From IMG/VR virus record IMGVR_UViG_3300044540_000246: 62,169 nt of DNA. One strand, given 5' to 3'. A model generated the notes under the pieces. It did no database searches. It was not told where the DNA came from and worked only from the letters and a program-made list of their open reading frames with translations. This stretch comes from an uncultured virus (IMG/VR IMGVR_UViG_3300044540_000246) (taxonomy: Duplodnaviria; Heunggongvirae; Uroviricota; Caudoviricetes). A program made the position numbers and the translations under genes. This document shows positions 1 through 62,169 of this stretch, one piece after another (positions within the stretch are counted from its first letter, which is position 1; each line of letters opens with the position of its first letter).

Positions 1-364
1 TGAGGATCTTCTCGGCGTAGTCCTTCATCAGCCAGTGCGCCTCGTCATACTGCTGCTGCTTCGGCCCGCTGAACACCAACCCGGTCCAGACCAGCCACGG
101 CAGCGCGCCAAGGGCGAGAACCAGCGCCGGAAGCTCCCACAGCTCCAGCTCGGTACGGTTCCCGAGCACGAACGGGATCGGGTCTAGGGTGACGAGGAAC
201 TCCCCAAGGCCCCACAGGGCCCCGATGACCAGCAGCGACGCCAGCCACGCACCCAAGCGCAGACGGCCCCGCTCGGCGCCGTAGTTCACTGCGGGCAGCC
301 GCAGACCGTCCCGGGCCGTCTTCCCCGACAGGTACGCCGGCAGCGCCTCAGTCGTCTCGGTCAT
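1..364 (-). CDS. Membrane protein, 3' end runs off the window
   Basis: Manual translation from ATG 364 (MTETTEALPAY...WLASLLVIGALWGLG...LVLALGALPWLVWTGLVF...) is open to position 1. It has two hydrophobic segments and a GAAGGG RBS. Not in the ORF track because it is truncated. Confidence 0.6.
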   Translation of the reverse strand, partial: MTETTEALPAYLSGKTARDGLRLPAVNYGAERGRLRLGAWLASLLVIGALWGLGEFLVTLDPIPFVLGNRTELELWELPALVLALGALPWLVWTGLVFSGPKQQQYDEAHWLMKDYAEKIL

Positions 365-448
365 CGGAACCGCCCTTCGCTCTGGAACGACTCCAAAGTA
401 GCGCCCTGCTCGGACATTCCCCCTGTCCAGCGAGCACGGCGACGAGCC

Positions 449-3400
449 CTACACCGCGTCCGGTCCGAGCAGCGCGCGGATCTCCGCCGCGAGATGTCCG
501 GTCCCAGCCACCTTGAACTGGTCGCCGAGCGCCATCCGGACCACCGCACCGCCCTCACGCGCCATGACCAGGTGAACCGGACGCGACCCGGGGAACTGCT
601 CGAGCAGCTCCTTGAACGCTTCGACAACCTCGACGGTCAGCGCCGTCTCCGCGACCTGGACCACGATCGGGTCCGTCCGGCCGTCGTCGGCGACGGCCGC
701 CGCGGGAGCGTCCACCGGGGCCGGCTTACCCTCCGCGACCGCAGCCGCGGCCCGGTCGTGCTTGCGCTGCGCCGCAGCGAGGTCCGGCTGCGACACCGAC
801 TTCACCGCGAACGTCGTCGACCCGTCGTCGCGCTTCTCGACCCGTCCGGTGAACGTCAGAACCGCGTCACGGACCAGCAGCTCCGACACCTCCGCGTACG
901 TGCGCGGGAACACGAACACCTGCATCGAAGCGTCCAGATCCTCGACCGTCACGATCGCCCACGGGTCGCCGGACGCCTTCGTCGTCTTCTTCTCCACCGC
1001 CGAGATGAGACCCGCGATCTTCACCTGGTCGGTCGGAGGGTGCTCCGCGTCCCGTAGGTATGCGATCGGATGCGACGACAGCTGCTCGACAGCGCCCGCG
1101 AACTTCGCCAGCGGATGCCCCGACACGTACAGGCCCAGGACCTCACGCTCGCGCGCGAGCTTCTCCCGTTCGTCCCATTCCGGGATGTCCGGGATCGTCA
1201 GCTCGAACGCCGGCATCTCGACCGCGTCGTCGCCGTCGAACATCGACAGGAGATCTTCGCCCTTGCCCAGGCCGGCCTTCTTCGCCTTCCGAGCCTTCTC
1301 GCACGCCTCCTCCAGCACGAACGACAGCGACGACCGCGTCAGGCCGAACGAGTCGAACGCTCCCGCGAGGTTCAGCGCCTCGACCGCCTTCTTCCCCGCC
1401 AGTTGCGTGTCCGCGCGCATGAGTAAGTCGACCAGGTCCTTCGCTTTCCCATCAGTGCGCCGCTCGACCAGCCACGCGCTGATGCCGCCCTCGCCGACGC
1501 CCTTCACCCCGATCAGGCCCGTGCGGATGGCGTCACCGACGGCGGTGTAGTTCAGCTCCGACTCGTTCACGTCCGGGACGAGGACCTCGATCCCCATCCG
1601 GCGGCACTCCCCCAGATACAGCGCGAGCTTGTCCTTGTTGTCCGCGTTCGTCGTCAGCAGCGCAGCCATGTACTCCGCCGGGAAGTTCGCCTTCAAATAC
1701 GCCGTCTGGTACGAGATGAGCCCGTATGCCGCCGAGTGGCTCAAGTTGAAAGCATAATCCGAGAAGGGGACCAGGATCTCCCACAGCGCTTCGATCGCGT
1801 TGTCGGAGAACCCGTTCGCGCGCATTCCGTCCCGGAAACCCTCGAACTCCTTCGCGAGTTTGACCTTGTCCTTCTTGCCCATCGCACGCCGCAGCAGGTC
1901 AGCCTTACCCAGCGAGTACCCCGCCAGGTCCTGCGCGATCTTCATCACCTGCTCCTGATACACGATCAGCTGATGCGTCTTGCCTAAGATTGGGGCGAGC
2001 GCGTCCGCGAGCTCAGGATGGATAGGCGTCGCCGGCCGGCGCTTGTTCTTCCGGTCCGCGTAGTCAGTGTGGGCGCCCGCGGCCATGGGGCCCGGGCGGT
2101 ACAGCGCCAGGACGGCAGAGATGTCGTCGAAGGAGTCTGGCTCCATCAGTTTCAGCAGCGACCGCATGGGCGCCGAGTCCAGCTGGAACACCCCGAGAGT
2201 GTCGCCGCGCGCGACCAGGTCGAACGTCGCCGGGTCGTTCAGGTCGCGGCTGACCTGATCCAGGTCCACCTCGACGCCCCGGTTCAGGCGGATCAGACGC
2301 AGCGCCTCATCGATCGTGCCCAAGTTCGACAAGCCGAGGAAGTCGAACTTGATGCCGCCGAGCTCCTCGACCGACTGGTACTCCACCGCCGTCGTGATCG
2401 GCGACTTCGTGTCCCGCCGCATCAGCGGCGTGATCTCCACCAGCGGCTTACCCGCCATCACCACACCCGCGGCATGCATGCCGACGCCGCGCTGGATGCC
2501 CTCGATCTCCATCGCCAGGTCCACGACCTGCTGCGCGCCCGGCTCGGACGCGACCAGGTCCCGGAACTCCTGCCCCTCGTGGTACCGCTCATGCTCGGGG
2601 TTGAAGATGTCCTTCAGGGCGACGTCGCGGCCGACGATCGGCTTCGGGTAGACCTTGTTCAGCTTGTCGCCGAGCTGGTACGGCATGTCCAGCACCCGCG
2701 CGGAGTCCTTGATTGCGGCGCGGCCCTTGAGGAACCCGCGAGTCATCAGCTGGGTGACCTTGTCGTCGCCGTACTTCTCCCGAACGTAGTCGATGACCTC
2801 GCCGCGGCGGCGGTCGTCGAAGTCGACGTCGATGTCGGGCATGGACACGCGTTCGGGGTTGAGGAACCGTTCGAACATCAGTCCGTGCTCGAGCGGGTCG
2901 AGGTCGGTGATGCCGAGCGCGTACGCGACGATCGACCCTGCCGCTGACCCTCGGCCGGGTCCGACGCGAATGCCGTTCTCCTTCGCCCAGTTGATGAAAT
3001 CCGCGGTGACGAGGAAGTAGCCGGGGAACCCCATCTGGTTCATGACGCCGACCTCGTACTCGGCCTGAGCCTGATGCTCGGGCGAGATCCCGTCCGGGAA
3101 GCGCCGCTCGAGGCCGGCCTGCGTCTCCTTCATTAGCCACGTCTCGGTGGTCTCCCCATCGGGAACGGGGAAGTCGGGCATGTAGATCTCGCCGGTGCGG
3201 GGCTGCGCGGTGACCCGCTCAGCGATTGCGAGGGTGTTGTCGCACGCGTCGGGGGCGATGTCGTCCCAGATCGCGCGCATCTGCTCGGCAGTCTTGAGGT
3301 AGAAGTCGGGCGCGTCGAATTTGAACCGGTTCGGGTCGGACAGCTTCGACCCGGATCCGATGCACAGCAGCGCGTCATGCATGTGCGATTCGTGCTGGTG

Positions 3401-4075
3401 GACGTAGTGCAGGTCGGTCGTGGCGACAGTGCCGAGGCCGAGGTCCTTCGCGAGGCGGAGCAGGTCAGGGATGACGCGCTTCTCGATCGCGAGGCCGTGG
3501 TCCATCACCTCGACGAAGAAGTTGTCTTTGCCGAAGATGTCGCGGAACTTCGCGGCCGCTTCACGGGCCTTGCCGTAGTCGCCGATCCGCAGCCACGTCT
3601 GAACCTCGCCGGACGGGCAGCCGGTTGTGGCGATGATGCCTTTCCCATACTGCTGGAGGAGCTCCAAATCCATTCTCGGAGATCTGTAGAATCCAGTAAG
3701 GAACGCCTCGGTCGACATCTTGAACAGGTTGTAGAGACCGTCGGTCGTCTCGGCGAGCAGCGTCATGTGCGTGTACGCGCCGTTGCCGGACACGTCGTCC
3801 TCGCCGCCCCCGTTCCACCGGACGGGCTCCTTGTGGGTGCGCGGGACGTCGGGTGCGAGGTACGCCTCGATGCCGTAGATCGGCTTGACCGACGTGCCCT
3901 GGGTGGCCTTGTACAGGTCGTAGAACCCCGACATCGAGCCGTGGTCGGTGACAGCGACGGCGGGCATGCCGAGCTCCTCCGCCCGCTTCACCAGGTCGGG
4001 GATGCGTGCGGCACCGTCAAGCTTGGAGTTGTCGGTGTGGGAGTGGAGCGAGACGAACGACTTGGTCACGGGCAC
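449..4075 (-). CDS. dnaE: DNA polymerase III alpha subunit
   Basis: PHP domain (SLHSHTDNSKLDGAA, TDHG), GRGSAAGS, catalytic PDIDVDF, KFDFLGL, YAFNLSHSAAY, C-terminal OB fold. The start may be GTG 4069. Confidence 0.97.
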   Translation of the reverse strand: MPVTKSFVSLHSHTDNSKLDGAARIPDLVKRAEELGMPAVAVTDHGSMSGFYDLYKATQGTSVKPIYGIEAYLAPDVPRTHKEPVRWNGGGEDDVSGNGAYTHMTLLAETTDGLYNLFKMSTEAFLTGFYRSPRMDLELLQQYGKGIIATTGCPSGEVQTWLRIGDYGKAREAAAKFRDIFGKDNFFVEVMDHGLAIEKRVIPDLLRLAKDLGLGTVATTDLHYVHQHESHMHDALLCIGSGSKLSDPNRFKFDAPDFYLKTAEQMRAIWDDIAPDACDNTLAIAERVTAQPRTGEIYMPDFPVPDGETTETWLMKETQAGLERRFPDGISPEHQAQAEYEVGVMNQMGFPGYFLVTADFINWAKENGIRVGPGRGSAAGSIVAYALGITDLDPLEHGLMFERFLNPERVSMPDIDVDFDDRRRGEVIDYVREKYGDDKVTQLMTRGFLKGRAAIKDSARVLDMPYQLGDKLNKVYPKPIVGRDVALKDIFNPEHERYHEGQEFRDLVASEPGAQQVVDLAMEIEGIQRGVGMHAAGVVMAGKPLVEITPLMRRDTKSPITTAVEYQSVEELGGIKFDFLGLSNLGTIDEALRLIRLNRGVEVDLDQVSRDLNDPATFDLVARGDTLGVFQLDSAPMRSLLKLMEPDSFDDISAVLALYRPGPMAAGAHTDYADRKNKRRPATPIHPELADALAPILGKTHQLIVYQEQVMKIAQDLAGYSLGKADLLRRAMGKKDKVKLAKEFEGFRDGMRANGFSDNAIEALWEILVPFSDYAFNLSHSAAYGLISYQTAYLKANFPAEYMAALLTTNADNKDKLALYLGECRRMGIEVLVPDVNESELNYTAVGDAIRTGLIGVKGVGEGGISAWLVERRTDGKAKDLVDLLMRADTQLAGKKAVEALNLAGAFDSFGLTRSSLSFVLEEACEKARKAKKAGLGKGEDLLSMFDGDDAVEMPAFELTIPDIPEWDEREKLAREREVLGLYVSGHPLAKFAGAVEQLSSHPIAYLRDAEHPPTDQVKIAGLISAVEKKTTKASGDPWAIVTVEDLDASMQVFVFPRTYAEVSELLVRDAVLTFTGRVEKRDDGSTTFAVKSVSQPDLAAAQRKHDRAAAAVAEGKPAPVDAPAAAVADDGRTDPIVVQVAETALTVEVVEAFKELLEQFPGSRPVHLVMAREGGAVVRMALGDQFKVAGTGHLAAEIRALLGPDAV

Positions 4076-4165
4076 CTTCCAGGGGACTCAGCCCCTGCTA
4101 TCGGTGCGAGCGCGCGCCGGCGCCCGGCTCTTATGGAGCCTCGGCTGGCATGCTTCGGGAGCGGG

Positions 4166-4828
4166 TCAGTAGACCGGTCCGGCGGCCGGGATGGACACGG
4201 CACGGAACAGTTGGAACGGCTCCACTGAGAGGGCTGTGAGGTTCATCCACGACCTCAGCTCCGCTGCGGGCAGTTCCGGGGTGACCGTTTGAACAAGTCC
4301 GGAAATGAGCGCGTATTCGCCGAGGCTGTCGACGATCCAACGCTCGACCGACACATGCCGGTTCCGGTCGTAGGCGACCGCGGGCGCGGGAAGCGTCTTG
4401 GCGACGGCGATGAAGTCAGCCCACGTGTCGCCGTTCCAGTCGGAGAAGTCGCCGACGAGTTCGTCGCCGTACAGCGCTCGGGACTGGTCGAACATCGCAT
4501 CGGCGAGCTGTTCGAGCTCGGCCTGTCCGAGCGGGGCGCGCAGACACGCCGGGTCGAACGTGAGGTCGTCCGGGGTGGTGCGTGCCTCTTCCGGCGAGGC
4601 GGCGCATGCGACGGCAAGGTCGAGCGTGGCGAGGTAGGAAGCGACGGCGCCGTACGCGGGGATGATGGCGGCGGGGTGTTCGCCGGACCCGCCGCCAAGG
4701 ATGAGATCGTCGGGGGTCGCGTCGAAGTCGTCGCCTGCGTGGCGGCTGATGGTCGTGTTGATCCGGTACAGGGGGATGCCGGCGAACCAGCCGAGCTGGG
4801 TGTGGGGCAGTGAGTGAATGTAGGACAT
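4166..4828 (-). CDS. Hypothetical protein
   Basis: 220-aa ORF with protein-like composition, co-oriented with dnaE. Confidence 0.6.
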   Translation of the reverse strand: MSYIHSLPHTQLGWFAGIPLYRINTTISRHAGDDFDATPDDLILGGGSGEHPAAIIPAYGAVASYLATLDLAVACAASPEEARTTPDDLTFDPACLRAPLGQAELEQLADAMFDQSRALYGDELVGDFSDWNGDTWADFIAVAKTLPAPAVAYDRNRHVSVERWIVDSLGEYALISGLVQTVTPELPAAELRSWMNLTALSVEPFQLFRAVSIPAAGPVY

Positions 4829-4987
4829 GGGGTCTTCCGGTCTTCGTGGTGCCGCGGTCTGCCCGACCGAGCTGCGGGTGGCGGCTTATTCCATCGTGGC
4901 AGGGACCACCGTCATCGGGCCGGGCCGATGTGGACGGTCAGCGGCGTCGGAACGACTCGGCGCTCACGAACTTGCGAGGAACGCTCC

Positions 4988-5611
4988 ATGACGAACCCTG
5001 ACTACACCCACCTGACCCTCGTTGTGGACCGTTCCGGTTCGATGGAGTCGATGCGTTCCGAGGCGGAGCAGGGCATCAACCAGCTCCTTGCCGACCAGGC
5101 GAAGATTCCTGGCCGTTTCACTGTCACGATCGTGCAGTTCGACAGTGAGGTGGAGACCGTGAGCCGGATGGATGTCTGGCCCGCTCCGTATCAGCTCGTT
5201 CCTCGCGGGATGACCGCGCTACTCGACGCCGTCGGCAGTGAGATCGTCGCCACCGGCGAAGACCTCACCTCGCTGCCGGAGGACAGCCGACCGGCGAAGG
5301 TTGTATTCGTTGTCGTTACCGACGGGCAGGAGAACTCCAGCCACGACTGGGACCTCGACCGTGTCCGAGCTGCGATTGGGAAACAGAAAGCTGACTACCA
5401 GTGGGCGTTCCAGTTCCTCGGCGCCGGCGAGTCGGCATGGCAGGGCGCCGACCTCGGCATGGCGACGACCCGCTACTCCGCCGACGGTGCCGGCACGACC
5501 CGTTCGTACCAGGCGATGAACGCTGCGCTGACCAACTTGCGGGCAGCCCCGGCGAACGCGGACGCGGTGTTCTCTATGCCGGAGACGATCGACGGGGACA
5601 GCGGAAGCTAA
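4988..5611 (+). CDS. von Willebrand factor A (vWA) domain protein
   Basis: MIDAS motif VVDRSGSM, TALLDA, VVTDGQEN; GAGGA RBS before ATG 4988. Confidence 0.88.
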   Translation: MTNPDYTHLTLVVDRSGSMESMRSEAEQGINQLLADQAKIPGRFTVTIVQFDSEVETVSRMDVWPAPYQLVPRGMTALLDAVGSEIVATGEDLTSLPEDSRPAKVVFVVVTDGQENSSHDWDLDRVRAAIGKQKADYQWAFQFLGAGESAWQGADLGMATTRYSADGAGTTRSYQAMNAALTNLRAAPANADAVFSMPETIDGDSGS

Positions 5612-5678
5612 CCGCACCTGCAGTTCACCGTTAGGCAACGCCGACCCGGAGCGTCCCACGGAAAGGGCGGTGGCGGCC

Positions 5679-6359
5679 ATGGCCGTGAAGAAGGTTCGCA
5701 AGGCTGACGGCTCCGCCGTCTTCGTTCGCACCGGGGAGGGGTCCGGCGGCGGCATCGTCGGCAACGCGCCCAGTCCGCGGACGCTGCGCGGCATCTCCGC
5801 GCCCGGACAGGCCCCGACCGCACTCCTTGACGGCTTGGACTGGCTCGCGGCGAACCCGGGCATCGTCGTGCCCTACCAGCCGTCCGTGGAAGCTGACCGT
5901 CTCGCATTCGCAATGGGAGCCGGGGGTGGAGTCGGAGCCTGGCTCGAACGCCGCAAGGCCCGGCGCGAGCTCGAGGAGAAGTTCGGCCCGATCGACTGGT
6001 CCGACCGGGACCTCGTTCCCGCGCCGACGTTCACCGCGCCCGCCCCGCAGGCGCCCGCGCAGCAGTCGATGACTGACACTGTCACGATGAGCGCGACCGC
6101 GCCTTCACGCTCCGCCGCGACCGACCCGGCCGCGCTTCGCGCGTACAGCGGCCAGTACGGGGTCCTGTGGTTGCGTGGCGCTGACGGCGACTTCTATCGG
6201 ATGGCAGACACTGCCCGAATGCTGCACTGCGAGGTCGGCGACCCCGGAGCCGCCGCGGACAGCGAATGGCGGCATAAGGAGCACGTCCTGGTCCAGTACG
6301 CGTCGTACGCGCTGCGGTACCAGCTCGATGACGTGTTGTTCACCCCGAACTCCGCCTGA
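5679..6359 (+). CDS. Hypothetical protein with divergent basic/Gly-rich N-terminal leader
   Basis: Starts MAVKKVRKADGSAVFVRTGEGSGGGIVGNAPSP; GGAAAGGG RBS; CGTTAGG at 5629. Confidence 0.65.
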   Translation: MAVKKVRKADGSAVFVRTGEGSGGGIVGNAPSPRTLRGISAPGQAPTALLDGLDWLAANPGIVVPYQPSVEADRLAFAMGAGGGVGAWLERRKARRELEEKFGPIDWSDRDLVPAPTFTAPAPQAPAQQSMTDTVTMSATAPSRSAATDPAALRAYSGQYGVLWLRGADGDFYRMADTARMLHCEVGDPGAAADSEWRHKEHVLVQYASYALRYQLDDVLFTPNSA

Positions 6360-6446
6360 CGCTGTAACGCTTCGACTGAGCATTCCGATGCGGTATAGTA
6401 GGGCTGTCCGGCTTTCGCGATCCCCCGGGCGAGAACGGACCAACCC

Positions 6447-7061
6447 ATGGCGCGCTTCTTCTCCGCTGACCACCACTTTGGACACGCCCGCATCATCGAG
6501 CTGTGCGGCAGGCCGTTCCGCTCCGTCGCGGACATGAACGAGATCATTCTCGCGAACGCATGGGAGATGGTCGGCCCCGACGATGACTTCTACCTCCTCG
6601 GCGACCTCGCGATGGGGTCCCTTGACGATTCACTCTCCTTCGCGTCCCGGCTCCCGGGACGGAAGATCCTCATCCTCGGCAACCACGACCGGCCTTTCAG
6701 TGAGCGAACCGAGCCGCGACGCGAAGCCGCTCGCCGCCGTTACGAAGACGCCGGCCTGACCATCGCTGACAGTCTCGTCGTTCGTGACACGATCGGGGGC
6801 CGCGACGTGCTCCTTTCGCACTTCCCATACGTCGGCGACTCCCACTCCGCCGTCGACCGGTGGGCCGAGGTCCGGGCCCGCGACGAGGGGCTGCCGATTG
6901 TGCACGGCCACGTCCACACGAGTTGGCACATCGACGGCCGTCAATACAACGTCGGTGTCGACGTCAACGACTTCCGGCCCGTTCCGGAGCAGGTCCTCGC
7001 CGACTGGGCCGCTTCCCTTCTTCCCGTGTCGTCCCAACACAAGACCGCCCGTGACCGATAG
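6447..7061 (+). CDS. Calcineurin-like metallophosphoesterase
   Basis: Motifs ADHHFGH, LGD, GNHD, SHFP, HGHVH, NVGVD. Confidence 0.92.
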   Translation: MARFFSADHHFGHARIIELCGRPFRSVADMNEIILANAWEMVGPDDDFYLLGDLAMGSLDDSLSFASRLPGRKILILGNHDRPFSERTEPRREAARRRYEDAGLTIADSLVVRDTIGGRDVLLSHFPYVGDSHSAVDRWAEVRARDEGLPIVHGHVHTSWHIDGRQYNVGVDVNDFRPVPEQVLADWAASLLPVSSQHKTARDR

Positions 7062-7122
7062 CGCCAGCGCGCGGCACAGACCCCGAACCGCCAACTCGCC
7101 AAATGAAGGAACCGACCGACTA

Positions 7123-8085
7123 ATGGGTGCGACACCATTCGCTCTATGCGTTTGTGTCACTTGCGGCCCGCCGTGGCGTAGCCAGTCACCTGAACCCGAC
7201 CGCGCCACCGACTTCGCCGGCTGGCTCGGGTGGCACTCATGGATGGCCCTGTGCCCCCGATGCGGAAGCAAACGATGCGTCGGAGCGTCCAACCACGACC
7301 AGCTATGCGCGCCCGCATTTCCCGGACCGACACTCAGCGCCTCGACGTCGACGGACCCCGGCAGCCTGAAGAAGGACTCTGCGAGCGGCGGGAACCTCAA
7401 CGCACGCATCGCGGAGGCGCGCGGCGTGGCTCTCACCGTCCGAGTGAAGGTGGGCGTCGCAGAGTCCCGAGTTATCAACGAACTCGCGGACGCTCTCCAA
7501 GCAATGGCCGCGGAGATGCATTCGCGCGAGCTACACCACTTCGAAACCGAGAAGCTGCTGGCCGAAGCCGGCATCGATCCGGACTCGCCGGCTCCGTCAT
7601 CAACAAGCGCTCCACAAGCGTCACCGGCCGCGCGGGCGCAAGGTGCGGAGGAGCGCGGTGTCGCGGACCGTGCAGCGGTACTGGCTATCCTCGCCGACCC
7701 TCAATGGCAGCGCTCCAACGTCGTGTACGAATGGCCCGACGACGAGGCCGAAGCGTACCGAGCGCTCGGCTGGTCGGAAGGGGCCGCAGCCGCTCATGAG
7801 ATCCTGCTGAACAAACAGGCCGACGCCGTGATGAGCGTTCTACGGACCGCGAGCGACGTGAAGGCCGAGGTGTTTGCGGAGGAGGCTGAGCATGTGCAGC
7901 GCCTCATCGACGCTGAACAGTCCGTTGAGCCGCAAGGTTCTACCGCCCACGCCATGCAGGGCTATGTTCTCAATGAACTGGAAGCGCTACGTGACCGTTT
8001 GCGGAGGCGTGCCGCCGAGTACTTCGGCCCAGCATCGCTCGCGGCGGCCGAACCACCCACAACTCCCTCGTCTTCGGCGCCCTGA
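7123..8085 (+). CDS. Hypothetical protein with Cys-rich N-terminus
   Basis: ATG 7123 after GAAGGA; CxCxxC and CPRCGSKRC...NHDQLC motifs. Start is uncertain. Confidence 0.55.
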   Translation: MGATPFALCVCVTCGPPWRSQSPEPDRATDFAGWLGWHSWMALCPRCGSKRCVGASNHDQLCAPAFPGPTLSASTSTDPGSLKKDSASGGNLNARIAEARGVALTVRVKVGVAESRVINELADALQAMAAEMHSRELHHFETEKLLAEAGIDPDSPAPSSTSAPQASPAARAQGAEERGVADRAAVLAILADPQWQRSNVVYEWPDDEAEAYRALGWSEGAAAAHEILLNKQADAVMSVLRTASDVKAEVFAEEAEHVQRLIDAEQSVEPQGSTAHAMQGYVLNELEALRDRLRRRAAEYFGPASLAAAEPPTTPSSSAP

Positions 8086-8124
8086 CCCCTCGACGGGTTT
8101 GGTCGGGTCGGGTGGTGCGATGCG

Positions 8125-8131
8125 CGTTAGG
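8125..8131 (+). promoter_or_regulatory. CGTTAG(A/G) motif, representative copy; putative element-specific promoter
   Basis: Copies at 5629, 8125, 11874, 13126, 18790, 19336, 28431, 47187, 53957 and 58885, with variant AGTTAGG at 30488. All lie 15-80 nt upstream of + strand starts. Confidence 0.65.
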
Positions 8132-8168
8132 GTTCGACGGTCAGCAGCGGCCAGTGAAGGGATATCCG

Positions 8169-8261
8169 ATGCCCGCAACCCGTGACCCGAAAGGCGCCCG
8201 CCGCGGAGGAAAGAGCTCCGGCGGCCAGTTCACCGCGAACACGTCCGGAAAGGCCGGCATC
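8169..8261 (+). repeat. Leader A coding repeat, copy 1 (others 11918-12010 and 13937-14029)
   Basis: About 90-bp near-identical sequence at the 5' end of three unrelated ORFs. Copies 1 and 2 also share upstream CGCGTTAGGG...TCAGCAGC...GTGAAGG. Confidence 0.95.
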
Positions 8262-8723
8262 ACAGCACCAAGCGTGCCGCCGATACCGGGACCTGCGCGT
8301 CTTGCGGATGCGGGCCAGGGAAGCTACGGCATGACGCGCGAACAGTTTGAAGCGTTCCTCGCCGCCCCTCCCCCTGCTCTTGTCAGCATTTCGGTCGAGC
8401 AGCTGTCCGACCGCCGCGACCGCACCCTTCTCCTGGGGTACACCGTTAACCGTGACACCTTTCACGTATACCTCCAAGACGGACTCCTGTGCCGTCACGT
8501 CTACTCGTCCGTGTTCCCGGATCGGTCAATCGCGGGATACGAGAACGAGGCTGGGGCGGAGCTTGTCGTTCAAGAGTTGGTCCCGAACAAGCGCGTGTAC
8601 CCCCAGTACTGCGACCCGGAGTTTGTCGGGCTCCTCCGGCAGGCGGGCGTCACGGTGCCGTTCACTAACCACAGCGATCCGGGGCGGGAAGGGCCGTTCT
8701 TCGCGAAGACCATGGAGGGGTAG
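8169..8723 (+). CDS. Leader-A-tagged hypothetical protein
   Basis: ATG 8169 after GAAGGG; MPATRDPKGARRGGKSSGGQFTANTSGKAGI, a Pro-rich linker, then a globular domain. Confidence 0.8.
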   Translation: MPATRDPKGARRGGKSSGGQFTANTSGKAGITAPSVPPIPGPARLADAGQGSYGMTREQFEAFLAAPPPALVSISVEQLSDRRDRTLLLGYTVNRDTFHVYLQDGLLCRHVYSSVFPDRSIAGYENEAGAELVVQELVPNKRVYPQYCDPEFVGLLRQAGVTVPFTNHSDPGREGPFFAKTMEG

Positions 8724-8965
8724 AAGGGCCCGGACGGGACGGTGTCGTCCGCTACGCCTTAGTCTCCGCATCGATCGGGATGAGGAATCCGCGCGTCTCG
8801 TGAGCGTGCTCAGCTCCCGAAATCGCCAGTTCAGTAGGGATATCGAACAATTTCGCAACCGCCCTCCCAGCCCCACGATCGCAAATCGCCAGTTAACGCG
8901 CTACACCGGTCACCGATAACCGATGGCGTCGGCGCTTTGCCGGCCGGTTCGGAACGGGGCTTCCT

Positions 8966-9844
8966 ATGCGACGTCACCATCTACTGCCCGTCTTCGCGGT
9001 CACGGCCGTCATACTGACCGCCTGCGCGGCTCCCCTTGAGGCACAGCTCGCCTCCACAGGCCAGCCAATCTCGACAGTCGAAACTGACGCGTCAGTCGCC
9101 AGCGCCAACGAAGCAGGGCAGGGCCTGAGCGAGAGCAACATCCCCAACACGGCCGGCGAATCCACGGCCACCGGCCCGATCGCGGGCGACGGCGACTCTT
9201 CGATGCAAGGAGAAGTCAAGCCCAACGAGACAGCGACAAGCGGCGAACCCGCCCCGCCCGACTCAGCCACCGAAACCTCACACGAAGGAAGCGAGGTGCA
9301 GGGAGCGGAGACCCCGCCGCCGTCTGACCCCCTCGCCTCTGCGCCAACATCTTGCGCCCCTGCGCCGACAGATGCTTTCGGGGAAGCGCCTTCGGTGACG
9401 TCGGTCGGCGGAGTCGGCGGCACGACAACATCCGATCTGCAGAGCTTCGCTCGCACATACAACGACATCCGAGTTGCGAACTGCCTTCCGCCGATCCCTT
9501 ACCGGAACATCCGATACGACTCCTGCACGGAGACGCGTTTGTTCTGGATTGCCGAAGATCCGTCCACAGATTCGGCGAGCGCCTGGGGGCATATCGGATC
9601 CGTTCGCTCGGACGGACTGGCCAGCGTCGGCTGCGACGGCAACCTCGCTGGGGGCGCAGCTGACATTGGCGCTACCGTCGCCCAGAAATGGTGGGACTCG
9701 GCCCCGCATCGGGCATCCCTGTACAAGCCGACGTTCTTGGGCTCAACCAACGGCGTCTGTATCCTCTTTGCGATGACGCATGGCGGGGTGCCGAACGAAC
9801 CATACTCGTTCACGCGCGCAGCGGCGCGTTGGGTGAACTGCTGA
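8966..9844 (+). CDS. Lipoprotein with CAP/SCP-like C-terminal domain
   Basis: Lipobox ILTAC, low-complexity S/T/E/P linker, YNDIRVANCL and WWDSAPHRASL resembling the CAP signature. Confidence 0.7.
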   Translation: MRRHHLLPVFAVTAVILTACAAPLEAQLASTGQPISTVETDASVASANEAGQGLSESNIPNTAGESTATGPIAGDGDSSMQGEVKPNETATSGEPAPPDSATETSHEGSEVQGAETPPPSDPLASAPTSCAPAPTDAFGEAPSVTSVGGVGGTTTSDLQSFARTYNDIRVANCLPPIPYRNIRYDSCTETRLFWIAEDPSTDSASAWGHIGSVRSDGLASVGCDGNLAGGAADIGATVAQKWWDSAPHRASLYKPTFLGSTNGVCILFAMTHGGVPNEPYSFTRAAARWVNC

Positions 9845-9866
9845 CACGCGCTTCTGTCGCGGCCGG

Positions 9867-10241
9867 TCAGTCAACCGCGCAGTACGCGACTTTCCCGTTC
9901 TTCACTCGCGCGTAGATAGTGTGAGTCCCGAAGAGGTAACGGTCGCTGCTCGAATCGTGAGCAGCGCCGACGAGGGTGTCTTCGACGCGTTTACCGTCAC
10001 TGCGATAGACATGAAGCTCATACCCAGCCAGTGAAGCGATTGCCGCCACTTCCTCGACAGATCGGCCGATCAACGCCGCCGGTGGAATGTAATCGCCGTC
10101 GCGCTGTCGCGCAGCGATCGCTTCGAACCGCGAGCGTCGTTCACGACGGATGGCGCGAAGGTTGCGCAGCCACACCGGGTTCGTCAGGCGGTAAGTATTC
10201 GGCAGACGAAGGTTCCCACACTCGGGGCATCGCAGCAGCAT
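9867..10241 (-). CDS. Hypothetical protein with CPEC motif
   Basis: The C-terminal part of track ORF 9867..10952 looks protein-like, while the upstream part overlaps the M50 gene. Start is uncertain. Confidence 0.4.
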   Translation of the reverse strand: MLLRCPECGNLRLPNTYRLTNPVWLRNLRAIRRERRSRFEAIAARQRDGDYIPPAALIGRSVEEVAAIASLAGYELHVYRSDGKRVEDTLVGAAHDSSSDRYLFGTHTIYARVKNGKVAYCAVD

Positions 10242-10604
10242 CCAGTTCGCCCACCGACCCCACCGTTCGTACGCGCGAGTCAGCGACCCGTTCGCACAGC
10301 CATAATCGCGGCGCGGGAACCGCAAGGCGGGACCCGACCAGGCCGGACAGCGGCGCGGCTTGTCATAGTCGGCGCGAAACACCAGCGGGAGACCGGCGGA
10401 GACCCACGCTCGGACCGGCCACGGCCACGAGGGGCGGCCGTCCACGGTCGACTGTGACGCGGGCTTGCTACGAAGCAGAGCATCCATCCTGGTCGGCACG
10501 AAGCGCGGCCCCTTCTTTTGAACGTGGCCGCTCCAGCGTATAGGGCAGTGCCGACACCGGCTCCGCCTGGCGGAGCGCGCACCGACGGAGCCGATGTCGG
10601 CGCC

Positions 10605-11327
10605 ATGGACTGGTTCGGGCAGCTGTGGGCTTGGCTCACTGTCGCGCCTCAGGTGCCTGAATGGTGGCTTGTCGTTCCCGCTGCGGTCGTCGGCGTTGCC
10701 GGCGTTGCCGTCCCCGCAACGTGGCGCGCGACGCGTCTGCTCGAGGTCTACGTGCACGAGACGGGGCATGCGCTCGTCGGAATGGTGACCGGACGAAGGG
10801 TTGACGCGATCTACCTCGACAGCAACGGCGGAGGCATGACCACGACAGCCGGCCGCGAGCACGGCCTGGGCCGCATTCTCACCACATTCGCCGGATACCC
10901 GGCACCTGCCCTTGCTGGGCTCGGCATCTTCGTGGCCCTCTCGGCAGGGCATGCACGCTGGGCTATCGCGGGCGCCGCAGTCGCCTCAGGCCTCCTACTT
11001 CTCGCCCACCGGTCGTGGCGCGGCCTTCTTGTCACCGGCATCATCCTCGCGTCGGCGACAGCGCTCGCCGCCGCACCCGTTACCGTCGCGGCAGTTGCTC
11101 TCGCCTGTGTCGGCGGGTATTTGCTGGCCGCATCTCCTCGCGGAGTCATCGACCTTCATCGGGCTCGACGTCAAGCGCGCGCGACCGGGATGCCCGCGCA
11201 CTCCGACGCCGACACGCTGGCCGGACTCACTCTCGTACCTGCGCTGATATGGGAGCTGGTCTTCCTGGCTGTGTGCGCAGTCTGCTTCTGGTGGTCGGTT
11301 TCAATGTATCTGTCCGCGATCGCATAA
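10605..11327 (+). CDS. M50B-like intramembrane zinc metallopeptidase
   Basis: HETGH in hydrophobic context, AGYPAP, SDADTLA, several TM segments; probably leaderless (CCGATG-N8-ATG). Confidence 0.85.
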   Translation: MDWFGQLWAWLTVAPQVPEWWLVVPAAVVGVAGVAVPATWRATRLLEVYVHETGHALVGMVTGRRVDAIYLDSNGGGMTTTAGREHGLGRILTTFAGYPAPALAGLGIFVALSAGHARWAIAGAAVASGLLLLAHRSWRGLLVTGIILASATALAAAPVTVAAVALACVGGYLLAASPRGVIDLHRARRQARATGMPAHSDADTLAGLTLVPALIWELVFLAVCAVCFWWSVSMYLSAIA

Positions 11328-11479
11328 CCCCAGCCGTGTAACCCCAGCCGCCGGAGTACCTGGCTCGCACACAGTCGCTGCCGCTTCCGCGCACGAGCAC
11401 TCCGACCGGTCCCCGGCGCTGTCAGCCGATATCCGTCAGCGTCCCGAGACCGTGGCCGTCCGCCCCGAAGGAGCACTAG

Positions 11480-11827
11480 TTGCCGATCAAGCCCGCGAAC
11501 CCCGACAAGCTCACACCCAGCCAGGAGCTCGTCCTCGAGCTTCTCGTCGTGCGCAGGCGGACCGGGGAGACCCTCTGGACTTTCGGCTCGCGCCACACGA
11601 AGACCCTCGCCGAGCTTGAGGCCGCCGGGCTCTGCTCGGTCATCCACGGCGTCGTGGAGAACACTGTTCGGGCGAGCCTGACCGACCGCGCCGTCGACGA
11701 GCTACTGACCGGCTCGACGTACACGTCCCCGCTCGAACGCGAGCTCACAATGACCCGCGGGCAGCTCGACGAGCTGCGATCGCTGCGCAGTCTCGAGGCG
11801 GATCATCGCTCCGGTCCGACTTGGTGA
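11480..11827 (+). CDS. Hypothetical protein
   Basis: TTG start after GAAGGAG; CCGATA at 11426. Confidence 0.6.
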   Translation: MPIKPANPDKLTPSQELVLELLVVRRRTGETLWTFGSRHTKTLAELEAAGLCSVIHGVVENTVRASLTDRAVDELLTGSTYTSPLERELTMTRGQLDELRSLRSLEADHRSGPTW

Positions 11828-11917
11828 ACGCCCGCCTGCGGGTATCGACGCGCCGTCCGACCACCCCGTACCGCGTTAGGGCCCCACAGTCAGCAGCCAC
11901 GTGAAGGAGACCTCCCG

Positions 11918-12481
11918 ATGCCCGTAACCCGTGACCCGAAAGGCGCCCGCCGCGGAGGAAAGAGCTCCGGCGGCCAGTTCACCGCGAACACGTCCGGGAA
12001 GGCCGGCATCGCCGCCCCCGCCGCAGCCCCGGCGAGGAAGCCCGCCCACGGCGGACGGCTCCTGCGTCACACCGCAGAAACCCGCGCCGAGCTGACCGCG
12101 ATGCTGCACAAGAAGTTCGACCAGGGCTACTTCCAAGGCTCCTGGGGCCGGATCGGTCGCACCCAGCACCCCGTCTTCGACGCACTCACCCCCGCCAGCC
12201 TCTGTGGCCGCTACACCACCGGCACGACCAGCGCCGAACCGCACGTGCGGGAGAAGTTCTGCCGCGAGTGCCGCAGCCTGTTCCGCGACGCCGTCACCAG
12301 CTGGCTCAAAGGCAAGGAAGGGCAGTTCCTTTCCGACCTCGAAGACGGCGACCCGGAAGCCGCCCGCAACAGCCTCGACTCCATCCAGCGATTCCGCAGC
12401 CTTCTCGCCGCCAGCCCGAAGACATGGGACCTGTCGCTCCGAGGCGTCGACACTGACGAGCTCCCGCCTCGCCGGCGCTAA
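11918..12481 (+). CDS. Leader-A-tagged hypothetical protein
   Basis: MPVTRDPKGARRGGKSSGGQFTANTSGKAGI followed by a domain with SLCG...FCREC; GAAGGAG RBS. Confidence 0.8.
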   Translation: MPVTRDPKGARRGGKSSGGQFTANTSGKAGIAAPAAAPARKPAHGGRLLRHTAETRAELTAMLHKKFDQGYFQGSWGRIGRTQHPVFDALTPASLCGRYTTGTTSAEPHVREKFCRECRSLFRDAVTSWLKGKEGQFLSDLEDGDPEAARNSLDSIQRFRSLLAASPKTWDLSLRGVDTDELPPRRR

Positions 12482-12533
12482 CTCGACCGGAGGTAAGACC
12501 TCCGCCACCCCTAAGAAAGCCGATGGCATCACT

Positions 12534-12797
12534 GTGACTTACCGGCCCACGCTGCCCGACGCTCGACGCATCCTGGCCATGGTTCACGCGCGGGGCAGTG
12601 TCAGTGTCCGGATACCCCACTCGCTCGCGGACGCCATCCGCGGAGCAGTGCAGCACAACATCGTCGATGACGAAACGCTCCGTCAAGCACTCCTCGCTCT
12701 CGCCTGCCCGGACGGCTGCCCGGGTACTGCCAACCACGACGCCTGGCACCGCCTCTGCGAAACCAAGGCGAACGCAGCTCTCGGCCTGCTCACCTGA
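12534..12797 (+). CDS. Small hypothetical protein
   Basis: GTG 12534 lies 8 nt after CCGATG (12520); MTYRPTLPDARR...CPDGCPG...; it is the C-terminal part of track ORF 12204. Confidence 0.55.
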   Translation: MTYRPTLPDARRILAMVHARGSVSVRIPHSLADAIRGAVQHNIVDDETLRQALLALACPDGCPGTANHDAWHRLCETKANAALGLLT

Positions 12798-12823
12798 ACC
12801 GCGGACCGAAAGGCCGACAAACC

Positions 12824-12895
12824 ATGAACTCACACTTACAGGACCCGAAGACCGGAAAGATGGCCGGCTCGACCGCCGGCCGCGACAACGTCCCC
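12824..12895 (+). repeat. Leader B coding repeat, copy 1 (others 13141-13212, about 18820-18894 and about 19397-19470)
   Basis: LQDPKTGKMAGSTAGRDNVP is identical in copies 1 and 2; the others read IQDPKTGRLAGSIGCGRD and LQDPTTGKMAGSAAG. Confidence 0.92.
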
Positions 12896-13120
12896 GTTGC
12901 ACCCACGCCCGCGCCGGCGCCGTTTCCCTCCGGCACTCGAGTCCGGCACGCCGACACACCAGCACCTTCCGGGTGCCGGTGGTGCGGTCACGAGCAGCGC
13001 GGCCACGGCCACTCGTTCGTACGCAGCGTCGGCGGCCACCGATGGGAGCCACCGACCATGGCGCAGCGCCTTGCCCGCATGCGCGCACGGCGCGCAGCCC
13101 GACTATCCGCGCAGCGCTGA
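12824..13120 (+). CDS. Leader-B-tagged small Cys/His protein
   Basis: MNSHLQDPKTGKMAGSTAGRDNVP followed by PSGCRWCG...H...H.WEPP; GAAAGG RBS. Confidence 0.75.
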   Translation: MNSHLQDPKTGKMAGSTAGRDNVPVAPTPAPAPFPSGTRVRHADTPAPSGCRWCGHEQRGHGHSFVRSVGGHRWEPPTMAQRLARMRARRAARLSAQR

Positions 13121-13140
13121 CGTCGCGTTAGAGCCCTGCC

Positions 13141-13914
13141 ATGACCTCCTACCTGCAGGACCCGAAGACCGGGAAGATGGCCGGTTCGACCGCAGGCCGC
13201 GACAACGTCCCGGCTACGCCCGGCCAGGCTCCCGCCACGTTCGCCAACAACGCGCCGGCGGCGCACATCCCCGAGCTCGCGGACCTGTACGACGCATTCG
13301 TCGCCGAGCACAACCGGCCGCCAGTCATCGGACTTGACCTGGACGGCACCACCGCCGACATGGTCGCCAACCTTCGCGGTCGAGTAGCCGAAGCTCGCGG
13401 CATTGCCGCCGACCGGGCCACGTTGCCCGACCCGGACGACTACTTGATGTGGCAGGGCAGCGCCCCCTGGTTCGCCTCCAAGGAAGACTTCCTCGGCCAT
13501 TTCCAAGCAGCCGAACGGGATGGCATGTACCGAGAGCTCGGAACCTACGAGGGCGCAGTCGAGGTCCTCCGCACCCTCGCTGAGCATGGATTCGTTATCC
13601 ACGCGGTCACCGCTCGCAGCGCCACCTACAACAACGACACGCAGGCATGGCTCGACGCCCAGGGCATCCCGGCAATCCAAATCCGTAACCCCGGATTCGA
13701 CAAGCACACACTCGGCGACGTCGACGTGTTCATTGACGACGCTCCTCACGTCATTGACGGGCTCGCAAACGCCGGCCGGTCGGTCGTCGTGTTCGAGCAG
13801 CCCTACAACGCCGACAACCTGCCGGCAGCAGACCATGTCAAGACCATGACCCGCTGGGAGGTTCAGCAAGTCGCCAACGCGCTACGCGCCCTCCTGAACA
13901 CCGGTCACCAGTAA
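13141..13914 (+). CDS. Leader-B-tagged HAD-family 5'(3')-deoxyribonucleotidase-like protein
   Basis: Leader B, then IGLDLDGT (HAD motif I), VTAR, FIDDAP and QPYN. Confidence 0.85.
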   Translation: MTSYLQDPKTGKMAGSTAGRDNVPATPGQAPATFANNAPAAHIPELADLYDAFVAEHNRPPVIGLDLDGTTADMVANLRGRVAEARGIAADRATLPDPDDYLMWQGSAPWFASKEDFLGHFQAAERDGMYRELGTYEGAVEVLRTLAEHGFVIHAVTARSATYNNDTQAWLDAQGIPAIQIRNPGFDKHTLGDVDVFIDDAPHVIDGLANAGRSVVVFEQPYNADNLPAADHVKTMTRWEVQQVANALRALLNTGHQ

Positions 13915-13936
13915 GCGCCCAAGAAAGGGAAACCCC

Positions 13937-14419
13937 ATGGCCACGACACGTGACCCGAAAGGCGCCCGCCGTGGCGGAAAGAGCTCCGGCGGCCAGTTCA
14001 CCGCGAACACGTCCGGCAAGACCGGCGTCGCCGCGCCAGGCGCAGCACCTACCGACTTCCTCGGAACCGTCCGCGAGGGGCTCGCAGCCGCGCACAAGCA
14101 GGTCGAAGTGCATGAGGCCCAGCTGTACCGCCACGGCCATGCCGGCGTGACCGCCCTGGCCCGGCAGATGTTCCCGACCGCCGCGACTATCGAACTCGTC
14201 GACGCAAGCGATTCCGGAGGCTCACCGTACTTCCTCGCTCACCGCATCCTAGACGCGGCCGGCGACGAGCTTTGGAGCGTCGAAGCCAGCTACGGCAGGA
14301 GCGACGCCATCCAGGATCTGCTCGGCGAGTTCACCCCCTACTTCGACCGTCACATCCCCGAAAGCGAACGCCGCCACACGTATCTCGGCAACGACGTCTG
14401 GGAAGTCACTCTCGGCTGA
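13937..14419 (+). CDS. Leader-A-tagged hypothetical protein
   Basis: MATTRDPKGARRGGKSSGGQFTANTSGKTGV; GAAAGGG RBS; starts 22 nt after the previous gene. Confidence 0.8.
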   Translation: MATTRDPKGARRGGKSSGGQFTANTSGKTGVAAPGAAPTDFLGTVREGLAAAHKQVEVHEAQLYRHGHAGVTALARQMFPTAATIELVDASDSGGSPYFLAHRILDAAGDELWSVEASYGRSDAIQDLLGEFTPYFDRHIPESERRHTYLGNDVWEVTLG

Positions 14420-14461
14420 AAGCCGGCCATGCGGAAAGCGAACTCTGCGACCCCTTGCGCG

Positions 14462-15010
14462 TCAGCCGCTCAACGTGGCGAGCACCTGCCACTCGACGCC
14501 GATCCCGCTGTTGCCCTGGATCGCAGCACGGACCGTAGGGTTCGGGTCCTGCGCGAGAAGCGCAGCAATCGGGTCGGGCAACCCGGCCGCCTCCGCCAGC
14601 GCCTTACGGACCGGCATGTGCCGGGAACGCGCCAGGTCGAGGAGAACCTGCGGTGCGGCAGCGAACCGCGCCGCCGCCCACACACCCACCATGGCTTTGG
14701 GTCCAAGGTCCAACGGCGCCTGCCCGGACAAGACCAGCGGGTGCTCCAGCGCGCCCAGTAGGGCCGCCAAGTTCCGGAGGAGGTTTGACGGCGTCTCCGC
14801 GTGAACCAACATGATGTGAGGGACGACCACTGCTCCCGCCGGCGCGGAGCACAGGCTTGCCGGCAGGTGCGGAACCCGCGCGGTCGCCGCTGACCGGTAC
14901 GATCGCTCGCAGTCACGGTCCCACCAGTCGAGCTCGACACCGTATCGGTCGGTCCGCGGCGTGACGACGTCGGGGATCGGGTCGAGCATCAGCCGTGAGT
15001 ACGTTGTCAT
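14462..15010 (-). CDS. Hypothetical protein with LRV/HEAT-like C-terminal repeats
   Basis: LARSRHMPVRKALA...LAQDPNPTVRAAIQGN pattern. Confidence 0.55.
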   Translation of the reverse strand: MTTYSRLMLDPIPDVVTPRTDRYGVELDWWDRDCERSYRSAATARVPHLPASLCSAPAGAVVVPHIMLVHAETPSNLLRNLAALLGALEHPLVLSGQAPLDLGPKAMVGVWAAARFAAAPQVLLDLARSRHMPVRKALAEAAGLPDPIAALLAQDPNPTVRAAIQGNSGIGVEWQVLATLSG

Positions 15011-15049
15011 GCTTCGATGATACTGGCGCGGACCGTCATCGCCTCCCCG

Positions 15050-15071
15050 TGTCGTACAGGGGGCCTATACT
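15050..15071 (+). promoter_or_regulatory. TGTCGTACAGGGGGCCTATACT promoter box (CGTACAG-N6-TATACT)
   Basis: An identical 22-mer occurs on the - strand at 53913-53934, with variants at 56392-56413(-) and 43790-43811(-). The TATACT -10 lies 6 nt before ATG 15078. Confidence 0.75.
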
Positions 15072-15077
15072 CAGATC

Positions 15078-15857
15078 ATGGACGCACGGATCGCAGCACA
15101 GCTCGCAGCCCTCCCTCTCAAGGAGATGGACTCTGCCCTGCTCACCGTCACCTTGCTCGCCGAGACATCCGCAGCCATCCCCGGCAGCGTCAACGTCATC
15201 CGCGACGCCGCCGCGACCGCCGCCTGGGTTCACCGCAAGCACACCCGCGCGAACCGCGCTGGCCTGCCTCGCACCCCCTACATCGAGCACCCGCTCCGTC
15301 TCGCGGTCCGCCTACTCCGCTGGGGTGTCCGCGATACCGACGTTATCGTCGCCGCGCTCTTCCACGACACCGTTGAAGACAACCCATATGACCTCGCCCG
15401 ACTCGCCGACGCGCCCGAAGGGCTTACGGAGGCAGACGCCCGGACTTACGCGCTGCGCTATCTCGAGGAACAGTACGGCCCGATCGTCGCTCGTACCGTC
15501 GCGGCTGTCACCAACCCGCTACCCAGCGGGAACCGCCGCGACCGGGCGACTCGCAACGGTGAGTACTTCACCCATGTCGCGCACGCCATCGCCGACCCGC
15601 GCGCCTACCTGGTCAAGGTCGACGACGTGTTCGACAACGCTCTGAGCCTGCACCACACCGCCGAAGGCCTCGGCCCGGTCGGCACCGCACGCCGGGCGCA
15701 GAAGTACCTCCCGCTGCTCGACCTGCTCGCCGCCCGCATCGGAGACGATGACATCGACGGCCTACTCCCCCTCGCCGGTCAGGTTCAGATCTCTGCCGGC
15801 TTGGCCGCCGGAAGGGTCCGCCTCGTCGAGCTCGCCGGCGGGGCGCCGACCGCCTGA
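15078..15857 (+). CDS. HD-domain hydrolase, RelA/SpoT hydrolase (Mesh1/small alarmone hydrolase)-like
   Basis: H...R...PYIEHP, AALFHDTVED, VT, VKVDDVFDN. Confidence 0.82.
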   Translation: MDARIAAQLAALPLKEMDSALLTVTLLAETSAAIPGSVNVIRDAAATAAWVHRKHTRANRAGLPRTPYIEHPLRLAVRLLRWGVRDTDVIVAALFHDTVEDNPYDLARLADAPEGLTEADARTYALRYLEEQYGPIVARTVAAVTNPLPSGNRRDRATRNGEYFTHVAHAIADPRAYLVKVDDVFDNALSLHHTAEGLGPVGTARRAQKYLPLLDLLAARIGDDDIDGLLPLAGQVQISAGLAAGRVRLVELAGGAPTA

Positions 15858-15910
15858 CCGGCGCCCCGATACCTCGACCGACCCGGAATGCGCGACCAGA
15901 CAGGACCCTC

Positions 15911-16456
15911 GTGACCGACCAGCCCCGCCCGATCCTCCGGACCGGCCAGGACGCTCGCCATCCGTGGCCGAACGGCTGCTACATCCAGGGCGGCTCGTCG
16001 GGCCTCGTCCTGGCCAGGGACGGCAACCACTACACGACTGCGTTCGTCGAGGCGTTCCCCCGCAATCCGGACACGTTCATCCGCGGCGAAGGCGCCACCG
16101 TCGCCGACGCGGAGGACGCCGCCTGGGCCAAGTACCAGTCCTACCTCGCCTGCCCCGGCCACGAGTACGAAGCGCGCGGGTACACCAACGGCGCCGGGTT
16201 CTGCCGCCACTGCTCGATGTTCGCCTCGGATGTCTTCACCGCCGAACAGCTCGGCCAGTACTGCGCCGTCTGCCAGACCCCGACGAAGCGGCAGTCCGCT
16301 GGCGGCGCCTGGTACTGCCAGACCCACGAGCTCCCCCGGCCCGAGGTCCGCGCGGCGGACGCCGCCGCAGGTATCACACCCGGCCCGCTCCAAGCGCTCT
16401 TCGACGCGCTCCTGGCCGACAACGACCCCGACAGCTCGACTGTGCAGCCAACATGA
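15911..16456 (+). CDS. Cys-rich hypothetical protein
   Basis: GTG start with AGGA RBS; CPGH, CRHC, CAVC and CQTH motifs. Confidence 0.7.
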   Translation: MTDQPRPILRTGQDARHPWPNGCYIQGGSSGLVLARDGNHYTTAFVEAFPRNPDTFIRGEGATVADAEDAAWAKYQSYLACPGHEYEARGYTNGAGFCRHCSMFASDVFTAEQLGQYCAVCQTPTKRQSAGGAWYCQTHELPRPEVRAADAAAGITPGPLQALFDALLADNDPDSSTVQPT

Positions 16457-16890
16457 CCAGTCCGCTGACGTTCGAACAGCTCGAGTCCCTCCCGGCGTAC
16501 GTGCCGGTTCTCGCCGACGTGCGCAACGGCACCCAGATCGTTGCTCAGAAATCTCCGAACGGGATCTGGTGGTCCACCTGGAAGAACCCCGTCGACCTTC
16601 CCGGCCTGTGGAGCATGGTGACCCTCAACGGGGGCACGTTCGTCGCCTTGCCCGTCCTCTCGGTCGTGGAGACCGCTGAACGGCTCGCCAAGCTTCCTCT
16701 CGGCACGATCGTGGTCAACCGGCACGGCGACGTCGGCATCATTACCGCTTCCGACACGTCAACCTGGGGCCCCACCTGCGTCACCTACACCGCCGATGTC
16801 GAAGACCAGCGCCGTGCCATCCACGACATCGTCGCCGCCCTCGACGGCCCCTGGGTCACCGTGCCCCGCCCGCCGGCCGGCACCGCCTGA
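16453..16890 (+). CDS. Hypothetical protein
   Basis: ATGA overlap with the upstream stop; starts MTSPLTFEQ. Confidence 0.65.
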   Translation: MTSPLTFEQLESLPAYVPVLADVRNGTQIVAQKSPNGIWWSTWKNPVDLPGLWSMVTLNGGTFVALPVLSVVETAERLAKLPLGTIVVNRHGDVGIITASDTSTWGPTCVTYTADVEDQRRAIHDIVAALDGPWVTVPRPPAGTA

Positions 16891-16892
16891 CG

Positions 16893-17777
16893 TCAGAGGT
16901 TCAGCAGCGGCAGCTCTGCCGAACGGCCCAAAGGGCTCGACAGTGCGCGCATCGTCGCGACGAGCTGTACCCTCTCCGCGAACGAACCCTCGTCGCTTTC
17001 CAGCATTGCCATCTCGCCAGGCTCCGGGTATGCGCACAGTGCAGCGAACGCCGCCTCAGCCTGGAAGCGGTCATCCCAGCAGGTGCGGGACCCGACCGCA
17101 GCGGCAGCGAAGATGACACCCAAATTCAGGGAAACCGCTCGCGCGTGCTGGTCCAGCCACTTCGGCCCGCGGCCCAGCCGCATCCGCATCCATCCGACGG
17201 CGGTGTCCTCCCAGTCGACGGCATCGAGCGCAGCACGCATCGCAGCACGCCCCAACAGCCAGCCCGTCAACGTTTCCGCGACGGCAGCAGGGTCGGGCTC
17301 CGTGTGCTGGATCCGCTTCGACCGCTGACACACGGAGACGATGTCGTCGCTGTACCGGCCTCCGTCGCCGGCAAACAGCAGACGGCTACCCATCGTGCCG
17401 ATCCAGCCGCTCGGGAACGCGACATCCGCAGCCCGTCGCAGTAGCTGGAAGCGCAACTGCTCCCCGTACGCGACCTGGCGCGGCGTACCCCGCAACGGTG
17501 CCGGAACGGGCAGGTCAAGCCTCGTCATGATGTACTCCACCTGCTTACGTGTCTCTTCGACGTTCGCACCAGCGGCGCAGGTTCGGCAGTCCTGCAGCTC
17601 GGTCTGCTTGCGCACAACCGCGAGCCATTCGACGAGCTCGCCCTCCAGCTCATCGGTGCGCACCCGGCCGACCAGCCGGTACGGGATCGTGACGCGATCC
17701 TGATAGGTGTGCCCGCACGACCCGGTGAACACCACCCCGGTCGTCTTGGGGAACTTCCGAACCCAGTTCCGTGGCAT
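16893..17777 (-). CDS. Hypothetical protein
   Basis: TGATG coupling to the upstream nuclease; SCGH...CRTC and LRGTPRQVAYGEQLR motifs. Confidence 0.65.
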   Translation of the reverse strand: MPRNWVRKFPKTTGVVFTGSCGHTYQDRVTIPYRLVGRVRTDELEGELVEWLAVVRKQTELQDCRTCAAGANVEETRKQVEYIMTRLDLPVPAPLRGTPRQVAYGEQLRFQLLRRAADVAFPSGWIGTMGSRLLFAGDGGRYSDDIVSVCQRSKRIQHTEPDPAAVAETLTGWLLGRAAMRAALDAVDWEDTAVGWMRMRLGRGPKWLDQHARAVSLNLGVIFAAAAVGSRTCWDDRFQAEAAFAALCAYPEPGEMAMLESDEGSFAERVQLVATMRALSSPLGRSAELPLLNL

Positions 17778-18628
17778 CAGGCCGCCGCTTCCGCCGAGGG
17801 CCGCGCCCATGCGGCGCCGAGCAGCAGCGGCGACCGCGACACCATGTTCTCCGCGTGGAAGTCCCACACCTCGCGCAGCAGCGAGAACGTCGCCCACGCC
17901 CGGTCCTCGCTGGCGACCGGGCGGACCACGTAGCCGTCCGCGGTCAGGTGCACGGCGATCGCGCCGTCGATGTGCGGCATGGGCTCCACCCCGTCACCGT
18001 CGACGGTCACGACCTCGTCGGCGCGGGACAGGGCGACGAGCTGCAGCCCGGCTTCCGTGTGTAGGCTGCGGCCTGTCTTGTAGTCCAGGATGTAGACCTT
18101 CCCGCCGATCCGGACGATCGCGTCCGCGGTCCCGGCGTAGTCGAGGATCTTCCCGGCCGCGGTGCGGACCCGGCCGAAGCAGGTTGCCTCCTGCCGCAGG
18201 AACGTCACTCCATGGTCGGCGACGAACGCACGCCACGACGCAATGTACGGCGCCGCGGTGTCGTCGAGCTCCACCTCCCCGCCGTCCGCGATTGTCTCGG
18301 CGGCGTTGTGGACCGTGTCGCCGAGCTCGCCCGCCGCGGCGGCTTTGCGCTCCGCCGCGCCTGCGAGGTACTCCTTCGCCGCCGCCGGCTTCGCGGCAAT
18401 GAGGCCCGGATGCTTCTCCTCGACCTCGACCGCCGCCGCAGCGGCTTCCCGCGCGTACCAGCCGTTCAGATGGGGCTTGTCCAGGACGTCGATGACGTTG
18501 GTCACCGACGGCATCAGCAATCCCGCGGACAGAGCCTCGCGGGCAGCGGGGAGCGCGAACGGATCGACGTGGGGGCGGCGGTACAGGCGGCCGAACTCGG
18601 TCGCGACAGCAAGGGTCGGGGTCGTCAT
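17777..18628 (-). CDS. PD-(D/E)XK exonuclease (phage RecB/Cas4-like)
   Basis: PSVTNVI, GDTVH, E...YAGTAD...ILDYKTG...LQL. Confidence 0.85.
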   Translation of the reverse strand: MTTPTLAVATEFGRLYRRPHVDPFALPAAREALSAGLLMPSVTNVIDVLDKPHLNGWYAREAAAAAVEVEEKHPGLIAAKPAAAKEYLAGAAERKAAAAGELGDTVHNAAETIADGGEVELDDTAAPYIASWRAFVADHGVTFLRQEATCFGRVRTAAGKILDYAGTADAIVRIGGKVYILDYKTGRSLHTEAGLQLVALSRADEVVTVDGDGVEPMPHIDGAIAVHLTADGYVVRPVASEDRAWATFSLLREVWDFHAENMVSRSPLLLGAAWARPSAEAAA

Positions 18629-18719
18629 CTTCTCGGGCCTGCTCTCATCGTCGCGTCGTAGTTCCTGCCTCCGATCTACCAGACGTGTCCGACAGGCTCA
18701 GGGCGTCACCAACATCGGC

Positions 18720-18758
18720 GCCGGGCGAGATTCGCAACGATTGGAAATCTCGCCCGGC
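18720..18758. repeat. 13-bp perfect inverted repeat in a divergent intergenic region
   Basis: GCCGGGCGAGATT-N13-AATCTCGCCCGGC. Confidence 0.7.
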
Positions 18759-18819
18759 CTACTCCCGACAGATACCCGCCCCGATACCGCGTTAGGACCC
18801 CAGCACGAAAGGACGCGAC

Positions 18820-19215
18820 ATGGCTGACCACATCCAAGACCCGAAGACCGGCCGGCTCGCCGGCAGCATCGGCTGCGGCCGCGACACCGCGCCGGCCTCC
18901 CCGCGGACCGAGCTCGCCGCCCTGCACGCAGCCCGCGACCGAGCGTTCACGGAACAGACTGACGCGAACTGGGAAGCAACCCGCGACCAGCTCGTCGCCC
19001 GTTACGGCCTCGGTAACCACGACATCGCCCGCGTCTCCAGCCACCGGCAGGCCCACCCCGGAGTGTGGACCGGGACCGTGACCGTCCGCGGCCGACGGCT
19101 GCGCGCCCGCACCATTCTTGGAACGACGGAACGCGCCCTCTACCGGCACCCACTCGTCGGCCGTCCGCTCACCCGCGAGCAGCTCGCCGACCTCGTCGGA
19201 CCGACCTCGACATAA
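18820..19215 (+). CDS. Leader-B-tagged hypothetical protein
   Basis: MADHIQDPKTGRLAGSIGCGRD; GAAAGGA RBS; CGTTAGG at 18790. Confidence 0.75.
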   Translation: MADHIQDPKTGRLAGSIGCGRDTAPASPRTELAALHAARDRAFTEQTDANWEATRDQLVARYGLGNHDIARVSSHRQAHPGVWTGTVTVRGRRLRARTILGTTERALYRHPLVGRPLTREQLADLVGPTST

Positions 19216-19396
19216 GCGCCATAGCCCCCGAGGGTCTTCCCGGCTGGCTGATCACCGGCGCGCCGCGGTGACAACGGCTCCGGCAAGCCCGGCGACCAGC
19301 TGACCGCCCTCGCCGAGCTCGCCAAGCTGCGGACCCGTTAGAGCTCCCCTGACCGCCGCGCCCCAGCTGCGCGGCGCTGAGCGACGGGAAGGCGAC

Positions 19397-19969
19397 ATGG
19401 CCAAGCACGACTACCTGCAGGACCCCACGACGGGAAAGATGGCCGGCTCCGCCGCCGGTGCACGCCGTACCCCCTCCGCCCCCGCCGCTGCGCCCGTCGC
19501 GTTCCAGCCAGAGCCCGGCGCGAGCCCCGCTCGGGTCGCGTACCTCGCCGCGATGGAGGCCCGCGAGATCGCCCGCCATCACCGGAACGCCATGTCGGAC
19601 CTTGTGACCCACCCATCCGGCCGCGGCGCCGACTACATCATCTTCTCCGCCGAAGGTCTCCCCGTCCGCACCGCCACCCTCGACGGCGAGTTCACCGCCC
19701 GGCACGGCGACCCCGCACTATTCGCCGCACTCGACGAACACGCCCCGTACATCACCGCCCACGAGGGCATGTTCGACGACGCCCGCATGTACGGCGGGCG
19801 GATCTCTCTCGATGCCGCCGAACGCGCCCTCCCGGTCCTCAAGCGATGCGGCATCGACGGATGCATCTACCGAACCGGCCCCATCGGCAGCTACCCCCGC
19901 CATAGCCCCACCACCGGCTGCCACTACGGCGGCGTGCTGCGGCACTGCATGTGTTCCCGCTGCTTCTGA
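19397..19969 (+). CDS. Leader-B-tagged hypothetical protein with C-terminal Cys/His cluster
   Basis: MAKHDYLQDPTTGKMAGS...; ends CGIDGC...H...C...HCMCSRCF; CGTTAGA at 19336. Confidence 0.75.
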   Translation: MAKHDYLQDPTTGKMAGSAAGARRTPSAPAAAPVAFQPEPGASPARVAYLAAMEAREIARHHRNAMSDLVTHPSGRGADYIIFSAEGLPVRTATLDGEFTARHGDPALFAALDEHAPYITAHEGMFDDARMYGGRISLDAAERALPVLKRCGIDGCIYRTGPIGSYPRHSPTTGCHYGGVLRHCMCSRCF

Positions 19970-20116
19970 GCTGACGGCTCCCACGTGCGGCCAGGTCACG
20001 CTCGTCAAGTGGCGAGACACGGCGCGACGAGAAGTAGCCGATAGTTCAGGGGAAGAAGCTTCTTCGCCTCGTACTGCGGTGACTTTCGCCGCTATCTCAA
20101 GAGGAACCGAACCGCC

Positions 20117-23100
20117 GTGAATACCACTATGCCCATTCCGGGTCGCCTTGCCTTGGCTGTCCGACGCACGCACCGCGCCCTCGCGGCGACACTGTCGCTC
20201 CTATTCATCGCGACAGCGCTCGCAGTCCTCACCCCGGCCGCTCCCGCTCGCGCAGACTCAACCCTCTCCCTGAGCTCGGAATCGTCCGGATCGATCCTCG
20301 CCGGCGAAACGACCACCATCGACATGGTCGCGACGAACATTAGCGCGGGCACAAATCTCTACAACTTGACGTTCACGCACGAGCTTCCGACGGGCGTGAC
20401 GTACGTACCAGGCTCCACCGCCCCGACCCCGATCGGTAACCCTCGCATCATCGTCGTGACAACCACGCCGGACCCACTGTTCCCCCTCGACACCGTCGAC
20501 CACCAGGTCCTCATCTGGTCCAACGTGTCCGACCTTGTCGCCGGCTCCTCGTCGTCGCTGTCATTCGCAGTCCACGCCGACCCGACCCTCTACCCAGTGG
20601 GCTCCACCTTCGACAAGACTTCGAACGCATACGCCAACACTGACCCGCGATACCTGCCGAAATTCAACCCCACCACCGGCGCAGCTATCACCGGAGCCAC
20701 CAGCTACACGCACACGGACACGGTGTCGCCCCAGAACACCCAGGTTGCCGCTATCGACATCCAGAAGACGAACCCGAACCCAGAATCTGAACTCGTCCGC
20801 GGAGTCCACGCACAGACGAGCACGTTCACTATCACCGCTCGGAACACCGACCAGGCTGACACCGAAAGCGTCGTCATCGTCGACTACCTGCCCGCCGGTC
20901 TCGAGTTCCTCGGCTGCGGCGGCATCGACAACTCCTCGGCCCGCGAGTTCCCCGGAGCTCCCGCGCTCACCGCGACACCGACTCCCGCGAACTGCCTCAC
21001 CCCGAACAGCGTGTCCACAGTCCTCGATCCGGCCGGGCAGCCGTCAGGTATCTACACGCGCATCGAATGGCAGATCGGAACCCTGACCGCTGCGGCACCG
21101 ACGAACGTCCGCACGATCCGATACGCCGTCGCCGTCCCCCTCTACGCGAACACGATGACGTTCCCGAGCGGCACGCCGACAGCTGCCAGCCTCACCCAGA
21201 CGGCGAACCTGGATAACAACACCGGGTCGTCCACCCGCCACATTGGCGCGGCCGCGTCGTTCCGTAACGCAGTCACCGCAACCGGAACCTACACCGGCCC
21301 GGTTGCGCCGACCGCGTCCAGCACGGTCACCTCCTCAGCGTCGAACACCGTCCGAGCAATGGACATTGCCGTCACCACGACTGCCTCATCCTCAAACTTC
21401 GTCGCAGCTCAACCGTTCACCTACACGATGCTTGTCCGAACCGGCGAGTACGCCTCCGCATCCGCGATCACCCTGACCGACACCGTCCCCAACGGCATTT
21501 GCCCCCTCGTTCCCGCCGGCACAACCATCTTCGGAACGCTCCCCCCGGACTGCGCCGCAGTCGGCACCGTTTCGGGCGCGACGATCAACTCCGTCACAGC
21601 CAACCCTGACGGAACGTTCACCATCGACTTCGCAATCATCCCAGCAACACTCACACCGAACAGCACGATCAATGTTCAGTACACCGCCCTGTTCCGAGCG
21701 AACTACACCGGCAGCGAAGACCCGACCGCCTCCGGCGACACCTTCGCCACGGGAACGTCCATCTCGGGGACCACCACCCCAGTCTCCGATACAGGTTTCA
21801 CCACAACAGAGTTCGCCTTCGATGGGTCAGGCACTTCGCACGCCTCCTCGACTCCCACAATCGAGAAGCTCGTCCTGCCCCGTCAAGGCATCGCCAACGT
21901 CAACGAATGCCGAAACGCGTACGGCCAGTATGTTGCCGACGCCTCCACCATCCCCGGCGGCCAGTTCGTCCAAGGCGACCGGATCTGCTTCCAGCTGAAA
22001 ATCAACTTCTCCGACACCGTCGACACCCGCAACGCACAAATCACCGACTTCGTACCCGTCGGAACGTCCTACGAGAGCTACACGCTCGGAACCCCGACGG
22101 AAGGCTCCACCGTCCCCGCCGGGCAAGTCTCCACCCCGAGCGACCCAGACGTACCCGTCTGGCGCCTCGGCGCGCCCCTTGGAACCAACCCGGACAACCT
22201 GTTCATCGCCCGCGGATCGGTGCTGGTCATGTTCGTGTCGGCGATCGTGGACGACCCCTCCCCGACCACGTCCGTCGACATCACCGCCAACCTCATGAAG
22301 TACTCTCAGGAGAACACATCAGGGCAGGTGTACGCACTACGAGCGCAAGCCGACTTCGCCGTCGCCCCCGCCCCAACTCTCGGCATCACCAAGGGCATCA
22401 GTGCCGTCAACGGCTCCGCGAACACGCTCCCCTACCCCAGCTCAGGAACGCTCACCGGCGGCCAATATGCAGACTTCGTAATCGACGTCAACCATCAGGG
22501 CAGTCAGGCGGCCGGCAACGATCAAGACATCACCGAACACACCGTTTGGGATGCCCTCCCCGAACCGCTCACCTGCGCCAACATCACCAATATCAGCGCC
22601 GCAGGAACATGCACGGACAACTTCGCAGGTTTCGCAGGCAGCGCGAACGTTGGCCGTAGCGCAATCACCTGGACCGTCGCTACCACTCTCACCGCCGGCT
22701 CTGTCGCCGACAGCCTCACCTACCGCGTCACGCTACCCAGCCCAGGCCTAACCCCCGACACGGACTACATCAACGCCACATCCGTCACCTCATACCGCAT
22801 CGACACAACTTCAGGTAGTAGCGCCTTCTACCCCGAGGACTCCCTCGACCTCGGCGCCCAAACGTCATGGAACGTCGCCGCAGCGAACGCAACAGCCACC
22901 ATCACCACGCCAGCCGTCACCGTTGCGAAGAGCTACACCACACCAGCCGTCACCTCCGCGAACACGGCAACAAACGCCGTCGCCGGTGAACTGATCACGT
23001 ACACGTACTCAGTCACCATCCCGGCGCGCACCACCGTCTACAACGCCACCCTCGACGACTCGCTCCCCGCCAACCTCGTCAGCCTGCCGAGCACCACAAC

Positions 23101-26100
23101 GTCCACGACAGTCCCGAACGGGGTCACGACCTACACGGCAGGCGTCGGCTACTCAACCGCGTTCGAAGCGAGCTACACCAACAACACCGACACCGCTCAA
23201 ACGTTCACCACCACTCTCGTCGGCGTGCAGGTAGCCCCAGCGTTCACCGGCACGAGCATCGCCAACACGGCCACATTCCGCAGCGACAGCGCCCCGACCG
23301 GCGGCACCGCCCTCACCCCGGTGACGGCCACATCAACCCTTCCGGTCATTCGCCCGCGCCCGACCATCTCCAAGACGGTCACCCCGTCAACGGTCTCTGC
23401 TGGCCAGACGGTCACGTACACGCTCACCGCAAACAACACAGCGGGAAACCCTGCGGGATACGACAGCATCATCATCGACTGTCTCCCGACCGCGATCACC
23501 TTCCTCGCCGACGTCACACTGCCGTCAGGAGTTACTCGCAACGCCCCCACGCCGGGAACCGGAACGGGGGCGGGTCAGAACGGCTGCGCCAACACGACCA
23601 ACCTCATCCAGTACAACCTTGGAACAATCAACCCCGCCACCCCGATCGTCATTCAGTTCTCAGCCACCGTTAGCCCCACCGCCGCCGGCCTTGCAACCCA
23701 GACCAACACGGCACGGGTTCTCACCTCCACGCTTGACAATGGAACCCGCGACGCAACTATCGAAGGCCTCTTCACATCAACGACCGCGAACGCGACCACC
23801 ACAGTCACTGGCGCCACAGTAACGAAGACGACGACCGCACCCACCGCAACCGTCGGCGGGACAGTCCCCTACACCATCACCGCCACAATCCCCGCCTCGG
23901 TGAACTTCTGGAACGCAGCCGTCATTGACACAGTCCCCGCCGGGATCCTCCTCAATCAAGCGACCACCGTCGTCACCTGCACTGTGGCCGTGACGCTTGC
24001 GGACTGCGCGGCCGACCTCCCGGCAGGCGGCGCACCCCTGACCGCAACATCCACCCAAGCTGGCTGGTACCTCGGCAGCATCACCGCGAACCCGGCCGTC
24101 CGAACGGTCACAATCACAGTCGACGCAACCGTCCGCGACACGCCTGGCAACGTCCTCGGCGGAACGCTAACGAACACAGCCAAACTCTCCTGGAGGAACG
24201 CCGCCGGTAGCGCGCCAGCGAATGCCGGCTCCACGTTCGACCGCAGCACAACGGTCAACGCCGGCTCCACCGCCGTGACAACCATCCAAGAGCCGCAGCT
24301 CTCCATCACGAAGACGAACTCCGACACGACCCCCAACCCGGGCGACACGTTCACCTACACGGTTCGAGCGACCAACGCGAACAACGCAAACACTTCAACT
24401 GCATACAACGTCACCGTGACCGACACAGTCCCCACCGGTGTTGTCGTCAACCCGAGCTCAATCGGCAACGGCGGAACCATTGCCGGCGCCGGAGCAAACG
24501 GTGGAGGCGTCATCACCTGGCCGAACCTCACCATCGCCCGCAACGTTCAACTCGACCTCACCTACGAGGCAACCCTCGCCCCATCCCCGAGCCTGACGGC
24601 CGCCGCACTAACCAACACGGCACGGATCACCACTTACGCATCCCTACCGTCCGGGGGGCGCACCTACACGAACCCCGTACCGACCGCCACGTCGACCGTC
24701 ACGCCGCAGTTCCCCTCGGTGGACATCTCTAAGGCCACCCCCGGCGGCACGCTCGCTTACGCCGGAACTCCCTTCACCTGGCGCCTCACTCTCGCGAACG
24801 ACACCGACGCCGCACCGACCGCAGGCGCCTCAGTCGCAGACGTGCTCCCCAAGCACTGGAACTACGTCACAGGTTCCGCACTCGTCACCGTCGGCTCGTC
24901 TACGACCCAGATTGACCCGTCGGTAGCGACCGTCAACAACGTCCAGACGCTCACGTGGGCAACCCTGGGCGGCATCGACCCCGGTGGGACAATCCTCATC
25001 ACCTATCAGGCCACGCCCGCGACCGACGCCCTCGTCGACCCCGGCTCGGGTACTTCCATCCCCCACACCAACACATTCTCGGCCGTAGCAACCGACGCGA
25101 CCGCCGCGACCGGAAATGCGACCGGAAACTACGCAGCAGGACCCGCCTCGGCCAACGCCTTCATCGCATCAGCTGACCTCTCCGTCACGAAGGCGAGCCC
25201 AGGAACCCTCATCGCAGGCCAGACCACATCGAACGCTTGGACCATCACCGTCCGGAACGCGGCCGGTTCGGATGTCGCCGTCGGGCCCTTCCAGGTAGTC
25301 GACACGGTAGATGCGCTACCGGCGGGTGTCACAGTCGGCCAGCCGGCAGGTAGCGGCTGGAGCTGCACTGCACCGACCGTCGACGGCGACTTCACCTGCA
25401 CGCGCACCGACGCCAACGACACCCTCGCCGAAGGAGCATCCTTCCCGGCAATCGCCGTTCCAGTCTCCGTCGCAGCCGACGTACCCGCCGCGACCGAAAT
25501 CCTGAACACCGTGTCCGCCACGGCCCGAACGTCCGACCCGAACCTGGCGAACAACTTCGACGACGCCATCCAGACGACCACCGTTCAGTCTGACCTGGCG
25601 ATCGGGAAGTCGACCTCGGGGACGCTCCTCGCCGGACAGACAGCGACCTGGCAAATCGACGTCCGCAACCTGGGCAGCTCGGTAACCAGCGGCATCACCA
25701 CCGTCACCGACACGATCCCCGCAGGCGTCACCAACGTCTCCGCTTCCGGGATCGGGTGGAGCTGCGCGCCGCCCGCAGCAGGAAACCTTGTCTGCCAAAC
25801 GTCGACGTCGTTCCTAGGTTTCGCGCCAGCCTTGATTGTTACCGGAGACATCGACTCGAGTGTCACCGGGGATGTGACGAACGTTGCAACCGTCACCGGC
25901 ATCAACCCTGACCCGACGCCGTCAAACAACACCGCCTCCACGACCGACCCGGTCGGCACGGACACGACACTCCTGCTGCAGAAGTCGCTCGATAGTGGGA
26001 CCGTGATCGCAGGGAACACCGTCCAATACCGACTTGACGTGAACAACGCAGGCCGCGCCGACGCGCGCAACGTCATCATCGTCGACCCGCTCCCGAACGG

Positions 26101-28423
26101 GCTCACCTTCGCCGGCAACGTCACATCGATCGTCGGCACATGGTCATGCACGGAAACGAACTCGACGCCTTCCACGGTCACCTGCATCCTGTCCGGAACC
26201 CTGCCCGCGTCGGGGTCAGACACCGCATCCGTCTCGTTCGCAGCGCTCGTGCCCTCTAGCCTGCCGCTCGGCACACAAGTGGAGAACACCGCCACCGCTT
26301 CCGCGGACAATGCGACAGATGTCAGCGACTCCGCCACCGGGGAACCGCTCGGCGAAAGCGACCTCGCGCTCGTGAAAGCCCTCACCTCCTCGTCGCCGGT
26401 CGCTGGAGGCACGGCCACGTACCGGCTCGACGTCACCAACTACGGCCCGACCGACAACGTCGGCAGCATCACCGTCACCGAAACTCCGCCCGCCGGGTTC
26501 CGAATCACCGCCATCGCCGGTTCGGGTTGGACATGCTCCACCATTGCCGGAGGTGCGTCAGCGACCTGCTCGTGGGACACCGGACTGGTAGCCAACGCGT
26601 CCGCAACCGCCATTACCGTGACGGCAACGATCGCGCCCAGCGTGTCGGCCGGCGAGCACATCAACACCGCGTCCGCTGCCGGCATCAGCGACTACGCCGA
26701 CCCGAACCTGGCCAATAACACCGACGACGCCGCCGCAACCGTCTCCACAGACTCGGCGCTCACGATCGTCAAATCAGGTGAAGCGACCCTCATTCCCGGA
26801 ACGGCGACGTCGTACACGATCACCGTCACAAACGCCGGCCCCTCCAACGCGACCGATGTCCTCCTCGCAGACCTGCTCCCCCCGGGCATCACCGCGACCG
26901 CACTCACCGGCTCCGGCTGGTCCTGCTCCCTCGCAACCGCAACGTGTGAGATCGCGTCCCTTCCAGTCGGTTCCAGCAGTATCCTTGTCGACGCAACAGT
27001 TGCCGCGAACGTTGCGGACGGAGCTCAGCTCACCAACACGGCGACAGTCGAGTGGGGGGATTCGTCCGGCCGGGACTCCGCCACCGCAGACTTCACGGGG
27101 ACAGCGGCAACCTCCGCCGACTTGTCGCTCGTCAAGACCGCCACTTCCCCCGAAGCGACCGCCGGTACGACGGGCACCTATGAGCTGTCAGTCGCGAACA
27201 ACGGCCCCTCGGACGCAAGCGGTCCGATTGTCATCACCGACACCCTTCCGGCCGGACTGACCTACGTTAGCGCCACATCGGCCGGAGACGTCTGGACATG
27301 CGCGCCTCTCGCCGGCGACCCGCAGATCGTCGAATGCACCCTCCCCGACGGGATTGCTGCCACAGGCACAGCTCCGCTGCTCACGATGGAGGTCCTCTTC
27401 GCGGCAAACCACGCCGGCGGCGACACGATCAACATCGCATCCGTCGACTCCCCAACCGATGACCCCAACCCGGCCAACGACAGCAGCACCGCCACCGTGA
27501 CCGTCAATCAGAGGGTCGACCTGGCCGTCACCGAGACGCTCCTCGACGGCACCGTCCGAATCGGGAACACGGTCACGTTCGGCTACGAAGCGACCAACAA
27601 CGGCCCCTCCGCAGCTAACGACGTCTCTGTGCGCATCCTTCTCCCTGCCGGCCTCGCAGATGTTGATACGGCTGGTTCCGACCCTCGATGGTCGTGTCAA
27701 ATCTCTACCGTTTCCGGTAGCAATCTGACCGAGATCGTGTGTCTGCTCTCGGGAACATTGGGGGTGGGCGAAACCGCACCGCCGCTCACCGCATCCGCCC
27801 GCATCGAGGCGATCGGCTTCCCCGAGCTCATCACCGAGGTGACCGTCGAAACGCCTGCGCAAGAAATCACTTACGTGAACAACGCAGACGGCCACGCCTA
27901 CCCGGTACCGCCCCTCGTTGGCCTCAACATTGCCAAGACGAACAACGGGCCGGTCCAAGCAGGGGAACAGGCCCACTACATCATCACCGTCACGAATCTT
28001 GGTCTCACGTCAGCGCCTGACGGATTCACCGTCATCGACACACTGCCTGAAACTCTCACCTTCCGTTCCGCCGAAGGTGGAGGTGCGGCATGCTCAGCTA
28101 GCGGACGAGTCGTCACCTGTCTGTTCACTGATGAACTTGCCGTGAACGCTTCTGTGTCGGTCAACATCTACGTCAATGTTGCCCTCTCCGCAGTCGGCGC
28201 GATCACGAACACCGCTGCCGTCTCGACTGACAACGAGAACCTGAGCGGCTCAACCGTTGTCGCCTCAAACACGGTCATCGCTTCCGCTCCGGCACCAGGC
28301 CGGCTGTCGACCGCCGGAGCTTCCGCTCTGACGGGGACAATCGCGCTCCTTGCGGTGAGCGCGCTGATAGTCGGGTCCGCCCTCCTCATCATGGGCCGAA
28401 GGCGGCGTCGACACGTCGCGTGA
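20117..28423 (+). CDS. Giant secreted/cell-wall-anchored repeat protein (DUF11/Ig-like, probably isopeptide-forming adhesin)
   Basis: Signal peptide ending PARA; roughly 20 Thr-rich repeats (DLxxxK...GxTxTYTxTVxNxG...DxLPxG...GWxC...NTA...DPxxxNN); C-terminal LSTAG, a TM helix and RRRRR. Confidence 0.88.
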   Translation: MNTTMPIPGRLALAVRRTHRALAATLSLLFIATALAVLTPAAPARADSTLSLSSESSGSILAGETTTIDMVATNISAGTNLYNLTFTHELPTGVTYVPGSTAPTPIGNPRIIVVTTTPDPLFPLDTVDHQVLIWSNVSDLVAGSSSSLSFAVHADPTLYPVGSTFDKTSNAYANTDPRYLPKFNPTTGAAITGATSYTHTDTVSPQNTQVAAIDIQKTNPNPESELVRGVHAQTSTFTITARNTDQADTESVVIVDYLPAGLEFLGCGGIDNSSAREFPGAPALTATPTPANCLTPNSVSTVLDPAGQPSGIYTRIEWQIGTLTAAAPTNVRTIRYAVAVPLYANTMTFPSGTPTAASLTQTANLDNNTGSSTRHIGAAASFRNAVTATGTYTGPVAPTASSTVTSSASNTVRAMDIAVTTTASSSNFVAAQPFTYTMLVRTGEYASASAITLTDTVPNGICPLVPAGTTIFGTLPPDCAAVGTVSGATINSVTANPDGTFTIDFAIIPATLTPNSTINVQYTALFRANYTGSEDPTASGDTFATGTSISGTTTPVSDTGFTTTEFAFDGSGTSHASSTPTIEKLVLPRQGIANVNECRNAYGQYVADASTIPGGQFVQGDRICFQLKINFSDTVDTRNAQITDFVPVGTSYESYTLGTPTEGSTVPAGQVSTPSDPDVPVWRLGAPLGTNPDNLFIARGSVLVMFVSAIVDDPSPTTSVDITANLMKYSQENTSGQVYALRAQADFAVAPAPTLGITKGISAVNGSANTLPYPSSGTLTGGQYADFVIDVNHQGSQAAGNDQDITEHTVWDALPEPLTCANITNISAAGTCTDNFAGFAGSANVGRSAITWTVATTLTAGSVADSLTYRVTLPSPGLTPDTDYINATSVTSYRIDTTSGSSAFYPEDSLDLGAQTSWNVAAANATATITTPAVTVAKSYTTPAVTSANTATNAVAGELITYTYSVTIPARTTVYNATLDDSLPANLVSLPSTTTSTTVPNGVTTYTAGVGYSTAFEASYTNNTDTAQTFTTTLVGVQVAPAFTGTSIANTATFRSDSAPTGGTALTPVTATSTLPVIRPRPTISKTVTPSTVSAGQTVTYTLTANNTAGNPAGYDSIIIDCLPTAITFLADVTLPSGVTRNAPTPGTGTGAGQNGCANTTNLIQYNLGTINPATPIVIQFSATVSPTAAGLATQTNTARVLTSTLDNGTRDATIEGLFTSTTANATTTVTGATVTKTTTAPTATVGGTVPYTITATIPASVNFWNAAVIDTVPAGILLNQATTVVTCTVAVTLADCAADLPAGGAPLTATSTQAGWYLGSITANPAVRTVTITVDATVRDTPGNVLGGTLTNTAKLSWRNAAGSAPANAGSTFDRSTTVNAGSTAVTTIQEPQLSITKTNSDTTPNPGDTFTYTVRATNANNANTSTAYNVTVTDTVPTGVVVNPSSIGNGGTIAGAGANGGGVITWPNLTIARNVQLDLTYEATLAPSPSLTAAALTNTARITTYASLPSGGRTYTNPVPTATSTVTPQFPSVDISKATPGGTLAYAGTPFTWRLTLANDTDAAPTAGASVADVLPKHWNYVTGSALVTVGSSTTQIDPSVATVNNVQTLTWATLGGIDPGGTILITYQATPATDALVDPGSGTSIPHTNTFSAVATDATAATGNATGNYAAGPASANAFIASADLSVTKASPGTLIAGQTTSNAWTITVRNAAGSDVAVGPFQVVDTVDALPAGVTVGQPAGSGWSCTAPTVDGDFTCTRTDANDTLAEGASFPAIAVPVSVAADVPAATEILNTVSATARTSDPNLANNFDDAIQTTTVQSDLAIGKSTSGTLLAGQTATWQIDVRNLGSSVTSGITTVTDTIPAGVTNVSASGIGWSCAPPAAGNLVCQTSTSFLGFAPALIVTGDIDSSVTGDVTNVATVTGINPDPTPSNNTASTTDPVGTDTTLLLQKSLDSGTVIAGNTVQYRLDVNNAGRADARNVIIVDPLPNGLTFAGNVTSIVGTWSCTETNSTPSTVTCILSGTLPASGSDTASVSFAALVPSSLPLGTQVENTATASADNATDVSDSATGEPLGESDLALVKALTSSSPVAGGTATYRLDVTNYGPTDNVGSITVTETPPAGFRITAIAGSGWTCSTIAGGASATCSWDTGLVANASATAITVTATIAPSVSAGEHINTASAAGISDYADPNLANNTDDAAATVSTDSALTIVKSGEATLIPGTATSYTITVTNAGPSNATDVLLADLLPPGITATALTGSGWSCSLATATCEIASLPVGSSSILVDATVAANVADGAQLTNTATVEWGDSSGRDSATADFTGTAATSADLSLVKTATSPEATAGTTGTYELSVANNGPSDASGPIVITDTLPAGLTYVSATSAGDVWTCAPLAGDPQIVECTLPDGIAATGTAPLLTMEVLFAANHAGGDTINIASVDSPTDDPNPANDSSTATVTVNQRVDLAVTETLLDGTVRIGNTVTFGYEATNNGPSAANDVSVRILLPAGLADVDTAGSDPRWSCQISTVSGSNLTEIVCLLSGTLGVGETAPPLTASARIEAIGFPELITEVTVETPAQEITYVNNADGHAYPVPPLVGLNIAKTNNGPVQAGEQAHYIITVTNLGLTSAPDGFTVIDTLPETLTFRSAEGGGAACSASGRVVTCLFTDELAVNASVSVNIYVNVALSAVGAITNTAAVSTDNENLSGSTVVASNTVIASAPAPGRLSTAGASALTGTIALLAVSALIVGSALLIMGRRRRRHVA

Positions 28424-28508
28424 CGGCCGGCGTTAGAGCTCAACTATTGGCCGCCGCCCGGAACTCAGATCGACTGCCGGGCGACGCGACCTCGAAGGGG
28501 GAAGCTTC

Positions 28509-28988
28509 ATGCTCAACCGAAACCGTCAACTCCGCCGGGACCGTCAAGGGCGTTTCGCCCGCTCGCATGCTGTCGCGACCGCGACCCCGAACACCCCCTT
28601 CCCGGCACCCACCCTCCTCCCGGCGGCGTTCGACTCACCTCGCGCAGCGTTCCAGGCCGAGCTCGAAGCTCACCTGGCTCGGGCGACCGCCAAAGCGATC
28701 CGCGAGCTGACCGCATTCGAGACCTACGAGGGGCCTCATCTCATCGTGACCGTACGGACACCTTCCAGCACCGCTCGCGTTTCCGAGATGGAGGAAGGGA
28801 TCTGGGAGGCGGTCACGTCACCGCATACCGTCGGCGCCGCACCGCAGCTCGGCGGACCTTTCCGCACCAAAGCCGAAGCTCGATCCTGGGCCGAGAGGAC
28901 CGCGCTCGACGTCCACGTCGCTCGCACTCATGAGCGAGTCATCGCCGCAGCCCTTGACGGTCTACGCGCCGGTTCCGCTCACGCCTGA
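28509..28988 (+). CDS. Hypothetical protein with RDxxGRF-type leader
   Basis: MLNRNRQLRRDRQGRFARSH then a Pro-rich linker; GAAGGGG RBS; CGTTAGA at 28431. Confidence 0.7.
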   Translation: MLNRNRQLRRDRQGRFARSHAVATATPNTPFPAPTLLPAAFDSPRAAFQAELEAHLARATAKAIRELTAFETYEGPHLIVTVRTPSSTARVSEMEEGIWEAVTSPHTVGAAPQLGGPFRTKAEARSWAERTALDVHVARTHERVIAAALDGLRAGSAHA

Positions 28989-29011
28989 AACGCTCGCCGG
29001 AGGAAGCCGGC

Positions 29012-29836
29012 TCAGGCGAGCAGTCCCGCAACCGCCAACCGGTGTGCCACCTGCGAATGCAGATCCTCCACCGCGCCACTATTGTGCAGAACCGCGTCAA
29101 ACGGCCAACCGTCCAGAGCCGTCTCGCTCGGGTGATCGTTCGCAGGCCCCCTGCCCGGACGAACCACCCGCCACACCTGCCCACCGAAACGCTTCACGGC
29201 GGCGGCTTCGTTCGGGAAGCGCGCGTCGGTCACGAACACTCGCGCACCATCGGGCAGGTCTCGGTATACCGCGTCAACCCAAACATCTTCGTAGAGCAGG
29301 TCACGGGACGCCTCCGCACCCATCCGCTGCATGAGCGGACGCATCTGCGGGACCGCGTTCTTCGCACCTTCCCACCCGAGCTCGTCAACAAGATCGCGGA
29401 CGGTCTTCCCCTCGACAACGATCGGGTTCAGGCGATACAGCGCCTCTCGAATGAGGTCCCCTGCGCTGATGCGTAGCCAACCTTCAGCTGCGAGCACAGC
29501 TCCGGCAGTGTCCTTACCTGACTGGCCATACCCAGACAAGGCAATCACGGTCAGCCGCGGCACCAACTTGCCTGAAACCAAGGCGAGCACGGGGCGCTCG
29601 AGCTTCTCGGCCACCCGAACCACTTCGACCGAGACCGGATCTTCCCGCCAGCCGGGCAGGACGACGACGCCCTCCAAGGTGCAGACGGCCTGCAGTGCCT
29701 GGCCCAACAGCTCCTGCGGCGACGAACCGCTCGAGTCCAAGCGGACGGCGACGTGCCGCCCACCCGCAGTCACAACGTCAAGAGCGTTCGCCAAGTCCTC
29801 AGCAGTCTGCGTCGTTCCAGTAACGAGGAGTTGCAC
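29012..29836 (-). CDS. Deoxynucleoside monophosphate kinase (phage-type) with an N-terminal extra domain
   Basis: P-loop SGYGQSGKDT, RPLMQRMG.E, VTDARFPNE, HPSE; the N-terminal VVLPGW segment resembles DUF4406. Confidence 0.88.
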   Translation of the reverse strand: MQLLVTGTTQTAEDLANALDVVTAGGRHVAVRLDSSGSSPQELLGQALQAVCTLEGVVVLPGWREDPVSVEVVRVAEKLERPVLALVSGKLVPRLTVIALSGYGQSGKDTAGAVLAAEGWLRISAGDLIREALYRLNPIVVEGKTVRDLVDELGWEGAKNAVPQMRPLMQRMGAEASRDLLYEDVWVDAVYRDLPDGARVFVTDARFPNEAAAVKRFGGQVWRVVRPGRGPANDHPSETALDGWPFDAVLHNSGAVEDLHSQVAHRLAVAGLLA

Positions 29837-29915
29837 GAATGAGCCTTCCGCCGACGATGGGTTCGATTAATGCAACCCATCGGCCCGCCGGAGCCACCGC
29901 GAGACCGGACGGTCG

Positions 29916-30398
29916 TTACCCCCAAACGAGCTGGAGCTTGCGGTCGGCGGCGTACTGCGCCACCGTCCGCAACGCGCCAAGCTGGACCTGCGCATATCCT
30001 TCCGGGCGGCCGCACTCGACGAAGTTCCCCACGCGAACGGCGGGAACGCCAGCGTCAACCGGGGCGACAGCGAGCGCCACGAGAACGCGACCGAGGAAGT
30101 CCTCGCCCGACATGCTCCCCGCGCAGCGGTCTTCGAAGCGGTCACCGACGCGAATGCCGAGCACGTCGAGGATCTCGGCCGCGTTGTGGTTCGAGACGTT
30201 CACGTCCGGGGCGGCGTTCACCTCGACGATGGCGAAGAACTCGCAGTAGGGGTTCTTGCACCCGTTGCGGGCGCCCGCGACTGCCGCCTGGTACGCCGAA
30301 CGGTAGTCGGGGTACTGCCCGACCGGAGCGGCGCCGTTGCACGGGCACCCGATCTGGTGCGGCCCGTCAACAAACTCCGGGCTAAACGTAACCGACAT
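29916..30398 (-). CDS. Hypothetical protein
   Basis: ATG 30398 after GAGGGAG; CPC...CKNPYC and NVSNHNA motifs. Confidence 0.7.
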   Translation of the reverse strand: MSVTFSPEFVDGPHQIGCPCNGAAPVGQYPDYRSAYQAAVAGARNGCKNPYCEFFAIVEVNAAPDVNVSNHNAAEILDVLGIRVGDRFEDRCAGSMSGEDFLGRVLVALAVAPVDAGVPAVRVGNFVECGRPEGYAQVQLGALRTVAQYAADRKLQLVWG

Positions 30399-30531
30399 GA
30401 CGCTCCCTCTCTCGCGGACAGTGCCTACTGTCGCAGGCACCTCCGACATTCGTACAGCGCCCCTGTCCGGACACCTCGCCGGCGTGCAGTTAGGTATCCA
30501 TTCCACGCTGAACCGCACTCCAGGAGGACCC

Positions 30532-32043
30532 ATGCCTGCCGCACGCGAGAATCGCGGCGCCAAGCGCTCCGGCGTCAGCATCGGAGGGCAGTTCGCGCCA
30601 GACCGGTCAGGCATCCGAGGCGTTCGGGCCCGTCCCGAAGCGCCCACTACCGCTTCCCCCTATGAGGTCGGCGAGGCTTCCGAGCTGGCCGACATTGACA
30701 TCTGCACCGTCTGCGAAGGTCCGATCCTCCCCGCAGACGAGGGTGCCTGTCAGGCCTGCGAGCAAGCCGCCTACGAAGCGGCCCTCAGTAGCTCGCTACC
30801 GGACGACGTACTCGAACGTGCGCTCGCTGAAGACGCAACTGCCCAGCCGCCCGTCCGGACCGTTTCCGAGTTCGAGCTGCCACCCGAGCTCGACACGACC
30901 GTCTCCTCGCTCGCGCGGGCCGTCGTCGACGGCGACCCTGCCGCCGCAGCGGACCTGCGCGCGCAACTCACCGAACAGATTGCTCGCCTCCCAGTCCAGG
31001 CCATCCCGGCGCCCTTCTCCAGCGACCCCGTAGATCCGGCCGAGCTCCCCCATACGGCAGGCATCTACATCATCACCGGGCCCGACGCCTCCTATGTCGG
31101 CCTAGCTAAGGACATCCACCAACGCTTCTACAACCGCGACTACGGCCATCTGACAGAGAACAACCACTGCCGGTCCCGCTTCATCCTCGACGGGGATGAC
31201 TACGAAATTCGAGTCATCCCCGTCGACGCGAGCGAAGACGGCCGTGAGGCTCAGCAGTACGCGCTCGCCGAAGCAGAAATTCGCGCCTACGCCCAACTGC
31301 ACGCCGCCGGCCACTATCCGAACAACGCCTTGGCGACCCTCGGCCGAGTCGGTGACGGGAAGGTCATTCCGATCGTCGCCTGTGACCTGGCGACCGGCGA
31401 GTACACCTTCTACGAGTCGACGATGGCCGCCACCCGCGACACCGGCTCAACCTCGATCGCTGCCGCGCTGCACGGATACCAGCGCATCGCCGCCGGCCGG
31501 GTCGTGCGGTGGGCGACGTTCGGCGAGCAGGAGCTCCTTCTCGACAAGACCGACCGGGCGGGGAAACTCACCGGCGAGATCGTCACGAAGGCTCTGTCCA
31601 TTCAGCCGCGCTCGGTCGACTGGGGCGAAACTCGCGAGGGTGGGCGCGGAGCTGACTTCTCGTGGTCCGGTGGCGCCCTCGCCGCCGACGACATCACCAC
31701 GCTACGGCCCTATGTCCGCGGCGTGGGCTCATATAACAAGAACCGCCCTACCAGCGGCTACTACGGCGTGCGCAGCCTTGGCGACGAAAGCAAGTGGGAA
31801 GTTCGCATCAAGACCGGGCCCGGCCCGCGCGACGCGATCACTAAGACGTTCGCTGACGCGCACGAGGCGGCCGTCTACCGGGAGTCCTATATCACCGACA
31901 ATGGCCTGCAGGCATATAACAACGGGGTGGGGGCCTCGAACGCAGACGCGCTCAACTTCCACTTCGGAGCAAGGCAGTTCACCGGATGGGACTCTTCGCC
32001 CGGCCGTCGCGCTGCCGCCGACGGGGCCGCTGCCGCCGCCTAA
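30532..32043 (+). CDS. Leader-tagged GIY-YIG endonuclease with Zn ribbon and C-terminal AP2-like domain
   Basis: AGGAGG RBS; leader RENRGAKRSGVSIGGQFAPDRSG; CTVC...CQAC; GIYIITG...YVGLA...RF...E...N; TSGYYGV...WEVRI...TF...EAA.YR. Confidence 0.75.
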   Translation: MPAARENRGAKRSGVSIGGQFAPDRSGIRGVRARPEAPTTASPYEVGEASELADIDICTVCEGPILPADEGACQACEQAAYEAALSSSLPDDVLERALAEDATAQPPVRTVSEFELPPELDTTVSSLARAVVDGDPAAAADLRAQLTEQIARLPVQAIPAPFSSDPVDPAELPHTAGIYIITGPDASYVGLAKDIHQRFYNRDYGHLTENNHCRSRFILDGDDYEIRVIPVDASEDGREAQQYALAEAEIRAYAQLHAAGHYPNNALATLGRVGDGKVIPIVACDLATGEYTFYESTMAATRDTGSTSIAAALHGYQRIAAGRVVRWATFGEQELLLDKTDRAGKLTGEIVTKALSIQPRSVDWGETREGGRGADFSWSGGALAADDITTLRPYVRGVGSYNKNRPTSGYYGVRSLGDESKWEVRIKTGPGPRDAITKTFADAHEAAVYRESYITDNGLQAYNNGVGASNADALNFHFGARQFTGWDSSPGRRAAADGAAAAA

Positions 32044-32145
32044 GCCCCGCGCGGACCGAGACTCCATCCAGGTCGATAGGGACCGTTGGAACGCAGGCGC
32101 ATGAACGCGCGCGGCGACACGACCCCGGCTTGGAGCGAGAACGAC

Positions 32146-34209
32146 GTGACCGACAAGAAGGCAGCCGCCGACAGCTACACCGCTGACGACTTCTCCGTCC
32201 TAGAAGGCCTCGACGCGGTCCGGCGGCGCCCCGGCATGTACGTCGGCGGGAACGGACCGGCTGCGCTGGCTCACCTCGCGTTCGAGATCATCGACAACGC
32301 CGTCGACGAAGCCCTCGCCGGCCACTGCGACCGCATCGAAGTCATCCTCCATGCCGACGCCTCCATCGAAGTTTCCGACAACGGCCGCGGTATTCCAGTC
32401 GACCAGAACAAGAAGCTCGGTGAGTCCGGCGTCAAAGCAGCGTTCACCCGACTGCACGCCGGCGGCAAGTTCGGCGGCTCCGGCTACAAAGTCTCCGGCG
32501 GTCTCCACGGCGTCGGCGCCGCCGTTGTCAACGCCCTGTCTGAGCGTGTCGACGTCACCGTCCACCGCGACGGGAGCGAGCATTCGCTGTGCTTCCACCG
32601 CGGCACGCCCGCCATCTTCTCCGGCGACAGCCCCGCAGCCGCGTACAAGGAGTCCAAGGATGTTCAGGTCGTCGGGACCAGCCCGAAGGGGCACACCGGG
32701 ACGACGGTCCGGTTCTGGCCGGACTTCCAGCTCTTCACCCCCGACGCGCGCATCGAGGCGTCGACGCTCGTCGAACGCTCCCGCAAGACCGCGTTCCTCG
32801 TCCCGAACCTGACCATCGCGGTCCGCGACTTGCGCGACCCGGCGAACCCGACCGAAGAGGTCTTCCGCTTCGACGGCGGCCTGTCCGACATGGTCGACTT
32901 CCTCACCCCCGGCAAGTCGCTCACCGACGTTGTCCCGATCGCCGGGACCGGCACGTTCACCGAGATCGTTCCCCTCCTCGACGACAAGGGCCACATGGTC
33001 AACACCGAGGTCGAGCGGACCGTCGAGGTGAAGGTCGCCCTGCGGTGGGACACCGGCTACGACGCGAACATCCACTCGTTCGTGAACATCGTCACCACCC
33101 CCAAGGGCGGCACGCATGTGAAGGGCTTCGAGCGCGGCCTGCTCGCCACGATCCGCAAGGCCTATGACGGCACCCGCATCATGCGCGCGAACGAGGACCC
33201 CGTGCTCCTCGAAGACGTCGTCGAAGGCCTCACCGCCGTCGTGTACGTCGCCGTGCCCGAGCCGCAGTTCCAGGGGCAGACGAAAGAGGAGCTCGGCTCC
33301 GCCGGCGTCACCAAGATCGTCCAGGACGTCGTCGCCGCAGGAGTGAAGTCCTGGTTGGAAGCGTCGAAGACGAAGGCGCAAGCTCGGCTCGCGTTGGAGA
33401 AGATCGCCAACGCTGCCCGCACCCGCGTCGCGTCCCGCACTCAGCGGGAGGCTGCCCGCCGCAAGACTGCGTTGGAAGGCGCGTCCATGCCGGCGAAGCT
33501 CGTCGACTGCCGCGCGATCGGTATCGACCGGTCCGAGCTGTTCATCGTCGAGGGCGACTCCGCCCTCGGATCCGCCCGTCAGGGCCGCAACAGCGAGTAC
33601 CAAGCGCTGCTGCCCATCCGGGGGAAGATCCTCAACGTTCAGAAAGCATCGATGGCCGACATGCTCAAGAACACTGAATGCGCGTCCATCATCCAGGTGA
33701 TCGGTGCCGGGTCGGGCCGCTCGTTCGACCTCGAGCAGATGCGGTACGGCCGCGTCATGATTATGGCGGACGCCGACGTCGACGGCGGCCACATCCGCGC
33801 GCTGCTGCTGACCCTGTTCTGGAAGTATATGCGCCCCGTCGTCGAGGACGGTCGCCTGTACGCCGCGATGCCGCCGCTGCACAAGATCGAGACCCTCGGC
33901 AAGACCAAGGAGACGCTCTACACGTACACCCACGCAGAGATGGAGGCGAAAGTCCGCCAGCTCGAGAAGGCCGGGAAGAAGATCAAGTCCCCCATCCAGC
34001 GATACAAGGGTCTCGGCGAGATGAACGCCGAGACGCTCTGGGAGACCACGATGGACCCCGCGACCCGTTCGGTCCGCCGGATCACCGCAGAGGAGGCGCA
34101 AGCCGCCGAAGCGATGCTCGAGCTGCTGATGGGTAACGACGTCGAAGCTCGCCGCAACTACATCATCGAGAACGCCGGCATTATCGACCGGTCCCTCATC
34201 GACATCTGA
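32146..34209 (+). CDS. parE: Type IIA topoisomerase subunit B (Topo IV/gyrase B family)
   Basis: LEGLDAVRRRPGMY, EIIDNAVDE, DNGRGIP, GGLHGVG, VEGDSA, PIRGKILN, DADVDGGHI, RYKGLGEM. GTG 32146 is the likely start. Confidence 0.93.
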   Translation: MTDKKAAADSYTADDFSVLEGLDAVRRRPGMYVGGNGPAALAHLAFEIIDNAVDEALAGHCDRIEVILHADASIEVSDNGRGIPVDQNKKLGESGVKAAFTRLHAGGKFGGSGYKVSGGLHGVGAAVVNALSERVDVTVHRDGSEHSLCFHRGTPAIFSGDSPAAAYKESKDVQVVGTSPKGHTGTTVRFWPDFQLFTPDARIEASTLVERSRKTAFLVPNLTIAVRDLRDPANPTEEVFRFDGGLSDMVDFLTPGKSLTDVVPIAGTGTFTEIVPLLDDKGHMVNTEVERTVEVKVALRWDTGYDANIHSFVNIVTTPKGGTHVKGFERGLLATIRKAYDGTRIMRANEDPVLLEDVVEGLTAVVYVAVPEPQFQGQTKEELGSAGVTKIVQDVVAAGVKSWLEASKTKAQARLALEKIANAARTRVASRTQREAARRKTALEGASMPAKLVDCRAIGIDRSELFIVEGDSALGSARQGRNSEYQALLPIRGKILNVQKASMADMLKNTECASIIQVIGAGSGRSFDLEQMRYGRVMIMADADVDGGHIRALLLTLFWKYMRPVVEDGRLYAAMPPLHKIETLGKTKETLYTYTHAEMEAKVRQLEKAGKKIKSPIQRYKGLGEMNAETLWETTMDPATRSVRRITAEEAQAAEAMLELLMGNDVEARRNYIIENAGIIDRSLIDI

Positions 34210-34241
34210 CGCCGACCCGCATCAGGCCGCGCCGCCTGCCC

Positions 34242-34448
34242 TCATCCGGGTCGGCGGACCAGCCCGAATCGGTGCTCGTCGCGGTGCCGCCCGAGCTGGG
34301 TGTTGATCGCGGTCTGCCCATGCCCTGGCAGGGAGTAGAACCGCTGCCCGCACGCCGAGCACTCCGCGACCCACTCCCACACCGGGTTCGCCGCCCGGGA
34401 CCGGGAGAACCGGATCCTCGCCGCCTCAGTGGCGCTCATCGCCGGCAT
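34242..34448 (-). CDS. Small putative Zn-finger protein
   Basis: CSACG...H...H pattern; fills the gap after parE. Confidence 0.4.
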   Translation of the reverse strand: MPAMSATEAARIRFSRSRAANPVWEWVAECSACGQRFYSLPGHGQTAINTQLGRHRDEHRFGLVRRPG

Positions 34449-34555
34449 CAGCTCGCTCACCTGTCCACGGTAGGCGCCGACACCTGGACGGACCGGCGGC
34501 GTCCGCGACCACATCGCGGCCGCCCGCTCGACAGGGCGGCCGATGGTCGGCTTCG

Positions 34556-35167
34556 ATGACGGACACCGCGCACGTACCCACCACCAGCCTCATGCCGGTC
34601 GACGCGTTCATGGCCACAGTCGGGCCCGCCTACGGCGACACCTGGCAGGACGCCATCGCCGCGCTGCTCGGCTCCCCTGCCGATGCCGACGTCATCGCGA
34701 CCCTGCGGCCCGCCGCTCGCGACCGCCAGCTGCGCAACCCCGTCTGGGTGGCCCCCGACGAAGAGATCGGCGAACTGCGGGTCGCGAACGGCATGCACCG
34801 GGTCACTGCCTGCCACCTCGAAGGCGCACCGGTCCCGTACCGCGTGTCGACCGGATGGAGTGACCTGCCCGCCGGCCTCGCCGAGGTCGAGGTCGCGTTC
34901 ACTGTCGCCGACAACGAGGCCCGCGACGAAGACGCCTTCTTCGAGCTCGTGTTCGACTGGCTGCGTTCGTTCCCCGTCGGCGACGACTGGGTCGAGACGT
35001 CCGGGATGGGCAGCTCGCGGGAGATGTTCACCGCCTGGTACGTCCTCCCCGAACGTCTCGTCGCCGCCCTCCCGAGCCTGCTCGCCGACCGGCTCGCCCC
35101 GCACGGGATGACCGTAGCCGTCACCAGCATCACCCCCGCCGACCGCGACGACGCGCAGGGCGCCTAG
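34556..35167 (+). CDS. ParB/Srx N-terminal-like domain protein
   Basis: LRNPVWV...RVANGMHRVTA resembles the ParB/Srx GxxR motif. Confidence 0.55.
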   Translation: MTDTAHVPTTSLMPVDAFMATVGPAYGDTWQDAIAALLGSPADADVIATLRPAARDRQLRNPVWVAPDEEIGELRVANGMHRVTACHLEGAPVPYRVSTGWSDLPAGLAEVEVAFTVADNEARDEDAFFELVFDWLRSFPVGDDWVETSGMGSSREMFTAWYVLPERLVAALPSLLADRLAPHGMTVAVTSITPADRDDAQGA

Positions 35168-35174
35168 GGGCCGT

Positions 35175-36773
35175 TCAGCGGCCCTGTGCGCCCGCCTGAG
35201 GCGCTCGGAGCCACACGTAGGACACGAGGGACCCGTCCTCATTCTCGACGCTCTGACGGCCTCCCACGGACCACCCGCGGGCAGCCAGCTCGTCGAGCAG
35301 GCCCTGGGTGTCCCGCAGCACGACATCTGTCGTCCCCGAGTACTTCTCCCACACTGACTCCCACCCTTCGCCTGCCTCGACCAGGGTCACGTAGTCGAGC
35401 AGGACGTCCGCACCGAAGTAGTCCGCCCGCCCATCCGTTGCGGTCACGATCTCCGAGCTTGGATGCAGGAACGGCAACGGCGACGCGACATCCCAATGAG
35501 TCAGCACTCGCTGCGGCCCCGGCACGCCGGCGACTTCAGTGAACAACGCCGTCGGCACCCGCCGCTCATCGACGCCGACCTGCGGGGACAGGACCAGCAG
35601 CGCGCCCACCGAGACAGCAACCGTCGCCACCTTCACGGCCAGACCCAGCCAACCAGCGGGAAGCCGCTCCCCGGAGAAGTCACGACCCGGCCATAGAGCA
35701 GCGAACCGAGCCAGACGAACCACCGCGACCACCGCGAGCGCCACCGCGGCAAGCAGCAACGACCGCAGCGACGTGAACCCGAACGCGACCAGCACGACAA
35801 CCAGGACCCCCTCCGCGACGAGCAGGCGCGCCGCACCCCGCCGGCGCGAGCCTCGCATCCACGAACCCGCCGCAGACACCAACCACACCGCCAGCGGCAA
35901 CGCCGCCCACGCCATCAGCAGGTCCGACACGACGACCGGCTGCCACTCGGTGATGATCGCACCAGCAGCCTCCCGGACCGCCGCGACACTGCCCCACAGA
36001 CCCGCCCCGGCAGGGGTCAGGAACGTCACCGCAAGTCCGACGGCCGACACCAGCCAGCCGCGACGAACCAGACCTGCCGTCGAGGCCGCCGCAGCTCGCC
36101 ACCGGCCGGAAGGCGTCGTCGCGACGACCGACACCAGGCGAGCGAATGCGCCCAGCAGCAGGAACGGGACGACCAGCACCCCGTACCCGTGCCAGCACAC
36201 CCACAGCCACGTCAACACGACCGCCGGCACGACGCGAGGAAACCGGCCCGTTGCCGCGACCCGATACACCGCCACCATCAGCAGCACCACGGCAACCAAC
36301 GACACTGTCTGTGGCCGAACCGTCAACGGGCCTGCCACAGCAACCGCGAACGCGACCACGAACACCGTCACCGCCCGCGCCGGCCACGGCGACCGCCCGG
36401 AGAGCATCCGGGGAGCCAGCGCAGCGGCAGCGACGCACAGAGCCGCCAGCATCGCCGGCGCAGCAAGTGCCTGCAGCAGCTGCACCGCACCCCACCCGCC
36501 GGCTCGGTACGCCAACGCGAGCAGCACCTCCGCCGGCGCCATCGTGTTCACCCACGCCGAGCCCCGGTTCGGCCCGTACAGCCACGCCGGGTCCCCGGCC
36601 GCCCCGCCGGCGGCGAGCATCCACTCGCCCAAACGCAGGTGGAAGAACAGATCCCCCTCGAATACATCTCGGACGCCAACGACGACCAGCGCGAACCCGA
36701 ACAGCCACGGGACGACCGACCACACGCGCCCGGCCGCGAACGGCGACGCGCGCAGTCGGAAAGGCCGGAACAT
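35175..36773 (-). CDS. Polytopic membrane protein, GT-C glycosyltransferase-like
   Basis: About 12 TM segments; DLFFHLRLG, VRPQ, LWVCWHG, ITEWQP, DGRAD. Confidence 0.65.
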   Translation of the reverse strand: MFRPFRLRASPFAAGRVWSVVPWLFGFALVVVGVRDVFEGDLFFHLRLGEWMLAAGGAAGDPAWLYGPNRGSAWVNTMAPAEVLLALAYRAGGWGAVQLLQALAAPAMLAALCVAAAALAPRMLSGRSPWPARAVTVFVVAFAVAVAGPLTVRPQTVSLVAVVLLMVAVYRVAATGRFPRVVPAVVLTWLWVCWHGYGVLVVPFLLLGAFARLVSVVATTPSGRWRAAAASTAGLVRRGWLVSAVGLAVTFLTPAGAGLWGSVAAVREAAGAIITEWQPVVVSDLLMAWAALPLAVWLVSAAGSWMRGSRRRGAARLLVAEGVLVVVLVAFGFTSLRSLLLAAVALAVVAVVRLARFAALWPGRDFSGERLPAGWLGLAVKVATVAVSVGALLVLSPQVGVDERRVPTALFTEVAGVPGPQRVLTHWDVASPLPFLHPSSEIVTATDGRADYFGADVLLDYVTLVEAGEGWESVWEKYSGTTDVVLRDTQGLLDELAARGWSVGGRQSVENEDGSLVSYVWLRAPQAGAQGR

Positions 36774-36875
36774 GCCCGGCCCATCGGTTCAGGGCCACCT
36801 CCGACCCGCAGTCCGACCGAACCGATAAGGCACCGGAAGACCGGAAAGACACCGAGGAGCGAGGCACTCACCGAC

Positions 36876-39800
36876 ATGGCTACACGCAAGACAGACGCCG
36901 CAGAAGACGCCGCCTTCGACCAGGCAGGCGCCACCATCATCGACACCTCCGTCCAAGACGAAGCGAAGGCGTCATTCCTCGAATACGCGTACTCGGTCAT
37001 CACCTCGCGCGCACTGCCCGACGCCCGCGACGGCCTCAAGCCGGTCCACCGCCGCATTCTGTTCTCCATGGCGGAGGCGGGCCTGCGCCCCGACCACGCG
37101 TTCGTGAAGTCCGCCCGCGTCGTCGGCAACTGCTTCGTTGCAGGCGCGAAGGTTCACACGCCATCCGGTCTGCGCAACATCGAGGACCTCGTGGCTGGAG
37201 ACCTGGTCACCGCCCCCGACGGACGGGAGGTCCGCGTGGACGTCGCCTACGCGAACCCGGCCCAGGAGATCGTCCGAGTCACGTTCGCCAGCGGCCACTA
37301 CCTCGACGTCACCCCCGGACAGCTCTTCCGAGTCGTTCAGGACGACTACTCGACCCGCTGGGTCCGCGCGGACCGGCTCGCCGGGCATCGCGTCGTCGGC
37401 TTCGGCTGCGCACGCCAGACCGTCCCTCGCGCAACCCAGAGGCCCGGAGCGCCCGAAGCCGACTACGCCTACACGCTCGGCCTTGCTGTCGCGGAGGGAT
37501 CTCCCGCGCACCGTTCTCGGCCGGCAGACAGGCGCACCCGCATCAGCATGACGGAGCCGGCCCCCCTTGACCGCGCGCAGCGTTGGGCCGCGTCCGCAGG
37601 CGTACCCACCTCTCGCCGGCTCCTCCCCGCGGGACAGCCCAACTGGAAGGATCAGGAGCTCGTCAGCTTCGCCTGGCACCCGGACCTCTACGCCGCCGTC
37701 GAACCGCGCAGCATCGACAAGGTCGTACCCGCGCAGATTCTCTCCAATCGCGCGCTTTGGATCCCCTTCCTTGCCGGCTTCCTCGATGGAGACGGCTACG
37801 TTCGCGACGGCCGACGAGAGATCGTCTTCACCAGCATCAGCGAACCCCTCGTTCGAGACCTGCAGGGCATGCTCGCCGACCTCGGGGTCCGCAGCCACCG
37901 GTGGACCACAACCCCGGGCGTCGGTCGCCCCAACCCGGAGATCGGAATGACTGTCACCGGCTTGGACGCGACCGTCCTCGCCCAAGCGATCGCGCCCCAG
38001 ATCGAGATCTCGTACAAGCGCGATGCGCTCCTGCGCCTGGCTGATGTGGAACAGGGCGCTCTCTACCGCCACGGGGACATGCTTCCCGGCGCCGCCCTGT
38101 TCGCAGAGTTCAGCGACAAGCACCTCGGAGGTGGCTGGTACGCCGACGCCTCCACGGGAGCCAAGTTCCGTGCGGCGCTCGACGCGAGCGGCCCCGAGAT
38201 TCGTTACGGCAAGCAGGTCGCCACGGGTACCGCGCTCCTCGACCGAGACTTCCCCGCAATGCGAGCCTTCCAAGACGGCTGGACAGACAAGCTCGACCGG
38301 ATCGGGTCCCCCCTCGCGCCCCGGGTGCGAGACCTGCTCGGCAGCAGCTTTCACGCGGTCGTCGACGTCTCCCCTCTCCCCGAGCTCGCTCCCACGTACG
38401 ACATCCAGGTCGATGACCCCGAGCACGCATTCGTCGTCGAGGGCTACGTGGTCCACAACTGCATGGGCTCGTACCACCCTCACGGCGACTCCGCAATCTA
38501 CGACGCGATGGTCCGCCTCACTCAGGACTTCGCCCTCAACATGACCCTCGTCGAAGGGCACGGCAACTTCGGATCCCCGAACGACCCGCCCGCCGCGAGC
38601 CGCTACACCGAGTGCCGTCTCGCCCCCGGAGCGATGCTCCTCGTCGGCGAGCTCGACGAAGGGACCGTCGACTACGTCCCGAACTACGACGGCTCCCTCG
38701 AAGAGCCCTCGGTTCTCCCGGCAGCGTTCCCGAACCTGCTCGTCAACGGCGCGACCGGCATCGCCGTCGGCATGGCGACCAACATGATCCCGCACAACTT
38801 CGGCGAAGCCGTCGCAGCAGCGCGTCTCGTCCTCGCGAAGCCGAAGTCCACCCTCGACGACCTCATGGCCGTCATCCCCGGCCCTGACCTCCCAACCGGC
38901 GGGCTCCTCCTCGGCCTCGACGAGGTCCGCAAGGCCCACGAGGACGGGAAGGGCACTGTCCGTCTGCGCGCCCGTACCGTCATCGAGCCGCTGGACGGCT
39001 CCCGCGGCCGCATGAGCATCGTCGTCACCGAGCTCCCGTACGGAGTCGGCACCGAGAAGATCATCGAGAAGGTCAAGGAGGAGACCGCGAAGAAGCGCCT
39101 CCAAGGGATCTCCGACGTGAAGGACCTCTCTGACCGGCGCAACGGGACCCGCCTGGTTGTCGAATGCAAGACGGGAGTGAACCCGGCTGCGCTTCTCAAT
39201 GAACTGTTCCGATACACCCCGCTCGAGGTCAGCTTCGGTATCTCCAACCTCGCTCTCGTTGACGGGACTCCGCGCACCCTGGGTTTGCGGGCTTTGCTCG
39301 ACCTGTTTCTCGCGCACCGTTTCGATGTCGTGACCCGCCGGACCCGCCACCGCTTGGACAAGGCCGAAGCTCGCCGCCACATCGTTGACGGTCTCCTCAT
39401 CGCCCTCGCTGACATTGACGCGGTCGTGAAAGTTATCCGCGCGTCGAAGGACACTCAAGAAGCCCGGACCTCGCTGATGGTGAAGTTCAAACTGACCGAC
39501 ATTCAGACCGGCCACATCCTCGACATGCCGTTGCGGCGTCTGGTGAACCTCGAAGTGGAACAGCTGAACAAGGAGCACGGCGCCTTGACCGCAACGATCG
39601 CCGCATGCCGCAAGATCCTCGACGACGACAAAGAACTCCGGAAAGTCGTCGACAAGGAGCTCGCCGAACTGCTCGAGCAGTTCCCAACTCCTCGCCGCAC
39701 CGAGCTGGTCGCCGGCGATTTGAAAGAGGTCCTCGCCGTCGCCGCGGCAGCATCAGCGCCCATTCAGGTCGCCGACGACCCGACCACAGTCCTGCTGTCG

Positions 39801-40655
39801 GCGACCGGTCTGCTGGCCCGCACTCCTGCCGCGACCGAGGAAGCGCAAGCGGCCCGCGCCAAACGCGGGCGAGCCAAGCACGACACGATTGCTGCGACCG
39901 TCGATACGACTGCTCGCGGGCAGGTGCTCCTCTTGACCAGCAAGGGTCGCGCCATCAAGCTCGACGTCCTCGCCATTCCTGCGCTGCGCGACGCACCCGG
40001 CACCGTCACTCTCGCCGGCGCTATGCCTGCCCGCGAAGCGGCCAACCTCACCAACGACGAAACCGTCGTCGGTCTCGCTCCGCTGGCCGGGGACGGGCCC
40101 GGCATCGCCGTGGGGACCCGCGGCGGCATCGTGAAGGTCGCCGCCTACGACTGGCCGACCCGTTCAGACGAGTTCGAGTTCATCACCCTCAAAGATGGCG
40201 ACCGCGTCGTGTCGGCGACTCCGATCGGGGGCAACGAAGACCTGGTCTTCGTCACCAGCGACGCGTCTCTGTTGCGTTTCCCAGCCGCGAACGTCCGCGC
40301 CCAAGGCCGCACCGGCGGCGGGATGGCGGGAGTCAAACTTGCCGAAGGTGCCCATGTGGTGGCGTTCGCACCCGCGGACGCTGAGGCGGCCCATGTCGTG
40401 ACTGGCACGGGCGTCAGCGTCAAGGTGACCCCCTTGTCGGCATATCCGACGAAAGGGCGCGCGACAGGCGGTGTGCGTGCCCACCGCTTCCTGCGAGGTG
40501 AGGACGTTCTCGTGTTCGCTCACGTCGGCGTCGAACCGGTCGCATCAAGTTCCGCAGGCGAACCGGTCGAACTTCCGGATGTTGACATGCGACGAGACGG
40601 TTCCGGAACCCCGCTGCCCGGGGCACTCGTCGTCGGTGCCGCTAAGAGCCGCTAA
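36876..40655 (+). CDS. parC: Type IIA topoisomerase subunit A (actinobacterial Topo IV-like), intein-containing
   Basis: FLEYAYSVITSRALPDARDGLKPVHRR, YHPHGDS, catalytic ASRYTE, GIAVGMATN, C-terminal beta-pinwheel repeats; no GyrA box seen. ATG 36876 follows GAGG. Confidence 0.92.
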   Translation: MATRKTDAAEDAAFDQAGATIIDTSVQDEAKASFLEYAYSVITSRALPDARDGLKPVHRRILFSMAEAGLRPDHAFVKSARVVGNCFVAGAKVHTPSGLRNIEDLVAGDLVTAPDGREVRVDVAYANPAQEIVRVTFASGHYLDVTPGQLFRVVQDDYSTRWVRADRLAGHRVVGFGCARQTVPRATQRPGAPEADYAYTLGLAVAEGSPAHRSRPADRRTRISMTEPAPLDRAQRWAASAGVPTSRRLLPAGQPNWKDQELVSFAWHPDLYAAVEPRSIDKVVPAQILSNRALWIPFLAGFLDGDGYVRDGRREIVFTSISEPLVRDLQGMLADLGVRSHRWTTTPGVGRPNPEIGMTVTGLDATVLAQAIAPQIEISYKRDALLRLADVEQGALYRHGDMLPGAALFAEFSDKHLGGGWYADASTGAKFRAALDASGPEIRYGKQVATGTALLDRDFPAMRAFQDGWTDKLDRIGSPLAPRVRDLLGSSFHAVVDVSPLPELAPTYDIQVDDPEHAFVVEGYVVHNCMGSYHPHGDSAIYDAMVRLTQDFALNMTLVEGHGNFGSPNDPPAASRYTECRLAPGAMLLVGELDEGTVDYVPNYDGSLEEPSVLPAAFPNLLVNGATGIAVGMATNMIPHNFGEAVAAARLVLAKPKSTLDDLMAVIPGPDLPTGGLLLGLDEVRKAHEDGKGTVRLRARTVIEPLDGSRGRMSIVVTELPYGVGTEKIIEKVKEETAKKRLQGISDVKDLSDRRNGTRLVVECKTGVNPAALLNELFRYTPLEVSFGISNLALVDGTPRTLGLRALLDLFLAHRFDVVTRRTRHRLDKAEARRHIVDGLLIALADIDAVVKVIRASKDTQEARTSLMVKFKLTDIQTGHILDMPLRRLVNLEVEQLNKEHGALTATIAACRKILDDDKELRKVVDKELAELLEQFPTPRRTELVAGDLKEVLAVAAAASAPIQVADDPTTVLLSATGLLARTPAATEEAQAARAKRGRAKHDTIAATVDTTARGQVLLLTSKGRAIKLDVLAIPALRDAPGTVTLAGAMPAREAANLTNDETVVGLAPLAGDGPGIAVGTRGGIVKVAAYDWPTRSDEFEFITLKDGDRVVSATPIGGNEDLVFVTSDASLLRFPAANVRAQGRTGGGMAGVKLAEGAHVVAFAPADAEAAHVVTGTGVSVKVTPLSAYPTKGRATGGVRAHRFLRGEDVLVFAHVGVEPVASSSAGEPVELPDVDMRRDGSGTPLPGALVVGAAKSR
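37131..38459 (+). mobile_element. 443-aa intein with LAGLIDADG homing endonuclease
   Basis: N-junction VVGN|CFVAGAKV, block B-like LDVTPGQLF, LAGLIDADG motifs YTLGLAVAEG and FLAGFLDGDG, C-junction TYDIQV...YVVHN|C. Confidence 0.93.
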
Positions 40656-40659
40656 GCCG

Positions 40660-40712
40660 GTAAACGACTCGGGCCCGCCCTCGCGATGAAGGAGCGGGCC
40701 CGAGTCGTTTAC
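40660..40712. terminator. Bidirectional hairpin terminator
   Basis: 19-bp perfect stem GTAAACGACTCGGGCCCGC...GCGGGCCCGAGTCGTTTAC between convergent genes. Confidence 0.85.
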
Positions 40713-40720
40713 AGGGCGTC

Positions 40721-43618
40721 TCAGCGAGCTGTCGTCACCGAGATAGTTGCTGGCAGCGACTGGCCGAAGCCGTTCACGGCGATCACGCGGAACATGTATC
40801 GAGTTCCCCGGATCAGGCCTGTCACGGACGTTGAGCGAGCCGTAGATAGCTTCGACTGGATCGTCGTCCAGGAAGCGCCACCGTTCGTTGATCGCTGGAT
40901 GAGGTAGGAGCGGATCGCGGAGTATGGCGAAGACGCAGGCGTCGACCAGGCGAGGTTGACCGACGTCCGGTACACGGCAGTGGCCCGGAAGCTCCTCGGA
41001 GCGCTAGGCCGACCGTTCAGGGTAGTCACCGTCAACGAAGCCGACGGTGCACCTGCGCCCATGCTGTTCACCGCGGCGACCTGGAACAGGACCGTACTTG
41101 TCTGCGTAAGCCCAGTGACGGTGGCTGTCGTCACTGCCGAAACCGGGTCAACGAAACGCTTCCACGACACGCCCCGATCCAACGAATACCACACAAGATA
41201 GTCGGTGACGGCAGGCCCCGCTGTCGGCGCAGCAGTCCAAGCAAGACCCACAGCCGTTGGCGTCACCGTCGTCGCGCGGACTGCGGTTGCGGTACCCGGT
41301 ACCGACGGTGACGTCCACGTCACAGTTGCCGGCGTGCCAGTCCCGTACGAGTTCACAGCAACGACACGGAACGCGTACGACGTGCTTGCCGCGATCGGTA
41401 CGGAAGCTCCCGTCGTCGCCGTAACCGCGTCACTGACGGGAACCCAAGTCTCGCCGCCGTCCGTCGACACGGTCACTCGGTAATCGGTGACGGCCGTCAT
41501 GCTCGTGAGCGGAGCGGTCCACGTCAGCGGCACCTTCCCGCCGCCGGGGATGCCTACCGTGAGGGAGCGAACCGCCGACGGGGTCGGGGTGAGGGTCGCA
41601 AACGTGGCGGAGGCAGGTTCGCTGACGCCGGTAGCGGTCACCGCGGCGACGGAGACGTCGTAGCTCGTGCTGGCCGACAACCCCGTCAAGGTTGCCGTCG
41701 TTGTCGAAGTAGTCACCTCCCCGGCTGTGCCGTTCGAGCCGGACCACGAAACGAGGTAGCTCGTCGCCGGCGCGAAACCGGCGCCTGGCGCAGTCCACGC
41801 GACCGTCAGGCGGTCCACGCCAGGCGTGGCGCGGACGTTCGTCACCGGCCCGATCGGGGTCGACTCGGCGATGAACGAGACGGGCGCTGACCATGCGCCA
41901 GCCTTGGTCATCGTGTCGGCGCGCACGGCAACCTGGTACTCCACTCCACCGGTGAGAGGGGCGGGAATCTGGGCGCCGACCGTTCCGGTGACATCCGCCT
42001 CGGCCCAAGCGCCGTCGGTCTGCTTCCACATCAGTCGGTAAGTGCGGATCACTTCACTGTACGTCGCCGTCGGCGCTGTCCACGTAACGAAACCAGTCGG
42101 GGTGACCGCGACGTTTCGAGGCGCAGATGGGCCAGACGTTGCCGATTGGGTCACGACCGCAGGTACGACCGTTGCCGTTTCTCCGTAAAGGCCGTCCGAG
42201 GATTGGAACAAGTCGAATGTGTAGCTGGTCCCCGCGGTCAACCCCGTCAGGGTCGCCGTCGTGCCATCCACTGCTGCGCTACGAGTCCCCGCAAAGCGAA
42301 CCAGGACGCCAGCGGAAGGGCTATCCCACGCCAATGTCACGGTGGAGCGAGTCACGTCGACAACGCGGACGCCGGCTGGCCCGGTGACTGGTCGTGGCGC
42401 AGCGATAGGGGCGAGGAAGATGGAGTTCGCGGAAATTGTCGTGCCGGAGAGCGGGCGCAGCGGTCCGTCGTGCAGGCCGCCGGACTGTGCCGCGGCAAGG
42501 AGCTGCTGCTGCACGGCGGACGGCGTCAACGCGGGGTTCTCAGCGAGGAGAAGGGCTGCCATTCCTGCGACCAACGGACTGGCGAACGATGTTCCGTTCG
42601 CTGCTCCATGCCCGCCTGTGGCGATCGCGACGGGGACGGCGGTCCCAGGGGCGAAGCCGTCGACGCACTGGCCGCCGTTCGAGAACGACGATCGGGCGTC
42701 TTGGCCGTCAATAGCAGCTCGCTCGAACGCGCCCACCGTCAAGATTGCGGGCACGCGTGCGGGGGTGTTGATGCACGCTTCGACGACGCTTGTCGCCGTG
42801 GAGTCGTTGCCGGCCGCGGCCACGACGGTCAGGCCGGCATCGTGGAGCGCTGTGACGCCGCTGTCGAGAAGCGCAGCTGCGGAGCTCGTGCCGGACGCAT
42901 CCTGGGCGGCGAGCGAGAAGTTGACTACGGCGGGAGTACCAGAAGGGTGGTTGGCGAGGATCCAGTTAATGCCAGAGAGGACCGAACTGGTCGTCCCTCC
43001 GCCGGTGCAGTCAAGAACCCGTACGGGGACGATTGTCGCGCTCTTCGCCACTCCGTTCCGTATGCCAGCCGCAGCAGATGCGACAGCCGTGCCATGTCCG
43101 TCGCAGTCGTTCCATCCTTGAGTCGCGCCGAATGCATCAAATCCGGAGATGACACGGCCGGCGACATCCACATGGAGGTTGTTCACTCCCGTGTCGACAA
43201 CGTAGACCCTCACCCCCGACCCGGCAGACGCTGGATACCAGTACTGTCGGTGGAGGGCGCCATCGGTTCCGCCGACCGGTTTAGTTTGGTCGATGCGGTC
43301 CAGCGCCCAGCCGGGTTCGGTTTGAGTGTCGGTGGTGCTGACCGGGATGTCGAGAGCAACATCGATCCCGGGAAGCTTGTCGAGGGCGGCTGCCTCTGAT
43401 GCGCTCAGATCGGCCGCGGCCGCGTCGACTTCCTCGAGGATTTCGCCGGACTCGCCAACTCGGTCGAGGGCTGCTTCAACCGCGGCGGGGGAATCGCCGG
43501 TGACGAGGTACCCCGCTTCGGCCTGTGTTGTTGCGGCCGCAGGGCTTGTGAGACTGACGATGAGCGTAGCGGTCGTGACGATACTCGCCAGAACGATCCG
43601 GGTGGGTGTGTGAGCCAA
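40721..43618 (-). CDS. Secreted S8 subtilisin-like serine protease with about 6 fibronectin type III repeats
   Basis: Signal peptide; catalytic triad VDTG, HGTAVA, GTSFASP; repeated LxWxAP...Y.F.V.AVN FN3 units. Confidence 0.93.
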   Translation of the reverse strand: MAHTPTRIVLASIVTTATLIVSLTSPAAATTQAEAGYLVTGDSPAAVEAALDRVGESGEILEEVDAAAADLSASEAAALDKLPGIDVALDIPVSTTDTQTEPGWALDRIDQTKPVGGTDGALHRQYWYPASAGSGVRVYVVDTGVNNLHVDVAGRVISGFDAFGATQGWNDCDGHGTAVASAAAGIRNGVAKSATIVPVRVLDCTGGGTTSSVLSGINWILANHPSGTPAVVNFSLAAQDASGTSSAAALLDSGVTALHDAGLTVVAAAGNDSTATSVVEACINTPARVPAILTVGAFERAAIDGQDARSSFSNGGQCVDGFAPGTAVPVAIATGGHGAANGTSFASPLVAGMAALLLAENPALTPSAVQQQLLAAAQSGGLHDGPLRPLSGTTISANSIFLAPIAAPRPVTGPAGVRVVDVTRSTVTLAWDSPSAGVLVRFAGTRSAAVDGTTATLTGLTAGTSYTFDLFQSSDGLYGETATVVPAVVTQSATSGPSAPRNVAVTPTGFVTWTAPTATYSEVIRTYRLMWKQTDGAWAEADVTGTVGAQIPAPLTGGVEYQVAVRADTMTKAGAWSAPVSFIAESTPIGPVTNVRATPGVDRLTVAWTAPGAGFAPATSYLVSWSGSNGTAGEVTTSTTTATLTGLSASTSYDVSVAAVTATGVSEPASATFATLTPTPSAVRSLTVGIPGGGKVPLTWTAPLTSMTAVTDYRVTVSTDGGETWVPVSDAVTATTGASVPIAASTSYAFRVVAVNSYGTGTPATVTWTSPSVPGTATAVRATTVTPTAVGLAWTAAPTAGPAVTDYLVWYSLDRGVSWKRFVDPVSAVTTATVTGLTQTSTVLFQVAAVNSMGAGAPSASLTVTTLNGRPSAPRSFRATAVYRTSVNLAWSTPASSPYSAIRSYLIQRSTNGGASWTTIQSKLSTARSTSVTGLIRGTRYMFRVIAVNGFGQSLPATISVTTAR

Positions 43619-43819
43619 GGGGCGTGGCCTCTCTCTTTGGGGTCCGGTGGTGCGAGTGTGTCGTCATCTGACGGGTGCCTCAGGCGATCAGTGCGACATG
43701 GGGGATATCGGCGTCTAGTGATCGTTTCGAGGTATGCCTATGCGCTAACGGAACGTTCCCGGATGTCGGTAGCGGGCCGCTTCGATGTTAGGATAGTCCC
43801 ACTGTACGAAAGGGCTTGC

Positions 43820-44320
43820 ATGATCGAACGTATCCGCGACGACCTGCGGGTCCTGCGCGTTCTCGCCGACAACAACATTTCCCCGACCGACGCGGCCCTT
43901 TCCGGGCTTTGGCGCCACTTCGGGGACATCGAACTGGTCCTACCGCTCCCTGTTATGTCGCTCACGCCATCTCGCCAGCATGCGCTTTCTCGCGCGATCC
44001 TTGCCGAAATGGATGCCGCCTTCATTCGCCTCGCCGAGGTTGAAGCGCAGTTCGGCGAAGCGCCGACGACGGGCTCTCTCGCCGATGTCGTCAACCAGAT
44101 GTGGCGTGAATATGCGGGCACGTGGGCTGAAGTCATCAACGCCGGAATGGTTCACATTCCCACAGAAATTCGGCCGCAGGTGGCCGCGCAGCTACTCGCA
44201 GACCTGCGTGCCGCATTCGGGGACGAGGATGCCGCGACCCGCCTGCGGGAAGACACAACACTGCGGATGTCTATTCGCCGTTCGGGCCTCGACCCGGACG
44301 CGCTGCTCGCCGACATGTAG
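43820..44320 (+). CDS. Hypothetical protein
   Basis: ATG 43820 after GAAAGGG; acidic, helical. Confidence 0.65.
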   Translation: MIERIRDDLRVLRVLADNNISPTDAALSGLWRHFGDIELVLPLPVMSLTPSRQHALSRAILAEMDAAFIRLAEVEAQFGEAPTTGSLADVVNQMWREYAGTWAEVINAGMVHIPTEIRPQVAAQLLADLRAAFGDEDAATRLREDTTLRMSIRRSGLDPDALLADM

Positions 44321-44334
44321 ATGTCGTGCAGCCC

Positions 44335-45195
44335 CTACCGGAACGACAGCGGCTCAATGCCGCGGACAGTACCGGACTCGAGAGCGGGAAGCCTGACGAG
44401 CACATAGTCGCCGGCGACGTCACGGTCATGCTGTCCATCAACAAACGCGAGGTCAAACACGGGAACTGTCACTGGCCGCCCGTTCGCCCGGATACGCGCA
44501 ACGGACCCTCGTCGTACCGCCTGCGCGACTTCACGCACTGCGTACCCAGTGAATATCGCCATTCCTACTTTCACCGCCGCGGGAGCGACCACCGACGCTT
44601 CCGCCATCTGCTTCACAGCGGTCGTCATCGCCCGACGTCGCCACAACCACCCCTCATCGTCACTATACGGACCCACGCAGCGCCCGGATGGGCCATCCGG
44701 GTAGAACGACGCCTCCCACGCGCGCGCAAAGAGCCACCGCAATGCTCTCCGCCCCGCATCCAGGTCAGCGGGGCCTCCGGCTGCGAGGGGTAGCTCGGCG
44801 AGCGCTGCGTCGACGTCGACAGTCTTCGGCCAGACCGGCTCTTTCGGATGCCACGCCCGGACCGGCCGCGCACCCAGTACCGGCGCCGGGGCCGTCTGCG
44901 CTCGCAGCAGTGCCCGCGCCTCTGCTTCCGCTTCGCGCGCTGCGCGCCCCTTCTCCGCCCCAGCCCGCAGCGCAGCAGCACGTTCCCAGTCCCGAGCCTT
45001 CTCGGCGGCGGCGAGGTCGCCGTCGACGCGATCAGCGCCCTCGTCTGTCGCAGCGTAAGCCGCTGCCGCAGCGGTCAAGGAGTCCAGATCTGCTGCCGAC
45101 CGCATGAGTCCGCACGCGGCAGCGAGCGCACCCTCATGCCGGGCGCGGAGTCGCTGAACATGCCCGGACATCCCCGGGCTGGGGCTACTGGTCAC
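44335..45195 (-). CDS. Hypothetical protein
   Basis: GTG 45195 lies 8 nt after CCGATG; Ala-rich helical N-terminal half; divergent from dnaG. Confidence 0.6.
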   Translation of the reverse strand: MTSSPSPGMSGHVQRLRARHEGALAAACGLMRSAADLDSLTAAAAAYAATDEGADRVDGDLAAAEKARDWERAAALRAGAEKGRAAREAEAEARALLRAQTAPAPVLGARPVRAWHPKEPVWPKTVDVDAALAELPLAAGGPADLDAGRRALRWLFARAWEASFYPDGPSGRCVGPYSDDEGWLWRRRAMTTAVKQMAEASVVAPAAVKVGMAIFTGYAVREVAQAVRRGSVARIRANGRPVTVPVFDLAFVDGQHDRDVAGDYVLVRLPALESGTVRGIEPLSFR

Positions 45196-45310
45196 GCACC
45201 GTCCATCGGACCTCGCCGCCGGTGACCGTCCCGGCCGAGCCTCTACCGTCAAACAGGTGAACTCCGGCTCTCTCGACCGCCGACCGGCACTGAGCTCCGA
45301 TGGTCCACTC

Positions 45311-47161
45311 ATGTCCCGCGGCCGCATCCACCCCGAGTCGGTCGCTGCCGTCCGCGAGAAGACCGACATTGAAGCCGTCATTTCCGACCGGGTGACGTTG
45401 CGCCGCACGGGCGCAAATCTGACCGGCCTGTGCCCGTTCCACGACGACTCGTCCCCGAGCTTCTCCGTCTCCCCCGACAAGGGCCTGTGGACCTGCTTCG
45501 GCTGCGGTCTCGGCGGGGATGTCATCTCCTTCATTCAGCAAGCGGAAGGGCTTCCGTTCGTCGAAGCTGTCGAAAGCCTCGCCGACCGGTTCTCGATCGA
45601 GCTCAGGTACCTTGACGCCGGCGACGGGTACGTCGCACCGCCGCCCGGGCAACGCCGCCGCCTCGCCGCCGCGAACGCTGCCGCTGTCGCATTCTTCCGC
45701 TCCCACCTCTCCGACCCTGACGCCGAGGTGGGTCGCCGCTACCTCGGCGAACGCGCCATCGACGCTGCGACCGCCGCCGGCTACGAAGTCGGATGGGCGC
45801 CCAACGCCCGCGACGCGCTCCTGAGCCACCTCAAAGGCGACGGGTTCACCGTCGAGGAGATCGTCCTCGCGGGCCTCGCCGTCCAGAATGACGAAGGTCG
45901 CATCTACGACCGTTTCCGCGGGCGCCTGGTCTGGCCGATTCGAGACCTGACCGGCGATGTCGTCGGGTTCGGGGCGCGAAAGCTCCGAGAAGACGACCAG
46001 GGCCCGAAGTGGCTCAACACGCCAGACACTCCCCTGTACCGCAAGTCGGAGGTTCTTTACGGCATCGACCGGGCCCGGAAGGACATCGCGACGTCGAAGA
46101 CTGTCGTCGTCGTCGAGGGGTACGGCGACGTCATGGCATGCCACCTGTCCGGCATTGCGACTGCGGTCGCCACGTGCGGCACAGCCTTCGGTGACGGCCA
46201 CATCCGCATCGTGCGTCGCCTCATGCGCGACGACGACGCCTACACGGGCAAGGTCATCTTCACGTTCGACGGCGACGCCGCCGGCCAGAAAGCGGCACTG
46301 CGCGCGTTCCGCGACAACGCTAAGTTCACCGCGCAGACCTACGTCGCCGTCGCCCCCGACGGGATGGACCCGCTCGACCTGCGCCTCGCCCGTGGCGAGC
46401 AAGCCGTCCGCGACCTCATCGCCGCCGCGGTCCCCCTTGTCGAGTTCGTTCTGCGCACCACTCTCAACGACCACGATCTGAGCGTCACCGAAGGTCGCGT
46501 CACCGCACTTCGGGCGACAGCGCCGATCGTCGCCGGCATTCGGGACTCCGCCCTGCGGACCGAATACATCCGTCGACTGTCGGGTTGGTTGTCTCTCCCC
46601 GACCACACCGTCCTGTCCGCCGTGTCCGCCGCGGAACGCAACGCAGCCCGCGACGACCGCCACGCACCCCCGACCGATCCTGCCGAAGCCGCCCCGCGCG
46701 CGTGGCGGCCCGACCCCGCCGACGAGACCCTCGCCGTCGAACGGGAAGCCGCCAAGTGCCTGCTGCAGGTGCCTGCCGCCGTCGGCGACTGGTGGGGGAA
46801 GCTCGAGGGCACTATGTTCACGGCGAAGGCGTACCGCGGCGTGTACTCACTGGCGACCCGCGCGCTCGCCGAGGAACTGCCCGCCGACGCGCGCCTGCAC
46901 CGCATCCGCGACCTCGCAGCGGACAACGTCGACGTCGCAGCGTTCATCAACGAGCTCGCCATCGAGCCGCTCCGCGCCGGAGGCGCACCCGATGACGCGT
47001 ACGCTCCCGACGTCATCCGCCGCCTGATCGACCAGGACTTGGCCCGTCAGCTGGCGGAAGTTCGAGGGCGTTTCGCGGACGCGAACCCAGACGAGCAGTC
47101 TGCGCTTCTCGCATCGACGGTGGCGCTTGAGGCGCGTCGCCGTGAACTTTCGCGCCGCTGA
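45311..47161 (+). CDS. dnaG: DNA primase
   Basis: CHC2 Zn finger CPFHDDSSPS...CFGC, DRFRGR, GFGAR, KWLNTP, Toprim VEGYGD, FDGDAAG, DnaB-binding C-terminus. Confidence 0.96.
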   Translation: MSRGRIHPESVAAVREKTDIEAVISDRVTLRRTGANLTGLCPFHDDSSPSFSVSPDKGLWTCFGCGLGGDVISFIQQAEGLPFVEAVESLADRFSIELRYLDAGDGYVAPPPGQRRRLAAANAAAVAFFRSHLSDPDAEVGRRYLGERAIDAATAAGYEVGWAPNARDALLSHLKGDGFTVEEIVLAGLAVQNDEGRIYDRFRGRLVWPIRDLTGDVVGFGARKLREDDQGPKWLNTPDTPLYRKSEVLYGIDRARKDIATSKTVVVVEGYGDVMACHLSGIATAVATCGTAFGDGHIRIVRRLMRDDDAYTGKVIFTFDGDAAGQKAALRAFRDNAKFTAQTYVAVAPDGMDPLDLRLARGEQAVRDLIAAAVPLVEFVLRTTLNDHDLSVTEGRVTALRATAPIVAGIRDSALRTEYIRRLSGWLSLPDHTVLSAVSAAERNAARDDRHAPPTDPAEAAPRAWRPDPADETLAVEREAAKCLLQVPAAVGDWWGKLEGTMFTAKAYRGVYSLATRALAEELPADARLHRIRDLAADNVDVAAFINELAIEPLRAGGAPDDAYAPDVIRRLIDQDLARQLAEVRGRFADANPDEQSALLASTVALEARRRELSRR

Positions 47162-47241
47162 CGAAACTCACTGCGCGGCCGCGCAGCGTTAGGCCGCCTG
47201 CCGCATGGCCGTCCGCGGCAAGGGGGGCCGGCAGGGCCGGA

Positions 47242-48357
47242 CTACGTCCGGTAGCCCTCGGCAAGCAACGTCCGGTAGGTCTCCGCGCGCTGCGGCGGCA
47301 GCTCAGCGATCATGCGCGCTCGCAACGCCTTCGCGCCCGCGGAGATGCTCTTCACCTCGCTGTCGACGGCGTACTGACAGAACGGCTCGAGGAGATGCGG
47401 CGCGGACGTGTCTGCGTTCAGGACTCCGGCGAGGTACGTCGCGTCTGCGACAGCTTCTCGCTCGGCGGATAGGAACTCGAATCGGATGACGGTGTGCGCT
47501 CCGACCGGTTTGAAGTAGGTGGTGTACAGCTTGCCGCGTTCGGCGAGATTTCCGAGCTCGCCGCTGACGGCCGCGAGCGCATCGACGGCCCTCTTCACAT
47601 CGCCACCAGAACGCGACTCGTTCACGGTCCGTGCTGCTGCTTCGGTCAGAACTCGAGGTGCGAGCAGCTCGCCCGGCCGTAGGACCTGCGTGGCCAGAAC
47701 ACGGTCCGCCGCAGTGACCTGCACGTTGAACCGGGCGGCGTAGTCGGCGGCGAACTTCGACGCGGAGTCGCTCTTCGTCAACGCGACCAAACCGCGGCGC
47801 GGGCGGTCGAGCAGCGTACGCAGCGCCCCGGCGGCGTCGAGCTCCAGCGCGAGTTTCGCGGCCGCGGCGCGGATCTCCTGCCGCTTAGCGAACAGTCCCG
47901 CCTCGAGCCCGATCAGCGGGGTGAGCAGCGATCCGTCGAGCGCGACGAGGTCATGCGGCGCCGTCGCGGCGACGCGCAGCTCCGCGGACGCCATTGCGGT
48001 CTGCACGAGCGCGTCGGTCCCGTCGGCGTGCTGGATCGCGTGGGCCCACACGAACGGTTCGACTGGGAGCTTCTCGTCGGTGAACCGGGCATCCTTCGCC
48101 GCAGCTGCAGCGAACAGCAGGTCCATCGCGTACGTCTGCTCACGGATCCGGGCGCCATCCACAGCGCACATCGAACGCGGAAGGTCGAGGTCGGCGGCGG
48201 CTGGAATCTTCGCGATGCCGCCATCCTCGAGCAGGCCGGCGCGAATGCGATCGCGGGCGTCCACGACCGAACCCATCGCCGTGTCGACGGTCGCAGCGAG
48301 CGCACCCGCAAGGTCAACGAGCTTGGCGGTGATAGACGTCTGTTCCGGGGTGGTCAC
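47242..48357 (-). CDS. NurA-like nuclease
   Basis: AVDG, E, LVALDGSL, LVALTKS, terminal AVD..VK; GGAG RBS. Confidence 0.7.
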   Translation of the reverse strand: MTTPEQTSITAKLVDLAGALAATVDTAMGSVVDARDRIRAGLLEDGGIAKIPAAADLDLPRSMCAVDGARIREQTYAMDLLFAAAAAKDARFTDEKLPVEPFVWAHAIQHADGTDALVQTAMASAELRVAATAPHDLVALDGSLLTPLIGLEAGLFAKRQEIRAAAAKLALELDAAGALRTLLDRPRRGLVALTKSDSASKFAADYAARFNVQVTAADRVLATQVLRPGELLAPRVLTEAAARTVNESRSGGDVKRAVDALAAVSGELGNLAERGKLYTTYFKPVGAHTVIRFEFLSAEREAVADATYLAGVLNADTSAPHLLEPFCQYAVDSEVKSISAGAKALRARMIAELPPQRAETYRTLLAEGYRT

Positions 48358-48521
48358 GTGTAGCGCTCCTCTGGCTTGCTCGTTCCAGCGTATCGGCGCC
48401 GACCGGCGCCCCTTCCCGACCGCACGGGGGCCCTGTGCGGGGCTGCGCCCAGTCCGCCGGGCCAGGAAGCCGATGGCGGAGGCGACTTCCGCGCCGCCCA
48501 GACGAGAACAGGAACCGCATC

Positions 48522-49880
48522 GTGCTCCGACGTCAGCGTCCCGCGGTAGCGGCCGCAGCCACTGCGGGAATTCTGGCTCTCCTCGCGACCGCGGTGTGGT
48601 TCGGCCTTGAGCCGACGCCGCCAGCGCCGCCCGCCTTCGCCGAGCCGCAACACCGCCAGCCGGTTGTCACTCCCGCAGCGACAGCCGTCGCGGCGCTCGT
48701 TGACGCCTTCACCCCTCCTGCCGGCCAGGAGCCGACTTCGCCGGCATCCCGCATCACGCCCGCAGCTGACCGGTGTGCCCTTCCATTGACTTCCGCCGCT
48801 GCTGTCCGAATCGCCGGGTACTCCTCAGCGAAAGGGTCCGAGACTGCTGTCGCCGTACGTGCATACCCGGCCGGATTGGGTGCCGAAGCCTCGACGGCTG
48901 TACGCGACGAGCTCCTCAACTGCCCCGGAGCTTCCCTGCTGGATGATGACCTCGGGTTCGGCGCCGAGTCGTACCTCATAGCCCTCCCCGGCACTCGAAG
49001 CAGTCCTGAACCGGTCCTGGTCGCGGTGGTCCGCGCCGGCGACGTCGTTGGAATGCTCACCGCCTCCCAGCAGGCGCCGGACCGCGTTACAACCGTTGTA
49101 CGGACCTGGTTCGAAGCGTGGACTCCGGTGATGACTGTCGACATCTGCCCACAGCAGGCAACAACGGTCATCGATGCGACACGCAACCCCTCCCACCCGG
49201 ACTATGCGGGCGGCTGGGTCCGCCGGGAGACCGTCACCCTCGACGGCGCGCGCGAATCGTCTGCCGACATCGCCGGACGCATACTGCTACGCCAGGCGGC
49301 AGGGTTCGACGACGCAATCCCGCTGCCGACAGCGCCCCTCCCCGACCCCGCAGTCGCCCCGCTGCCCGACTTCCCCGCCGAGCTCACAGTCGTGCTCCCC
49401 GCGGACCGTCCACTGCGGCCGGAAGCTCCCCGCTACCCGCAACCTCCGACCACGGCGGTCACGGAACCTATCGTTGCGAAAGATCCGGTCGGCCCTGGAT
49501 GCGGATGGGCGTTCACCGGGCTGACCGCGCCTGACGCCGTCGAGCAGACACCTCCTCGAACTGCGGCGCAGAAGCGCATCGCCGCCGTCGCTGAGCTCGT
49601 CGAGGCGCGAGCCGCATGGTGGGTGGCCCGCTACGAATACGCCGTCGCGCACCGCCAGTTCGTGGCGGACGCGAAAGCCTGGAACGCCTGGCAGGCTCAG
49701 GCAACAACGACCATCGCGACAGCCTGGTGGAAGGCGTACGACGACGCATACCGCAGCTACCTCGAAGCGTCCGTGACGTACATCGCCGACTTCGCCGACT
49801 GGGAGGGATGTTCGCGCGACTGCGGTCCGGCCCCTACCTCACCCGTCCCGCCGGAGCAGCCGAAACTGCCACGCCCCTAA
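48522..49880 (+). CDS. Secreted or membrane-anchored hypothetical protein
   Basis: N-terminal hydrophobic helix, paired Cys, Pro-rich linkers, Trp/Tyr-rich helix. Confidence 0.65.
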   Translation: MLRRQRPAVAAAATAGILALLATAVWFGLEPTPPAPPAFAEPQHRQPVVTPAATAVAALVDAFTPPAGQEPTSPASRITPAADRCALPLTSAAAVRIAGYSSAKGSETAVAVRAYPAGLGAEASTAVRDELLNCPGASLLDDDLGFGAESYLIALPGTRSSPEPVLVAVVRAGDVVGMLTASQQAPDRVTTVVRTWFEAWTPVMTVDICPQQATTVIDATRNPSHPDYAGGWVRRETVTLDGARESSADIAGRILLRQAAGFDDAIPLPTAPLPDPAVAPLPDFPAELTVVLPADRPLRPEAPRYPQPPTTAVTEPIVAKDPVGPGCGWAFTGLTAPDAVEQTPPRTAAQKRIAAVAELVEARAAWWVARYEYAVAHRQFVADAKAWNAWQAQATTTIATAWWKAYDDAYRSYLEASVTYIADFADWEGCSRDCGPAPTSPVPPEQPKLPRP

Positions 49881-49893
49881 GCAGGCGGGCGGG

Positions 49894-50724
49894 TCACAGA
49901 GCGGTCAGCTCGGTCACCCAGTCTGCGACTTCGGCTGATACGGCCGTGTCGAGCTTCGCGAGAGTCAATGTGATGAGCAGGCCCCTGCCGGCGTAAACGA
50001 GGACGCGCGCCTCGACAGTGAACGTGCCAGTTTGAGTGAACGTGGCTACACCACGGTCATCGATGACAGGTGTTGCAGCATCTCTGCCGGACACGGCCAG
50101 AGTCTCCCCGACGATGTCGAGGACGTCCTGGTCGTACACGGACGCGAGCGGTCCCAGATCGGTGACGGTCACGATAGGCGGAGGGGTCTGCGCGGGCGCC
50201 TCGGTCACCCGGTCGGCCGGCTCTGTAGGAGTTGCGGTCGGCTCGGCCCGCAGCGTGAACGCGAGGTCGGCACCGGATGCCGCGGAGGTCTTCCAGGTAG
50301 ACGGCACCGGAATGCTCATCCCGGTCGGGAGGGTGACCGGGATGAGGGTGACTTCCGGTTCCGGCGACGCTGTCGGCTCCTCGACGGGCACCCCCGACGA
50401 GGCCGGCGACGGCGATGCCGGAGCTGGTGCGGGCACTGTCGACTGGGGCGAGGACAGGCTCAGGGCGGCGAACAGCACGAACGCAACGCCGACAAGCAGC
50501 ATGCTTGCGGCGGCCAAGCGACGCCCGTTCGGGTGCGGGTGCTGCAACAGCGACGTGCGAGCTGTCTGCGACGCGGCCCGTCCGGTTCGGGTGATGTACG
50601 CACTGGCCATGCGAGTGGCGCGCGCTGCTCGCGCGCGTACGGTTCTCAGAAGTGGCCGCAGCTTCACCGTCCGGACATCGGCTCCGGGCGGGGTTCGCCG
50701 AGCTCGAGGATGCTCCGCAACCAA
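49894..50724 (-). CDS. Single-pass membrane protein
   Basis: TM segment LLVGVAFVLFAALSL and a Pro-rich stalk. Start is uncertain. Confidence 0.55.
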   Translation of the reverse strand: MVAEHPRARRTPPGADVRTVKLRPLLRTVRARAARATRMASAYITRTGRAASQTARTSLLQHPHPNGRRLAAASMLLVGVAFVLFAALSLSSPQSTVPAPAPASPSPASSGVPVEEPTASPEPEVTLIPVTLPTGMSIPVPSTWKTSAASGADLAFTLRAEPTATPTEPADRVTEAPAQTPPPIVTVTDLGPLASVYDQDVLDIVGETLAVSGRDAATPVIDDRGVATFTQTGTFTVEARVLVYAGRGLLITLTLAKLDTAVSAEVADWVTELTAL

Positions 50725-51170
50725 GTGGCGGTGTCATCATCGGGATCGTCGATAGAGACACTCCCGCCCGGCAGGGCGGTGGCTGCGACTCGGAGGACCC
50801 CTAGCAAGGAGCTGACCGCGACTGTGCGAACTTCCTTTCCAGCCCGGTCCGGCTCAGGCCTCGTATAGATGACTCCCACGCAGGTTCGTCCGCGCGGCAG
50901 TGCCTGGCGCACCAGCCGCGCGACCTCCGCGCCGGCGTCGCGCGCGCCGCTCTCGAGAACGAGAGTCCGCCGAGGGCGGTAATGGCGGGCAGCGTCAGCC
51001 GAGATCCCCGGCCCCGTGCCGAGAATGGTGACGTACAGCTCGCCGCGATCGTCGAAACACAGGACCGTTTCGGCGCACATCCCATCCCGTTCGCGGGACT
51101 GGACGGCCTGCGCGTGAACGAGGTCGGCGGTACGGCGGAACCAGCCCGCGTCAGCAGTCATGGCCTCCAC
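50664..51170 (-). CDS. Hypothetical protein
   Basis: 168-aa ORF co-oriented with its neighbours. Confidence 0.5.
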   Translation of the reverse strand: MEAMTADAGWFRRTADLVHAQAVQSRERDGMCAETVLCFDDRGELYVTILGTGPGISADAARHYRPRRTLVLESGARDAGAEVARLVRQALPRGRTCVGVIYTRPEPDRAGKEVRTVAVSSLLGVLRVAATALPGGSVSIDDPDDDTATWLRSILELGEPRPEPMSGR

Positions 51171-51320
51171 GGTAGGGAACCGGTACCGCGGTCAGCGACA
51201 GGTCGGGCTCTGCGTAGCATTCGGCGGGACGGGCAAGGCCCGCCAGGGTGGACCGTGGCGGGCCTTGCGGGGCTGGGGTCGCCCTTCATTTACGTAGTGC
51301 TGAACCGTATCGGCGTCCGG

Positions 51321-52019
51321 TCACGACCAGCGAGCGATGGCGGTAACGGTTCCGGGCGCGATCTCGGTGAAGCCGGCATCCTCGACCCGGACCGGCGCGA
51401 GGTCGACCAGGGTGCGCCAGCGCCACGGTTCGGGGTGCTCAACCGCAACCGGGTATCCGTCTGCAGCCCAGCGGTCGCGTCGACGGGCCGGCATTGCGGC
51501 GAGCGCGATTTGGGCGGCATGGCCCGCCGCAGCAGCCGCTTTCCCGAGCGAAAGGTGCGGGTCGGTGCTGATCGACACGACCAGGGGCCCGCTCGCGATC
51601 GGGGCCATTATCTCCGGGCCGAGGACGACTGGTTCCGAACCGGTCAGCTGCAGTCGGCGGATGCTGGACGGGATCTCGTTAACTGCGGTGGGGACCAGTG
51701 CGCGAACTGTCGCGCCGCCATGTGCGGAGACGGTGGCAATCAGGCCGGGTGCAGCGTCTACCTTCTCGAAGTCGGTGGCGGTCCGCGCACGGCGGGCATG
51801 CTTGCGGATCCGGCCGGCGGTCCACCGGACGATCGCGTCATGCCACTCCCCGCCGGGCTGGGAGCGCGGGTCGGTCAGGACGTGAACTACGGCGGTCGCA
51901 GCGGCGGAGCAGACGGCAGCGCGCGACGGAGTATCGCTGTTGCGCGGCATCCACGCGATCAGCTGCATCGCCCACGGGCTCTCGCCGTCCGGGTCGACGT
52001 GGCGGGCATCTTCGCTCAC
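51321..52019 (-). CDS. Peptidyl-tRNA hydrolase type 2 (PTH2)-like protein
   Basis: LSLGKAAAAAGHAAQ and VEDAGFTEIAPGTVT signatures; GTG 52019 after GAGGTG. Confidence 0.82.
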   Translation of the reverse strand: MSEDARHVDPDGESPWAMQLIAWMPRNSDTPSRAAVCSAAATAVVHVLTDPRSQPGGEWHDAIVRWTAGRIRKHARRARTATDFEKVDAAPGLIATVSAHGGATVRALVPTAVNEIPSSIRRLQLTGSEPVVLGPEIMAPIASGPLVVSISTDPHLSLGKAAAAAGHAAQIALAAMPARRRDRWAADGYPVAVEHPEPWRWRTLVDLAPVRVEDAGFTEIAPGTVTAIARWS

Positions 52020-52026
52020 GAGCACC

Positions 52027-52329
52027 TCACTGGTCCTGGCCGATGTCGAACAGGGACATGTCCGGCCCTGCGTCTGCGTCGTTGGCGGGAATCGCGAGAG
52101 GGATGTCCGCCCCGGCAGGGTCTGGGGCCTCGGTCCACTCCGAATATGTCGTGGTGACGGTTCGGATCCGCATGATCGGCCGGGAGCCGAGCTGCACGTG
52201 CGCCTCGTAGCGGTGCCATGCGAACGCAGCATCGTCGAGGACGCCGGTCGGCACGAGCGACCCGTCGTTGCGATAGGCCCAGACCTCGTATTCGGTCCGG
52301 GTCGTGCTCCGGTCTGCGGTCATGGTCAT
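52027..52329 (-). CDS. Small hypothetical protein
   Basis: ATGA-coupled within the operon. Confidence 0.6.
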   Translation of the reverse strand: MTMTADRSTTRTEYEVWAYRNDGSLVPTGVLDDAAFAWHRYEAHVQLGSRPIMRIRTVTTTYSEWTEAPDPAGADIPLAIPANDADAGPDMSLFDIGQDQ

Positions 52330-52910
52330 GCTCCCGATGGGTCAAGGTGGGCGGCGATGCGAGTGACATCGTTGAACGTCAGGCCGACAGCAGGGTCCGT
52401 CGCAATCAGCAGGCCGGGACTTGCTGGGAACGCTGACGCGTCGTCGGCGCCCGGCGTCAGACCCGCCATGGCGATGGCTTCGTCGTCGACCCATGCGTAC
52501 GGGCGCGGATGCGCAGCGAGATGTGTTCGAAGCGCGACATGCTTCCAGGTTGCGGGGATGGCTCCGCGGTAGCGGGGAGGCTGCTTCGCGAGGACGAACC
52601 CGCCGGCGAGTCGACCGTCGAAAGCTTTCTCAACCAGCGCACGCGCGTTCGGGCCCCACGTGGTCAACCAGCCCAAGCCGACCCGGCCGGAGGCGACGAG
52701 CTCGTCAAGTGCGTCGATGACGATGTCGTCGAAGTCGATGCGGTATTTCGCTCCGTGCGCGGTCCGCACTAGCCGCGACGACAGGCCGGCCGGCGGCGCG
52801 AGGTCGGGGTCGTCGAAGACGTTAAGGACCCCGTCGACGTCGAGGGCGAGCAGCGGCAGGCCAGTCGGAATGTCGGAGGGGCCAAGGAGCACCGGTCGGG
52901 TCGCGGTCAT
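52326..52910 (-). CDS. HAD-superfamily protein (Swiss-Army-Knife RNA-repair HAD-like)
   Basis: LALDVDGVLN, WLTTW, K, YAWVDD, DPAVGLT. Confidence 0.8.
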   Translation of the reverse strand: MTATRPVLLGPSDIPTGLPLLALDVDGVLNVFDDPDLAPPAGLSSRLVRTAHGAKYRIDFDDIVIDALDELVASGRVGLGWLTTWGPNARALVEKAFDGRLAGGFVLAKQPPRYRGAIPATWKHVALRTHLAAHPRPYAWVDDEAIAMAGLTPGADDASAFPASPGLLIATDPAVGLTFNDVTRIAAHLDPSGA

Positions 52911-53431
52911 CGGCGGCGCTCCGTGCTCTTGACGATAGTGCCCTCGGGTACATCGAGGACGAGCTCGGCGGAGTACCCGCATGAGGGGGAGGTGCGTACG
53001 GTTCGGATCCAGTCGGGCAGATCTTCGCCCTCTTCGGCCGGCGCGACTCCGATCGCCCACGTGCCGCCGGCTTTCGTGTAGAGGGCTGTGACGACTAGGG
53101 CGCTGCCGTCTGGGGCGGTCAGGACGAGCTCGAGGCCGCCAGCGGGGGTGTTGTACTCGTCGCTGATTGCTCCTTCGAGCTCGACAAGGTCGTCGCTGGC
53201 GCCGTAGACGCGCAGCTCGCGACGACCGGACAACACACGCCCGATCTCGTCGGCGGCGAGCCGATCGAGCAGGGCGCGGACCTGACAGGTCCCCCATTTC
53301 GCGCCGCAGCCACATTCCGCGTTCTGGTCATGCGCCTCATCGCCGGCGGTCGGATAGACCCGCTGATGGTCGACATAGAGCGCCGCTCGCAACGCGACGG
53401 CGTCGCGAGCTTCGAAGTTGGGGGCAGTCAT
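52907..53431 (-). CDS. Phage-like hypothetical protein
   Basis: VYGASDDLVELEGAISDE motif; coupled to the next gene. Confidence 0.65.
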   Translation of the reverse strand: MTAPNFEARDAVALRAALYVDHQRVYPTAGDEAHDQNAECGCGAKWGTCQVRALLDRLAADEIGRVLSGRRELRVYGASDDLVELEGAISDEYNTPAGGLELVLTAPDGSALVVTALYTKAGGTWAIGVAPAEEGEDLPDWIRTVRTSPSCGYSAELVLDVPEGTIVKSTERRR

Positions 53432-53448
53432 GGCGCGGACGGTTCTCT

Positions 53449-53721
53449 CTACGGGGTCGACGGTCGGTCGACGATGTCGGTCAGGTTCTCGGGCTTGGGT
53501 GCGAAGCCCGCCAGGAGCATCGGCCAAATGACCGGCAGGGTGCACGCCTCGCCCTCTCCGTGGGTGGAGTTCGCGACCGCTATCGCGGCGAGGCAGTGCG
53601 CCTCCTCGTGCGTGTCGCTGCGCTTCTGGGCGCGACCGAGGAGCCATTCCGCGGCCGCGAAGAACAGCTTTCCGACTATCCGGTCGGCCAGCGGCAGGTC
53701 CGGGCGGGCTGCGTGCGTCAT
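53449..53721 (-). CDS. Small hypothetical protein
   Basis: ATGA overlap with the upstream ORF. Confidence 0.55.
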   Translation of the reverse strand: MTHAARPDLPLADRIVGKLFFAAAEWLLGRAQKRSDTHEEAHCLAAIAVANSTHGEGEACTLPVIWPMLLAGFAPKPENLTDIVDRPSTP

Positions 53722-53888
53722 CGAGTGGTCTTCCGGGCGCTTTCCCGTGCCTCGTATGCGGCCAGGCGCGCCATCCCTTCGCGGTGCGCGGCGCGGATGT
53801 ACCAGCCGAGAGTCGCGACTCCCATGATGAGAATGGCGGGCAGGACGAAACCGCGGGTAAGGAAGTCGAGCACGGTCAGTGCTTCCAT
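53718..53888 (-). CDS. Small membrane protein
   Basis: AAGGGGG RBS; one TM segment; first gene after the promoter box at 53913-53934. Confidence 0.6.
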   Translation of the reverse strand: MEALTVLDFLTRGFVLPAILIMGVATLGWYIRAAHREGMARLAAYEARESARKTTR

Positions 53889-54001
53889 GAATGCCCCCTT
53901 TCGGACACTCACAGTATAGGCCCCCTGTACGACATTGCGGCAGTCCTCTGCGCGTTCGTTAGGGCTTCAGGAGCCATAACTGCCCGAGGAAGGTGCCCCT
54001 G

Positions 54002-55441
54002 ATGACTGCACGCGAGGAGATCATCGACGGCGGCCGCAAGATCGTCCTGCGCCGCGACAACGGCGAGCTTGCCGGCTCCCGCTCGATCGCCGGCAAGTCC
54101 GGCATCGCCGCACCGGTAGCGTCAGCCCCTGTCGCGTTCCCCGGAGCTCTCGGCATCGTCGACTCGACCCAGCTCGACGAAGCGGAGGTGTTCCTCAACC
54201 TCATTCACCACAGCGACATGCCTGCCGTCGACGAGGACTTCGATGCAGTGGAGCATCGAGCAGCATGGCTCGAGAAGCTCCCCGAACCGCTCCAGGTCGG
54301 GTACCTCACGATGCGGACCCTGCCAACCAGCCTGGGCGAGGATCAGGCGCAGTACGTCTTCACGGCGCTACGCAACAGCGTCAAGCGCTGGGATCCGGCG
54401 CCCGTGGAGCCGACGGACCAGGAGTGGGAGACATACCTCGCGGAGACGGCAGCCAAGCTCGCCGACCCGGAGAACATGATGACTCCCGAGGCTCGTGCGG
54501 ATGCGCTCGCACGTCTCGGCGCCCTGTCGATCGGTCCGAAGCCGGACGGTCCGACGTTCGCCGTCATGGTCAACGCACCCAAGCGGGCCTGGCAGGCCAA
54601 GTTCGCCCTCGATCAGCAGGCCCTACAGATCGCATCCTGGGTCGACGCAGACGAGTACGAAGTGAAGCGGATGGTCACCCGGTTCCGCAGCGAGTACTAC
54701 GCGCTCGCCGACGCCGGCACGCCGCCTGAGATCGATCCGAAGTATCACTCCGCGTGGAAGCGAACCGACTGGTACTCCCCGAAGGACGCCGCGACCGCCT
54801 ACTCGCATTGGAAGGCGGAGAACCCCGAGCTCTATCTCAACCCGGAGGAACCCCGCCGATTCGTCGCCCTTGACCTCGAAACGACCGGCCTGTCGACTCG
54901 CGACTCGGACATTATCGAGGTCGGCCTGGTCGAGTACGACGCGAAGGGTCGCGAGATCGGCAGTTGGAACCAGCTTGTTCGCCCGCCGGCGCAGCCGGAC
55001 GGCTCGATCAGCGTCGGGGACGAGAAGGTCCAGTCGGTGCACAAGATCTCCGTCGAGGACGTCATCAACCAGCCGACGTTCGACCAGATCCTTCCCGAGT
55101 TGCATAAGCGCCTCGTGGGGGCGACCGTCATTGGCCATAACCTCGCGTTCGACACCCGTCACCTGCGCACCAACTTCCGCTCCTACGCCCCCGACGGGGA
55201 TCGTGAGCTGTCGAAGGCTCCTTGGAAGGGTGAGGCGGACACGCTGTTCCACGCCGCACGACACATGGACGGCTTGGAGAACAACAAGCTGCAGACCGTG
55301 TCCCAGTCTCTCGGGATCTCGTACACCAACGGGCACCGGGCCGAGCATGACGCCCGCGCGGCCGGCGAGGTGTTCTTCGCCCTGCGTAAGCAGATTAAGC
55401 GCCGCCAGGCCGCTGCGATCGCGGCGGCAGGTCAACGATAA
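54002..55441 (+). CDS. Leader-tagged DEDDh 3'-5' exonuclease (DnaQ-like) with a large N-terminal domain
   Basis: ExoI ALDLETTG, ExoII GHNLAFD, ExoIII HRAEHDA; N-terminus RRDNGELAGSRSIAGKSGIAAP; CGTTAGG at 53957. Confidence 0.88.
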   Translation: MTAREEIIDGGRKIVLRRDNGELAGSRSIAGKSGIAAPVASAPVAFPGALGIVDSTQLDEAEVFLNLIHHSDMPAVDEDFDAVEHRAAWLEKLPEPLQVGYLTMRTLPTSLGEDQAQYVFTALRNSVKRWDPAPVEPTDQEWETYLAETAAKLADPENMMTPEARADALARLGALSIGPKPDGPTFAVMVNAPKRAWQAKFALDQQALQIASWVDADEYEVKRMVTRFRSEYYALADAGTPPEIDPKYHSAWKRTDWYSPKDAATAYSHWKAENPELYLNPEEPRRFVALDLETTGLSTRDSDIIEVGLVEYDAKGREIGSWNQLVRPPAQPDGSISVGDEKVQSVHKISVEDVINQPTFDQILPELHKRLVGATVIGHNLAFDTRHLRTNFRSYAPDGDRELSKAPWKGEADTLFHAARHMDGLENNKLQTVSQSLGISYTNGHRAEHDARAAGEVFFALRKQIKRRQAAAIAAAGQR

Positions 55442-55526
55442 CGGTCCTACGCCTGCCGGAAGCCCTCCTGCGTGACGGCTTCCGCGGGACTGCGCCAGCC
55501 AGCTCTGCCAGCGGTTGGACGTGGAA

Positions 55527-55563
55527 GCACCCCGCCGCCCGGGGACTCGGACGGCGGGGTGCT
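55527..55563. terminator. Hairpin between convergent genes
   Basis: AGCACCCCGCCG...CGGCGGGGTGCT stem. Confidence 0.7.
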
Positions 55564-55578
55564 GGCTTGGTGTGGCCG

Positions 55579-56328
55579 CTACGCGACGCTGAGGGCGCGA
55601 CGCTCCACGTCGGTCAGCGCACGGCGTTCCTGCTTGCCGAAGGAGATCCTTTCGATGATGTTGCCGTCGAGGACGCGGAGGTAGACCCCTTCATCTTCTT
55701 CCCATACCTTCGTCAGCGTCGTTCCGACGCCGGCGGCGCCGCGAGTCAGCGCGGAGCGGGTGGAGGCGAACAGTAACGACCCGCCGAGGGTGCGGCCGAG
55801 CACGAGGGGGCTGTACGACACACGCGCCAGGTGCAGGATGCGGGCGTCTTCGGCGTCGTACCAGGCGACGGCGGCGGAGCCGCGCAGCAGCGCCAGGCTG
55901 TCCGTCGCAGGTAGGCCGGAATGAAGCAGGGTGGCGAAGATCGCTTCGGTGTCGACCTGCGCGATGCGTTTGTTTGCGCCGATCAGGTCGAACAGCTCGT
56001 CGTCGTTGTAGATGACGCCGTTGTGGATGCCGACGATGCCGCCAACGTCGACGGGGTGGTTGTTGTCGTTGTTCGCTGCCTTGCCCTGGGTGGCCCAGCG
56101 GGTGTGGCCGATGAAGGTCGGGGCGGTTGCGGGGACGTGCTCGCCTTGGACGTAGGTGCTCGCGGGGATGGCGGCTTTCGAGACCCAGGTCTGGCCGTCG
56201 TCGGACAGCCAGGCGGTGCCTGTGGCGTGGCGGCCCCGGTCTTCGATGCCGAGCAGCATCTGGGTGGCGAGCGCAGTTGCGTCGATGGGTTCGGTGGGGT
56301 TGAGGCTGGCGCCTGCGATGCCGCACAT
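55579..56328 (-). CDS. Class II (Ntn) glutamine amidotransferase
   Basis: MCGIAG, RGRHATG, GHTRWATQG, NNHP, HNG, VDTE. Confidence 0.92.
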   Translation of the reverse strand: MCGIAGASLNPTEPIDATALATQMLLGIEDRGRHATGTAWLSDDGQTWVSKAAIPASTYVQGEHVPATAPTFIGHTRWATQGKAANNDNNHPVDVGGIVGIHNGVIYNDDELFDLIGANKRIAQVDTEAIFATLLHSGLPATDSLALLRGSAAVAWYDAEDARILHLARVSYSPLVLGRTLGGSLLFASTRSALTRGAAGVGTTLTKVWEEDEGVYLRVLDGNIIERISFGKQERRALTDVERRALSVA

Positions 56329-56557
56329 GGGGCACCTCCGGTTCTCTTGTCATCTTGCTTCTTCGGCCAGTCCCGACCGAAGTACGTAAACAGTATAGCA
56401 TCCCTGTACGGCAATGTGTAGTGCCGGCAGGTCCGCTCCGCCTGACGCTTCGCACACGCATCGGGAAGGCCGCCCGCCACCCGACGGTTCACCCATAGGG
56501 GAACTTGCGCATACCGAGAACCACGCTAGAGTCAAATTGACACACCGAGGAGCGAGA

Positions 56558-57340
56558 GTGAAGACGACGACAGCAGTCGCCGCCGCGCGCGACACGCCAG
56601 GTCCAGCCCGACGACCAACCGGCCCAGCCGACGGCACCGCCGTCGCAACCGGCTTCGGCGGTGCGCCGCTCACGCCCCTGCACCAGCGCTCAGCCGACGC
56701 CATTATCGCCGACTACGGGTTCCTCGTTGACGCTGTCCTGCGCCGCCTACCCCCGCCCGCGCTGCACGGCCGCGTCGCCGACATCGACGATCTCCGACAA
56801 GAGGGGCTCATCGCCCTACTCGATGCGGCCCGCACCTACAACCCCGCTGCCGGCGCAGCGTTCCCGACCTACGCCCGCGTCTGCGTCCTCAACGCCATCC
56901 GCATGGTCCTGCGCAAACTCGACGTAGTCCCCTCACAGGTAAGGCGCGACCTGCGCACCGTCCGCGCAGCAGAGGACCGCCTTGCGCAGACGGGCGACAG
57001 CGTCGACGCTTTGCCGGCAACGACCGGTTTGACCGTCAGCCAGATTCGGCACGCACGCCATTGGCAGCACCTCGCCACCACCGTCGAGCTCGACGAAAGC
57101 TCCCCCGCCTCTCATCCTTCACCGGAACAGGCGGTCCTGGCGGCGGAGGAAGCACGGGAGCTGCGCGCCGCCATTGCCGCACTACCGGAACGGCATCGAC
57201 GCGTTCTACTCAGCCGCCTGGTCCATGAGACCCCCGTCCGAACACTCGCCGCCGCCGAAGGTCTATCCCCGGCACGCATCAGCCAGTTGACCACATCAGC
57301 CATCCAGGCGCTGGAACAGATCGTCCGACCGACCCCATAA
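56558..57340 (+). CDS. RNA polymerase sigma factor, FliA/WhiG (sigma28) family
   Basis: DDLRQEGLIALLDAARTYNP...FPTYARVCVLNAI...LRKLD.VP; region 4 LPERHRRV...LSPARISQL; GAGGAG RBS before GTG 56558. Confidence 0.88.
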   Translation: MKTTTAVAAARDTPGPARRPTGPADGTAVATGFGGAPLTPLHQRSADAIIADYGFLVDAVLRRLPPPALHGRVADIDDLRQEGLIALLDAARTYNPAAGAAFPTYARVCVLNAIRMVLRKLDVVPSQVRRDLRTVRAAEDRLAQTGDSVDALPATTGLTVSQIRHARHWQHLATTVELDESSPASHPSPEQAVLAAEEARELRAAIAALPERHRRVLLSRLVHETPVRTLAAAEGLSPARISQLTTSAIQALEQIVRPTP

Positions 57341-57388
57341 AGCGCTGACCGTCGGCCGTGGAACATAACGCCGGCCGCAAGGGGGGTA

Positions 57389-57964
57389 TCAGCGAGACAA
57401 CAAGCGGCGGAAGAAGCTCCGGCGCGGCACCAGCTCGTTGCCCGCGGCCCCTTGGGCGTCGGCGGCATCCTCAGCCGAACCGTCAGCCCACACGTCCTCC
57501 TGCTGGGCCGCTTCCCACGCGAGCAGCAACGCCTCACGCTCCGCCGGCGTCTGGGTCACCATCAGCCAGAAGACCGACGCGATAACCACGACGATCGCGC
57601 CCATGAACGCGTTCCCCAGGTCATGGAACGCGCCGACGATCAGCATTGCCACCATCCATAAACCGGCCGCAGTGAAGGCGACCCGTCGACGCAGAAGAAG
57701 CGGCCAGCGTTCCCGAACGTTGAGCCGCGCATGCCAGGCGTCGTTCAGGGCGGACCACCAGACCACGTAGCCGGCCAGGAACCACGAAAGGCCCCCGAGC
57801 GACCCGGCGATCACCATTACGAGCTCGACCGCATGCAGCGCCAGGCCGACAGCGACGAGCGCGACACCTGCCGCGGCGAGGATTCCGGCGAGCGCCTTCG
57901 CGCTGCGCCCGGCGAGGATCTGCCGGTCCGCCCAGCCTCGAAAGCTGTCAAGGAGCTGGTTCAT
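57389..57964 (-). CDS. Four-TM membrane protein
   Basis: Four hydrophobic segments; GGAAAGGG RBS. Confidence 0.75.
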   Translation of the reverse strand: MNQLLDSFRGWADRQILAGRSAKALAGILAAAGVALVAVGLALHAVELVMVIAGSLGGLSWFLAGYVVWWSALNDAWHARLNVRERWPLLLRRRVAFTAAGLWMVAMLIVGAFHDLGNAFMGAIVVVIASVFWLMVTQTPAEREALLLAWEAAQQEDVWADGSAEDAADAQGAAGNELVPRRSFFRRLLSR

Positions 57965-58233
57965 TGGGGTCCCTTTCCGGGTTCGGACGTGCACGAGCAC
58001 CATCGGCGCACCGACTGGCTGCCGAGGCGGACAGCGAGCGAGAGCCCCCGCCGGTCGGCGCATCTGCGGCCATTTGGCGCCGCCATAGCCGCCCGAGGGG
58101 CAGACTCGAGTGCCTCCTCGTCGCGACAGGGACCGCCCGCCGAGCCAACGGCGACGCTGGCCGATACAGAAAGGCAAGACACGCGAGCCGTAGGGATACT
58201 GAGCACGCGCCCACCCACGCAGGAGAACAAGAC

Positions 58234-58782
58234 ATGACTATCCAGCTGCTCAAGAACAACTCAGAAGCCGACGGTCCGGTCATCGCACCGATTAAGGCCG
58301 ACGGCAGCGGCTTCCCCCTCGGCATGTACTACAACGGCTACGCCGACGTCGCCTTCGCCGACACCTACGCAGAGCTTCTCGACATCCTCATGCCCGGCTA
58401 TGCCGCGGACGACGAAGCCGCCCAGATCGCCCGCCGCATCACGCTCGCCGCCAACGTCGCCGCACAAACCCAGGCCAGCGTCATGTACGACGCCGACCGC
58501 TCCGACTTCACCGACGCCGAGTGGGAAGCCCTCACCACCCCGCGCACGATGAAACAGCCGACAGTTCTGTGGTGGACCCACGAGGTCCCCCTCGTCGTGT
58601 ACGAGACGGCATACGAGCCGTACACCGACGTCCCCCGTCCCGCATCCGCCCAGGCAGACGGCGCCGCCGACGCACCGAACCTGTGGTGGATTCGGAACGT
58701 CGAAGAAGAGGACTTTCTCATCAGCCTGCACGAAGTCGGCTACATCCGACTCATGCAGAACCTCACCATCACCGAAGACTGA
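58234..58782 (+). CDS. Hypothetical protein (acidic)
   Basis: AGGAG RBS; strongly GC3-biased codons. Confidence 0.75.
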   Translation: MTIQLLKNNSEADGPVIAPIKADGSGFPLGMYYNGYADVAFADTYAELLDILMPGYAADDEAAQIARRITLAANVAAQTQASVMYDADRSDFTDAEWEALTTPRTMKQPTVLWWTHEVPLVVYETAYEPYTDVPRPASAQADGAADAPNLWWIRNVEEEDFLISLHEVGYIRLMQNLTITED

Positions 58783-58803
58783 TCCCGGCGCCACCACCGG
58801 CCG

Positions 58804-58850
58804 CGAAGGCCCCGCACGCGCTCGAGCGCCGGCGGGGCCTTCGTGCTTTC
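58804..58850 (+). terminator. Hairpin terminator
   Basis: CGAAGGCCCCGC...GCGGGGCCTTCG followed by TGCTTTC. Confidence 0.7.
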
Positions 58851-58947
58851 TCGCGGCGGGCGCCTACGCCACCAGCCGCCGGCTCGTTAGGGACCCCGTT
58901 GGACGGAACGACCGTCCCGCGCAGCCCTAAACGTCGCCGAGGTCCCC

Positions 58948-61536
58948 ATGTCCTGCCGCACCACCCCCGCCGGATCTGCCTTCACCTCCTACGCGCGCCT
59001 CACCGCCGGGGCGGGCATGTCTGACGTCGCAACCCTCTCGGCCTTCCACCAGCTCCGCCGAGAATGGCAGCAACAGCCCTCCACCGACCACGCCGCTAAC
59101 CTCGTCACCCCGGACGCGTACCGCAACTACGTCCAAGCAGCGATCGAACAGGTCCGAGCAGATCAAAGCCTCACCGAGGCTCGCCGCGCCTCCCTCCTTG
59201 CTCGCCTCGAAGAAGCAGCCAACGCCGACCCGCTACCCGACCAAGCAACCGTCTACGCCCTATCCCGCATCCACGCCTACGTCGGCTCGCAAGCGACCCA
59301 CCGCGGCCGGTTCCTCAACGACTACATCGCCGCCACTGGCGCGACCGCCGACGAAGCCGCCGCCAGGTTCCGAGAGCTCGAGCACGGCATCGACCGCGCC
59401 CGCGACGCCGCAGACCCCGACACGTACACGCCCGAGAACATCCTCGCCGCCACCAACGCCGGCCTCGGCACCGAAGCGGGAACCGTTCACGCGTTCGTCA
59501 CCCTCCGCGCAGAAGCGGCAGCCGCCCGCCGCAGCGCCGACAGCGCCCGCCCGCCCCGCGTCGCCCTGACCCCGAACGTGAACGACCTCGCGTACAACGG
59601 GCTCCGCGTCACCGGCTACGGTCACGACCCCCGCACCCGCCACTTCGAAGTCGAGGTCGAGAACGTCGACACCGGCGAGCGCACCATCCGCTCGTACCGC
59701 GCCATCGACGACTGGCACGTCAGTCAGATGACGAACACCGACGGGCCCGGCATGACCGAGTACTGGGCCCAAAACATTCGCGGACGATCCTGGTACCGAT
59801 ACGGCAGCCGCGAGCAAGCCGAACATGCCCGCCTCGCACCTCGCTGCCCCGCCTGCGGCCAGTGGGCAACTTTCGGGCACACCTGCCCCGTCGAGCAGGT
59901 CGGCGACATCCAGCGGTTCGAGCTCGGCCTCTACCGGACCCGCACCTCCATCCAGAACCTCACCCTCCCCGTCGTATCCCCCACGACCGGTGAGACCGTC
60001 CAGGCCGACATTAGCCTCCGCCTGCCGCTCGTCGCGGAGATGCGTCGCGTCACCGACGACCGCACCCTCATCCTCTCAGGCGTCAACGAGTACGTCTTCC
60101 TGTCCGGCGCCGGCACCGGCGACATCGGCTGCGCCCGCGTCACCGGCGACCTCGCCCTGGTCCGCAACCCCGACACCGGCGATATCACCGTCAACAACCA
60201 GCTTCGCTGCGCATGCGGCCGGTTCGCCGCCGACCGGCAACCCTGCGACCACATCCGCGCCTACATCGTCGCGGCCCAGCACCGCATCAACCCGCCGAGC
60301 CGGTCGCGCGCGCCCCGCAACGAAGAAGAGCGCATCGCCGCCGCAGCCGCCGCGCAGGCCGCCGCCGAAGCGGCAGCCGCCACGGACTGGACCCGCAACG
60401 AGGAGACTCTCGCCGAAGCGCGCCGCACCTGGAACGCCGACGCGGAAGTCATCTACTCCGAGAACTTCGACGCGTTCCGGGACGACTACGCCGCCGCCGA
60501 AGCCGCGCTCGCGGCCCGCGAAGCAGGTGACAAGCGCGCCCCGCTGCCGTACCTGCGCGAGAACGCTCTCGGCGGCCTCGCCGCGCCCGGCAGCGGGCAG
60601 GCGTTCGGTGTCGAGATCGAGTACGACTTCCCACCCAGCATGGACTACGTCCAGCGCGCCCACACGAACCAGCGGATCGCTCAGCAGCTCCACGCCGCGG
60701 GCCTGACCAGCGCACCCCGCATGCTGCAGTACCACGCATCCCAGCGCCGCGGGTTCACCGACTCTCACACCGACGCGGACGGGAACGGCACCTGGTCCCT
60801 CGAGCATGACGGGTCCGTCGCCGGCGAGCTCGTCCCGCCCGCGATGTACGACACCCCCGAGACGTGGGAGAAGCTCGAGACCGCGTGCCGAATCCTGCGC
60901 GAGAACGGCGCGATCGCCTCAACCAAGGTCGGCGGACACATCCACGTCGGCACCGGCTTCTACAGCGGCGACGCCCGCAAGTACAGCGAGCTCGTCAACC
61001 TGATGAACCAGCACGAAGACATCATGTTCCGCCTCGGCCAGAACCCCGAACGCGGCCGGCACCGCCAGGGCCTCTACACCGCGCCGCTCCACGAAGCACC
61101 CGCGACGGGGTTCGCCGACATCACTGAGATGCGCACCTGGCGCGCCAGCGCCCGCACCCGCACCCTCAACCTCGGACACGTCAACGGCAGCAGCAGCGAC
61201 CACCCCGAGTTCCGCCTCTTCGACGGAACCCTCGACCCGGCAACCATTCAGGCGCAGGTGAAGCTGGCCGTCACCATGACGCACGCAGCAGCACGCATTG
61301 CCGACTCCGGCGGCACCAGCCGCCGTAAAGAGAAGATCGGGTCGCACGCCGCCCGCGCCCGCGCCGCCGGCCGCCGCACCCGCCGGCTGACCGACGAGGA
61401 ACTCGCCGCCGACACCACCACCTTCCGGTCCTTCATGGACACCCTGTTCACCCGGCGGGAGGACAAGGCCCACATCACCACCCTGTTCGCAGCAACGAAA
61501 TGGGTCACCCCGACCGGCGCGAACACGCGCCACTGA
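58948..61536 (+). CDS. Multidomain putative amidoligase (COOH-NH2 ligase) with KTSC-like, Zn-ribbon and SWIM domains
   Basis: FGVEIEY, WSLEHDGSV..ELV.P, GGHIHV, LN, EFRLFDGTLD; upstream GYGHDPRTRHFEVE, RCPACGQW...HTCP, CACG...CDH. Confidence 0.8.
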   Translation: MSCRTTPAGSAFTSYARLTAGAGMSDVATLSAFHQLRREWQQQPSTDHAANLVTPDAYRNYVQAAIEQVRADQSLTEARRASLLARLEEAANADPLPDQATVYALSRIHAYVGSQATHRGRFLNDYIAATGATADEAAARFRELEHGIDRARDAADPDTYTPENILAATNAGLGTEAGTVHAFVTLRAEAAAARRSADSARPPRVALTPNVNDLAYNGLRVTGYGHDPRTRHFEVEVENVDTGERTIRSYRAIDDWHVSQMTNTDGPGMTEYWAQNIRGRSWYRYGSREQAEHARLAPRCPACGQWATFGHTCPVEQVGDIQRFELGLYRTRTSIQNLTLPVVSPTTGETVQADISLRLPLVAEMRRVTDDRTLILSGVNEYVFLSGAGTGDIGCARVTGDLALVRNPDTGDITVNNQLRCACGRFAADRQPCDHIRAYIVAAQHRINPPSRSRAPRNEEERIAAAAAAQAAAEAAAATDWTRNEETLAEARRTWNADAEVIYSENFDAFRDDYAAAEAALAAREAGDKRAPLPYLRENALGGLAAPGSGQAFGVEIEYDFPPSMDYVQRAHTNQRIAQQLHAAGLTSAPRMLQYHASQRRGFTDSHTDADGNGTWSLEHDGSVAGELVPPAMYDTPETWEKLETACRILRENGAIASTKVGGHIHVGTGFYSGDARKYSELVNLMNQHEDIMFRLGQNPERGRHRQGLYTAPLHEAPATGFADITEMRTWRASARTRTLNLGHVNGSSSDHPEFRLFDGTLDPATIQAQVKLAVTMTHAAARIADSGGTSRRKEKIGSHAARARAAGRRTRRLTDEELAADTTTFRSFMDTLFTRREDKAHITTLFAATKWVTPTGANTRH

Positions 61537-61551
61537 CCCCGACCTGCGCCG

Positions 61552-61601
61552 TCCACGCCGGAGCCCCGCACCGATCGAGTAGGTGCGGGGCTCCGGCGTG
61601 G
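61552..61601. terminator. Long hairpin between convergent genes
   Basis: TCCACGCCGGAGCCCCGCACC...GGTGCGGGGCTCCGGCGTGGA. Confidence 0.8.
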
Positions 61602-61643
61602 ACGAGCCAGGGACGGCTCCGAACGCGTTGGGGCGCTATGCCG

Positions 61644-61847
61644 TCAACTCACCGACGCGAGCGCGACCGTCGCAACCGTGCCCAGCAGGGCCGTGGCGAC
61701 CGTCGCGACAACAACGATGAACAACGCAGCGAGCGCCGCAGACGCAGCCAGCTCCCGCGCCGTCGCACCGACGGGCTCCTCCACATCCTCGAAACGGGCC
61801 CGCAGAACCGTCTCAACCTCGGCCGTGGGAGTGGGGATCTGAGTCAT
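61644..61847 (-). CDS. Small membrane protein
   Basis: GGAAGGA RBS; hydrophobic C-terminal half. Confidence 0.5.
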   Translation of the reverse strand: MTQIPTPTAEVETVLRARFEDVEEPVGATARELAASAALAALFIVVVATVATALLGTVATVALASVS

Positions 61848-61976
61848 GCAACGTCCTTCCGGGAACCTGACGCGGTCAGCGAACAACAAGCCGTCAACGA
61901 ACGCTCAGCACACCGGCCGGCGCCGACAGCCGCGCACACTATCGGCGCTGCACGGCTCCGCGATCCAACGCCGCCG

Positions 61977-61982
61977 CCGATG
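61977..61982 (+). promoter_or_regulatory. CCGAT(A/G) motif, representative copy; putative sigma28-like -10 element
   Basis: CCGATG-N8-start at 10591, 12520, 45297 and 61977 (+) and at 36787 and 45209 (-); further copies lie upstream of many leadered genes. Confidence 0.6.
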
Positions 61983-61990
61983 ACCCGCCC

Positions 61991-62169
61991 ATGACCTCCC
62001 AGACTGCTTCCGTGACCGTCTCCACCGACGGGTCCTGCCTGCGCAACCCGGGCGGACCGTCCGGGTGGGCGTGGTACGTCGACGAGGACTGCCACAGCTC
62101 CGGCGGTTTCGCGTCCGGAACCAACCAGCAAGCCGAGCTCATGGCCGTCCTCGCTGCGCTGCGCCAAAT
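61991..62169 (+). CDS. rnhA: Ribonuclease HI, truncated by the window end
   Basis: Manual translation: MTSQTASVTVSTDGSCLRNPGGPSGWAWYV...GTNQQAELMAVLAAL. Confidence 0.88.
   Translation, partial: MTSQTASVTVSTDGSCLRNPGGPSGWAWYVDEDCHSSGGFASGTNQQAELMAVLAALRQ

Follow-up and report, generated by a model that had tools for sequence, protein, structure and literature searches.

Leader genes and their upstream word

The window, as we call the whole stretch of DNA analysed (62,169 nt), carries a set of genes whose proteins have a short N-terminal tag in common, and we refer to these as leader genes. A six-frame search of the window found 11, given here with an amidoligase gene that has the same upstream word:

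5679..6359, + strand: leader gene; its C-terminal domain is paired elsewhere with two other leader types
8169..8723, + strand: leader gene, GGQF type; no family match
11918..12481, + strand: leader gene, GGQF type; no family match
12824..13120, + strand: leader gene, QDP type; no motif of its own; PHROG 20506, unknown function
13141..13914, + strand: leader gene, QDP type; NT5C-like nucleotidase domain
13937..14419, + strand: leader gene, GGQF type, 22 nt after 13914; no motif of its own; same body with a QDP leader in P0081
18820..19215, + strand: leader gene, QDP type
19397..19969, + strand: leader gene, QDP type
28509..28988, + strand: leader gene, GRF type
30532..32043, + strand: leader gene, GGQF type, 503 aa; no family match; GIY-YIG-like stretch by eye
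54002..55441, + strand: leader gene; DEDD 3'-5' exonuclease domain
58948..61536, + strand: amidoligase, "MSC" domain at the N-terminus; in the GTTAGR class but not a leader gene; carries a GGQF leader instead in a relative

Leader proteins carry nuclease, nucleotidase, ligase, Fic, ParB-like and LPD29-like domains, and different leaders are found on the same protein bodies. A leader-only tblastn search against plasmids and phages gave no match, and a leader profile run against 1.8 billion representatives gave 10 matches, namely six from the window, three other leader proteins and one repeat artefact; an ESM Atlas search with the MSC domain gave nothing usable.

A sequence-only reading of this stretch had proposed CGTTAGR as a motif dedicated to the leader genes. 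A word search of the whole window located exactly the 10 copies of CGTTAGR it had reported, all intergenic and on the + strand, together with its AGTTAGG at 30488 and a related TGTTAGG at 43786 that it had missed; the invariant core is GTTAGR and not CGTTAGR. The copies are as follows:

5629..5635, + strand: CGTTAGG; G 49 nt upstream of leader gene 5679
8125..8131, + strand: GTTAGR copy; G 43 nt upstream of 8169; the host TANNNT pattern also fits
11874..11880, + strand: GTTAGR copy; G 43 nt upstream of 11918; flank in common with 8125
13126..13132, + strand: GTTAGR copy; G at -14 of ATG 13141, A at -11; no RBS; leaderless geometry
18790..18796, + strand: GTTAGR copy; G 29 nt upstream of 18820; CCGATA at 18781
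19336..19342, + strand: GTTAGR copy; G 60 nt upstream of 19397
28431..28437, + strand: GTTAGR copy; G 77 nt upstream of 28509
30488..30494, + strand: AGTTAGG; G 43 nt upstream of 30532
43786..43792, + strand: TGTTAGG; upstream of non-leader gene 43820; T-7 present
47187..47193, + strand: orphan GTTAGR copy between the convergent dnaG and nurA ends
53957..53963, + strand: GTTAGR copy; G 44 nt upstream of 54002; kept at the 47% identical ortholog in relative G001
58885..58891, + strand: GTTAGR copy; G 62 nt upstream of the amidoligase; kept at the amidoligases of relatives G001 and L011

Three of these call for comment. The 19336 copy terminates a coding-like stretch that has no start codon, its TAG being the stop of that frame, while no credible + strand gene lies downstream of the 47187 copy and the matching place in a relative is without it; both may be incidental. 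The 43786 copy is more likely, judging by its sequence, a host sigma-A extended -10, because T-7 is present and the relative's ortholog carries a TATAAT box; conservation of this copy was rejected. Contigs from sequencing runs that align to 5400-20000 were uninformative as to start sites. One strain contig covers 11853-12048, with differences at 11883 and 11888 and none inside the word among the nine of ten listed, which are too few to count.

The link of the word to leader genes

As first read, the word stands upstream of nine of the 11 leader genes (GTTAGR upstream of 9/11 leader vs 2/43 other genes; Fisher 5e-7); the distances are 14-77 nt. The two leader genes lacking it, 12824 (with a small intervening ORF) and 13937, each come after a gene that has the motif and lies on the same strand. 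When labels were permuted and the best 5/6-mer re-chosen each time, 0 of 2000 permutations reached the observed link, as did 18 of 2000 within the 31 + strand genes; with the 13126 copy left out, the counts were 3, 47 (+ strand genes) and 11 (collapsed leaders, see below) of 1000.

Intergenic enrichment, suggested earlier as a check, is present (12 intergenic GTTAGR copies vs a shuffle mean of 2.5 and maximum of 10 in 2000 shuffles) but makes a weak test, since GTTAGR tends to fall between genes in any high-GC element (29/40 in the megaplasmid pACHL01, NC_011879.1; 8/17 and 7/10 in others), and we therefore rejected it as such. The whole-window count of CGTTAGR is within chance (shuffle mean 6.14; 8/100 shuffles reach 10). 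The remark that coding copies end in C was close: CGTTAG followed by C or T occurs four times in coding sequence and once between genes, and CGTTAGR is always intergenic. Codon use in the window (AGA+AGG 2.4, TTA 0.3 and AGC 13.7 per 1000 codons) is in part the reason for the final purine of the word.

These biases bring up the possibility, which we consider very improbable, that the word is merely copied along whenever an "upstream region + leader" cassette is duplicated, being otherwise a codon-avoided, functionless intergenic word. Such a history would fit the intergenic bias seen everywhere, the identical 43-nt spacing in three GGQF-type genes, the swapping of leaders among the same bodies, and the aligned flanks, in which 8125 and 11874 have a downstream flank in common and 11874 and 13126 an upstream one, so that these copies are not all independent. 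Yet the link holds when near-duplicate leaders are collapsed to six types (6/6 with the word; 0 and 21 of 2000 permutations), the flanks of most copy pairs are unrelated while the six bases are invariant, and the word is kept across 42-67% GC.

Relatives of the window

A metagenome scan of 32 loci gave two real relatives (L010 and L011), and a genome scan of 30 loci gave two loci on one contig plus one Streptomyces locus. IMG/VR searches returned a single distant nucleotidase, amidoligases that were all distant, or no match, and no relatives there. Plasmids of Streptomyces (353 kb) and Glaciihabitans (149 kb) share single modules only, with no leader set, and GTTAGR lies upstream of 2/331 and 1/143 of their called genes, respectively.

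In the relatives, at 42, 51 and 54% GC, the ortholog of the leader exonuclease has GTTAGR in front of it, as have amidoligases and further leader genes. For instance, it is found before an MSC gene and the homolog of the 58234 gene in L010 (51% GC), and before an amidoligase with a GGQF leader in L011 (54% GC). In G001 (42% GC) the sense word lies upstream of 28/140 genes as compared to 8 for the antisense word. With leader genes picked by a blind regular expression it precedes 6/10 leader vs 22/130 non-leader genes (p 0.005), and with leader and MSC genes taken together 9/16 vs 19/124 others (p 0.0007); it is absent before three of eight hand-picked G001 leader genes, and intergenic enrichment in G001 is modest overall (23/172, p 0.009).

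The 22 non-leader carriers in G001, which include amidoligase/MSC-type genes, gyrB and an FtsK gene among others, argue against a word dedicated to leader genes. At the WhiB-like and the SbcC-like gene of G001 the word coincides in part with an AGGAGG ribosome site, and both genes were discounted as class members. The suggestion that the tagged cargo is co-expressed with the machinery that loads it draws on one FtsK gene, preceded by GTTAGG in one relative, whereas several pilin and surface genes carry a different word, CCGATA.

Promoter-like geometry

At window gene 13141 and at 47986 of G001 C2, neither of which has an RBS, the G of the word lies at -14, which places the A at -11 as in a sigma-70 -10 box; the 7-mer at 13126 ends eight bases short of the ATG, in agreement with the -10-like element on a leaderless mRNA proposed earlier. 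T-12 and A-11 thus stand where a host TANNNT box would have them relative to a leaderless start, in two cases only, and a third leaderless case, in L010, has a register one base off. CCGATA (10 genes at exactly -14) and the pACHL01 word GCCGYACAC (26 genes at -18) likewise put an A at -11.

This register shared by RBS-less genes with two other promoter-like words speaks against an RNA-level protein-binding word in the 5' leader, or a polar DNA signal for FtsK/TraB-type translocation. Either would sit well with the variable distance to the start codon (14-77 nt), with the 12 of 13 GTTAGR copies that lie on one strand of the window, and with an element family that encodes FtsK. However, G001 copies run with gene direction on both strands (among the 22 of 23 copies listed), and RNA and DNA folding gave no structure signal around the word (z -1.8 to +2.1 for 12/12 copies in 120-nt windows), and we regard both as improbable. 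In the same windows no stable stem-loop was found that would suit a single-strand Frpo-type promoter or a structured RNA leader.

The remainder of a host promoter is largely missing. T-7 is present in two of the 12 window copies (8125 and 43786) and in none of 16 gene-proximal G001 copies among those listed. A scan of 5400-20200 for a TTGACA-like -35 at 16-18 nt found one site, at none of the six copies there. In the absence of both T-7 and a -35, GTTAGR is not the host consensus, and host sigma-A alone should read it poorly.

Alternatively, host sigma-A (or sigma-B) might read GTTAGR as an extended -10, aided by an element-encoded activator; the leader genes would then have the word in common through shared control, and no new sigma would be required. 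The extended -10 of primary sigmas has G-14, T-12 and A-11, as does the word. T-7 occurs at 8125 and 43786, and the relative encodes a WhiB-like/HTH protein. T-7 is likewise found at the pACHL01 copies at -14 (two of three GTTAGR copies at -13/-14), where GTTAGR thus occurs also as an ordinary host promoter. We nevertheless hold this to be rather unlikely, as T-7 is otherwise lacking and the 36 nt before the 12 aligned window copies contain no shared operator, no column exceeding 10/12 beyond the adjacent C.

The word was compared with two further known signals. ECF SigH/SigR-type promoters have the consensus GGAA-N17-18-GTT, and no GGAA at that spacing was seen in the 12 aligned copies. DtxR/IdeR-type operators contain GTTAGG, but the aligned flanks have no shared inverted half-site around the word such as these and other palindromic operators would show.

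Other promoter-like classes, sigma factors and the nature of the element

CCGATA, a second and sigma-28-like class with 12 intergenic copies in the window, precedes replication, surface and pilin genes, and a third class consists of host sigma-A-type promoters:

4099..4104, - strand: CCGATA before dnaE
8913, 11426, 15866, 18781, 20038, 36822 and 58161, + strand: CCGATA
43711, 48396, 51313 and 61945, - strand: CCGATA
15050..15071, + strand: host sigma-A-type promoter, TATACT with upstream TGTCGT
53934, - strand: the same host sigma-A-type box, with a variant at 56413
56558..57340, + strand: FliA/WhiG-like sigma factor that scores under the curated cut-offs; its start is uncertain; candidate reader of GTTAGR

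The gene at 56558-57340 has Sigma70_r2 and r4 domains above cut-off, is nearest to FliA/WhiG and appears to have a host sigma-A promoter (TAGAGT), as does an RpoD-like gene in the relative. A FliA-like sigma also occurs in L010; no ortholog was found in G001, whose sigmas are the RpoD-like one and two divergent sigma-28-like paralogs. The divergent family is absent from the window, and a search for it gave 62 proteins, none of them on the window's 124-kb contig. The element-encoded reader predicted at the outset is thus supported to the extent that the element family has sigma factors, but no sigma is common to all element pieces examined.

The element looks like a megaplasmid of freshwater Actinobacteria and not a phage, given its pili, FtsK and own sigma factors and the failure to match capsid, portal, terminase or tail genes in 53 window ORFs (from half of a 124,169-bp contig, and less of the whole element), 91 proteins of the relative and 51 larger pACHL01 proteins. 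Relaxase typing of pACHL01 typed none.

A probable promoter class for tagged proteins

GTTAGR is, on sequence grounds, quite probably a promoter. As a whole explanation we favor, with reasonable though not strong confidence, a promoter class peculiar to one family of large plasmid-like elements in Actinobacteria, in which GTTAGR would be the -10 box (G-14, T-13, T-12, A-11, G-10, R-9), and a sigma-70-family factor encoded by the element its likely reader. It would activate the proteins that bear the N-terminal tag, along with the amidoligase/MSC family and a few other genes, and would be separate from the CCGATA and host sigma-A classes. That an element-encoded sigma reads the word seems only slightly better than an even call from the sequences; an RpoD-like sigma, as in the relative, is a tentative candidate, and the window's altered FliA-like sigma a weaker one.

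We infer that the GTTAGR class belongs to a late or transfer stage, and the tag might conceivably route proteins to an FtsK/pilus-linked transfer step; if it does so into recipients, Actinobacteria would have in it a new signal for the delivery of proteins. More speculatively, and with considerable doubt, the element may represent an undescribed, widespread family of 230-360 kb actinobacterial megaplasmids with a phage-like staged programme and their own sigmas, in which host sigma-A (possibly DNA-damage) promoters would make the start, the CCGATA class would provide replication and pilus functions, and the GTTAGR class an FtsK translocase and dozens of small proteins, marked by the swappable tag for relaxase-free delivery into a recipient. 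GTTAGR, as most likely one of several promoter signals of the element, hints at such a programme in an element in which no virus parts were found. The promoter words provide a sequence handle by which the regulon can be listed, and the transfer machine thereby sought, in any complete member.

Comparison with known systems

Regulons under a sigma factor that the element itself encodes are known from phages and, in rare cases, from plasmids. T4-type late promoters have a -10-only box read by the phage sigma gp55, and GTTAGR is similarly a short -10-only word, without a -35, that stands in front of a coherent class of genes; the large element on which it occurs likewise encodes replication genes and sigma factors of its own. 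The sequence differs, however, and no virion genes were matched in the window, relative or pACHL01 proteins, nor relatives in IMG/VR. Our literature search, chiefly of open main texts, found no description of the word, the leaders or the element family.

According to the available part of PMC6751061, SigN (ZpdN) of the Bacillus subtilis plasmid pBS32 directs a plasmid regulon, and its gene has a host sigma-A promoter. Here too a sigma gene on a large element is apparently under a host sigma-A promoter, but there are at least two element-specific words and several sigmas, in another phylum, and the targets of a regulon read from sequence are united by an N-terminal peptide tag. As given in the accessible portion of PMC8325347, sigma-28/WhiG promoters have a -35 TAAA and a -10 GCCGATAA, and in Rubrobacter WhiG targets are predicted at type IV pilus genes. 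CCGATA, which precedes pilin, surface and replication genes, matches the -10 GCCGATAA of this pair, whereas GTTAGR does not match it.

Polyvalent proteins and co-transferred cargo of phages and conjugative elements (e.g., ArdC, TraC1) have domains linked to delivery during invasion (PMC5512222), and the leader proteins carry the same kind of domains; they differ in being small, with one domain each and a short tag that can be exchanged, and the available text of PMC5512222 has no mention of such a tag or promoter. Megaplasmids of the Arthrobacter group, such as pACHL01, have dnaE, the 58234 protein and a number of small genes in common with the window element. They likewise have pilus and FtsK genes, GGQF leaders (52 coding sites vs 2 control) and a promoter-like word used across the element. 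That word is GCCGYACAC, used for leader and non-leader genes alike (25/39 and 52/482), and GTTAGR stands before only 1/44 of its leader genes. As the host of pACHL01 is cultured and harmless, the promoter and tag ideas are testable there. In the plasmid-like element described here, the genes fall into classes by two promoter words that are unrelated to each other, and one of the two classes coincides with a swappable tag.

GTTAGR at the leader genes of the window

The sequence-only reading took CGTTAG(A/G) to be the dedicated promoter of a regulon of leader genes, whose proteins carry a short N-terminal tag, co-expressed with the machine that loads them. All ten copies of CGTTAGR that it reported were found in place on the + strand, and the core is GTTAGR, since AGTTAGG (30488) and TGTTAGG (43786) widen the word; this core occurs 12 times on the + strand and once, within coding sequence, on the - strand. 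The window has 11 leader genes, with short Gly-containing leaders of the GGQF, QDP..GS and GRF types, and the proposed tie to the word holds: in a hand-curated set of 54 window genes, GTTAGR lies at most 100 nt upstream of 9 of the 11 as compared to 2 of the 43 others. The bare count of CGTTAGR is within chance (ten copies were reached by 8 of 100 shuffles); the leader association is above it, being matched by 0 of 2000 permutations with the best word re-picked every time, and by 18 of 2000 when limited to the 31 + strand genes. With near-identical leaders collapsed, the figures are 0 of 2000 (all genes) and 21 of 2000 (+ strand genes).

Intergenic position was rejected as a test of GTTAGR function, because the word requires a stop or rare codon in all three sense frames and is intergenic-biased in three other high-GC plasmids, where 29 of 40, 8 of 17 and 7 of 10 copies fall between genes. 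Two copies are doubtful: 47187 has no gene downstream, and 19336 overlaps the stop of a coding-like stretch that lacks a start codon. The neighborhood of the latter reads as follows:

19200-19341, after gene 18820: a pair of short coding-like frames, neither with a start codon, perhaps a decayed C-terminus

The element and its closest long relative

The window (67% GC) makes up half of a 124,169-bp contig from freshwater runs and encodes DnaE, GyrB, GyrA with an intein, DnaG, NurA, an amidoligase, a glutamine amidotransferase, surface proteins and a FliA/WhiG-like sigma factor. The 58234 protein has matches on 11 actinobacterial plasmids of 149-968 kb, and virion families gave no Pfam match among 53 window ORFs and no PHROGs match among the 18 tested. 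We read the element family as megaplasmids; alternatively, it may be a phage whose structural genes lie outside the DNA seen. On a Streptomyces plasmid (NZ_CP107773.1, L002) that is otherwise unrelated to the window element, without leaders and without GTTAGR, an amidoligase-58234-amidotransferase module adjoins conjugation genes.

The closest long relative is G001 (contigs C1 and C2; 42% GC, 141.6 kb read), which has about 14 proteins in common with the window at 21-74% identity. Its assignment to a Polynucleobacter bin is probably an error, given its WhiB-like, NucS and DivIVA genes; genes of actinobacterial type occur on C1 and C2 together with the window element's motifs, and we infer that the two contigs belong to one element. 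Among the gene products of G001 are pilins, prepilin peptidases, FtsK, HerA, an RpoD-like sigma factor, and a divergent sigma-28-like protein and its paralog (fold matches being to sigma factors); a scan of 91 of its proteins found no virion match. Two window features have counterparts there:

36876-40655: GyrA gene, intein with Hint and LAGLIDADG; the GyrA of G001 is about 440 aa shorter
58948-59500: N-terminal MSC domain, with seven paralogs in G001; carried by amidoligases, by a gamma-glutamyl cyclotransferase and by further proteins

Words of the relatives

Sense GTTAGR stands upstream of 28 of 140 G001 genes (antisense, 8). With a leader regex fixed beforehand, whose set includes false positives, the word precedes 6 of 10 regex leaders versus 22 of 130 others (p 0.005); for hand-picked leader genes the count is 5 of 8. 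G001 genes with the word upstream include the 54002 exonuclease ortholog, one of the amidoligase orthologs, 4 of the 7 MSC-type genes, gyrB, FtsK (GTTAGG, 37 nt upstream) and the small gene next after FtsK. Among the other relatives, L010 (51% GC) has GTTAGR before an MSC gene and a 58234 homolog, with none upstream of the amidoligase behind the latter, and L011 (54% GC) has CGTTAGG upstream of an amidoligase that begins with a GGQF leader. The C preceding GTTAG is not conserved in relatives.

In the Arthrobacter-group megaplasmid pACHL01 (NC_011879.1), which has some 40 GGQF leader genes, a different word is in use, GCCGYACAC. It is found upstream of 25 of 39 leader genes and 52 of the 482 remaining called genes; the first 400 kb of pACHL01 hold 116 copies, as compared to 5 of the reversed word. 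In another Arthrobacter plasmid, 16.5 kb contain 9 copies. Across pACHL01 (pieces L042-L061 and L104-L105) and L132, both cultured Arthrobacter-group megaplasmids, the word is element-wide, with 122 copies, often 9 nt before the ATG.

From GTTAGR in the relatives and GCCGYACAC in pACHL01, leader genes in both clades are tied to an element-specific word that serves non-leader genes as well. The sequence-only reading is right about a regulon and too narrow in making it exclusive to leader genes; gyrB, FtsK and MSC-type genes carry GTTAGR in G001.

Probable promoter geometry and further classes

At two leader genes without an RBS (13141 in the window and 47986 on C2), the G of GTTAGR lies at -14 and hence an A at -11, the base flipped out by sigma-70-family factors; the L010 register is off by one base. 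An A at -11 likewise results from CCGATA at -14 before 10 G001 genes and GCCGYACAC at -18 before 26 pACHL01 genes, and the TATACT box of the window begins at -12. T-7 is mostly absent, occurring in 2 of 12 window copies and 0 of 16 in G001, and neither a conserved -35 upstream of GTTAGR nor a folding signal around it was found. GTTAGR orientation tracks gene direction on both strands of G001. GTTAGR is a real and conserved word, probably of promoter type.

CCGATA has 12 intergenic copies in the window (shuffle mean 1.9, maximum 8, 2000 shuffles), upstream of dnaE, gyrA, nurA, 58234 and two further genes:

20117-28423: giant DUF11-repeat surface protein, 2768 aa, C-terminal membrane anchor; CCGATA upstream
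40721-43618: subtilase with fibronectin repeats; CCGATA upstream

It is the dominant word in G001, with 57 of 82 copies intergenic, and lies within 80 nt upstream of 56 of 140 genes, including two long pilin genes and a Flp-like pilin. CCGATA would form a second promoter class, sigma-28-like, at replication and surface genes, and it agrees with the sigma-28/WhiG -10 given in the available text of PMC8325347.

A third class has TATACT with TGTCGT upstream. Pairs of TG(T/C)CG(T/G) and TANNNT in the window number 4 at a spacer of 10, 0 at 9 and 1 at 11. Boxes with the N10 spacer are:

15050 (+), window
53934 (-), window
56413 (-), window
10556 (-), window
82509, G001 C1

This arrangement resembles the DNA-damage promoter RecA-NDp/PafBC. 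It also stands upstream of the RpoD-like sigma gene of G001. RecA-NDp is described in the accessible portions of PMC8223512 and PMC6789036, which do not give its sequence.

Candidate readers

The divergent sigma-28-like family numbers about 60 proteins, and the contigs that carry them reach 364 kb. Members of this uncharacterised family have two extra N-terminal domains; two of them are:

L099:8085-9509, divergent sigma-28-like protein
L103:4415-6469, divergent sigma-28-like protein

Because an invariant D..R...GR is kept at the places of FliA's -10-reading residues, which we take to be D81, R84 and R91 (a literature search on this numbering found nothing), the family would be the natural reader of CCGATA. 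The FliA-like protein of the window has lost two of these three residues, as has its L010 counterpart.

GTTAGR is most likely read by an element sigma, and G-14/T-12/A-11 suits an RpoD-like factor, with the altered FliA-like factor ranking second. The RpoD-like gene of G001 sits behind a host-type promoter, and no sigma common to all element pieces was found, every piece being partial. The main rival is that host sigma-A reads GTTAGR together with an activator; copies 8125 and 43786 are compatible with the host promoter pattern too. The element-encoded sigma would most likely switch on the tagged proteins and the amidoligase/MSC family as one stage.

Leader proteins and precedent

The leaders behave as modules: 13937 has a body that also comes with a QDP leader (P0081), and the body of 5679 is found with two other leaders. 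In L011 a GGQF leader takes the place of MSC, so MSC is perhaps another targeting module. Bodies include nucleotidase, exonuclease, ligase, Fic, ParB-like and LPD29-like domains, kinds connected with delivery on invasion in the available part of PMC5512222; 7 of 40 pACHL01 leader proteins have a Pfam match of any kind. The tagged proteins may be delivered, and may be loaded as cargo as the sequence-only reading proposed; the sole link of GTTAGR to a machine is the GTTAGG before one FtsK gene.

Our literature search found no account of the GTTAGR word, the leaders or the element family. A plasmid-encoded sigma regulon has precedent in the sections available of PMC6751061. GTTAGR would add a new word to element-specific promoter classes, a known kind.

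Follow-up and report, generated by a model that had tools for sequence, protein, structure and literature searches.

Encapsulins and bacterial microcompartments bring diverse cargos into one shell by means of a short terminal peptide, which is joined to the enzyme by a flexible Pro/Ala/Gly linker. Encapsulin shells have the fold of phage HK97; family 1 encapsulin peptides are mostly C-terminal, and microcompartment peptides are amphipathic helices. MIX, LXG and PE/PPE are folded N-terminal domains of at least 100 residues that are tied to the T6SS or T7SS. Many enzymes are likewise recruited to the sliding clamp or to SSB through short terminal peptides, the consensus of the clamp-binding motif being Q-L-x-L-F or Q-x-x-h-x-F. 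A Sec signal has a hydrophobic h-region behind a charged n-region, and a Tat signal has a twin-arginine motif as well. In phage T4, which encodes a head with scaffold core and prohead protease and carries the cargo in its virions, the capsid-targeting sequence (CTS) ends in a prohead-protease cleavage site, after Glu. One T4 report describes the CTS as all that is conserved among internal proteins that otherwise differ, and as able to load foreign proteins (PMC3012670). At the DNA level, Cluster K mycobacteriophages carry the SAS, a 13-bp motif located 3-7 bp from the start codon and holding the Shine-Dalgarno core; it is described as short, asymmetric, in one orientation before many non-structural genes of different families, and of unknown function (PMC3203893).

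Genetic setting of the leader genes

A 124-kb (124,169-bp) phage-like contig from freshwater metagenomes contains the window, the whole 62,169-nucleotide stretch of DNA analysed, as its replication and nucleotide module. The element is placed among large freshwater actinobacterial phages, a group without a laboratory model. Within it, 11 genes on the plus strand, from 5679 to 54002, begin with one leader family of about 30-45 residues (Table 1), which represents about one in four of the 46 genes of the hand-made list used for window counts. Pfam matches to DnaE, GyrA/B, DnaG, NurA and a dNMP kinase lie around the leader genes (50 ORFs scanned), while PHROG matches (46 ORFs scanned) comprise a vWA protein, a phosphoesterase, an exonuclease, a dNMP kinase, a DnaQ-like protein and a GATase. 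These matches, together with the element's DnaE, whose nearest counterpart among phage records is an actinophage DnaE, indicate a phage-like setting. A DUF11 protein of 2768 aa is encoded directly downstream of B_19397.

Table 1. Leader genes, GTTAGR motifs and other features, in window coordinates.
Feature	Position	Strand	Description
vWA protein	4988-5611		adjoins 5679 gene; intact DxSxS read by eye
GTTAGG	5630..5635	+	49 nt before ATG 5679
D_5679	5679..6359	+	degenerate leader (about 5679-5830), orphan body; P0010 homologue, 38% over 102 aa
GTTAGG	8126..8131	+	43 nt before ATG 8169
A_8169 (P0003)	8169..8723	+	A leader 8169-8258, orphan body
GTTAGG	11875..11880	+	43 nt before ATG 11918; hexamer unchanged in covering X4 contig
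A_11918	11918..12481	+	A leader 11918-12007, orphan body
B_12824 (P0012)	12824..13120	+	B leader 12824-12925, Cys/His mini-domain, phrog_20506
GTTAGA	13127..13132	+	14 nt before ATG 13141
B_13141 (P0013)	13141..13914	+	B leader 13141-13242, NT5C-type 5' nucleotidase (residues 61-224)
A_13937	13937..14419	+	A leader 13937-14026, orphan body; second gene behind B_13141
GTTAGG	18791..18796	+	29 nt before ATG 18820
B_18820 (P0014)	18820..19215	+	B leader (about 18820-18930), orphan body
GTTAGA	19337..19342	+	60 nt before ATG 19397
B_19397 (P0004)	19397..19969	+	B leader 19397-19504, body with Cys-rich C-terminus
GTTAGA	28432..28437	+	77 nt before ATG 28509
D_28509	28509..28988	+	divergent leader RRDRQGRFARS ... 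LLPAAF (28509-28631), orphan body
GTTAGG	30489..30494	+	43 nt before ATG 30532
D_30532	30532..32043	+	divergent A-like leader RENRGAKRSGVSIGGQF (about 30532-30620), weak GIY-YIG match
GTTAGG	53958..53963	+	44 nt before ATG 54002
D_54002 (P0016)	54002..55441	+	leader RRDNGELAGS ... GKSGIAAP ... APVAF (54002-54139)
Sigma factor (FliA/WhiG-like)	56414..57340	+	Pfam, PHROG, NCBIfam
GTTAGG	58886..58891	+	62 nt before ATG 58948, gene without leader
862-aa protein	58948..61536	+	Amidoligase_2 PF12224 (residues 551-775); phrog_2443; SWIM-like CxC...CxH by eye

The sequence-only reading had expected the leader to co-occur with a capsid or portal, a T4SS or T7SS, or a Tad machine. This was not borne out within the window, where Pfam, PHROG and NCBIfam scans found no capsid, portal, scaffold, prohead protease, T4SS, T7SS, Tad or other secretion gene. 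Encapsulin, HK97-type capsid and BMC shell families were also absent from the window's ORFs (50 searched with Pfam, 46 with PHROGs). With none of these genes in the window, the destination of the leader is one that we infer.

The N-terminal leader family

The leader core has the consensus [RQ]-D-P-x-(T)-G-[KR]-[ML]-A-G-S and is followed by a Pro/Ala stretch that frequently ends in AP[AV]x[FY]. The A leader, M-x-x-T-RDPKGARRGGKSSGGQFTANTSGK, stands at the N-terminus of ORFs 8169, 11918 and 13937; in this type, an insert separates the turn from the G-Q-F-T-A-N part. ORFs 12824, 13141, 18820 and 19397 start with the B leader [YH][LI]QDPxTG[KR][ML]AGS, and divergent forms stand at the starts of 30532, 28509 and 54002. 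The ORF starts and motifs on which the sequence-only reading was built are thus all present. Its count of about 11 leader proteins holds for ten clear leaders and reaches eleven only with the degenerate 5679, an ORF that the leader profiles missed and that is counted as a member because its homologue P0010 has a clear B leader. A GAAGG/GGAGG/AAAGG-type ribosome-binding site precedes the ATG of every leader gene, and the leader begins directly after this ATG.

In a six-frame translation of the window, regular expressions for A and B matched at N-termini only (3/3 and 5/5 matches). When all window frames were searched with a profile of the ten leaders, members scored at least 43 bits and the next best match 9.5 bits; as the profile recovers its own training rows, this shows only the absence of further copies in the window. 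A B-only profile (A6) reached D_28509 at just 11.5 bits and did not find the A leaders. The homology of A and B is suggested by a MAFFT alignment, by bridging sequences and by the leader swap in P0007 described below.

The share of Pro and Ala is higher in residues 21-50 than in the rest of the protein in 11/11 cases (0.27-0.50 vs 0.13-0.24), and the bodies behind this linker differ, in agreement with the earlier description of unrelated cargos. None of the 11 proteins has a hydrophobic run of at least 7 within its first 70 residues; as had been proposed, the leader has no hydrophobic core and, lacking an h-region, is not a Sec or Tat signal. Gly, Asp-Pro, Ala and Ser do not vary in the alignments, while Lys/Arg and Gln/Arg alternate. 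No conserved cleavage site, Glu or other fixed residue is seen in the alignments at the boundary between leader and body, where some other protease specificity might still operate.

DPxTG is a classic tight-turn sequence, and the A leader is rich in Arg, Lys and Gly, so the leader could be a small domain acting on its own, for example an arm that binds nucleic acid or a hairpin for oligomerisation, and would then not address its cargo to a partner. We regard this as highly improbable: the B leader has almost no net charge, only about 20 residues are conserved, and a PDB profile search gave nothing like the leader, the best E-value of 0.39 falling in the Pro/Ala stretch. A search of the ESM Atlas with the leader gave no usable match, and AlphaFold2 modelling of B_19397 with P0015 yielded a mean pLDDT of 39.5, too low for use.

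The GTTAGR motif

The hexamer GTTAGR, reported here for the first time upstream of the leader genes, occurs 13 times in the window, and nine of these sites lie 14-77 nt ahead of a leader gene (binomial chance 3e-17 for a target space of 880 nt). Two leader genes have no such motif in front of them and are each located 22-26 nt behind another leader gene, B_12824 being 26 nt behind the preceding gene. Conservation around the hexamer extends over about 10 nt, with no -35 element. The signal consists in strand and position and not in abundance, as CGTTAGR is not in excess (10 vs 6.3 expected; at least 10 in 10/100 shuffles). Given the placement of 9/13 sites, the leader genes look like one regulon. 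GTTAGR may act as a promoter, and the FliA/WhiG-like sigma factor of the element is a candidate for reading it. No Rfam match reached the gathering score, and for six 5' regions the folding energy did not exceed that of shuffled sequences (z -0.72 to +0.59, 6/6). Among the sequencing runs that contain the element, no RNA run is listed.

One further GTTAGR precedes the gene of the SWIM-amidoligase, the only leaderless gene so placed (1/35 in the hand-made list), which makes the amidoligase a possible functional partner of the leader proteins. A GATase_6 gene, for a class-II glutamine amidotransferase (Pfam), lies nearby, and a flexible tether leaves the leader exposed. The leader could accordingly be recognised by an enzyme that modifies, processes or degrades its bearer: the SWIM-amidoligase with the amidotransferase, a tag-removing protease, or a host protease for timed turnover. 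We consider such a role improbable, since the invariant residues are of turn type and include no fixed Lys, Gln or Glu acceptor, the shared motif is all that links amidoligase and leader, and the amidoligase family, a PHROG family, is known from many phages without the leader. It is less probable still that the two enzymes covalently modify or ligate all leader-bearing proteins in a phage-encoded, pupylation-like tagging.

Selection on the leader peptide

A profile search of 1.84 billion representative proteins gave 11 matches, all starting at residues 1-6. Five of them, P0007-P0011, were outside the training set (E 6.6e-7 to 8.4e-4), and P0015 was recovered in addition when longer proteins were searched by words. 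Six proteins from other assemblies thus have a leader that starts within residues 1-6. The expectation that a leader profile would find N-terminal matches on diverse domains was therefore confirmed, in the window and in these six proteins.

Within the 14-codon core, B copies differ from each other by 3-5 synonymous and 1-6 non-synonymous codons. One contig of run X4, from a close relative, shows six changes in the leader of A_11918, five of which are synonymous third-position changes (codons read by eye). In the orthologue pair P0004/P0015 (B_19397), leader and linker are 81% identical (39/48) vs 45% (46/102) for the middle of the protein. The cargo of A_13937 has its orthologue in P0007 (44% over 144 aa), which starts with a B leader instead. 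The leader of P0011 is 63% identical to that of B_18820 over 27 aa; P0011 thus retains the core, and its amino-acid composition, judged by eye, points to a genome of lower GC. Synonymous divergence, N-terminal-only relatives and the A/B swap argue that selection acts on the leader at the peptide level, and the comparison of P0007 with A_13937 indicates that leader types are exchangeable between orthologous cargos.

These data bear on a reading in which GTTAGR, the ribosome-binding site and the first codons are an expression cassette spread by recombination for right timing or efficient initiation, the peptide being a tolerated passenger. Over about 85 nt, there is hardly any DNA difference among the three A copies, in two of which the sequence from motif to ATG is shared as well, and the link between motif and leader is very tight; moreover, Logan contigs break at the A repeats, which therefore behave as true DNA repeats. 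However, the peptide is kept despite synonymous divergence (B copies, orthologues, related strain) and in the lower-GC-looking P0011, B_12824 and A_13937 hold a leader without a motif of their own, motif and ATG lie anywhere between 14 and 77 nt apart, and the six 5' regions show no special folding. Such a cassette is distinctly unlikely.

Cargo proteins

The bodies behind the leaders are mutually unrelated: an NT5C nucleotidase, a DEDDh exonuclease, a weak GIY-YIG match, Cys-rich proteins and orphans, of 98-503 aa. The NT5C and RNase_T assignments are clear in Pfam, as the sequence-only reading had called them; its GIY-YIG nuclease is a weak match in D_30532 (E 0.024, 15.4 bits, under the Pfam cut-off). 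No orphan cargo was named by NCBIfam. In D_54002, about 240 residues of unknown function follow the leader and precede the DEDDh (DnaQ-like) exonuclease (RNase_T, residues 291-461 counted from an ORF start at 53993).

Homologues of these cargos elsewhere lack the leader, as had been predicted. All five phage matches of the nucleotidase begin at query residue 62-63, two annotated phage genes start 2-6 codons ahead of the match, and the first 56-60 or so residues of B_13141 are absent from the phage homologues. For the exonuclease, the match begins at residue 286-287 in all 15 phage matches listed of 44.

As the cargos of known fold act on DNA or nucleotides and the leader genes lie among those of the replication enzymes named above, the leader could be a recruitment tag by which enzymes acting on DNA and nucleotides are held at a replisome component or at another conserved host or phage hub. 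Preservation of the core in P0011 is what a conserved hub would predict. The element's DnaE also has an LLSMF stretch near residue 945 (by eye), a region which we take to be that of the clamp motifs in DnaE, and AP[AV]x[FY] may loosely resemble hexapeptide clamp-binding motifs. Against this, the leader core is unlike clamp motifs, whose typical Gln occurs in 1/11 leaders, and we know of no clamp motif resembling DPxTG...AGS, its best-conserved part. The cargos are mostly orphans, and no hub gene was identified in the window. A complex predicted from the leader alignment and a stand-in sliding clamp (a Swiss-Prot reference, not the element's own) scored 0.01, which speaks neither for nor against binding. 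On balance, recruitment to such a hub seems unlikely.

Wider searches

No match was found by tblastn of leader proteins and peptides against GenBank phages, nor was a leader found in PLSDB plasmids; IMG/VR, searched by leader alignment, with two of the cargo proteins and by a degenerate DNA pattern, yielded no relative. Pattern scans gave 3 matches in JGI metagenomes, none an N-terminal leader, and 15 in GTDB species genomes, none a leader. A word search with the A leader returned the window's own three proteins only. In the literature, no paper naming RDxxGRF-type motifs was found, nor, among the papers listed, anything relevant on shared N-terminal motifs in actinobacteriophages. Two 'Bacteriophage sp.' records matching DnaE, DnaG and one cargo have no leaders and look like fragments of bacterial chromosomes. 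Saccharomonospora phage PIS 136 has nothing but DnaE and an M50B-like gene in common with the element, and it has no leader.

The vWA protein was considered as a dedicated leader receptor because it adjoins the 5679 gene and the leader has an invariant acidic turn. It was rejected in this role: it has 1987 homologues, is present in 376 IMG/VR stretches and occurs in 20/401 genomes sampled from the phylum to which G001, the genome behind L012, belongs. At the 80 best vWA loci (1.4 Mb), there was no leader match and no shared N-terminal family of at least 3 ORFs in a de novo test, whose sensitivity is limited, as in a control on the window it found family B and missed family A.

The leader as a docking tag

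The reading we favour, with a probability of roughly 0.65, is that the leader serves as a docking tag, portable and acting at the protein level from the N-terminus, by which all its cargos meet a single partner. It would consist of a hairpin-like core on a flexible Pro/Ala tether, frequently with an aromatic anchor, AP[AV]x[FY], at its end. The element would fuse this tag onto the N-termini of many unrelated proteins and express them as one regulon from the dedicated GTTAGR signal; sharing one tag and one regulon, these proteins would all reach one common partner.

By analogy with the T4 internal-protein CTS, this partner might be the assembling virion, the cargo being packaged and delivered along with the DNA. 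Of the destinations considered we rank this one as the most likely, but hold it, taken by itself, to be more doubtful than probable. Counted against it are the lack of capsid, portal, scaffold and prohead-protease genes in the window, the lack of a T4-like conserved cleavage motif at the leader end, and the nature of the identifiable cargos, which are of replication type and encoded in a replication module, so that an intracellular role fits at least equally well. A further point counted against the virion is that P0011 is the sole leader protein recovered from its 130,754-bp NCBI contig; either the many-cargo system is not general in the lineage or the leaders have diverged.

If the docking tag addresses one destination, the phage can enlarge or reshuffle a set of delivered or co-localised enzymes, since a new gene would only need to be placed behind one promoter-like signal and a leader of about 30-45 residues. 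Foreign proteins could then be loaded by means of the tag, a small handle of natural origin. The presence of different leader types on orthologous cargos is direct evidence for an evolution of such tags as modules that can be exchanged, and a coding leader coupled to its own upstream motif offers a clean, testable regulon.

Comparison with known systems

Like the T4 CTS (IPI-III, Alt), the leader is a short N-terminal peptide on unrelated proteins of one phage. The CTS is portable to foreign proteins (PMC3012670), and the leader is portable among unrelated cargos. In contrast to the CTS, the leader alignments contain no conserved protease site, no sequence likeness was established, the leader is longer (about 20 conserved residues plus the tether), and its cargos are replication-type enzymes in a window without head genes. 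With encapsulin and microcompartment peptides the leader shares the architecture of terminal peptide, linker and enzyme on diverse cargos, but it is N-terminal, Gly-rich and turn-like, and the window has no shell gene. As in MIX, LXG and PE/PPE effectors, a conserved N-terminal module stands on variable C-terminal domains and is reshuffled by recombination; here, however, it is a peptide of about 20-45 residues, in a window without secretion genes. It also differs from the sliding-clamp motif, as AP[AV]x[FY] was found by regular expression in 4 window leaders and Gln occupied the first position in just 1. GTTAGR, like the SAS, is a short DNA motif in one orientation before many different genes, whereas it lies farther upstream, is followed by a separate ribosome-binding site, and precedes genes that share a coding leader.

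Leader peptides and their relationship

The sequence-only reading had placed three A leaders, four B leaders ([LI]QDPxTG[KR][ML]AGS type) and three divergent leaders in the window, and all ten lie exactly where it put them, each preceded immediately by a ribosome-binding site and ATG. In a six-frame translation of the window, the A and B expressions match solely these N-termini. A profile of the ten leaders, which is circular for its members and informative only on the absence of other copies, detected no further copy in any frame (members scored at least 43 bits, the next window match 9.5 bits). The eleventh protein, D_5679, proposed as a possible member, has a degenerate leader and was accepted only through P0010, a homologue from another assembly (38% identity) that bears a clear B leader. 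Pro and Ala are enriched at residues 21-50 in all 11 leader proteins, and none of the 11 has a hydrophobic core, in agreement with the earlier claim. A looser second motif, AP[AV]x[FY], follows 12-16 residues past A-G-S in most B-type leaders. The leader set is a real, clean and unusual feature. A small minus-strand protein (Table) contains LAQDPNPTVR, whose superficial likeness to the leader core LQDPKTG is probably a coincidence.

Table. Positions of leader genes and other features in the window
Feature	Position	Strand	Description
A leader ORFs	8169, 11918, 13937		A_8169, A_11918, A_13937
B leader ORFs	12824, 13141, 18820, 19397		B_12824 to B_19397
Divergent or degenerate leader ORFs	5679, 28509, 30532, 54002		D_5679 to D_54002
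A-leader repeats	11955-12010 and 13987-14005		Logan contigs of three runs stop at or bridge them
Small protein	14462-15010	-	weak HEAT-repeat match
DUF11 protein	20117-28423	+	2768 aa, directly behind B_19397
GyrA gene	36189-40655	+	split by intein with LAGLIDADG homing-endonuclease domain; Hint_2 at residues 315-350, LAGLIDADG_3 at 527-580 of the ORF as translated
S8 subtilase	40721-43618	-	secreted-looking, then six fibronectin-III domains
GTTAGG	47188-47193	+	in the DnaG-NurA gap
PTH2-like protein	51321-52232	-	weak peptidyl-tRNA hydrolase match
HAD_SAK_2 protein	52326-53315	-	domain of RNA-repair type

MAFFT puts the A and B leaders in one register around [RQ]-D-P-x-G. D_54002 bridges the two types, combining the B-like RRDNGELAGS with the A-like GKSGIAAP, and D_30532 has GGQF in common with the A type. 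When A_13937 is aligned by BLAST with P0007, its cargo orthologue from another assembly, the alignment begins within the leaders (P0007 residue 11), at an offset by which, judged by eye, B G-K-M-A-G-S-T-A-G-K faces A G-Q-F-T-A-N-T-S-G-K. The A leader may correspond to a B-like leader into which residues are inserted behind the turn; homology of the two is suggestive, not proven, because a B-only profile did not find the A leaders.

Cargos and distribution

Homologues of the cargos elsewhere were found to lack the leader, the phage matches listed for the nucleotidase and exonuclease starting behind it. The first residue covered by the family profiles lies past the leader, at 61 for NT5C, 57 for phrog_420 and 291 for RNase_T. 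All five phage matches of the nucleotidase begin at query residue 62-63, and the annotated genes start 6 codons (Mycobacterium phage Kumao) and 2 codons (Streptomyces phage Faust) before the match. For the exonuclease, the 15 listed of 44 phage matches begin at residue 286-287.

When 1.84 billion representative proteins were searched with a leader profile, 11 matched at E ≤0.001, all from residues 1-6: six window proteins and five from elsewhere (P0007-P0011), the latter absent from the profile. P0015, an orthologue of B_19397 (60% identity), came in addition from a word-based search among longer proteins. The sources of these six are small contigs from Logan, one JGI contig of 28,007 bp and one NCBI contig of 130,754 bp; the phage, plasmid, IMG/VR, JGI-metagenome and GTDB collections yielded none of the coding contigs. 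P0007 (44% identity to A_13937) bears a B leader, while P0008 and P0009 share one cargo family absent from the window. P0011 and B_18820 share 63% identity in the leader, and the Lys/Asn/Phe-rich body of P0011, judged by eye, suggests a lower-GC genome. Given the few matches, the small set of sources and the swapped leader types, the tag is rare, belongs to a small lineage and is exchangeable between cargos. This lineage of leader-bearing elements is one without laboratory models.

Upstream signal

The window contains 13 copies of the hexamer GTTAGR, 12 of them on the plus strand, and by count alone the hexamer is not enriched there. Nine of the 13 sites fall 14-77 nt ahead of the start codons of leader genes (five of them at 43-49 nt); the chance of nine falling within this 880-nt target space is ~3e-17. 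Three sites are elsewhere and one lies 62 nt before the amidoligase gene, which leaves some room for the very doubtful alternative that the leader is a handle for an enzyme; the invariant leader residues (Gly, Asp-Pro, Ala, Ser) look structural rather than catalytic or acceptor-like. The two leader genes without a site each come 22-26 nt behind another leader gene. Around the site, some 10 nt are conserved (cGTTAGRgcyc), with no conserved -35-like element upstream. We infer that GTTAGR is a putative promoter or regulator site defining a leader regulon, possibly read by the element's own sigma factor.

The GTTAGG in the DnaG-NurA gap is followed by an ATG and, from 47205, by a frame of 94 codons, rich in Gly and Arg, that runs antisense to the NurA-like gene; it may mark an antisense transcript start, or be due to chance. 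The DUF11 protein shares the GTTAGA site of B_19397. It has a signal-like segment at the N-terminus, at least 10 DUF11 repeats and parts that resemble Cna-B or pilin, and at its C-terminus a hydrophobic anchor precedes RRRRR; it is an odd cargo for a phage-like replication module.

Selection on the peptide

Between copies, the 14-codon B core has 3-5 synonymous and 1-6 non-synonymous codon differences. The A copies, with ~95% DNA identity, look like a recent spread, and their ~85-nt leader DNA behaves as an assembly-breaking repeat in Logan contigs. That leader and signal together form an expression cassette would fit the near identity of the A cassettes, but synonymous changes in the leader speak against this reading, which is quite improbable. 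In a close relative from run X4 (one contig, depth 2.1, weak), five of six changes in the A_11918 leader are synonymous third-position changes, the codons being read by eye. The B_19397 protein and P0015 are identical at 39/48 positions in leader and linker, 46/102 in the middle and 33/47 in the Cys-rich end. The 5' regions of leader genes fold no better than shuffles, and no Rfam family matches them. Taken together, these comparisons indicate that the conserved entity is the peptide.

The window and its genome

The window (65-71% G+C) encodes, by Pfam, PHROGs and NCBIfam matches, DnaE, GyrB, intein-bearing GyrA, DnaG and a NurA-like protein, as well as an NT5C nucleotidase, an HD hydrolase, a PD-(D/E)XK exonuclease and a dNMP kinase. 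Further genes encode a vWA protein, a metallophosphoesterase, an M50B-like membrane protein, a class-II glutamine amidotransferase, an S8 protease with fibronectin-III repeats, a FliA/WhiG-like sigma factor and an Amidoligase_2 protein. Many of the proteins match PHROGs families, and the nearest DnaE among phage records is from an actinophage. The subtilase matches phrog_3677 'protease' and tail-protein FN3 families. The PTH2 and HAD_SAK_2 matches hint at a module for RNA repair or translation rescue.

No structural, secretion or conjugation genes were found within the window, so the 'phage' label rests on gene content only. The contig on record for the window proteins is 124,169 bp. The window DNA is almost complete in three freshwater-metagenome runs; two may be the source, and therefore one further study is independent. 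We read the window as probably that half of a large, uncultured element which carries the replication and nucleotide genes, the element being phage-like and belonging to freshwater Actinomycetota. Two 'UNVERIFIED: Bacteriophage sp.' records (MT835746.1 and MT835570.1, 70-72% G+C) carry ClpP-, oligopeptide-transporter-, FtsZ- and MurG-like ORFs (by eye) beside tblastn matches to the window DnaE and DnaG, and look like fragments of bacterial chromosomes rather than phages.

Possible function and comparison with known systems

DPxTG is a classic tight-turn sequence. The leader would act as a docking motif, short and linear, that is held on a flexible tether and borne by many proteins made together. 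Structure and complex predictions gave nothing usable. The neighbouring vWA protein was rejected as a dedicated receptor, since it is far more widespread than the leader, which is absent from the best 80 viral vWA loci. Delivery of cargos to an intracellular hub, a rather unlikely reading, is favoured by their replication-type functions, by the position of the leader genes among those for replication and by the fact that no cleavage site is visible. Our first choice among destinations, by analogy, is that tagged cargos would be loaded into the virion (probability about 0.3).

Of the uses to which phages put such tags, loading of the virion is the best known, as described for the T4 CTS (PMC3012670). 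The nearest described counterpart of GTTAGR is the start-associated sequence of Cluster K mycobacteriophages (PMC3203893), from which it is distinct in both position and content. Address peptides shared at the N-termini of phage proteins are known already, and the leader falls within such systems; what is new is the sequence family of a portable N-terminal tag with its own upstream signal.

Follow-up and report, generated by a model that had tools for sequence, protein, structure and literature searches.

Two families of N-terminal leader peptides on unrelated proteins of an uncultured virus-like element: probable portable tags under purifying selection

Introduction

Why should otherwise unrelated proteins of one genetic element begin with the same short peptide? 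This question is raised by a 62,169-nucleotide stretch of DNA from an uncultured virus record (IMG/VR IMGVR_UViG_3300044540_000246), the whole of which was analysed here and is called the window. The element that carries these genes is an uncultured freshwater, actinobacteria-type, virus-like one. Judged from its gene content it is virus-like or plasmid-like and probably a phage, against which stand an actinobacterial-plasmid-like DnaE and a set of envelope genes. The DnaE is about 50% identical to a Streptomyces phage DnaE and 47-54% identical to DnaE on actinobacterial plasmids. The element also encodes a T4-type dNMP kinase and a Cas4/RecB-type phage exonuclease, and in a PHROGs scan of 36 ORFs the window's proteins matched phrog_2590 and phrog_20506. 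The envelope genes in the window encode a sortase-type giant surface protein (2,768 aa), a subtilase with FN3 repeats, a lipoprotein and membrane proteins.

Results

Eight leaders in two families

Profile HMMs run against the 1,160 stop-to-stop frames of at least 25 aa found exactly eight leader copies in the window, four of family A and four of family B (Table 1); the next-best frames had E-values of 0.25 and 0.04. All eight leaders are N-terminal, beginning at residue 1, and lie on the + strand, and their starts were chosen by an independent gene caller as well. Past residue 40 the proteins are unrelated in all but 1 of 66 pairs, the exception being B_19397 with its orthologue P0009, a metagenome protein described below.

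The leaders are about 24-34 residues long, hydrophilic and rich in Gly, Pro, Ser and Lys. The family A core reads R-[DE]-x-[KR]-G-A-[RK]-R-x-G-x-S-x-G-G-Q-F-[TA]-x-[ND]-x-S-G-x-x-G-[IV], and that of family B reads [YH]-[LI]-Q-D-P-x-T-G-[KR]-[ML]-A-G-S. Each leader ends in x-x-P, and a variable, fast-evolving Pro/Ala-rich spacer follows. Over the first 45 residues, 78-89% of positions are G, P, S, T, K, R, D, N, Q, E or A, and the net charge is +4 to +5 per 30 residues in family A and +1 to +2 in family B. The AlphaFold2 models are poor; in that of A_13937 (mean pLDDT 46) residues 1-40 are without secondary structure (pLDDT 41-44), and in that of B_19397 with P0009 (mean pLDDT 39.5) the leader is a coil. 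As modelled, the leaders are a disordered motif that a flexible spacer joins to a globular body differing from gene to gene. Searches of Pfam, NCBIfam, PHROGs and PADLOC returned no match to either leader.

Table 1. Leader-bearing genes and other features of the window
Feature	Position	Strand	Description	Leader HMM E-value	Gene-caller protein
A_8169	8169..8723	+	184 aa; family A leader codons 1-34 (8169-8270), Pro-rich spacer, orphan body	2.4e-23	P0003, 184 aa, identical start
M50B-type gene	10518-11327		membrane M50B-type metalloprotease gene, inside the tagged-gene cluster
A_11918	11918..12481	+	187 aa; family A leader 11918-12019, Ala/Pro spacer, orphan body	1.2e-23	P0002, 187 aa
B_12824	12824..13120	+	98 aa; family B leader codons 1-24 (12824-12895), Pro/Ala spacer, small Cys/His body	8.4e-21	P0005, 98 aa
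B_13141	13141..13914	+	257 aa; family B leader 13141-13212, spacer to about residue 55, 5'(3')-deoxyribonucleotidase (NT5C/HAD) body	6.8e-20
A_13937	13937..14419	+	160 aa; family A leader 13937-14038, orphan body	1.6e-22	P0001, 160 aa
B_18820	18820..19215	+	131 aa; divergent family B leader codons 1-25, orphan body	6.1e-19	P0007, 131 aa
B_19397	19397..19969	+	190 aa; family B leader that has two additional post-Met residues, Ala/Pro spacer, Cys-rich C-terminus	2.6e-17	P0008, 190 aa
A_30532	30532..32043	+	503 aa; immediately upstream of gyrB; divergent family A leader 30532-30633	2.1e-20	P0004, 503 aa, identical start
CGTTAGRGC, exact copies	11874..11882; others start at 13126, 19336, 28431 and 53957	+	promoter-like word
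CGTTAGRGC variants	8125 and 18790		one mismatch

The bodies behind the leaders can be assigned in only some of these genes. B_13141 matches Pfam NT5C over residues 61-224 (E 3.2e-12), and its phage homologues, in the 20 of 23 matches listed, align only from residue 62-63 onward and therefore are without the leader. Residues 40-95 of B_12824 match phrog_20506 (E 3.3e-18); this match begins at position 60 of the profile and so excludes the leader. The body of A_30532 has a weak Pfam GIY-YIG nuclease match, under the curated cut-off (residues 177-218, E 0.024), and no homologue of similar length was found for this protein. A_8169 has no match in Pfam, PHROG or NCBIfam, and A_11918 has an AGGAG ribosome-binding site upstream. 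The neighbours of the tagged genes encode DnaE, an HD phosphohydrolase, exonucleases, gyrB/gyrA and the dNMP kinase.

The leaders are conserved as peptides

A sequence-only reading of this DNA had claimed that, along a 20-codon stretch, the leader copies at 12836 and 13153 have differences in five codons, every one of them synonymous. The counts bear this out: over codons 5-24 (LQDPKTGKMAGSTAGRDNVP), B_12824 and B_13141 have six base differences in five codons (TTA/CTG, GGA/GGG, GGC/GGT, GCC/GCA and CCC/CCG), all 6 of which the Nei-Gojobori method counts as synonymous and none as non-synonymous (S=15, N=45; pS 0.40, pN 0). When six random substitutions were placed on this stretch, the peptide stayed intact in 50 of 200,000 trials (binomial P 2.4e-4). 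The 13-codon core of B_12824 differs from that of B_19397 by 5 synonymous and 2 non-synonymous changes (P 0.013), and third codon positions hold most of the base differences in 12 of 13 copy pairs; the pair 13141 and 18820 has no significant silent excess (5 synonymous, 8 non-synonymous, P 0.21). For family A, the same reading had pointed to codon variation at a constant core, and the variants that it named (ACC/ACA, CGC/CGT, GGA/GGC and GGA/GGG/GGC) are indeed all silent. Between 13937 and either 8169 or 11918, codons 4-29 differ by 4 synonymous changes and 1 non-synonymous change (A29T, directly after TSGK), and random trials gave at most one amino-acid change in 4,797 of 200,000. With DNA identities of 88-94% among the close family A copies, this test is the weaker one, and family A taken alone has little statistical power.

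The spacer behaves differently from the core. In codons 25-42 of family B, pS is 0.58 and pN 0.44, values of a region that is not conserved, and a Fisher test separates leader core from spacer (P 0.0055). Among family B copies the DNA identity falls as low as 64-69% with 8-9 of 12 core residues kept, and the A_30532 leader keeps 16-17 of 34 residues at 53-54% DNA identity to the other family A leaders. A strain variant of the 11918 leader from run X6 has six coding differences, five of them silent at third positions and the sixth a change of Thr25 to Met, with sequencing errors possible at its depth of 2.1.

These data bear on the idea that the peptide is a functionless passenger, spread along with a promoter, 5'UTR and start region as a mobile 5' cassette or by gene conversion. 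Recent copying or conversion fits the DNA identity of the three close family A copies, and about 50 bases upstream of the start are common to A_8169 and A_11918, among them a promoter-like word, CGTTAGRGC. This explanation is nonetheless very improbable and fails on several counts. The silent excess is confined to the core as against the spacer; the family B copies are old (pS 0.4-0.54) and have kept the peptide nonetheless; their upstream regions do not align past the short word, which stands 15-61 bases from the start; the word is missing upstream of B_12824 and A_13937; and orthologues keep the leader better than the body. The word itself is promoter-like and separate from the peptide tag, and the mRNA of gene 13141 may have a leaderless start. 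Its exact copies (5/5) are on the + strand, 15-78 bases upstream of gene starts, and it precedes five of the eight tagged genes as well as an exonuclease gene and some others; with up to one mismatch allowed it has no overall enrichment (32 found, 23.9 expected).

The stretch is G+C-rich and may form hairpins (folding terms -15 and -16 kcal/mol), and its conservation could also come from a protein-binding site or structured 5' region that overlaps the first codons. The RNAalifold covariation terms are, however, 0 for family B and +1.12 for family A. Compensatory pairs number 0 of 22 in family A and 2 of 10 in family B, the latter alongside broken pairs; the divergent copies break the predicted pairs, and the variation shows a three-base coding period. 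An RNA or DNA element as the cause of leader conservation is disfavoured, and we consider it the least probable of the explanations weighed here. The case against a pure DNA or RNA element that had been made from the sequence alone thus survives a covariation check.

The same tags on other bodies outside the window

Outside the window, the leaders occur on three singleton metagenome proteins; among several billion public proteins, the tags were found only on the window's replicon and in these three records. One of them is an orthologue, and the other two carry the leader in front of new bodies. The orthologue, P0009, is 60% identical overall to B_19397, with 40 of 50 residues identical in the leader part (80%) and 78 of 147 in the rest (53%). 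The leader of P0010 (200 aa, from a 28-kb JGI contig) agrees with that of B_19397 at 19 of 24 residues and precedes an unrelated body, and P0014 (166 aa) joins an N-terminus of the family A type to a different body (E 9e-4 with 1.84 billion proteins searched). All 11 known leader copies are N-terminal.

The tag is very likely a unit that is modular at the level of the peptide and has passed from gene to gene and among related replicons. The earlier inference of purifying selection on amino acids is upheld by a silent excess that lies in the core and not in the spacer and by a leader that outlasts the body in orthologues; neutral duplication, against which the same reading had argued, is also contradicted by the silent excess, by old family B copies that keep the peptide and by the recurrence of the tags in other records. 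From these comparisons, in a small sample of eight window copies and three outside proteins, we conclude that the leaders are in all likelihood portable peptide tags under purifying selection.

Other searches gave no further copies. A tblastn search of phages with both leaders (low-complexity filter on) was negative to an E-value of 10, viral contigs yielded 0 matches to degenerate DNA patterns for the two leaders, and neither the phage nor the plasmid collections contain a near match to the leader region. A related-locus search of viral contigs with P0010 and B_19397 gave none that was confirmed. With DnaE as query, 80 viral loci (1.45 Mb) were recovered at identities of at most 43%, and these loci contain no leader-like frame (best E 3.2 for family A and 0.52 for family B). 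A word search of proteins with leader A found only the window's own 3, and look-alikes in the Atlas scored below 0.9 for family A, making them leads only, with no usable match for family B. Several candidates were rejected: P0011-P0013 from the profile search are repeat artefacts, a wider family B pattern matched metagenome contigs only inside unrelated frames (9/9), and its five matches in genome contigs, all in non-actinobacterial genomes, were taken for chance. The collections searched in these ways include neither the window's own contig nor those of P0009, P0010 and P0014.

Discussion

What reads these peptides? Most likely the leaders are an address or docking label that one shared partner reads. 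By analogy with known systems, we favour as the reader, at a probability of about 0.35, the inner face of an HK97-type shell, either the element's own virion head or an encapsulin-like compartment, with the tagged enzymes as its cargo. Here the two N-terminal tag families would mark accessory proteins for one common reader; the leader would bind the inner surface of the shell, the Pro/Ala spacer would tether the enzyme body, and tagged accessory enzymes would thereby enter the virion head or encapsulin-like shell. PMC5512222 describes phages that package enzymes and deliver these by injection together with the DNA.

The leaders share several characteristics with the capsid targeting sequence (CTS) of T4 IPI-III and Alt. 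According to PMC3012670, the internal proteins of T-even phages are diverse and have only this sequence in common; as with the leaders, a short and portable N-terminal peptide is all that diverse, fast-changing accessory proteins share. There is no sequence likeness between the two, and the leaders differ in having 24-34 conserved residues, a Pro/Ala spacer, two coexisting families and no head genes in view. The T4 sequence is about 10 residues long and is removed by the prohead protease, whose site is of the L/I-x-E type; the aligned leaders have no [LI]-x-E or other conserved protease motif at the border with the spacer.

Family 2 encapsulins provide another comparison. In PMC11550324, their actinobacterial cargo proteins, with 2-methylisoborneol synthase and cysteine desulfurase as examples, have N-terminal, disordered, Pro/Gly/Ala-rich cargo-loading domains (CLDs) with the short motif GPxGxGTxxL, and these attach to the inside surface of the shell, at its three-fold axis (also PMC8346489). 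The leaders are like CLDs in being N-terminal, disordered and Pro/Gly/Ala-rich, in placing a Gly-rich motif before an unrelated enzyme, in their actinobacterial setting and in being poorly conserved in sequence outside the motif. A CLD is read by the inner face of a shell with the HK97 fold, which is the phage-head fold (PMC8346489; PMC11550324). The motif (GPxGLGT or GPxGxGTxxL, following the consensus in PMC11550324) is absent from both leader alignments. By eye, family B (D-P-K-T-G-K-M-A-G-S-T) appears partially and loosely like it, only in P-x-T-G...G-[ST], and family A has no likeness. CLDs in that account are also usually longer (31 to >200 residues) and repetitive, unlike the leaders, and unlike Family 2 clusters the window has no encapsulin or HK97 capsid gene among its 72 ORFs.

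Family 1 encapsulin CLPs and microcompartment peptides resemble the leaders as short, shell-read address peptides with a flexible linker on unrelated enzymes. Bacterial microcompartment encapsulation peptides are amphipathic helices, whereas the leaders are Gly/Pro-rich and modelled as coil. The Family 1 peptides are mostly C-terminal and have a TVGSL-type motif (PMC8346489).

Against loading into a shell stands the absence of head genes among the window's 72 ORFs: capsid, portal, terminase, prohead protease and encapsulin families were all without a match there (PHROGs on 36 ORFs), in about half of the 124,169-bp contig. The placement of the tagged genes among replication and nucleotide genes, and the word shared with an exonuclease gene, are more in keeping with early or middle genes than with head cargo, and neither a nucleotidase nor a homing-type nuclease, if A_30532 is one, is typical head cargo. 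A more specific version of the shell reading, in which an actinobacterial virus has a cargo-address code of two interchangeable motifs that load changing nucleotide and DNA enzymes into its HK97-type head in the style of Family 2 encapsulins, is tentative. If true, it would establish a mechanistic link between encapsulin cargo loading and the packaging of phage internal proteins, and would supply a portable tag by which proteins could be put into actinophage particles. Should the reader be a virion or encapsulin-like shell, the tag would define the injected or encapsulated enzyme set of a freshwater actinobacterial virus lineage without a cultured member; should it be a replication hub, the tag would define a new docking motif. 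In general, shared address peptides reveal which accessory proteins a mobile element handles together and can lead to the machinery by which they are read, and this leader is short enough for direct testing by reporter fusion.

Docking to such a hub of replication and nucleotide metabolism is possible and nearly as likely as shell loading. The leaders would then tether accessory enzymes in the cytoplasm to a hub such as a clamp, SSB, the polymerase or DNA itself, an arrangement comparable to clamp-binding motifs or to the T4 dNTP-synthesising complex. The setting agrees with this, since the tagged genes are surrounded by DnaE, HD phosphohydrolase, exonuclease, gyrB/gyrA and dNMP kinase genes and the identified bodies, NT5C and the weak GIY-YIG match, act on nucleotides or DNA. 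Hub-docking peptides usually consist of a motif, a flexible spacer and a domain, which is also the anatomy of the leaders; like the beta-clamp motif and the partners of the SSB tail, the leaders put a conserved motif on a disordered terminal tether of unrelated DNA-metabolism proteins. The strongly basic family A would suit DNA or an acidic partner; family B, however, is nearly neutral, so plain electrostatic DNA binding cannot cover both families. The beta-clamp-binding consensus, a Q-L-[SD]-L-F-type penta- or hexapeptide, fits neither leader: a conserved Gln stands only within G-G-Q-F-[TA]-x-[ND] (Q-F-T-A-N) in family A and within [LI]-Q-D-P-x-T (Q-D-P-K-T) in family B. No hub protein that could serve as the docking partner was identified in the window, and all 11 copies are N-terminal, whereas such motifs are often C-terminal or internal.

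Shell loading and hub docking both treat the leader as a docking label. It could instead set the timing of removal, as a degron through which a host AAA+ protease or the pupylation-proteasome route removes early proteins together. Phage early proteins with terminal degrons are known, the leaders form a disordered N-terminal tail with conserved Lys residues and a spacer next to it, and the M50B-type metalloprotease gene lies inside the cluster. We find this unlikely: the leaders match none of the degron classes considered, and a motif of 24-34 residues kept across replicons exceeds typical degron length. The residues beside the Met vary, and so the free N-terminus is not the feature that is read. 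A Pup-like reading of the G-G-Q in family A was dropped, as family B is without the motif and the Gln is internal. A putative phage-protein motif, R-D-x-x-G-R-F, was also set aside; no paper describing it was found, and 'GRF' is absent from the polyvalent-protein paper.

Finally, the leaders could be a non-classical export or transfer signal, by which the proteins leave the cell or enter a recipient through a dedicated machine. Secretion substrates of several systems bear N-terminal signals, and the element does encode envelope proteins, among them the giant surface protein, the FN3-repeat subtilase, the lipoprotein and the membrane proteins. The bodies, however, are enzymes of nucleotides and DNA. 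Among the 72 ORFs scanned in the window, families of secretion ATPases or channels are absent, and export of this kind is improbable. In all 9 proteins the peak 15-residue Kyte-Doolittle mean over residues 1-60 is 0.21-0.89, too low for a membrane or signal segment in the leaders; they have no hydrophobic h-region and so are not Sec, Tat or lipoprotein signals. For contrast, clear signal peptides are present on the lipoprotein at 8966 and on the surface protein at 20117.

Leader peptides head unrelated genes

Two N-terminal peptide modules, the family A and family B leaders, head eight genes of the window (67% G+C), all on the + strand. Profile HMMs built from the leader copies were used to scan all 1,160 stop-to-stop frames of at least 25 aa in the window; exactly these eight leaders were recovered (E 2e-17 to 1e-23), with no further copy and no other frame better than E 0.04. 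Residue 1 is a leader position in all eight, independent gene calls in a protein collection agree in length (184, 187, 160 and 503 aa for family A; 98, 257, 131 and 190 aa for family B), and a purine-rich ribosome-binding stretch precedes seven of the eight starts. At 13126-13143, a promoter-like word ends about 6 bases 5′ of the ATG of the gene at 13141 and a ribosome-binding site cannot be made out; the transcript may lack a 5′ leader.

Past residue 40 the bodies are unrelated. Of the 66 pairs that 12 proteins form, a single one matches, the gene product at 19397 with the metagenome protein P0009. The body at 13141 is an NT5C/HAD deoxyribonucleotidase, whose phage homologues begin to align at residue 62-63 and carry no leader; the protein at 12824 matches phrog_20506 from profile position 60 onward; that at 30532, encoded immediately before gyrB, matches GIY-YIG weakly (E 0.024); the remaining bodies are orphans. 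The leader is always N-terminal, on a flexible spacer. The residues G, P, S, T, K, R, D, N, Q, E and A make up 78-89% of the first 45, net charge over 30 residues is +4 to +5 in family A (basic) and +1 to +2 in family B (nearly neutral), and AlphaFold2 shows the leaders as coil, in poor models. Because the leaders hold no hydrophobic stretch (15-residue hydropathy never above 0.89), they are not Sec, Tat or lipoprotein signals; a non-classical export signal is also one of the less likely readings. No leader match was found in Pfam, NCBIfam, PHROGs or PADLOC, and the leader peptides themselves are new.

Features of the window
Feature	Position	Strand	Evidence or remark
Family A leader	genes at 8169, 11918, 13937; divergent copy at 30532	+	profile HMM
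Family B leader	genes at 12824, 13141, 18820, 19397	+	profile HMM
CGTTAGRGC, exact	11874, 13126, 19336, 28431, 53957	+	15-78 bases upstream of gene starts
CGTTAGRGC, one mismatch	8125, 18790, 47187, 58885		
Deoxyribonucleotidase (nucleotide/ligase set)	13141-13914		
HD phosphohydrolase (nucleotide/ligase set)	15078-15857		
T4-type dNMP kinase (nucleotide/ligase set)	29012-29836	-	Pfam DNMK, E 8.9e-10
Class-II glutamine amidotransferase (nucleotide/ligase set)	55579-56328	-	
Amidoligase (nucleotide/ligase set)	58948-61536		
2,768-aa surface protein	20117-28423	+	signal peptide, at least 10 DUF11 repeats, Cna-B-like domains
GyrA gene with intein	36189-40655	+	Hint and LAGLIDADG domains (Pfam)
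Secreted subtilase	40721-43618	-	six FN3 repeats

Selection acts on the leader amino acids

The sequence-only reading had held that leader copies diverge silently and that the peptide appears to be under selection; its codon lists were correct on re-check, and the substitution patterns bear out purifying selection. Between 12824 and 13141 (family B, codons 5-24; S=15, N=45), six base changes across five codons are all silent, and six random substitutions spared the peptide in just 50 of 200,000 trials. In family A (codons 4-29), 13937 differs from the other two close copies by four silent changes and one replacement; at most one amino-acid change arose in 4,797 of 200,000 random trials. Among older family B pairs the pattern held only in part, with five silent changes and two replacements between 12824 and 19397 (13 codons), and five and eight, respectively, between 13141 and 18820, which is not significant. 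The spacer directly 3′ of the family B leader is almost free in evolution (codons 25-42; pS 0.58, pN 0.44), and core and spacer differ (Fisher test, P 0.0055). A strain variant of the 11918 leader in sequencing run X6 (depth 2.1) has six coding differences, five of them silent third-position changes and the sixth Thr25 to Met; divergent leader copies, 53-69% identical as DNA, still keep the motif residues. A neutral passenger is a less likely explanation given this silent excess.

An RNA element, in which base pairing explains the conservation, was the alternative that the same reading had proposed to check, and it finds little support: the RNAalifold covariation terms for the two families are 0 and +1.12, with compensatory pairs at 0 of 22 in family A and 2 of 10 in family B, the latter alongside broken pairs. 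Nor is the module simply a piece of a promoter cassette. Five of the eight leader genes have the word CGTTAGRGC in front of them (two of these copies with one mismatch), but its spacing to the start codon varies between 15 and 61 bases, it also occurs in exact form ahead of the ORF at 28509 and of an exonuclease gene, and it is missing upstream of two leader genes. When one mismatch is allowed, the word is not enriched in number (32 found, 23.9 expected). It is a candidate -10-like promoter element, and the sigma factor that the element encodes (56414-57340) perhaps recognizes it.

Leaders recur on other replicons

When 5.8 billion protein clusters were searched by word index, leader A returned the window's own proteins only; a leader B profile search added two. 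P0009 (197 aa) is an orthologue of the 19397 protein, 60% identical overall (40/50 residues in the leader part, 78/147 in the rest), and P0010 (200 aa, on a 28-kb contig) shares 19 of 24 leader residues and has an unrelated body. Among 1.84 billion representatives, the leader A profile picked out P0014 (166 aa; E 9e-4), whose family A-type N-terminus is nearest that at 30532 and whose body differs again. All three are singletons, and no leader-like frames were found around DnaE genes in 1.45 Mb from 80 viral contigs. Reads hint at further copies. The assembly of X3, an independent freshwater run, breaks exactly at leader copies (11955-11968, 12841-12870, 13272-13304 and 13987-14005), and depth summed across the family A core reaches 60.6, compared with roughly 10 nearby. 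In one X3 contig the match to the window begins with the second half of leader A, and the letters ahead of it encode, in frame, a different basic N-terminal half. The leaders behave as repeats in assembly, and further copies probably lie outside the window. The lineage carrying them is known from a handful of metagenome records. Together, these data show that the leader module is a translated peptide, selected for its amino acids and portable across replicons as well as across unrelated genes.

A possible address label

Peptide-level selection, portability and a constant N-terminal place on a flexible spacer suggest that the leader would serve as a label for address or docking that a single partner reads. 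We favor, at a probability of about 0.35, loading into an HK97-type shell, be it the head of the element itself or an encapsulin-like one. This preference draws on three precedents. Among well-studied viral cases, only capsid targeting sequences are N-terminal peptides common to a diverse accessory set (PMC3012670); the sources on actinobacterial HK97-fold encapsulin shells describe, as a proven loading signal, an N-terminal disordered Pro/Gly/Ala-rich domain with a short Gly-rich motif (PMC11550324; PMC8346489); and phages are known to package enzymes that they inject (PMC5512222). The leader would act like the T4 capsid targeting sequence or the encapsulin loading domain, but is a member of neither: it lacks a protease site and the encapsulin consensus, and no shell gene lies near the leader genes. 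Against shell loading, no capsid, portal, terminase or encapsulin family was found among the 72 ORFs scanned in the window, which is half of the parent contig; the tagged genes sit in a replication and nucleotide region and share their promoter-like word with an exonuclease gene. The nucleotidase and nuclease-like bodies would also suit docking to a replication or nucleotide-metabolism hub, a reading that we consider somewhat less probable than shell loading. A degron is less likely.

Nature of the element

The parent contig (124,169 bp) comes from freshwater metagenomes. The window's DnaE is about 50% identical to that of a Streptomyces phage and 47-54% to DnaE on actinobacterial plasmids; DnaG, GyrB, intein-containing GyrA, NurA, a DnaQ-type exonuclease, a phage-type Cas4/RecB exonuclease and a sigma factor are also encoded, with an HD phosphohydrolase, an amidoligase with class-II glutamine amidotransferase, a VWA protein and an M50B membrane protease. 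No tRNA genes were found in the window. We read the element as large and virus-like, possibly a phage-plasmid, from a high-G+C actinobacterium. The co-occurring nucleotide/ligase set hints, by analogy, at candidate DNA-base exclusion or hypermodification.

The ORF at 28509-28988 (+, 159 aa) has a basic, Arg-rich start with R-D-x-x-G-R-F-A, loosely like the family B core D-P-K-T-G-K-M-A, and then a Pro/Thr/Ala spacer; an exact CGTTAGRGC lies 78 bases upstream. Neither the A nor the B HMM picks up this N-terminus, whose leader-like anatomy may represent a third tag type. In the region of the dNMP kinase, which is the real gene there, the + strand ORFs 28930-29334 and 29331-29870 are probably spurious. 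Selfish nucleases cluster round the topoisomerase genes, with the GyrA intein and the GIY-YIG-like tagged gene just upstream of gyrB. A phage-like element would not usually carry the giant surface protein, which ends in a membrane anchor with an Arg tail, or the secreted subtilase.
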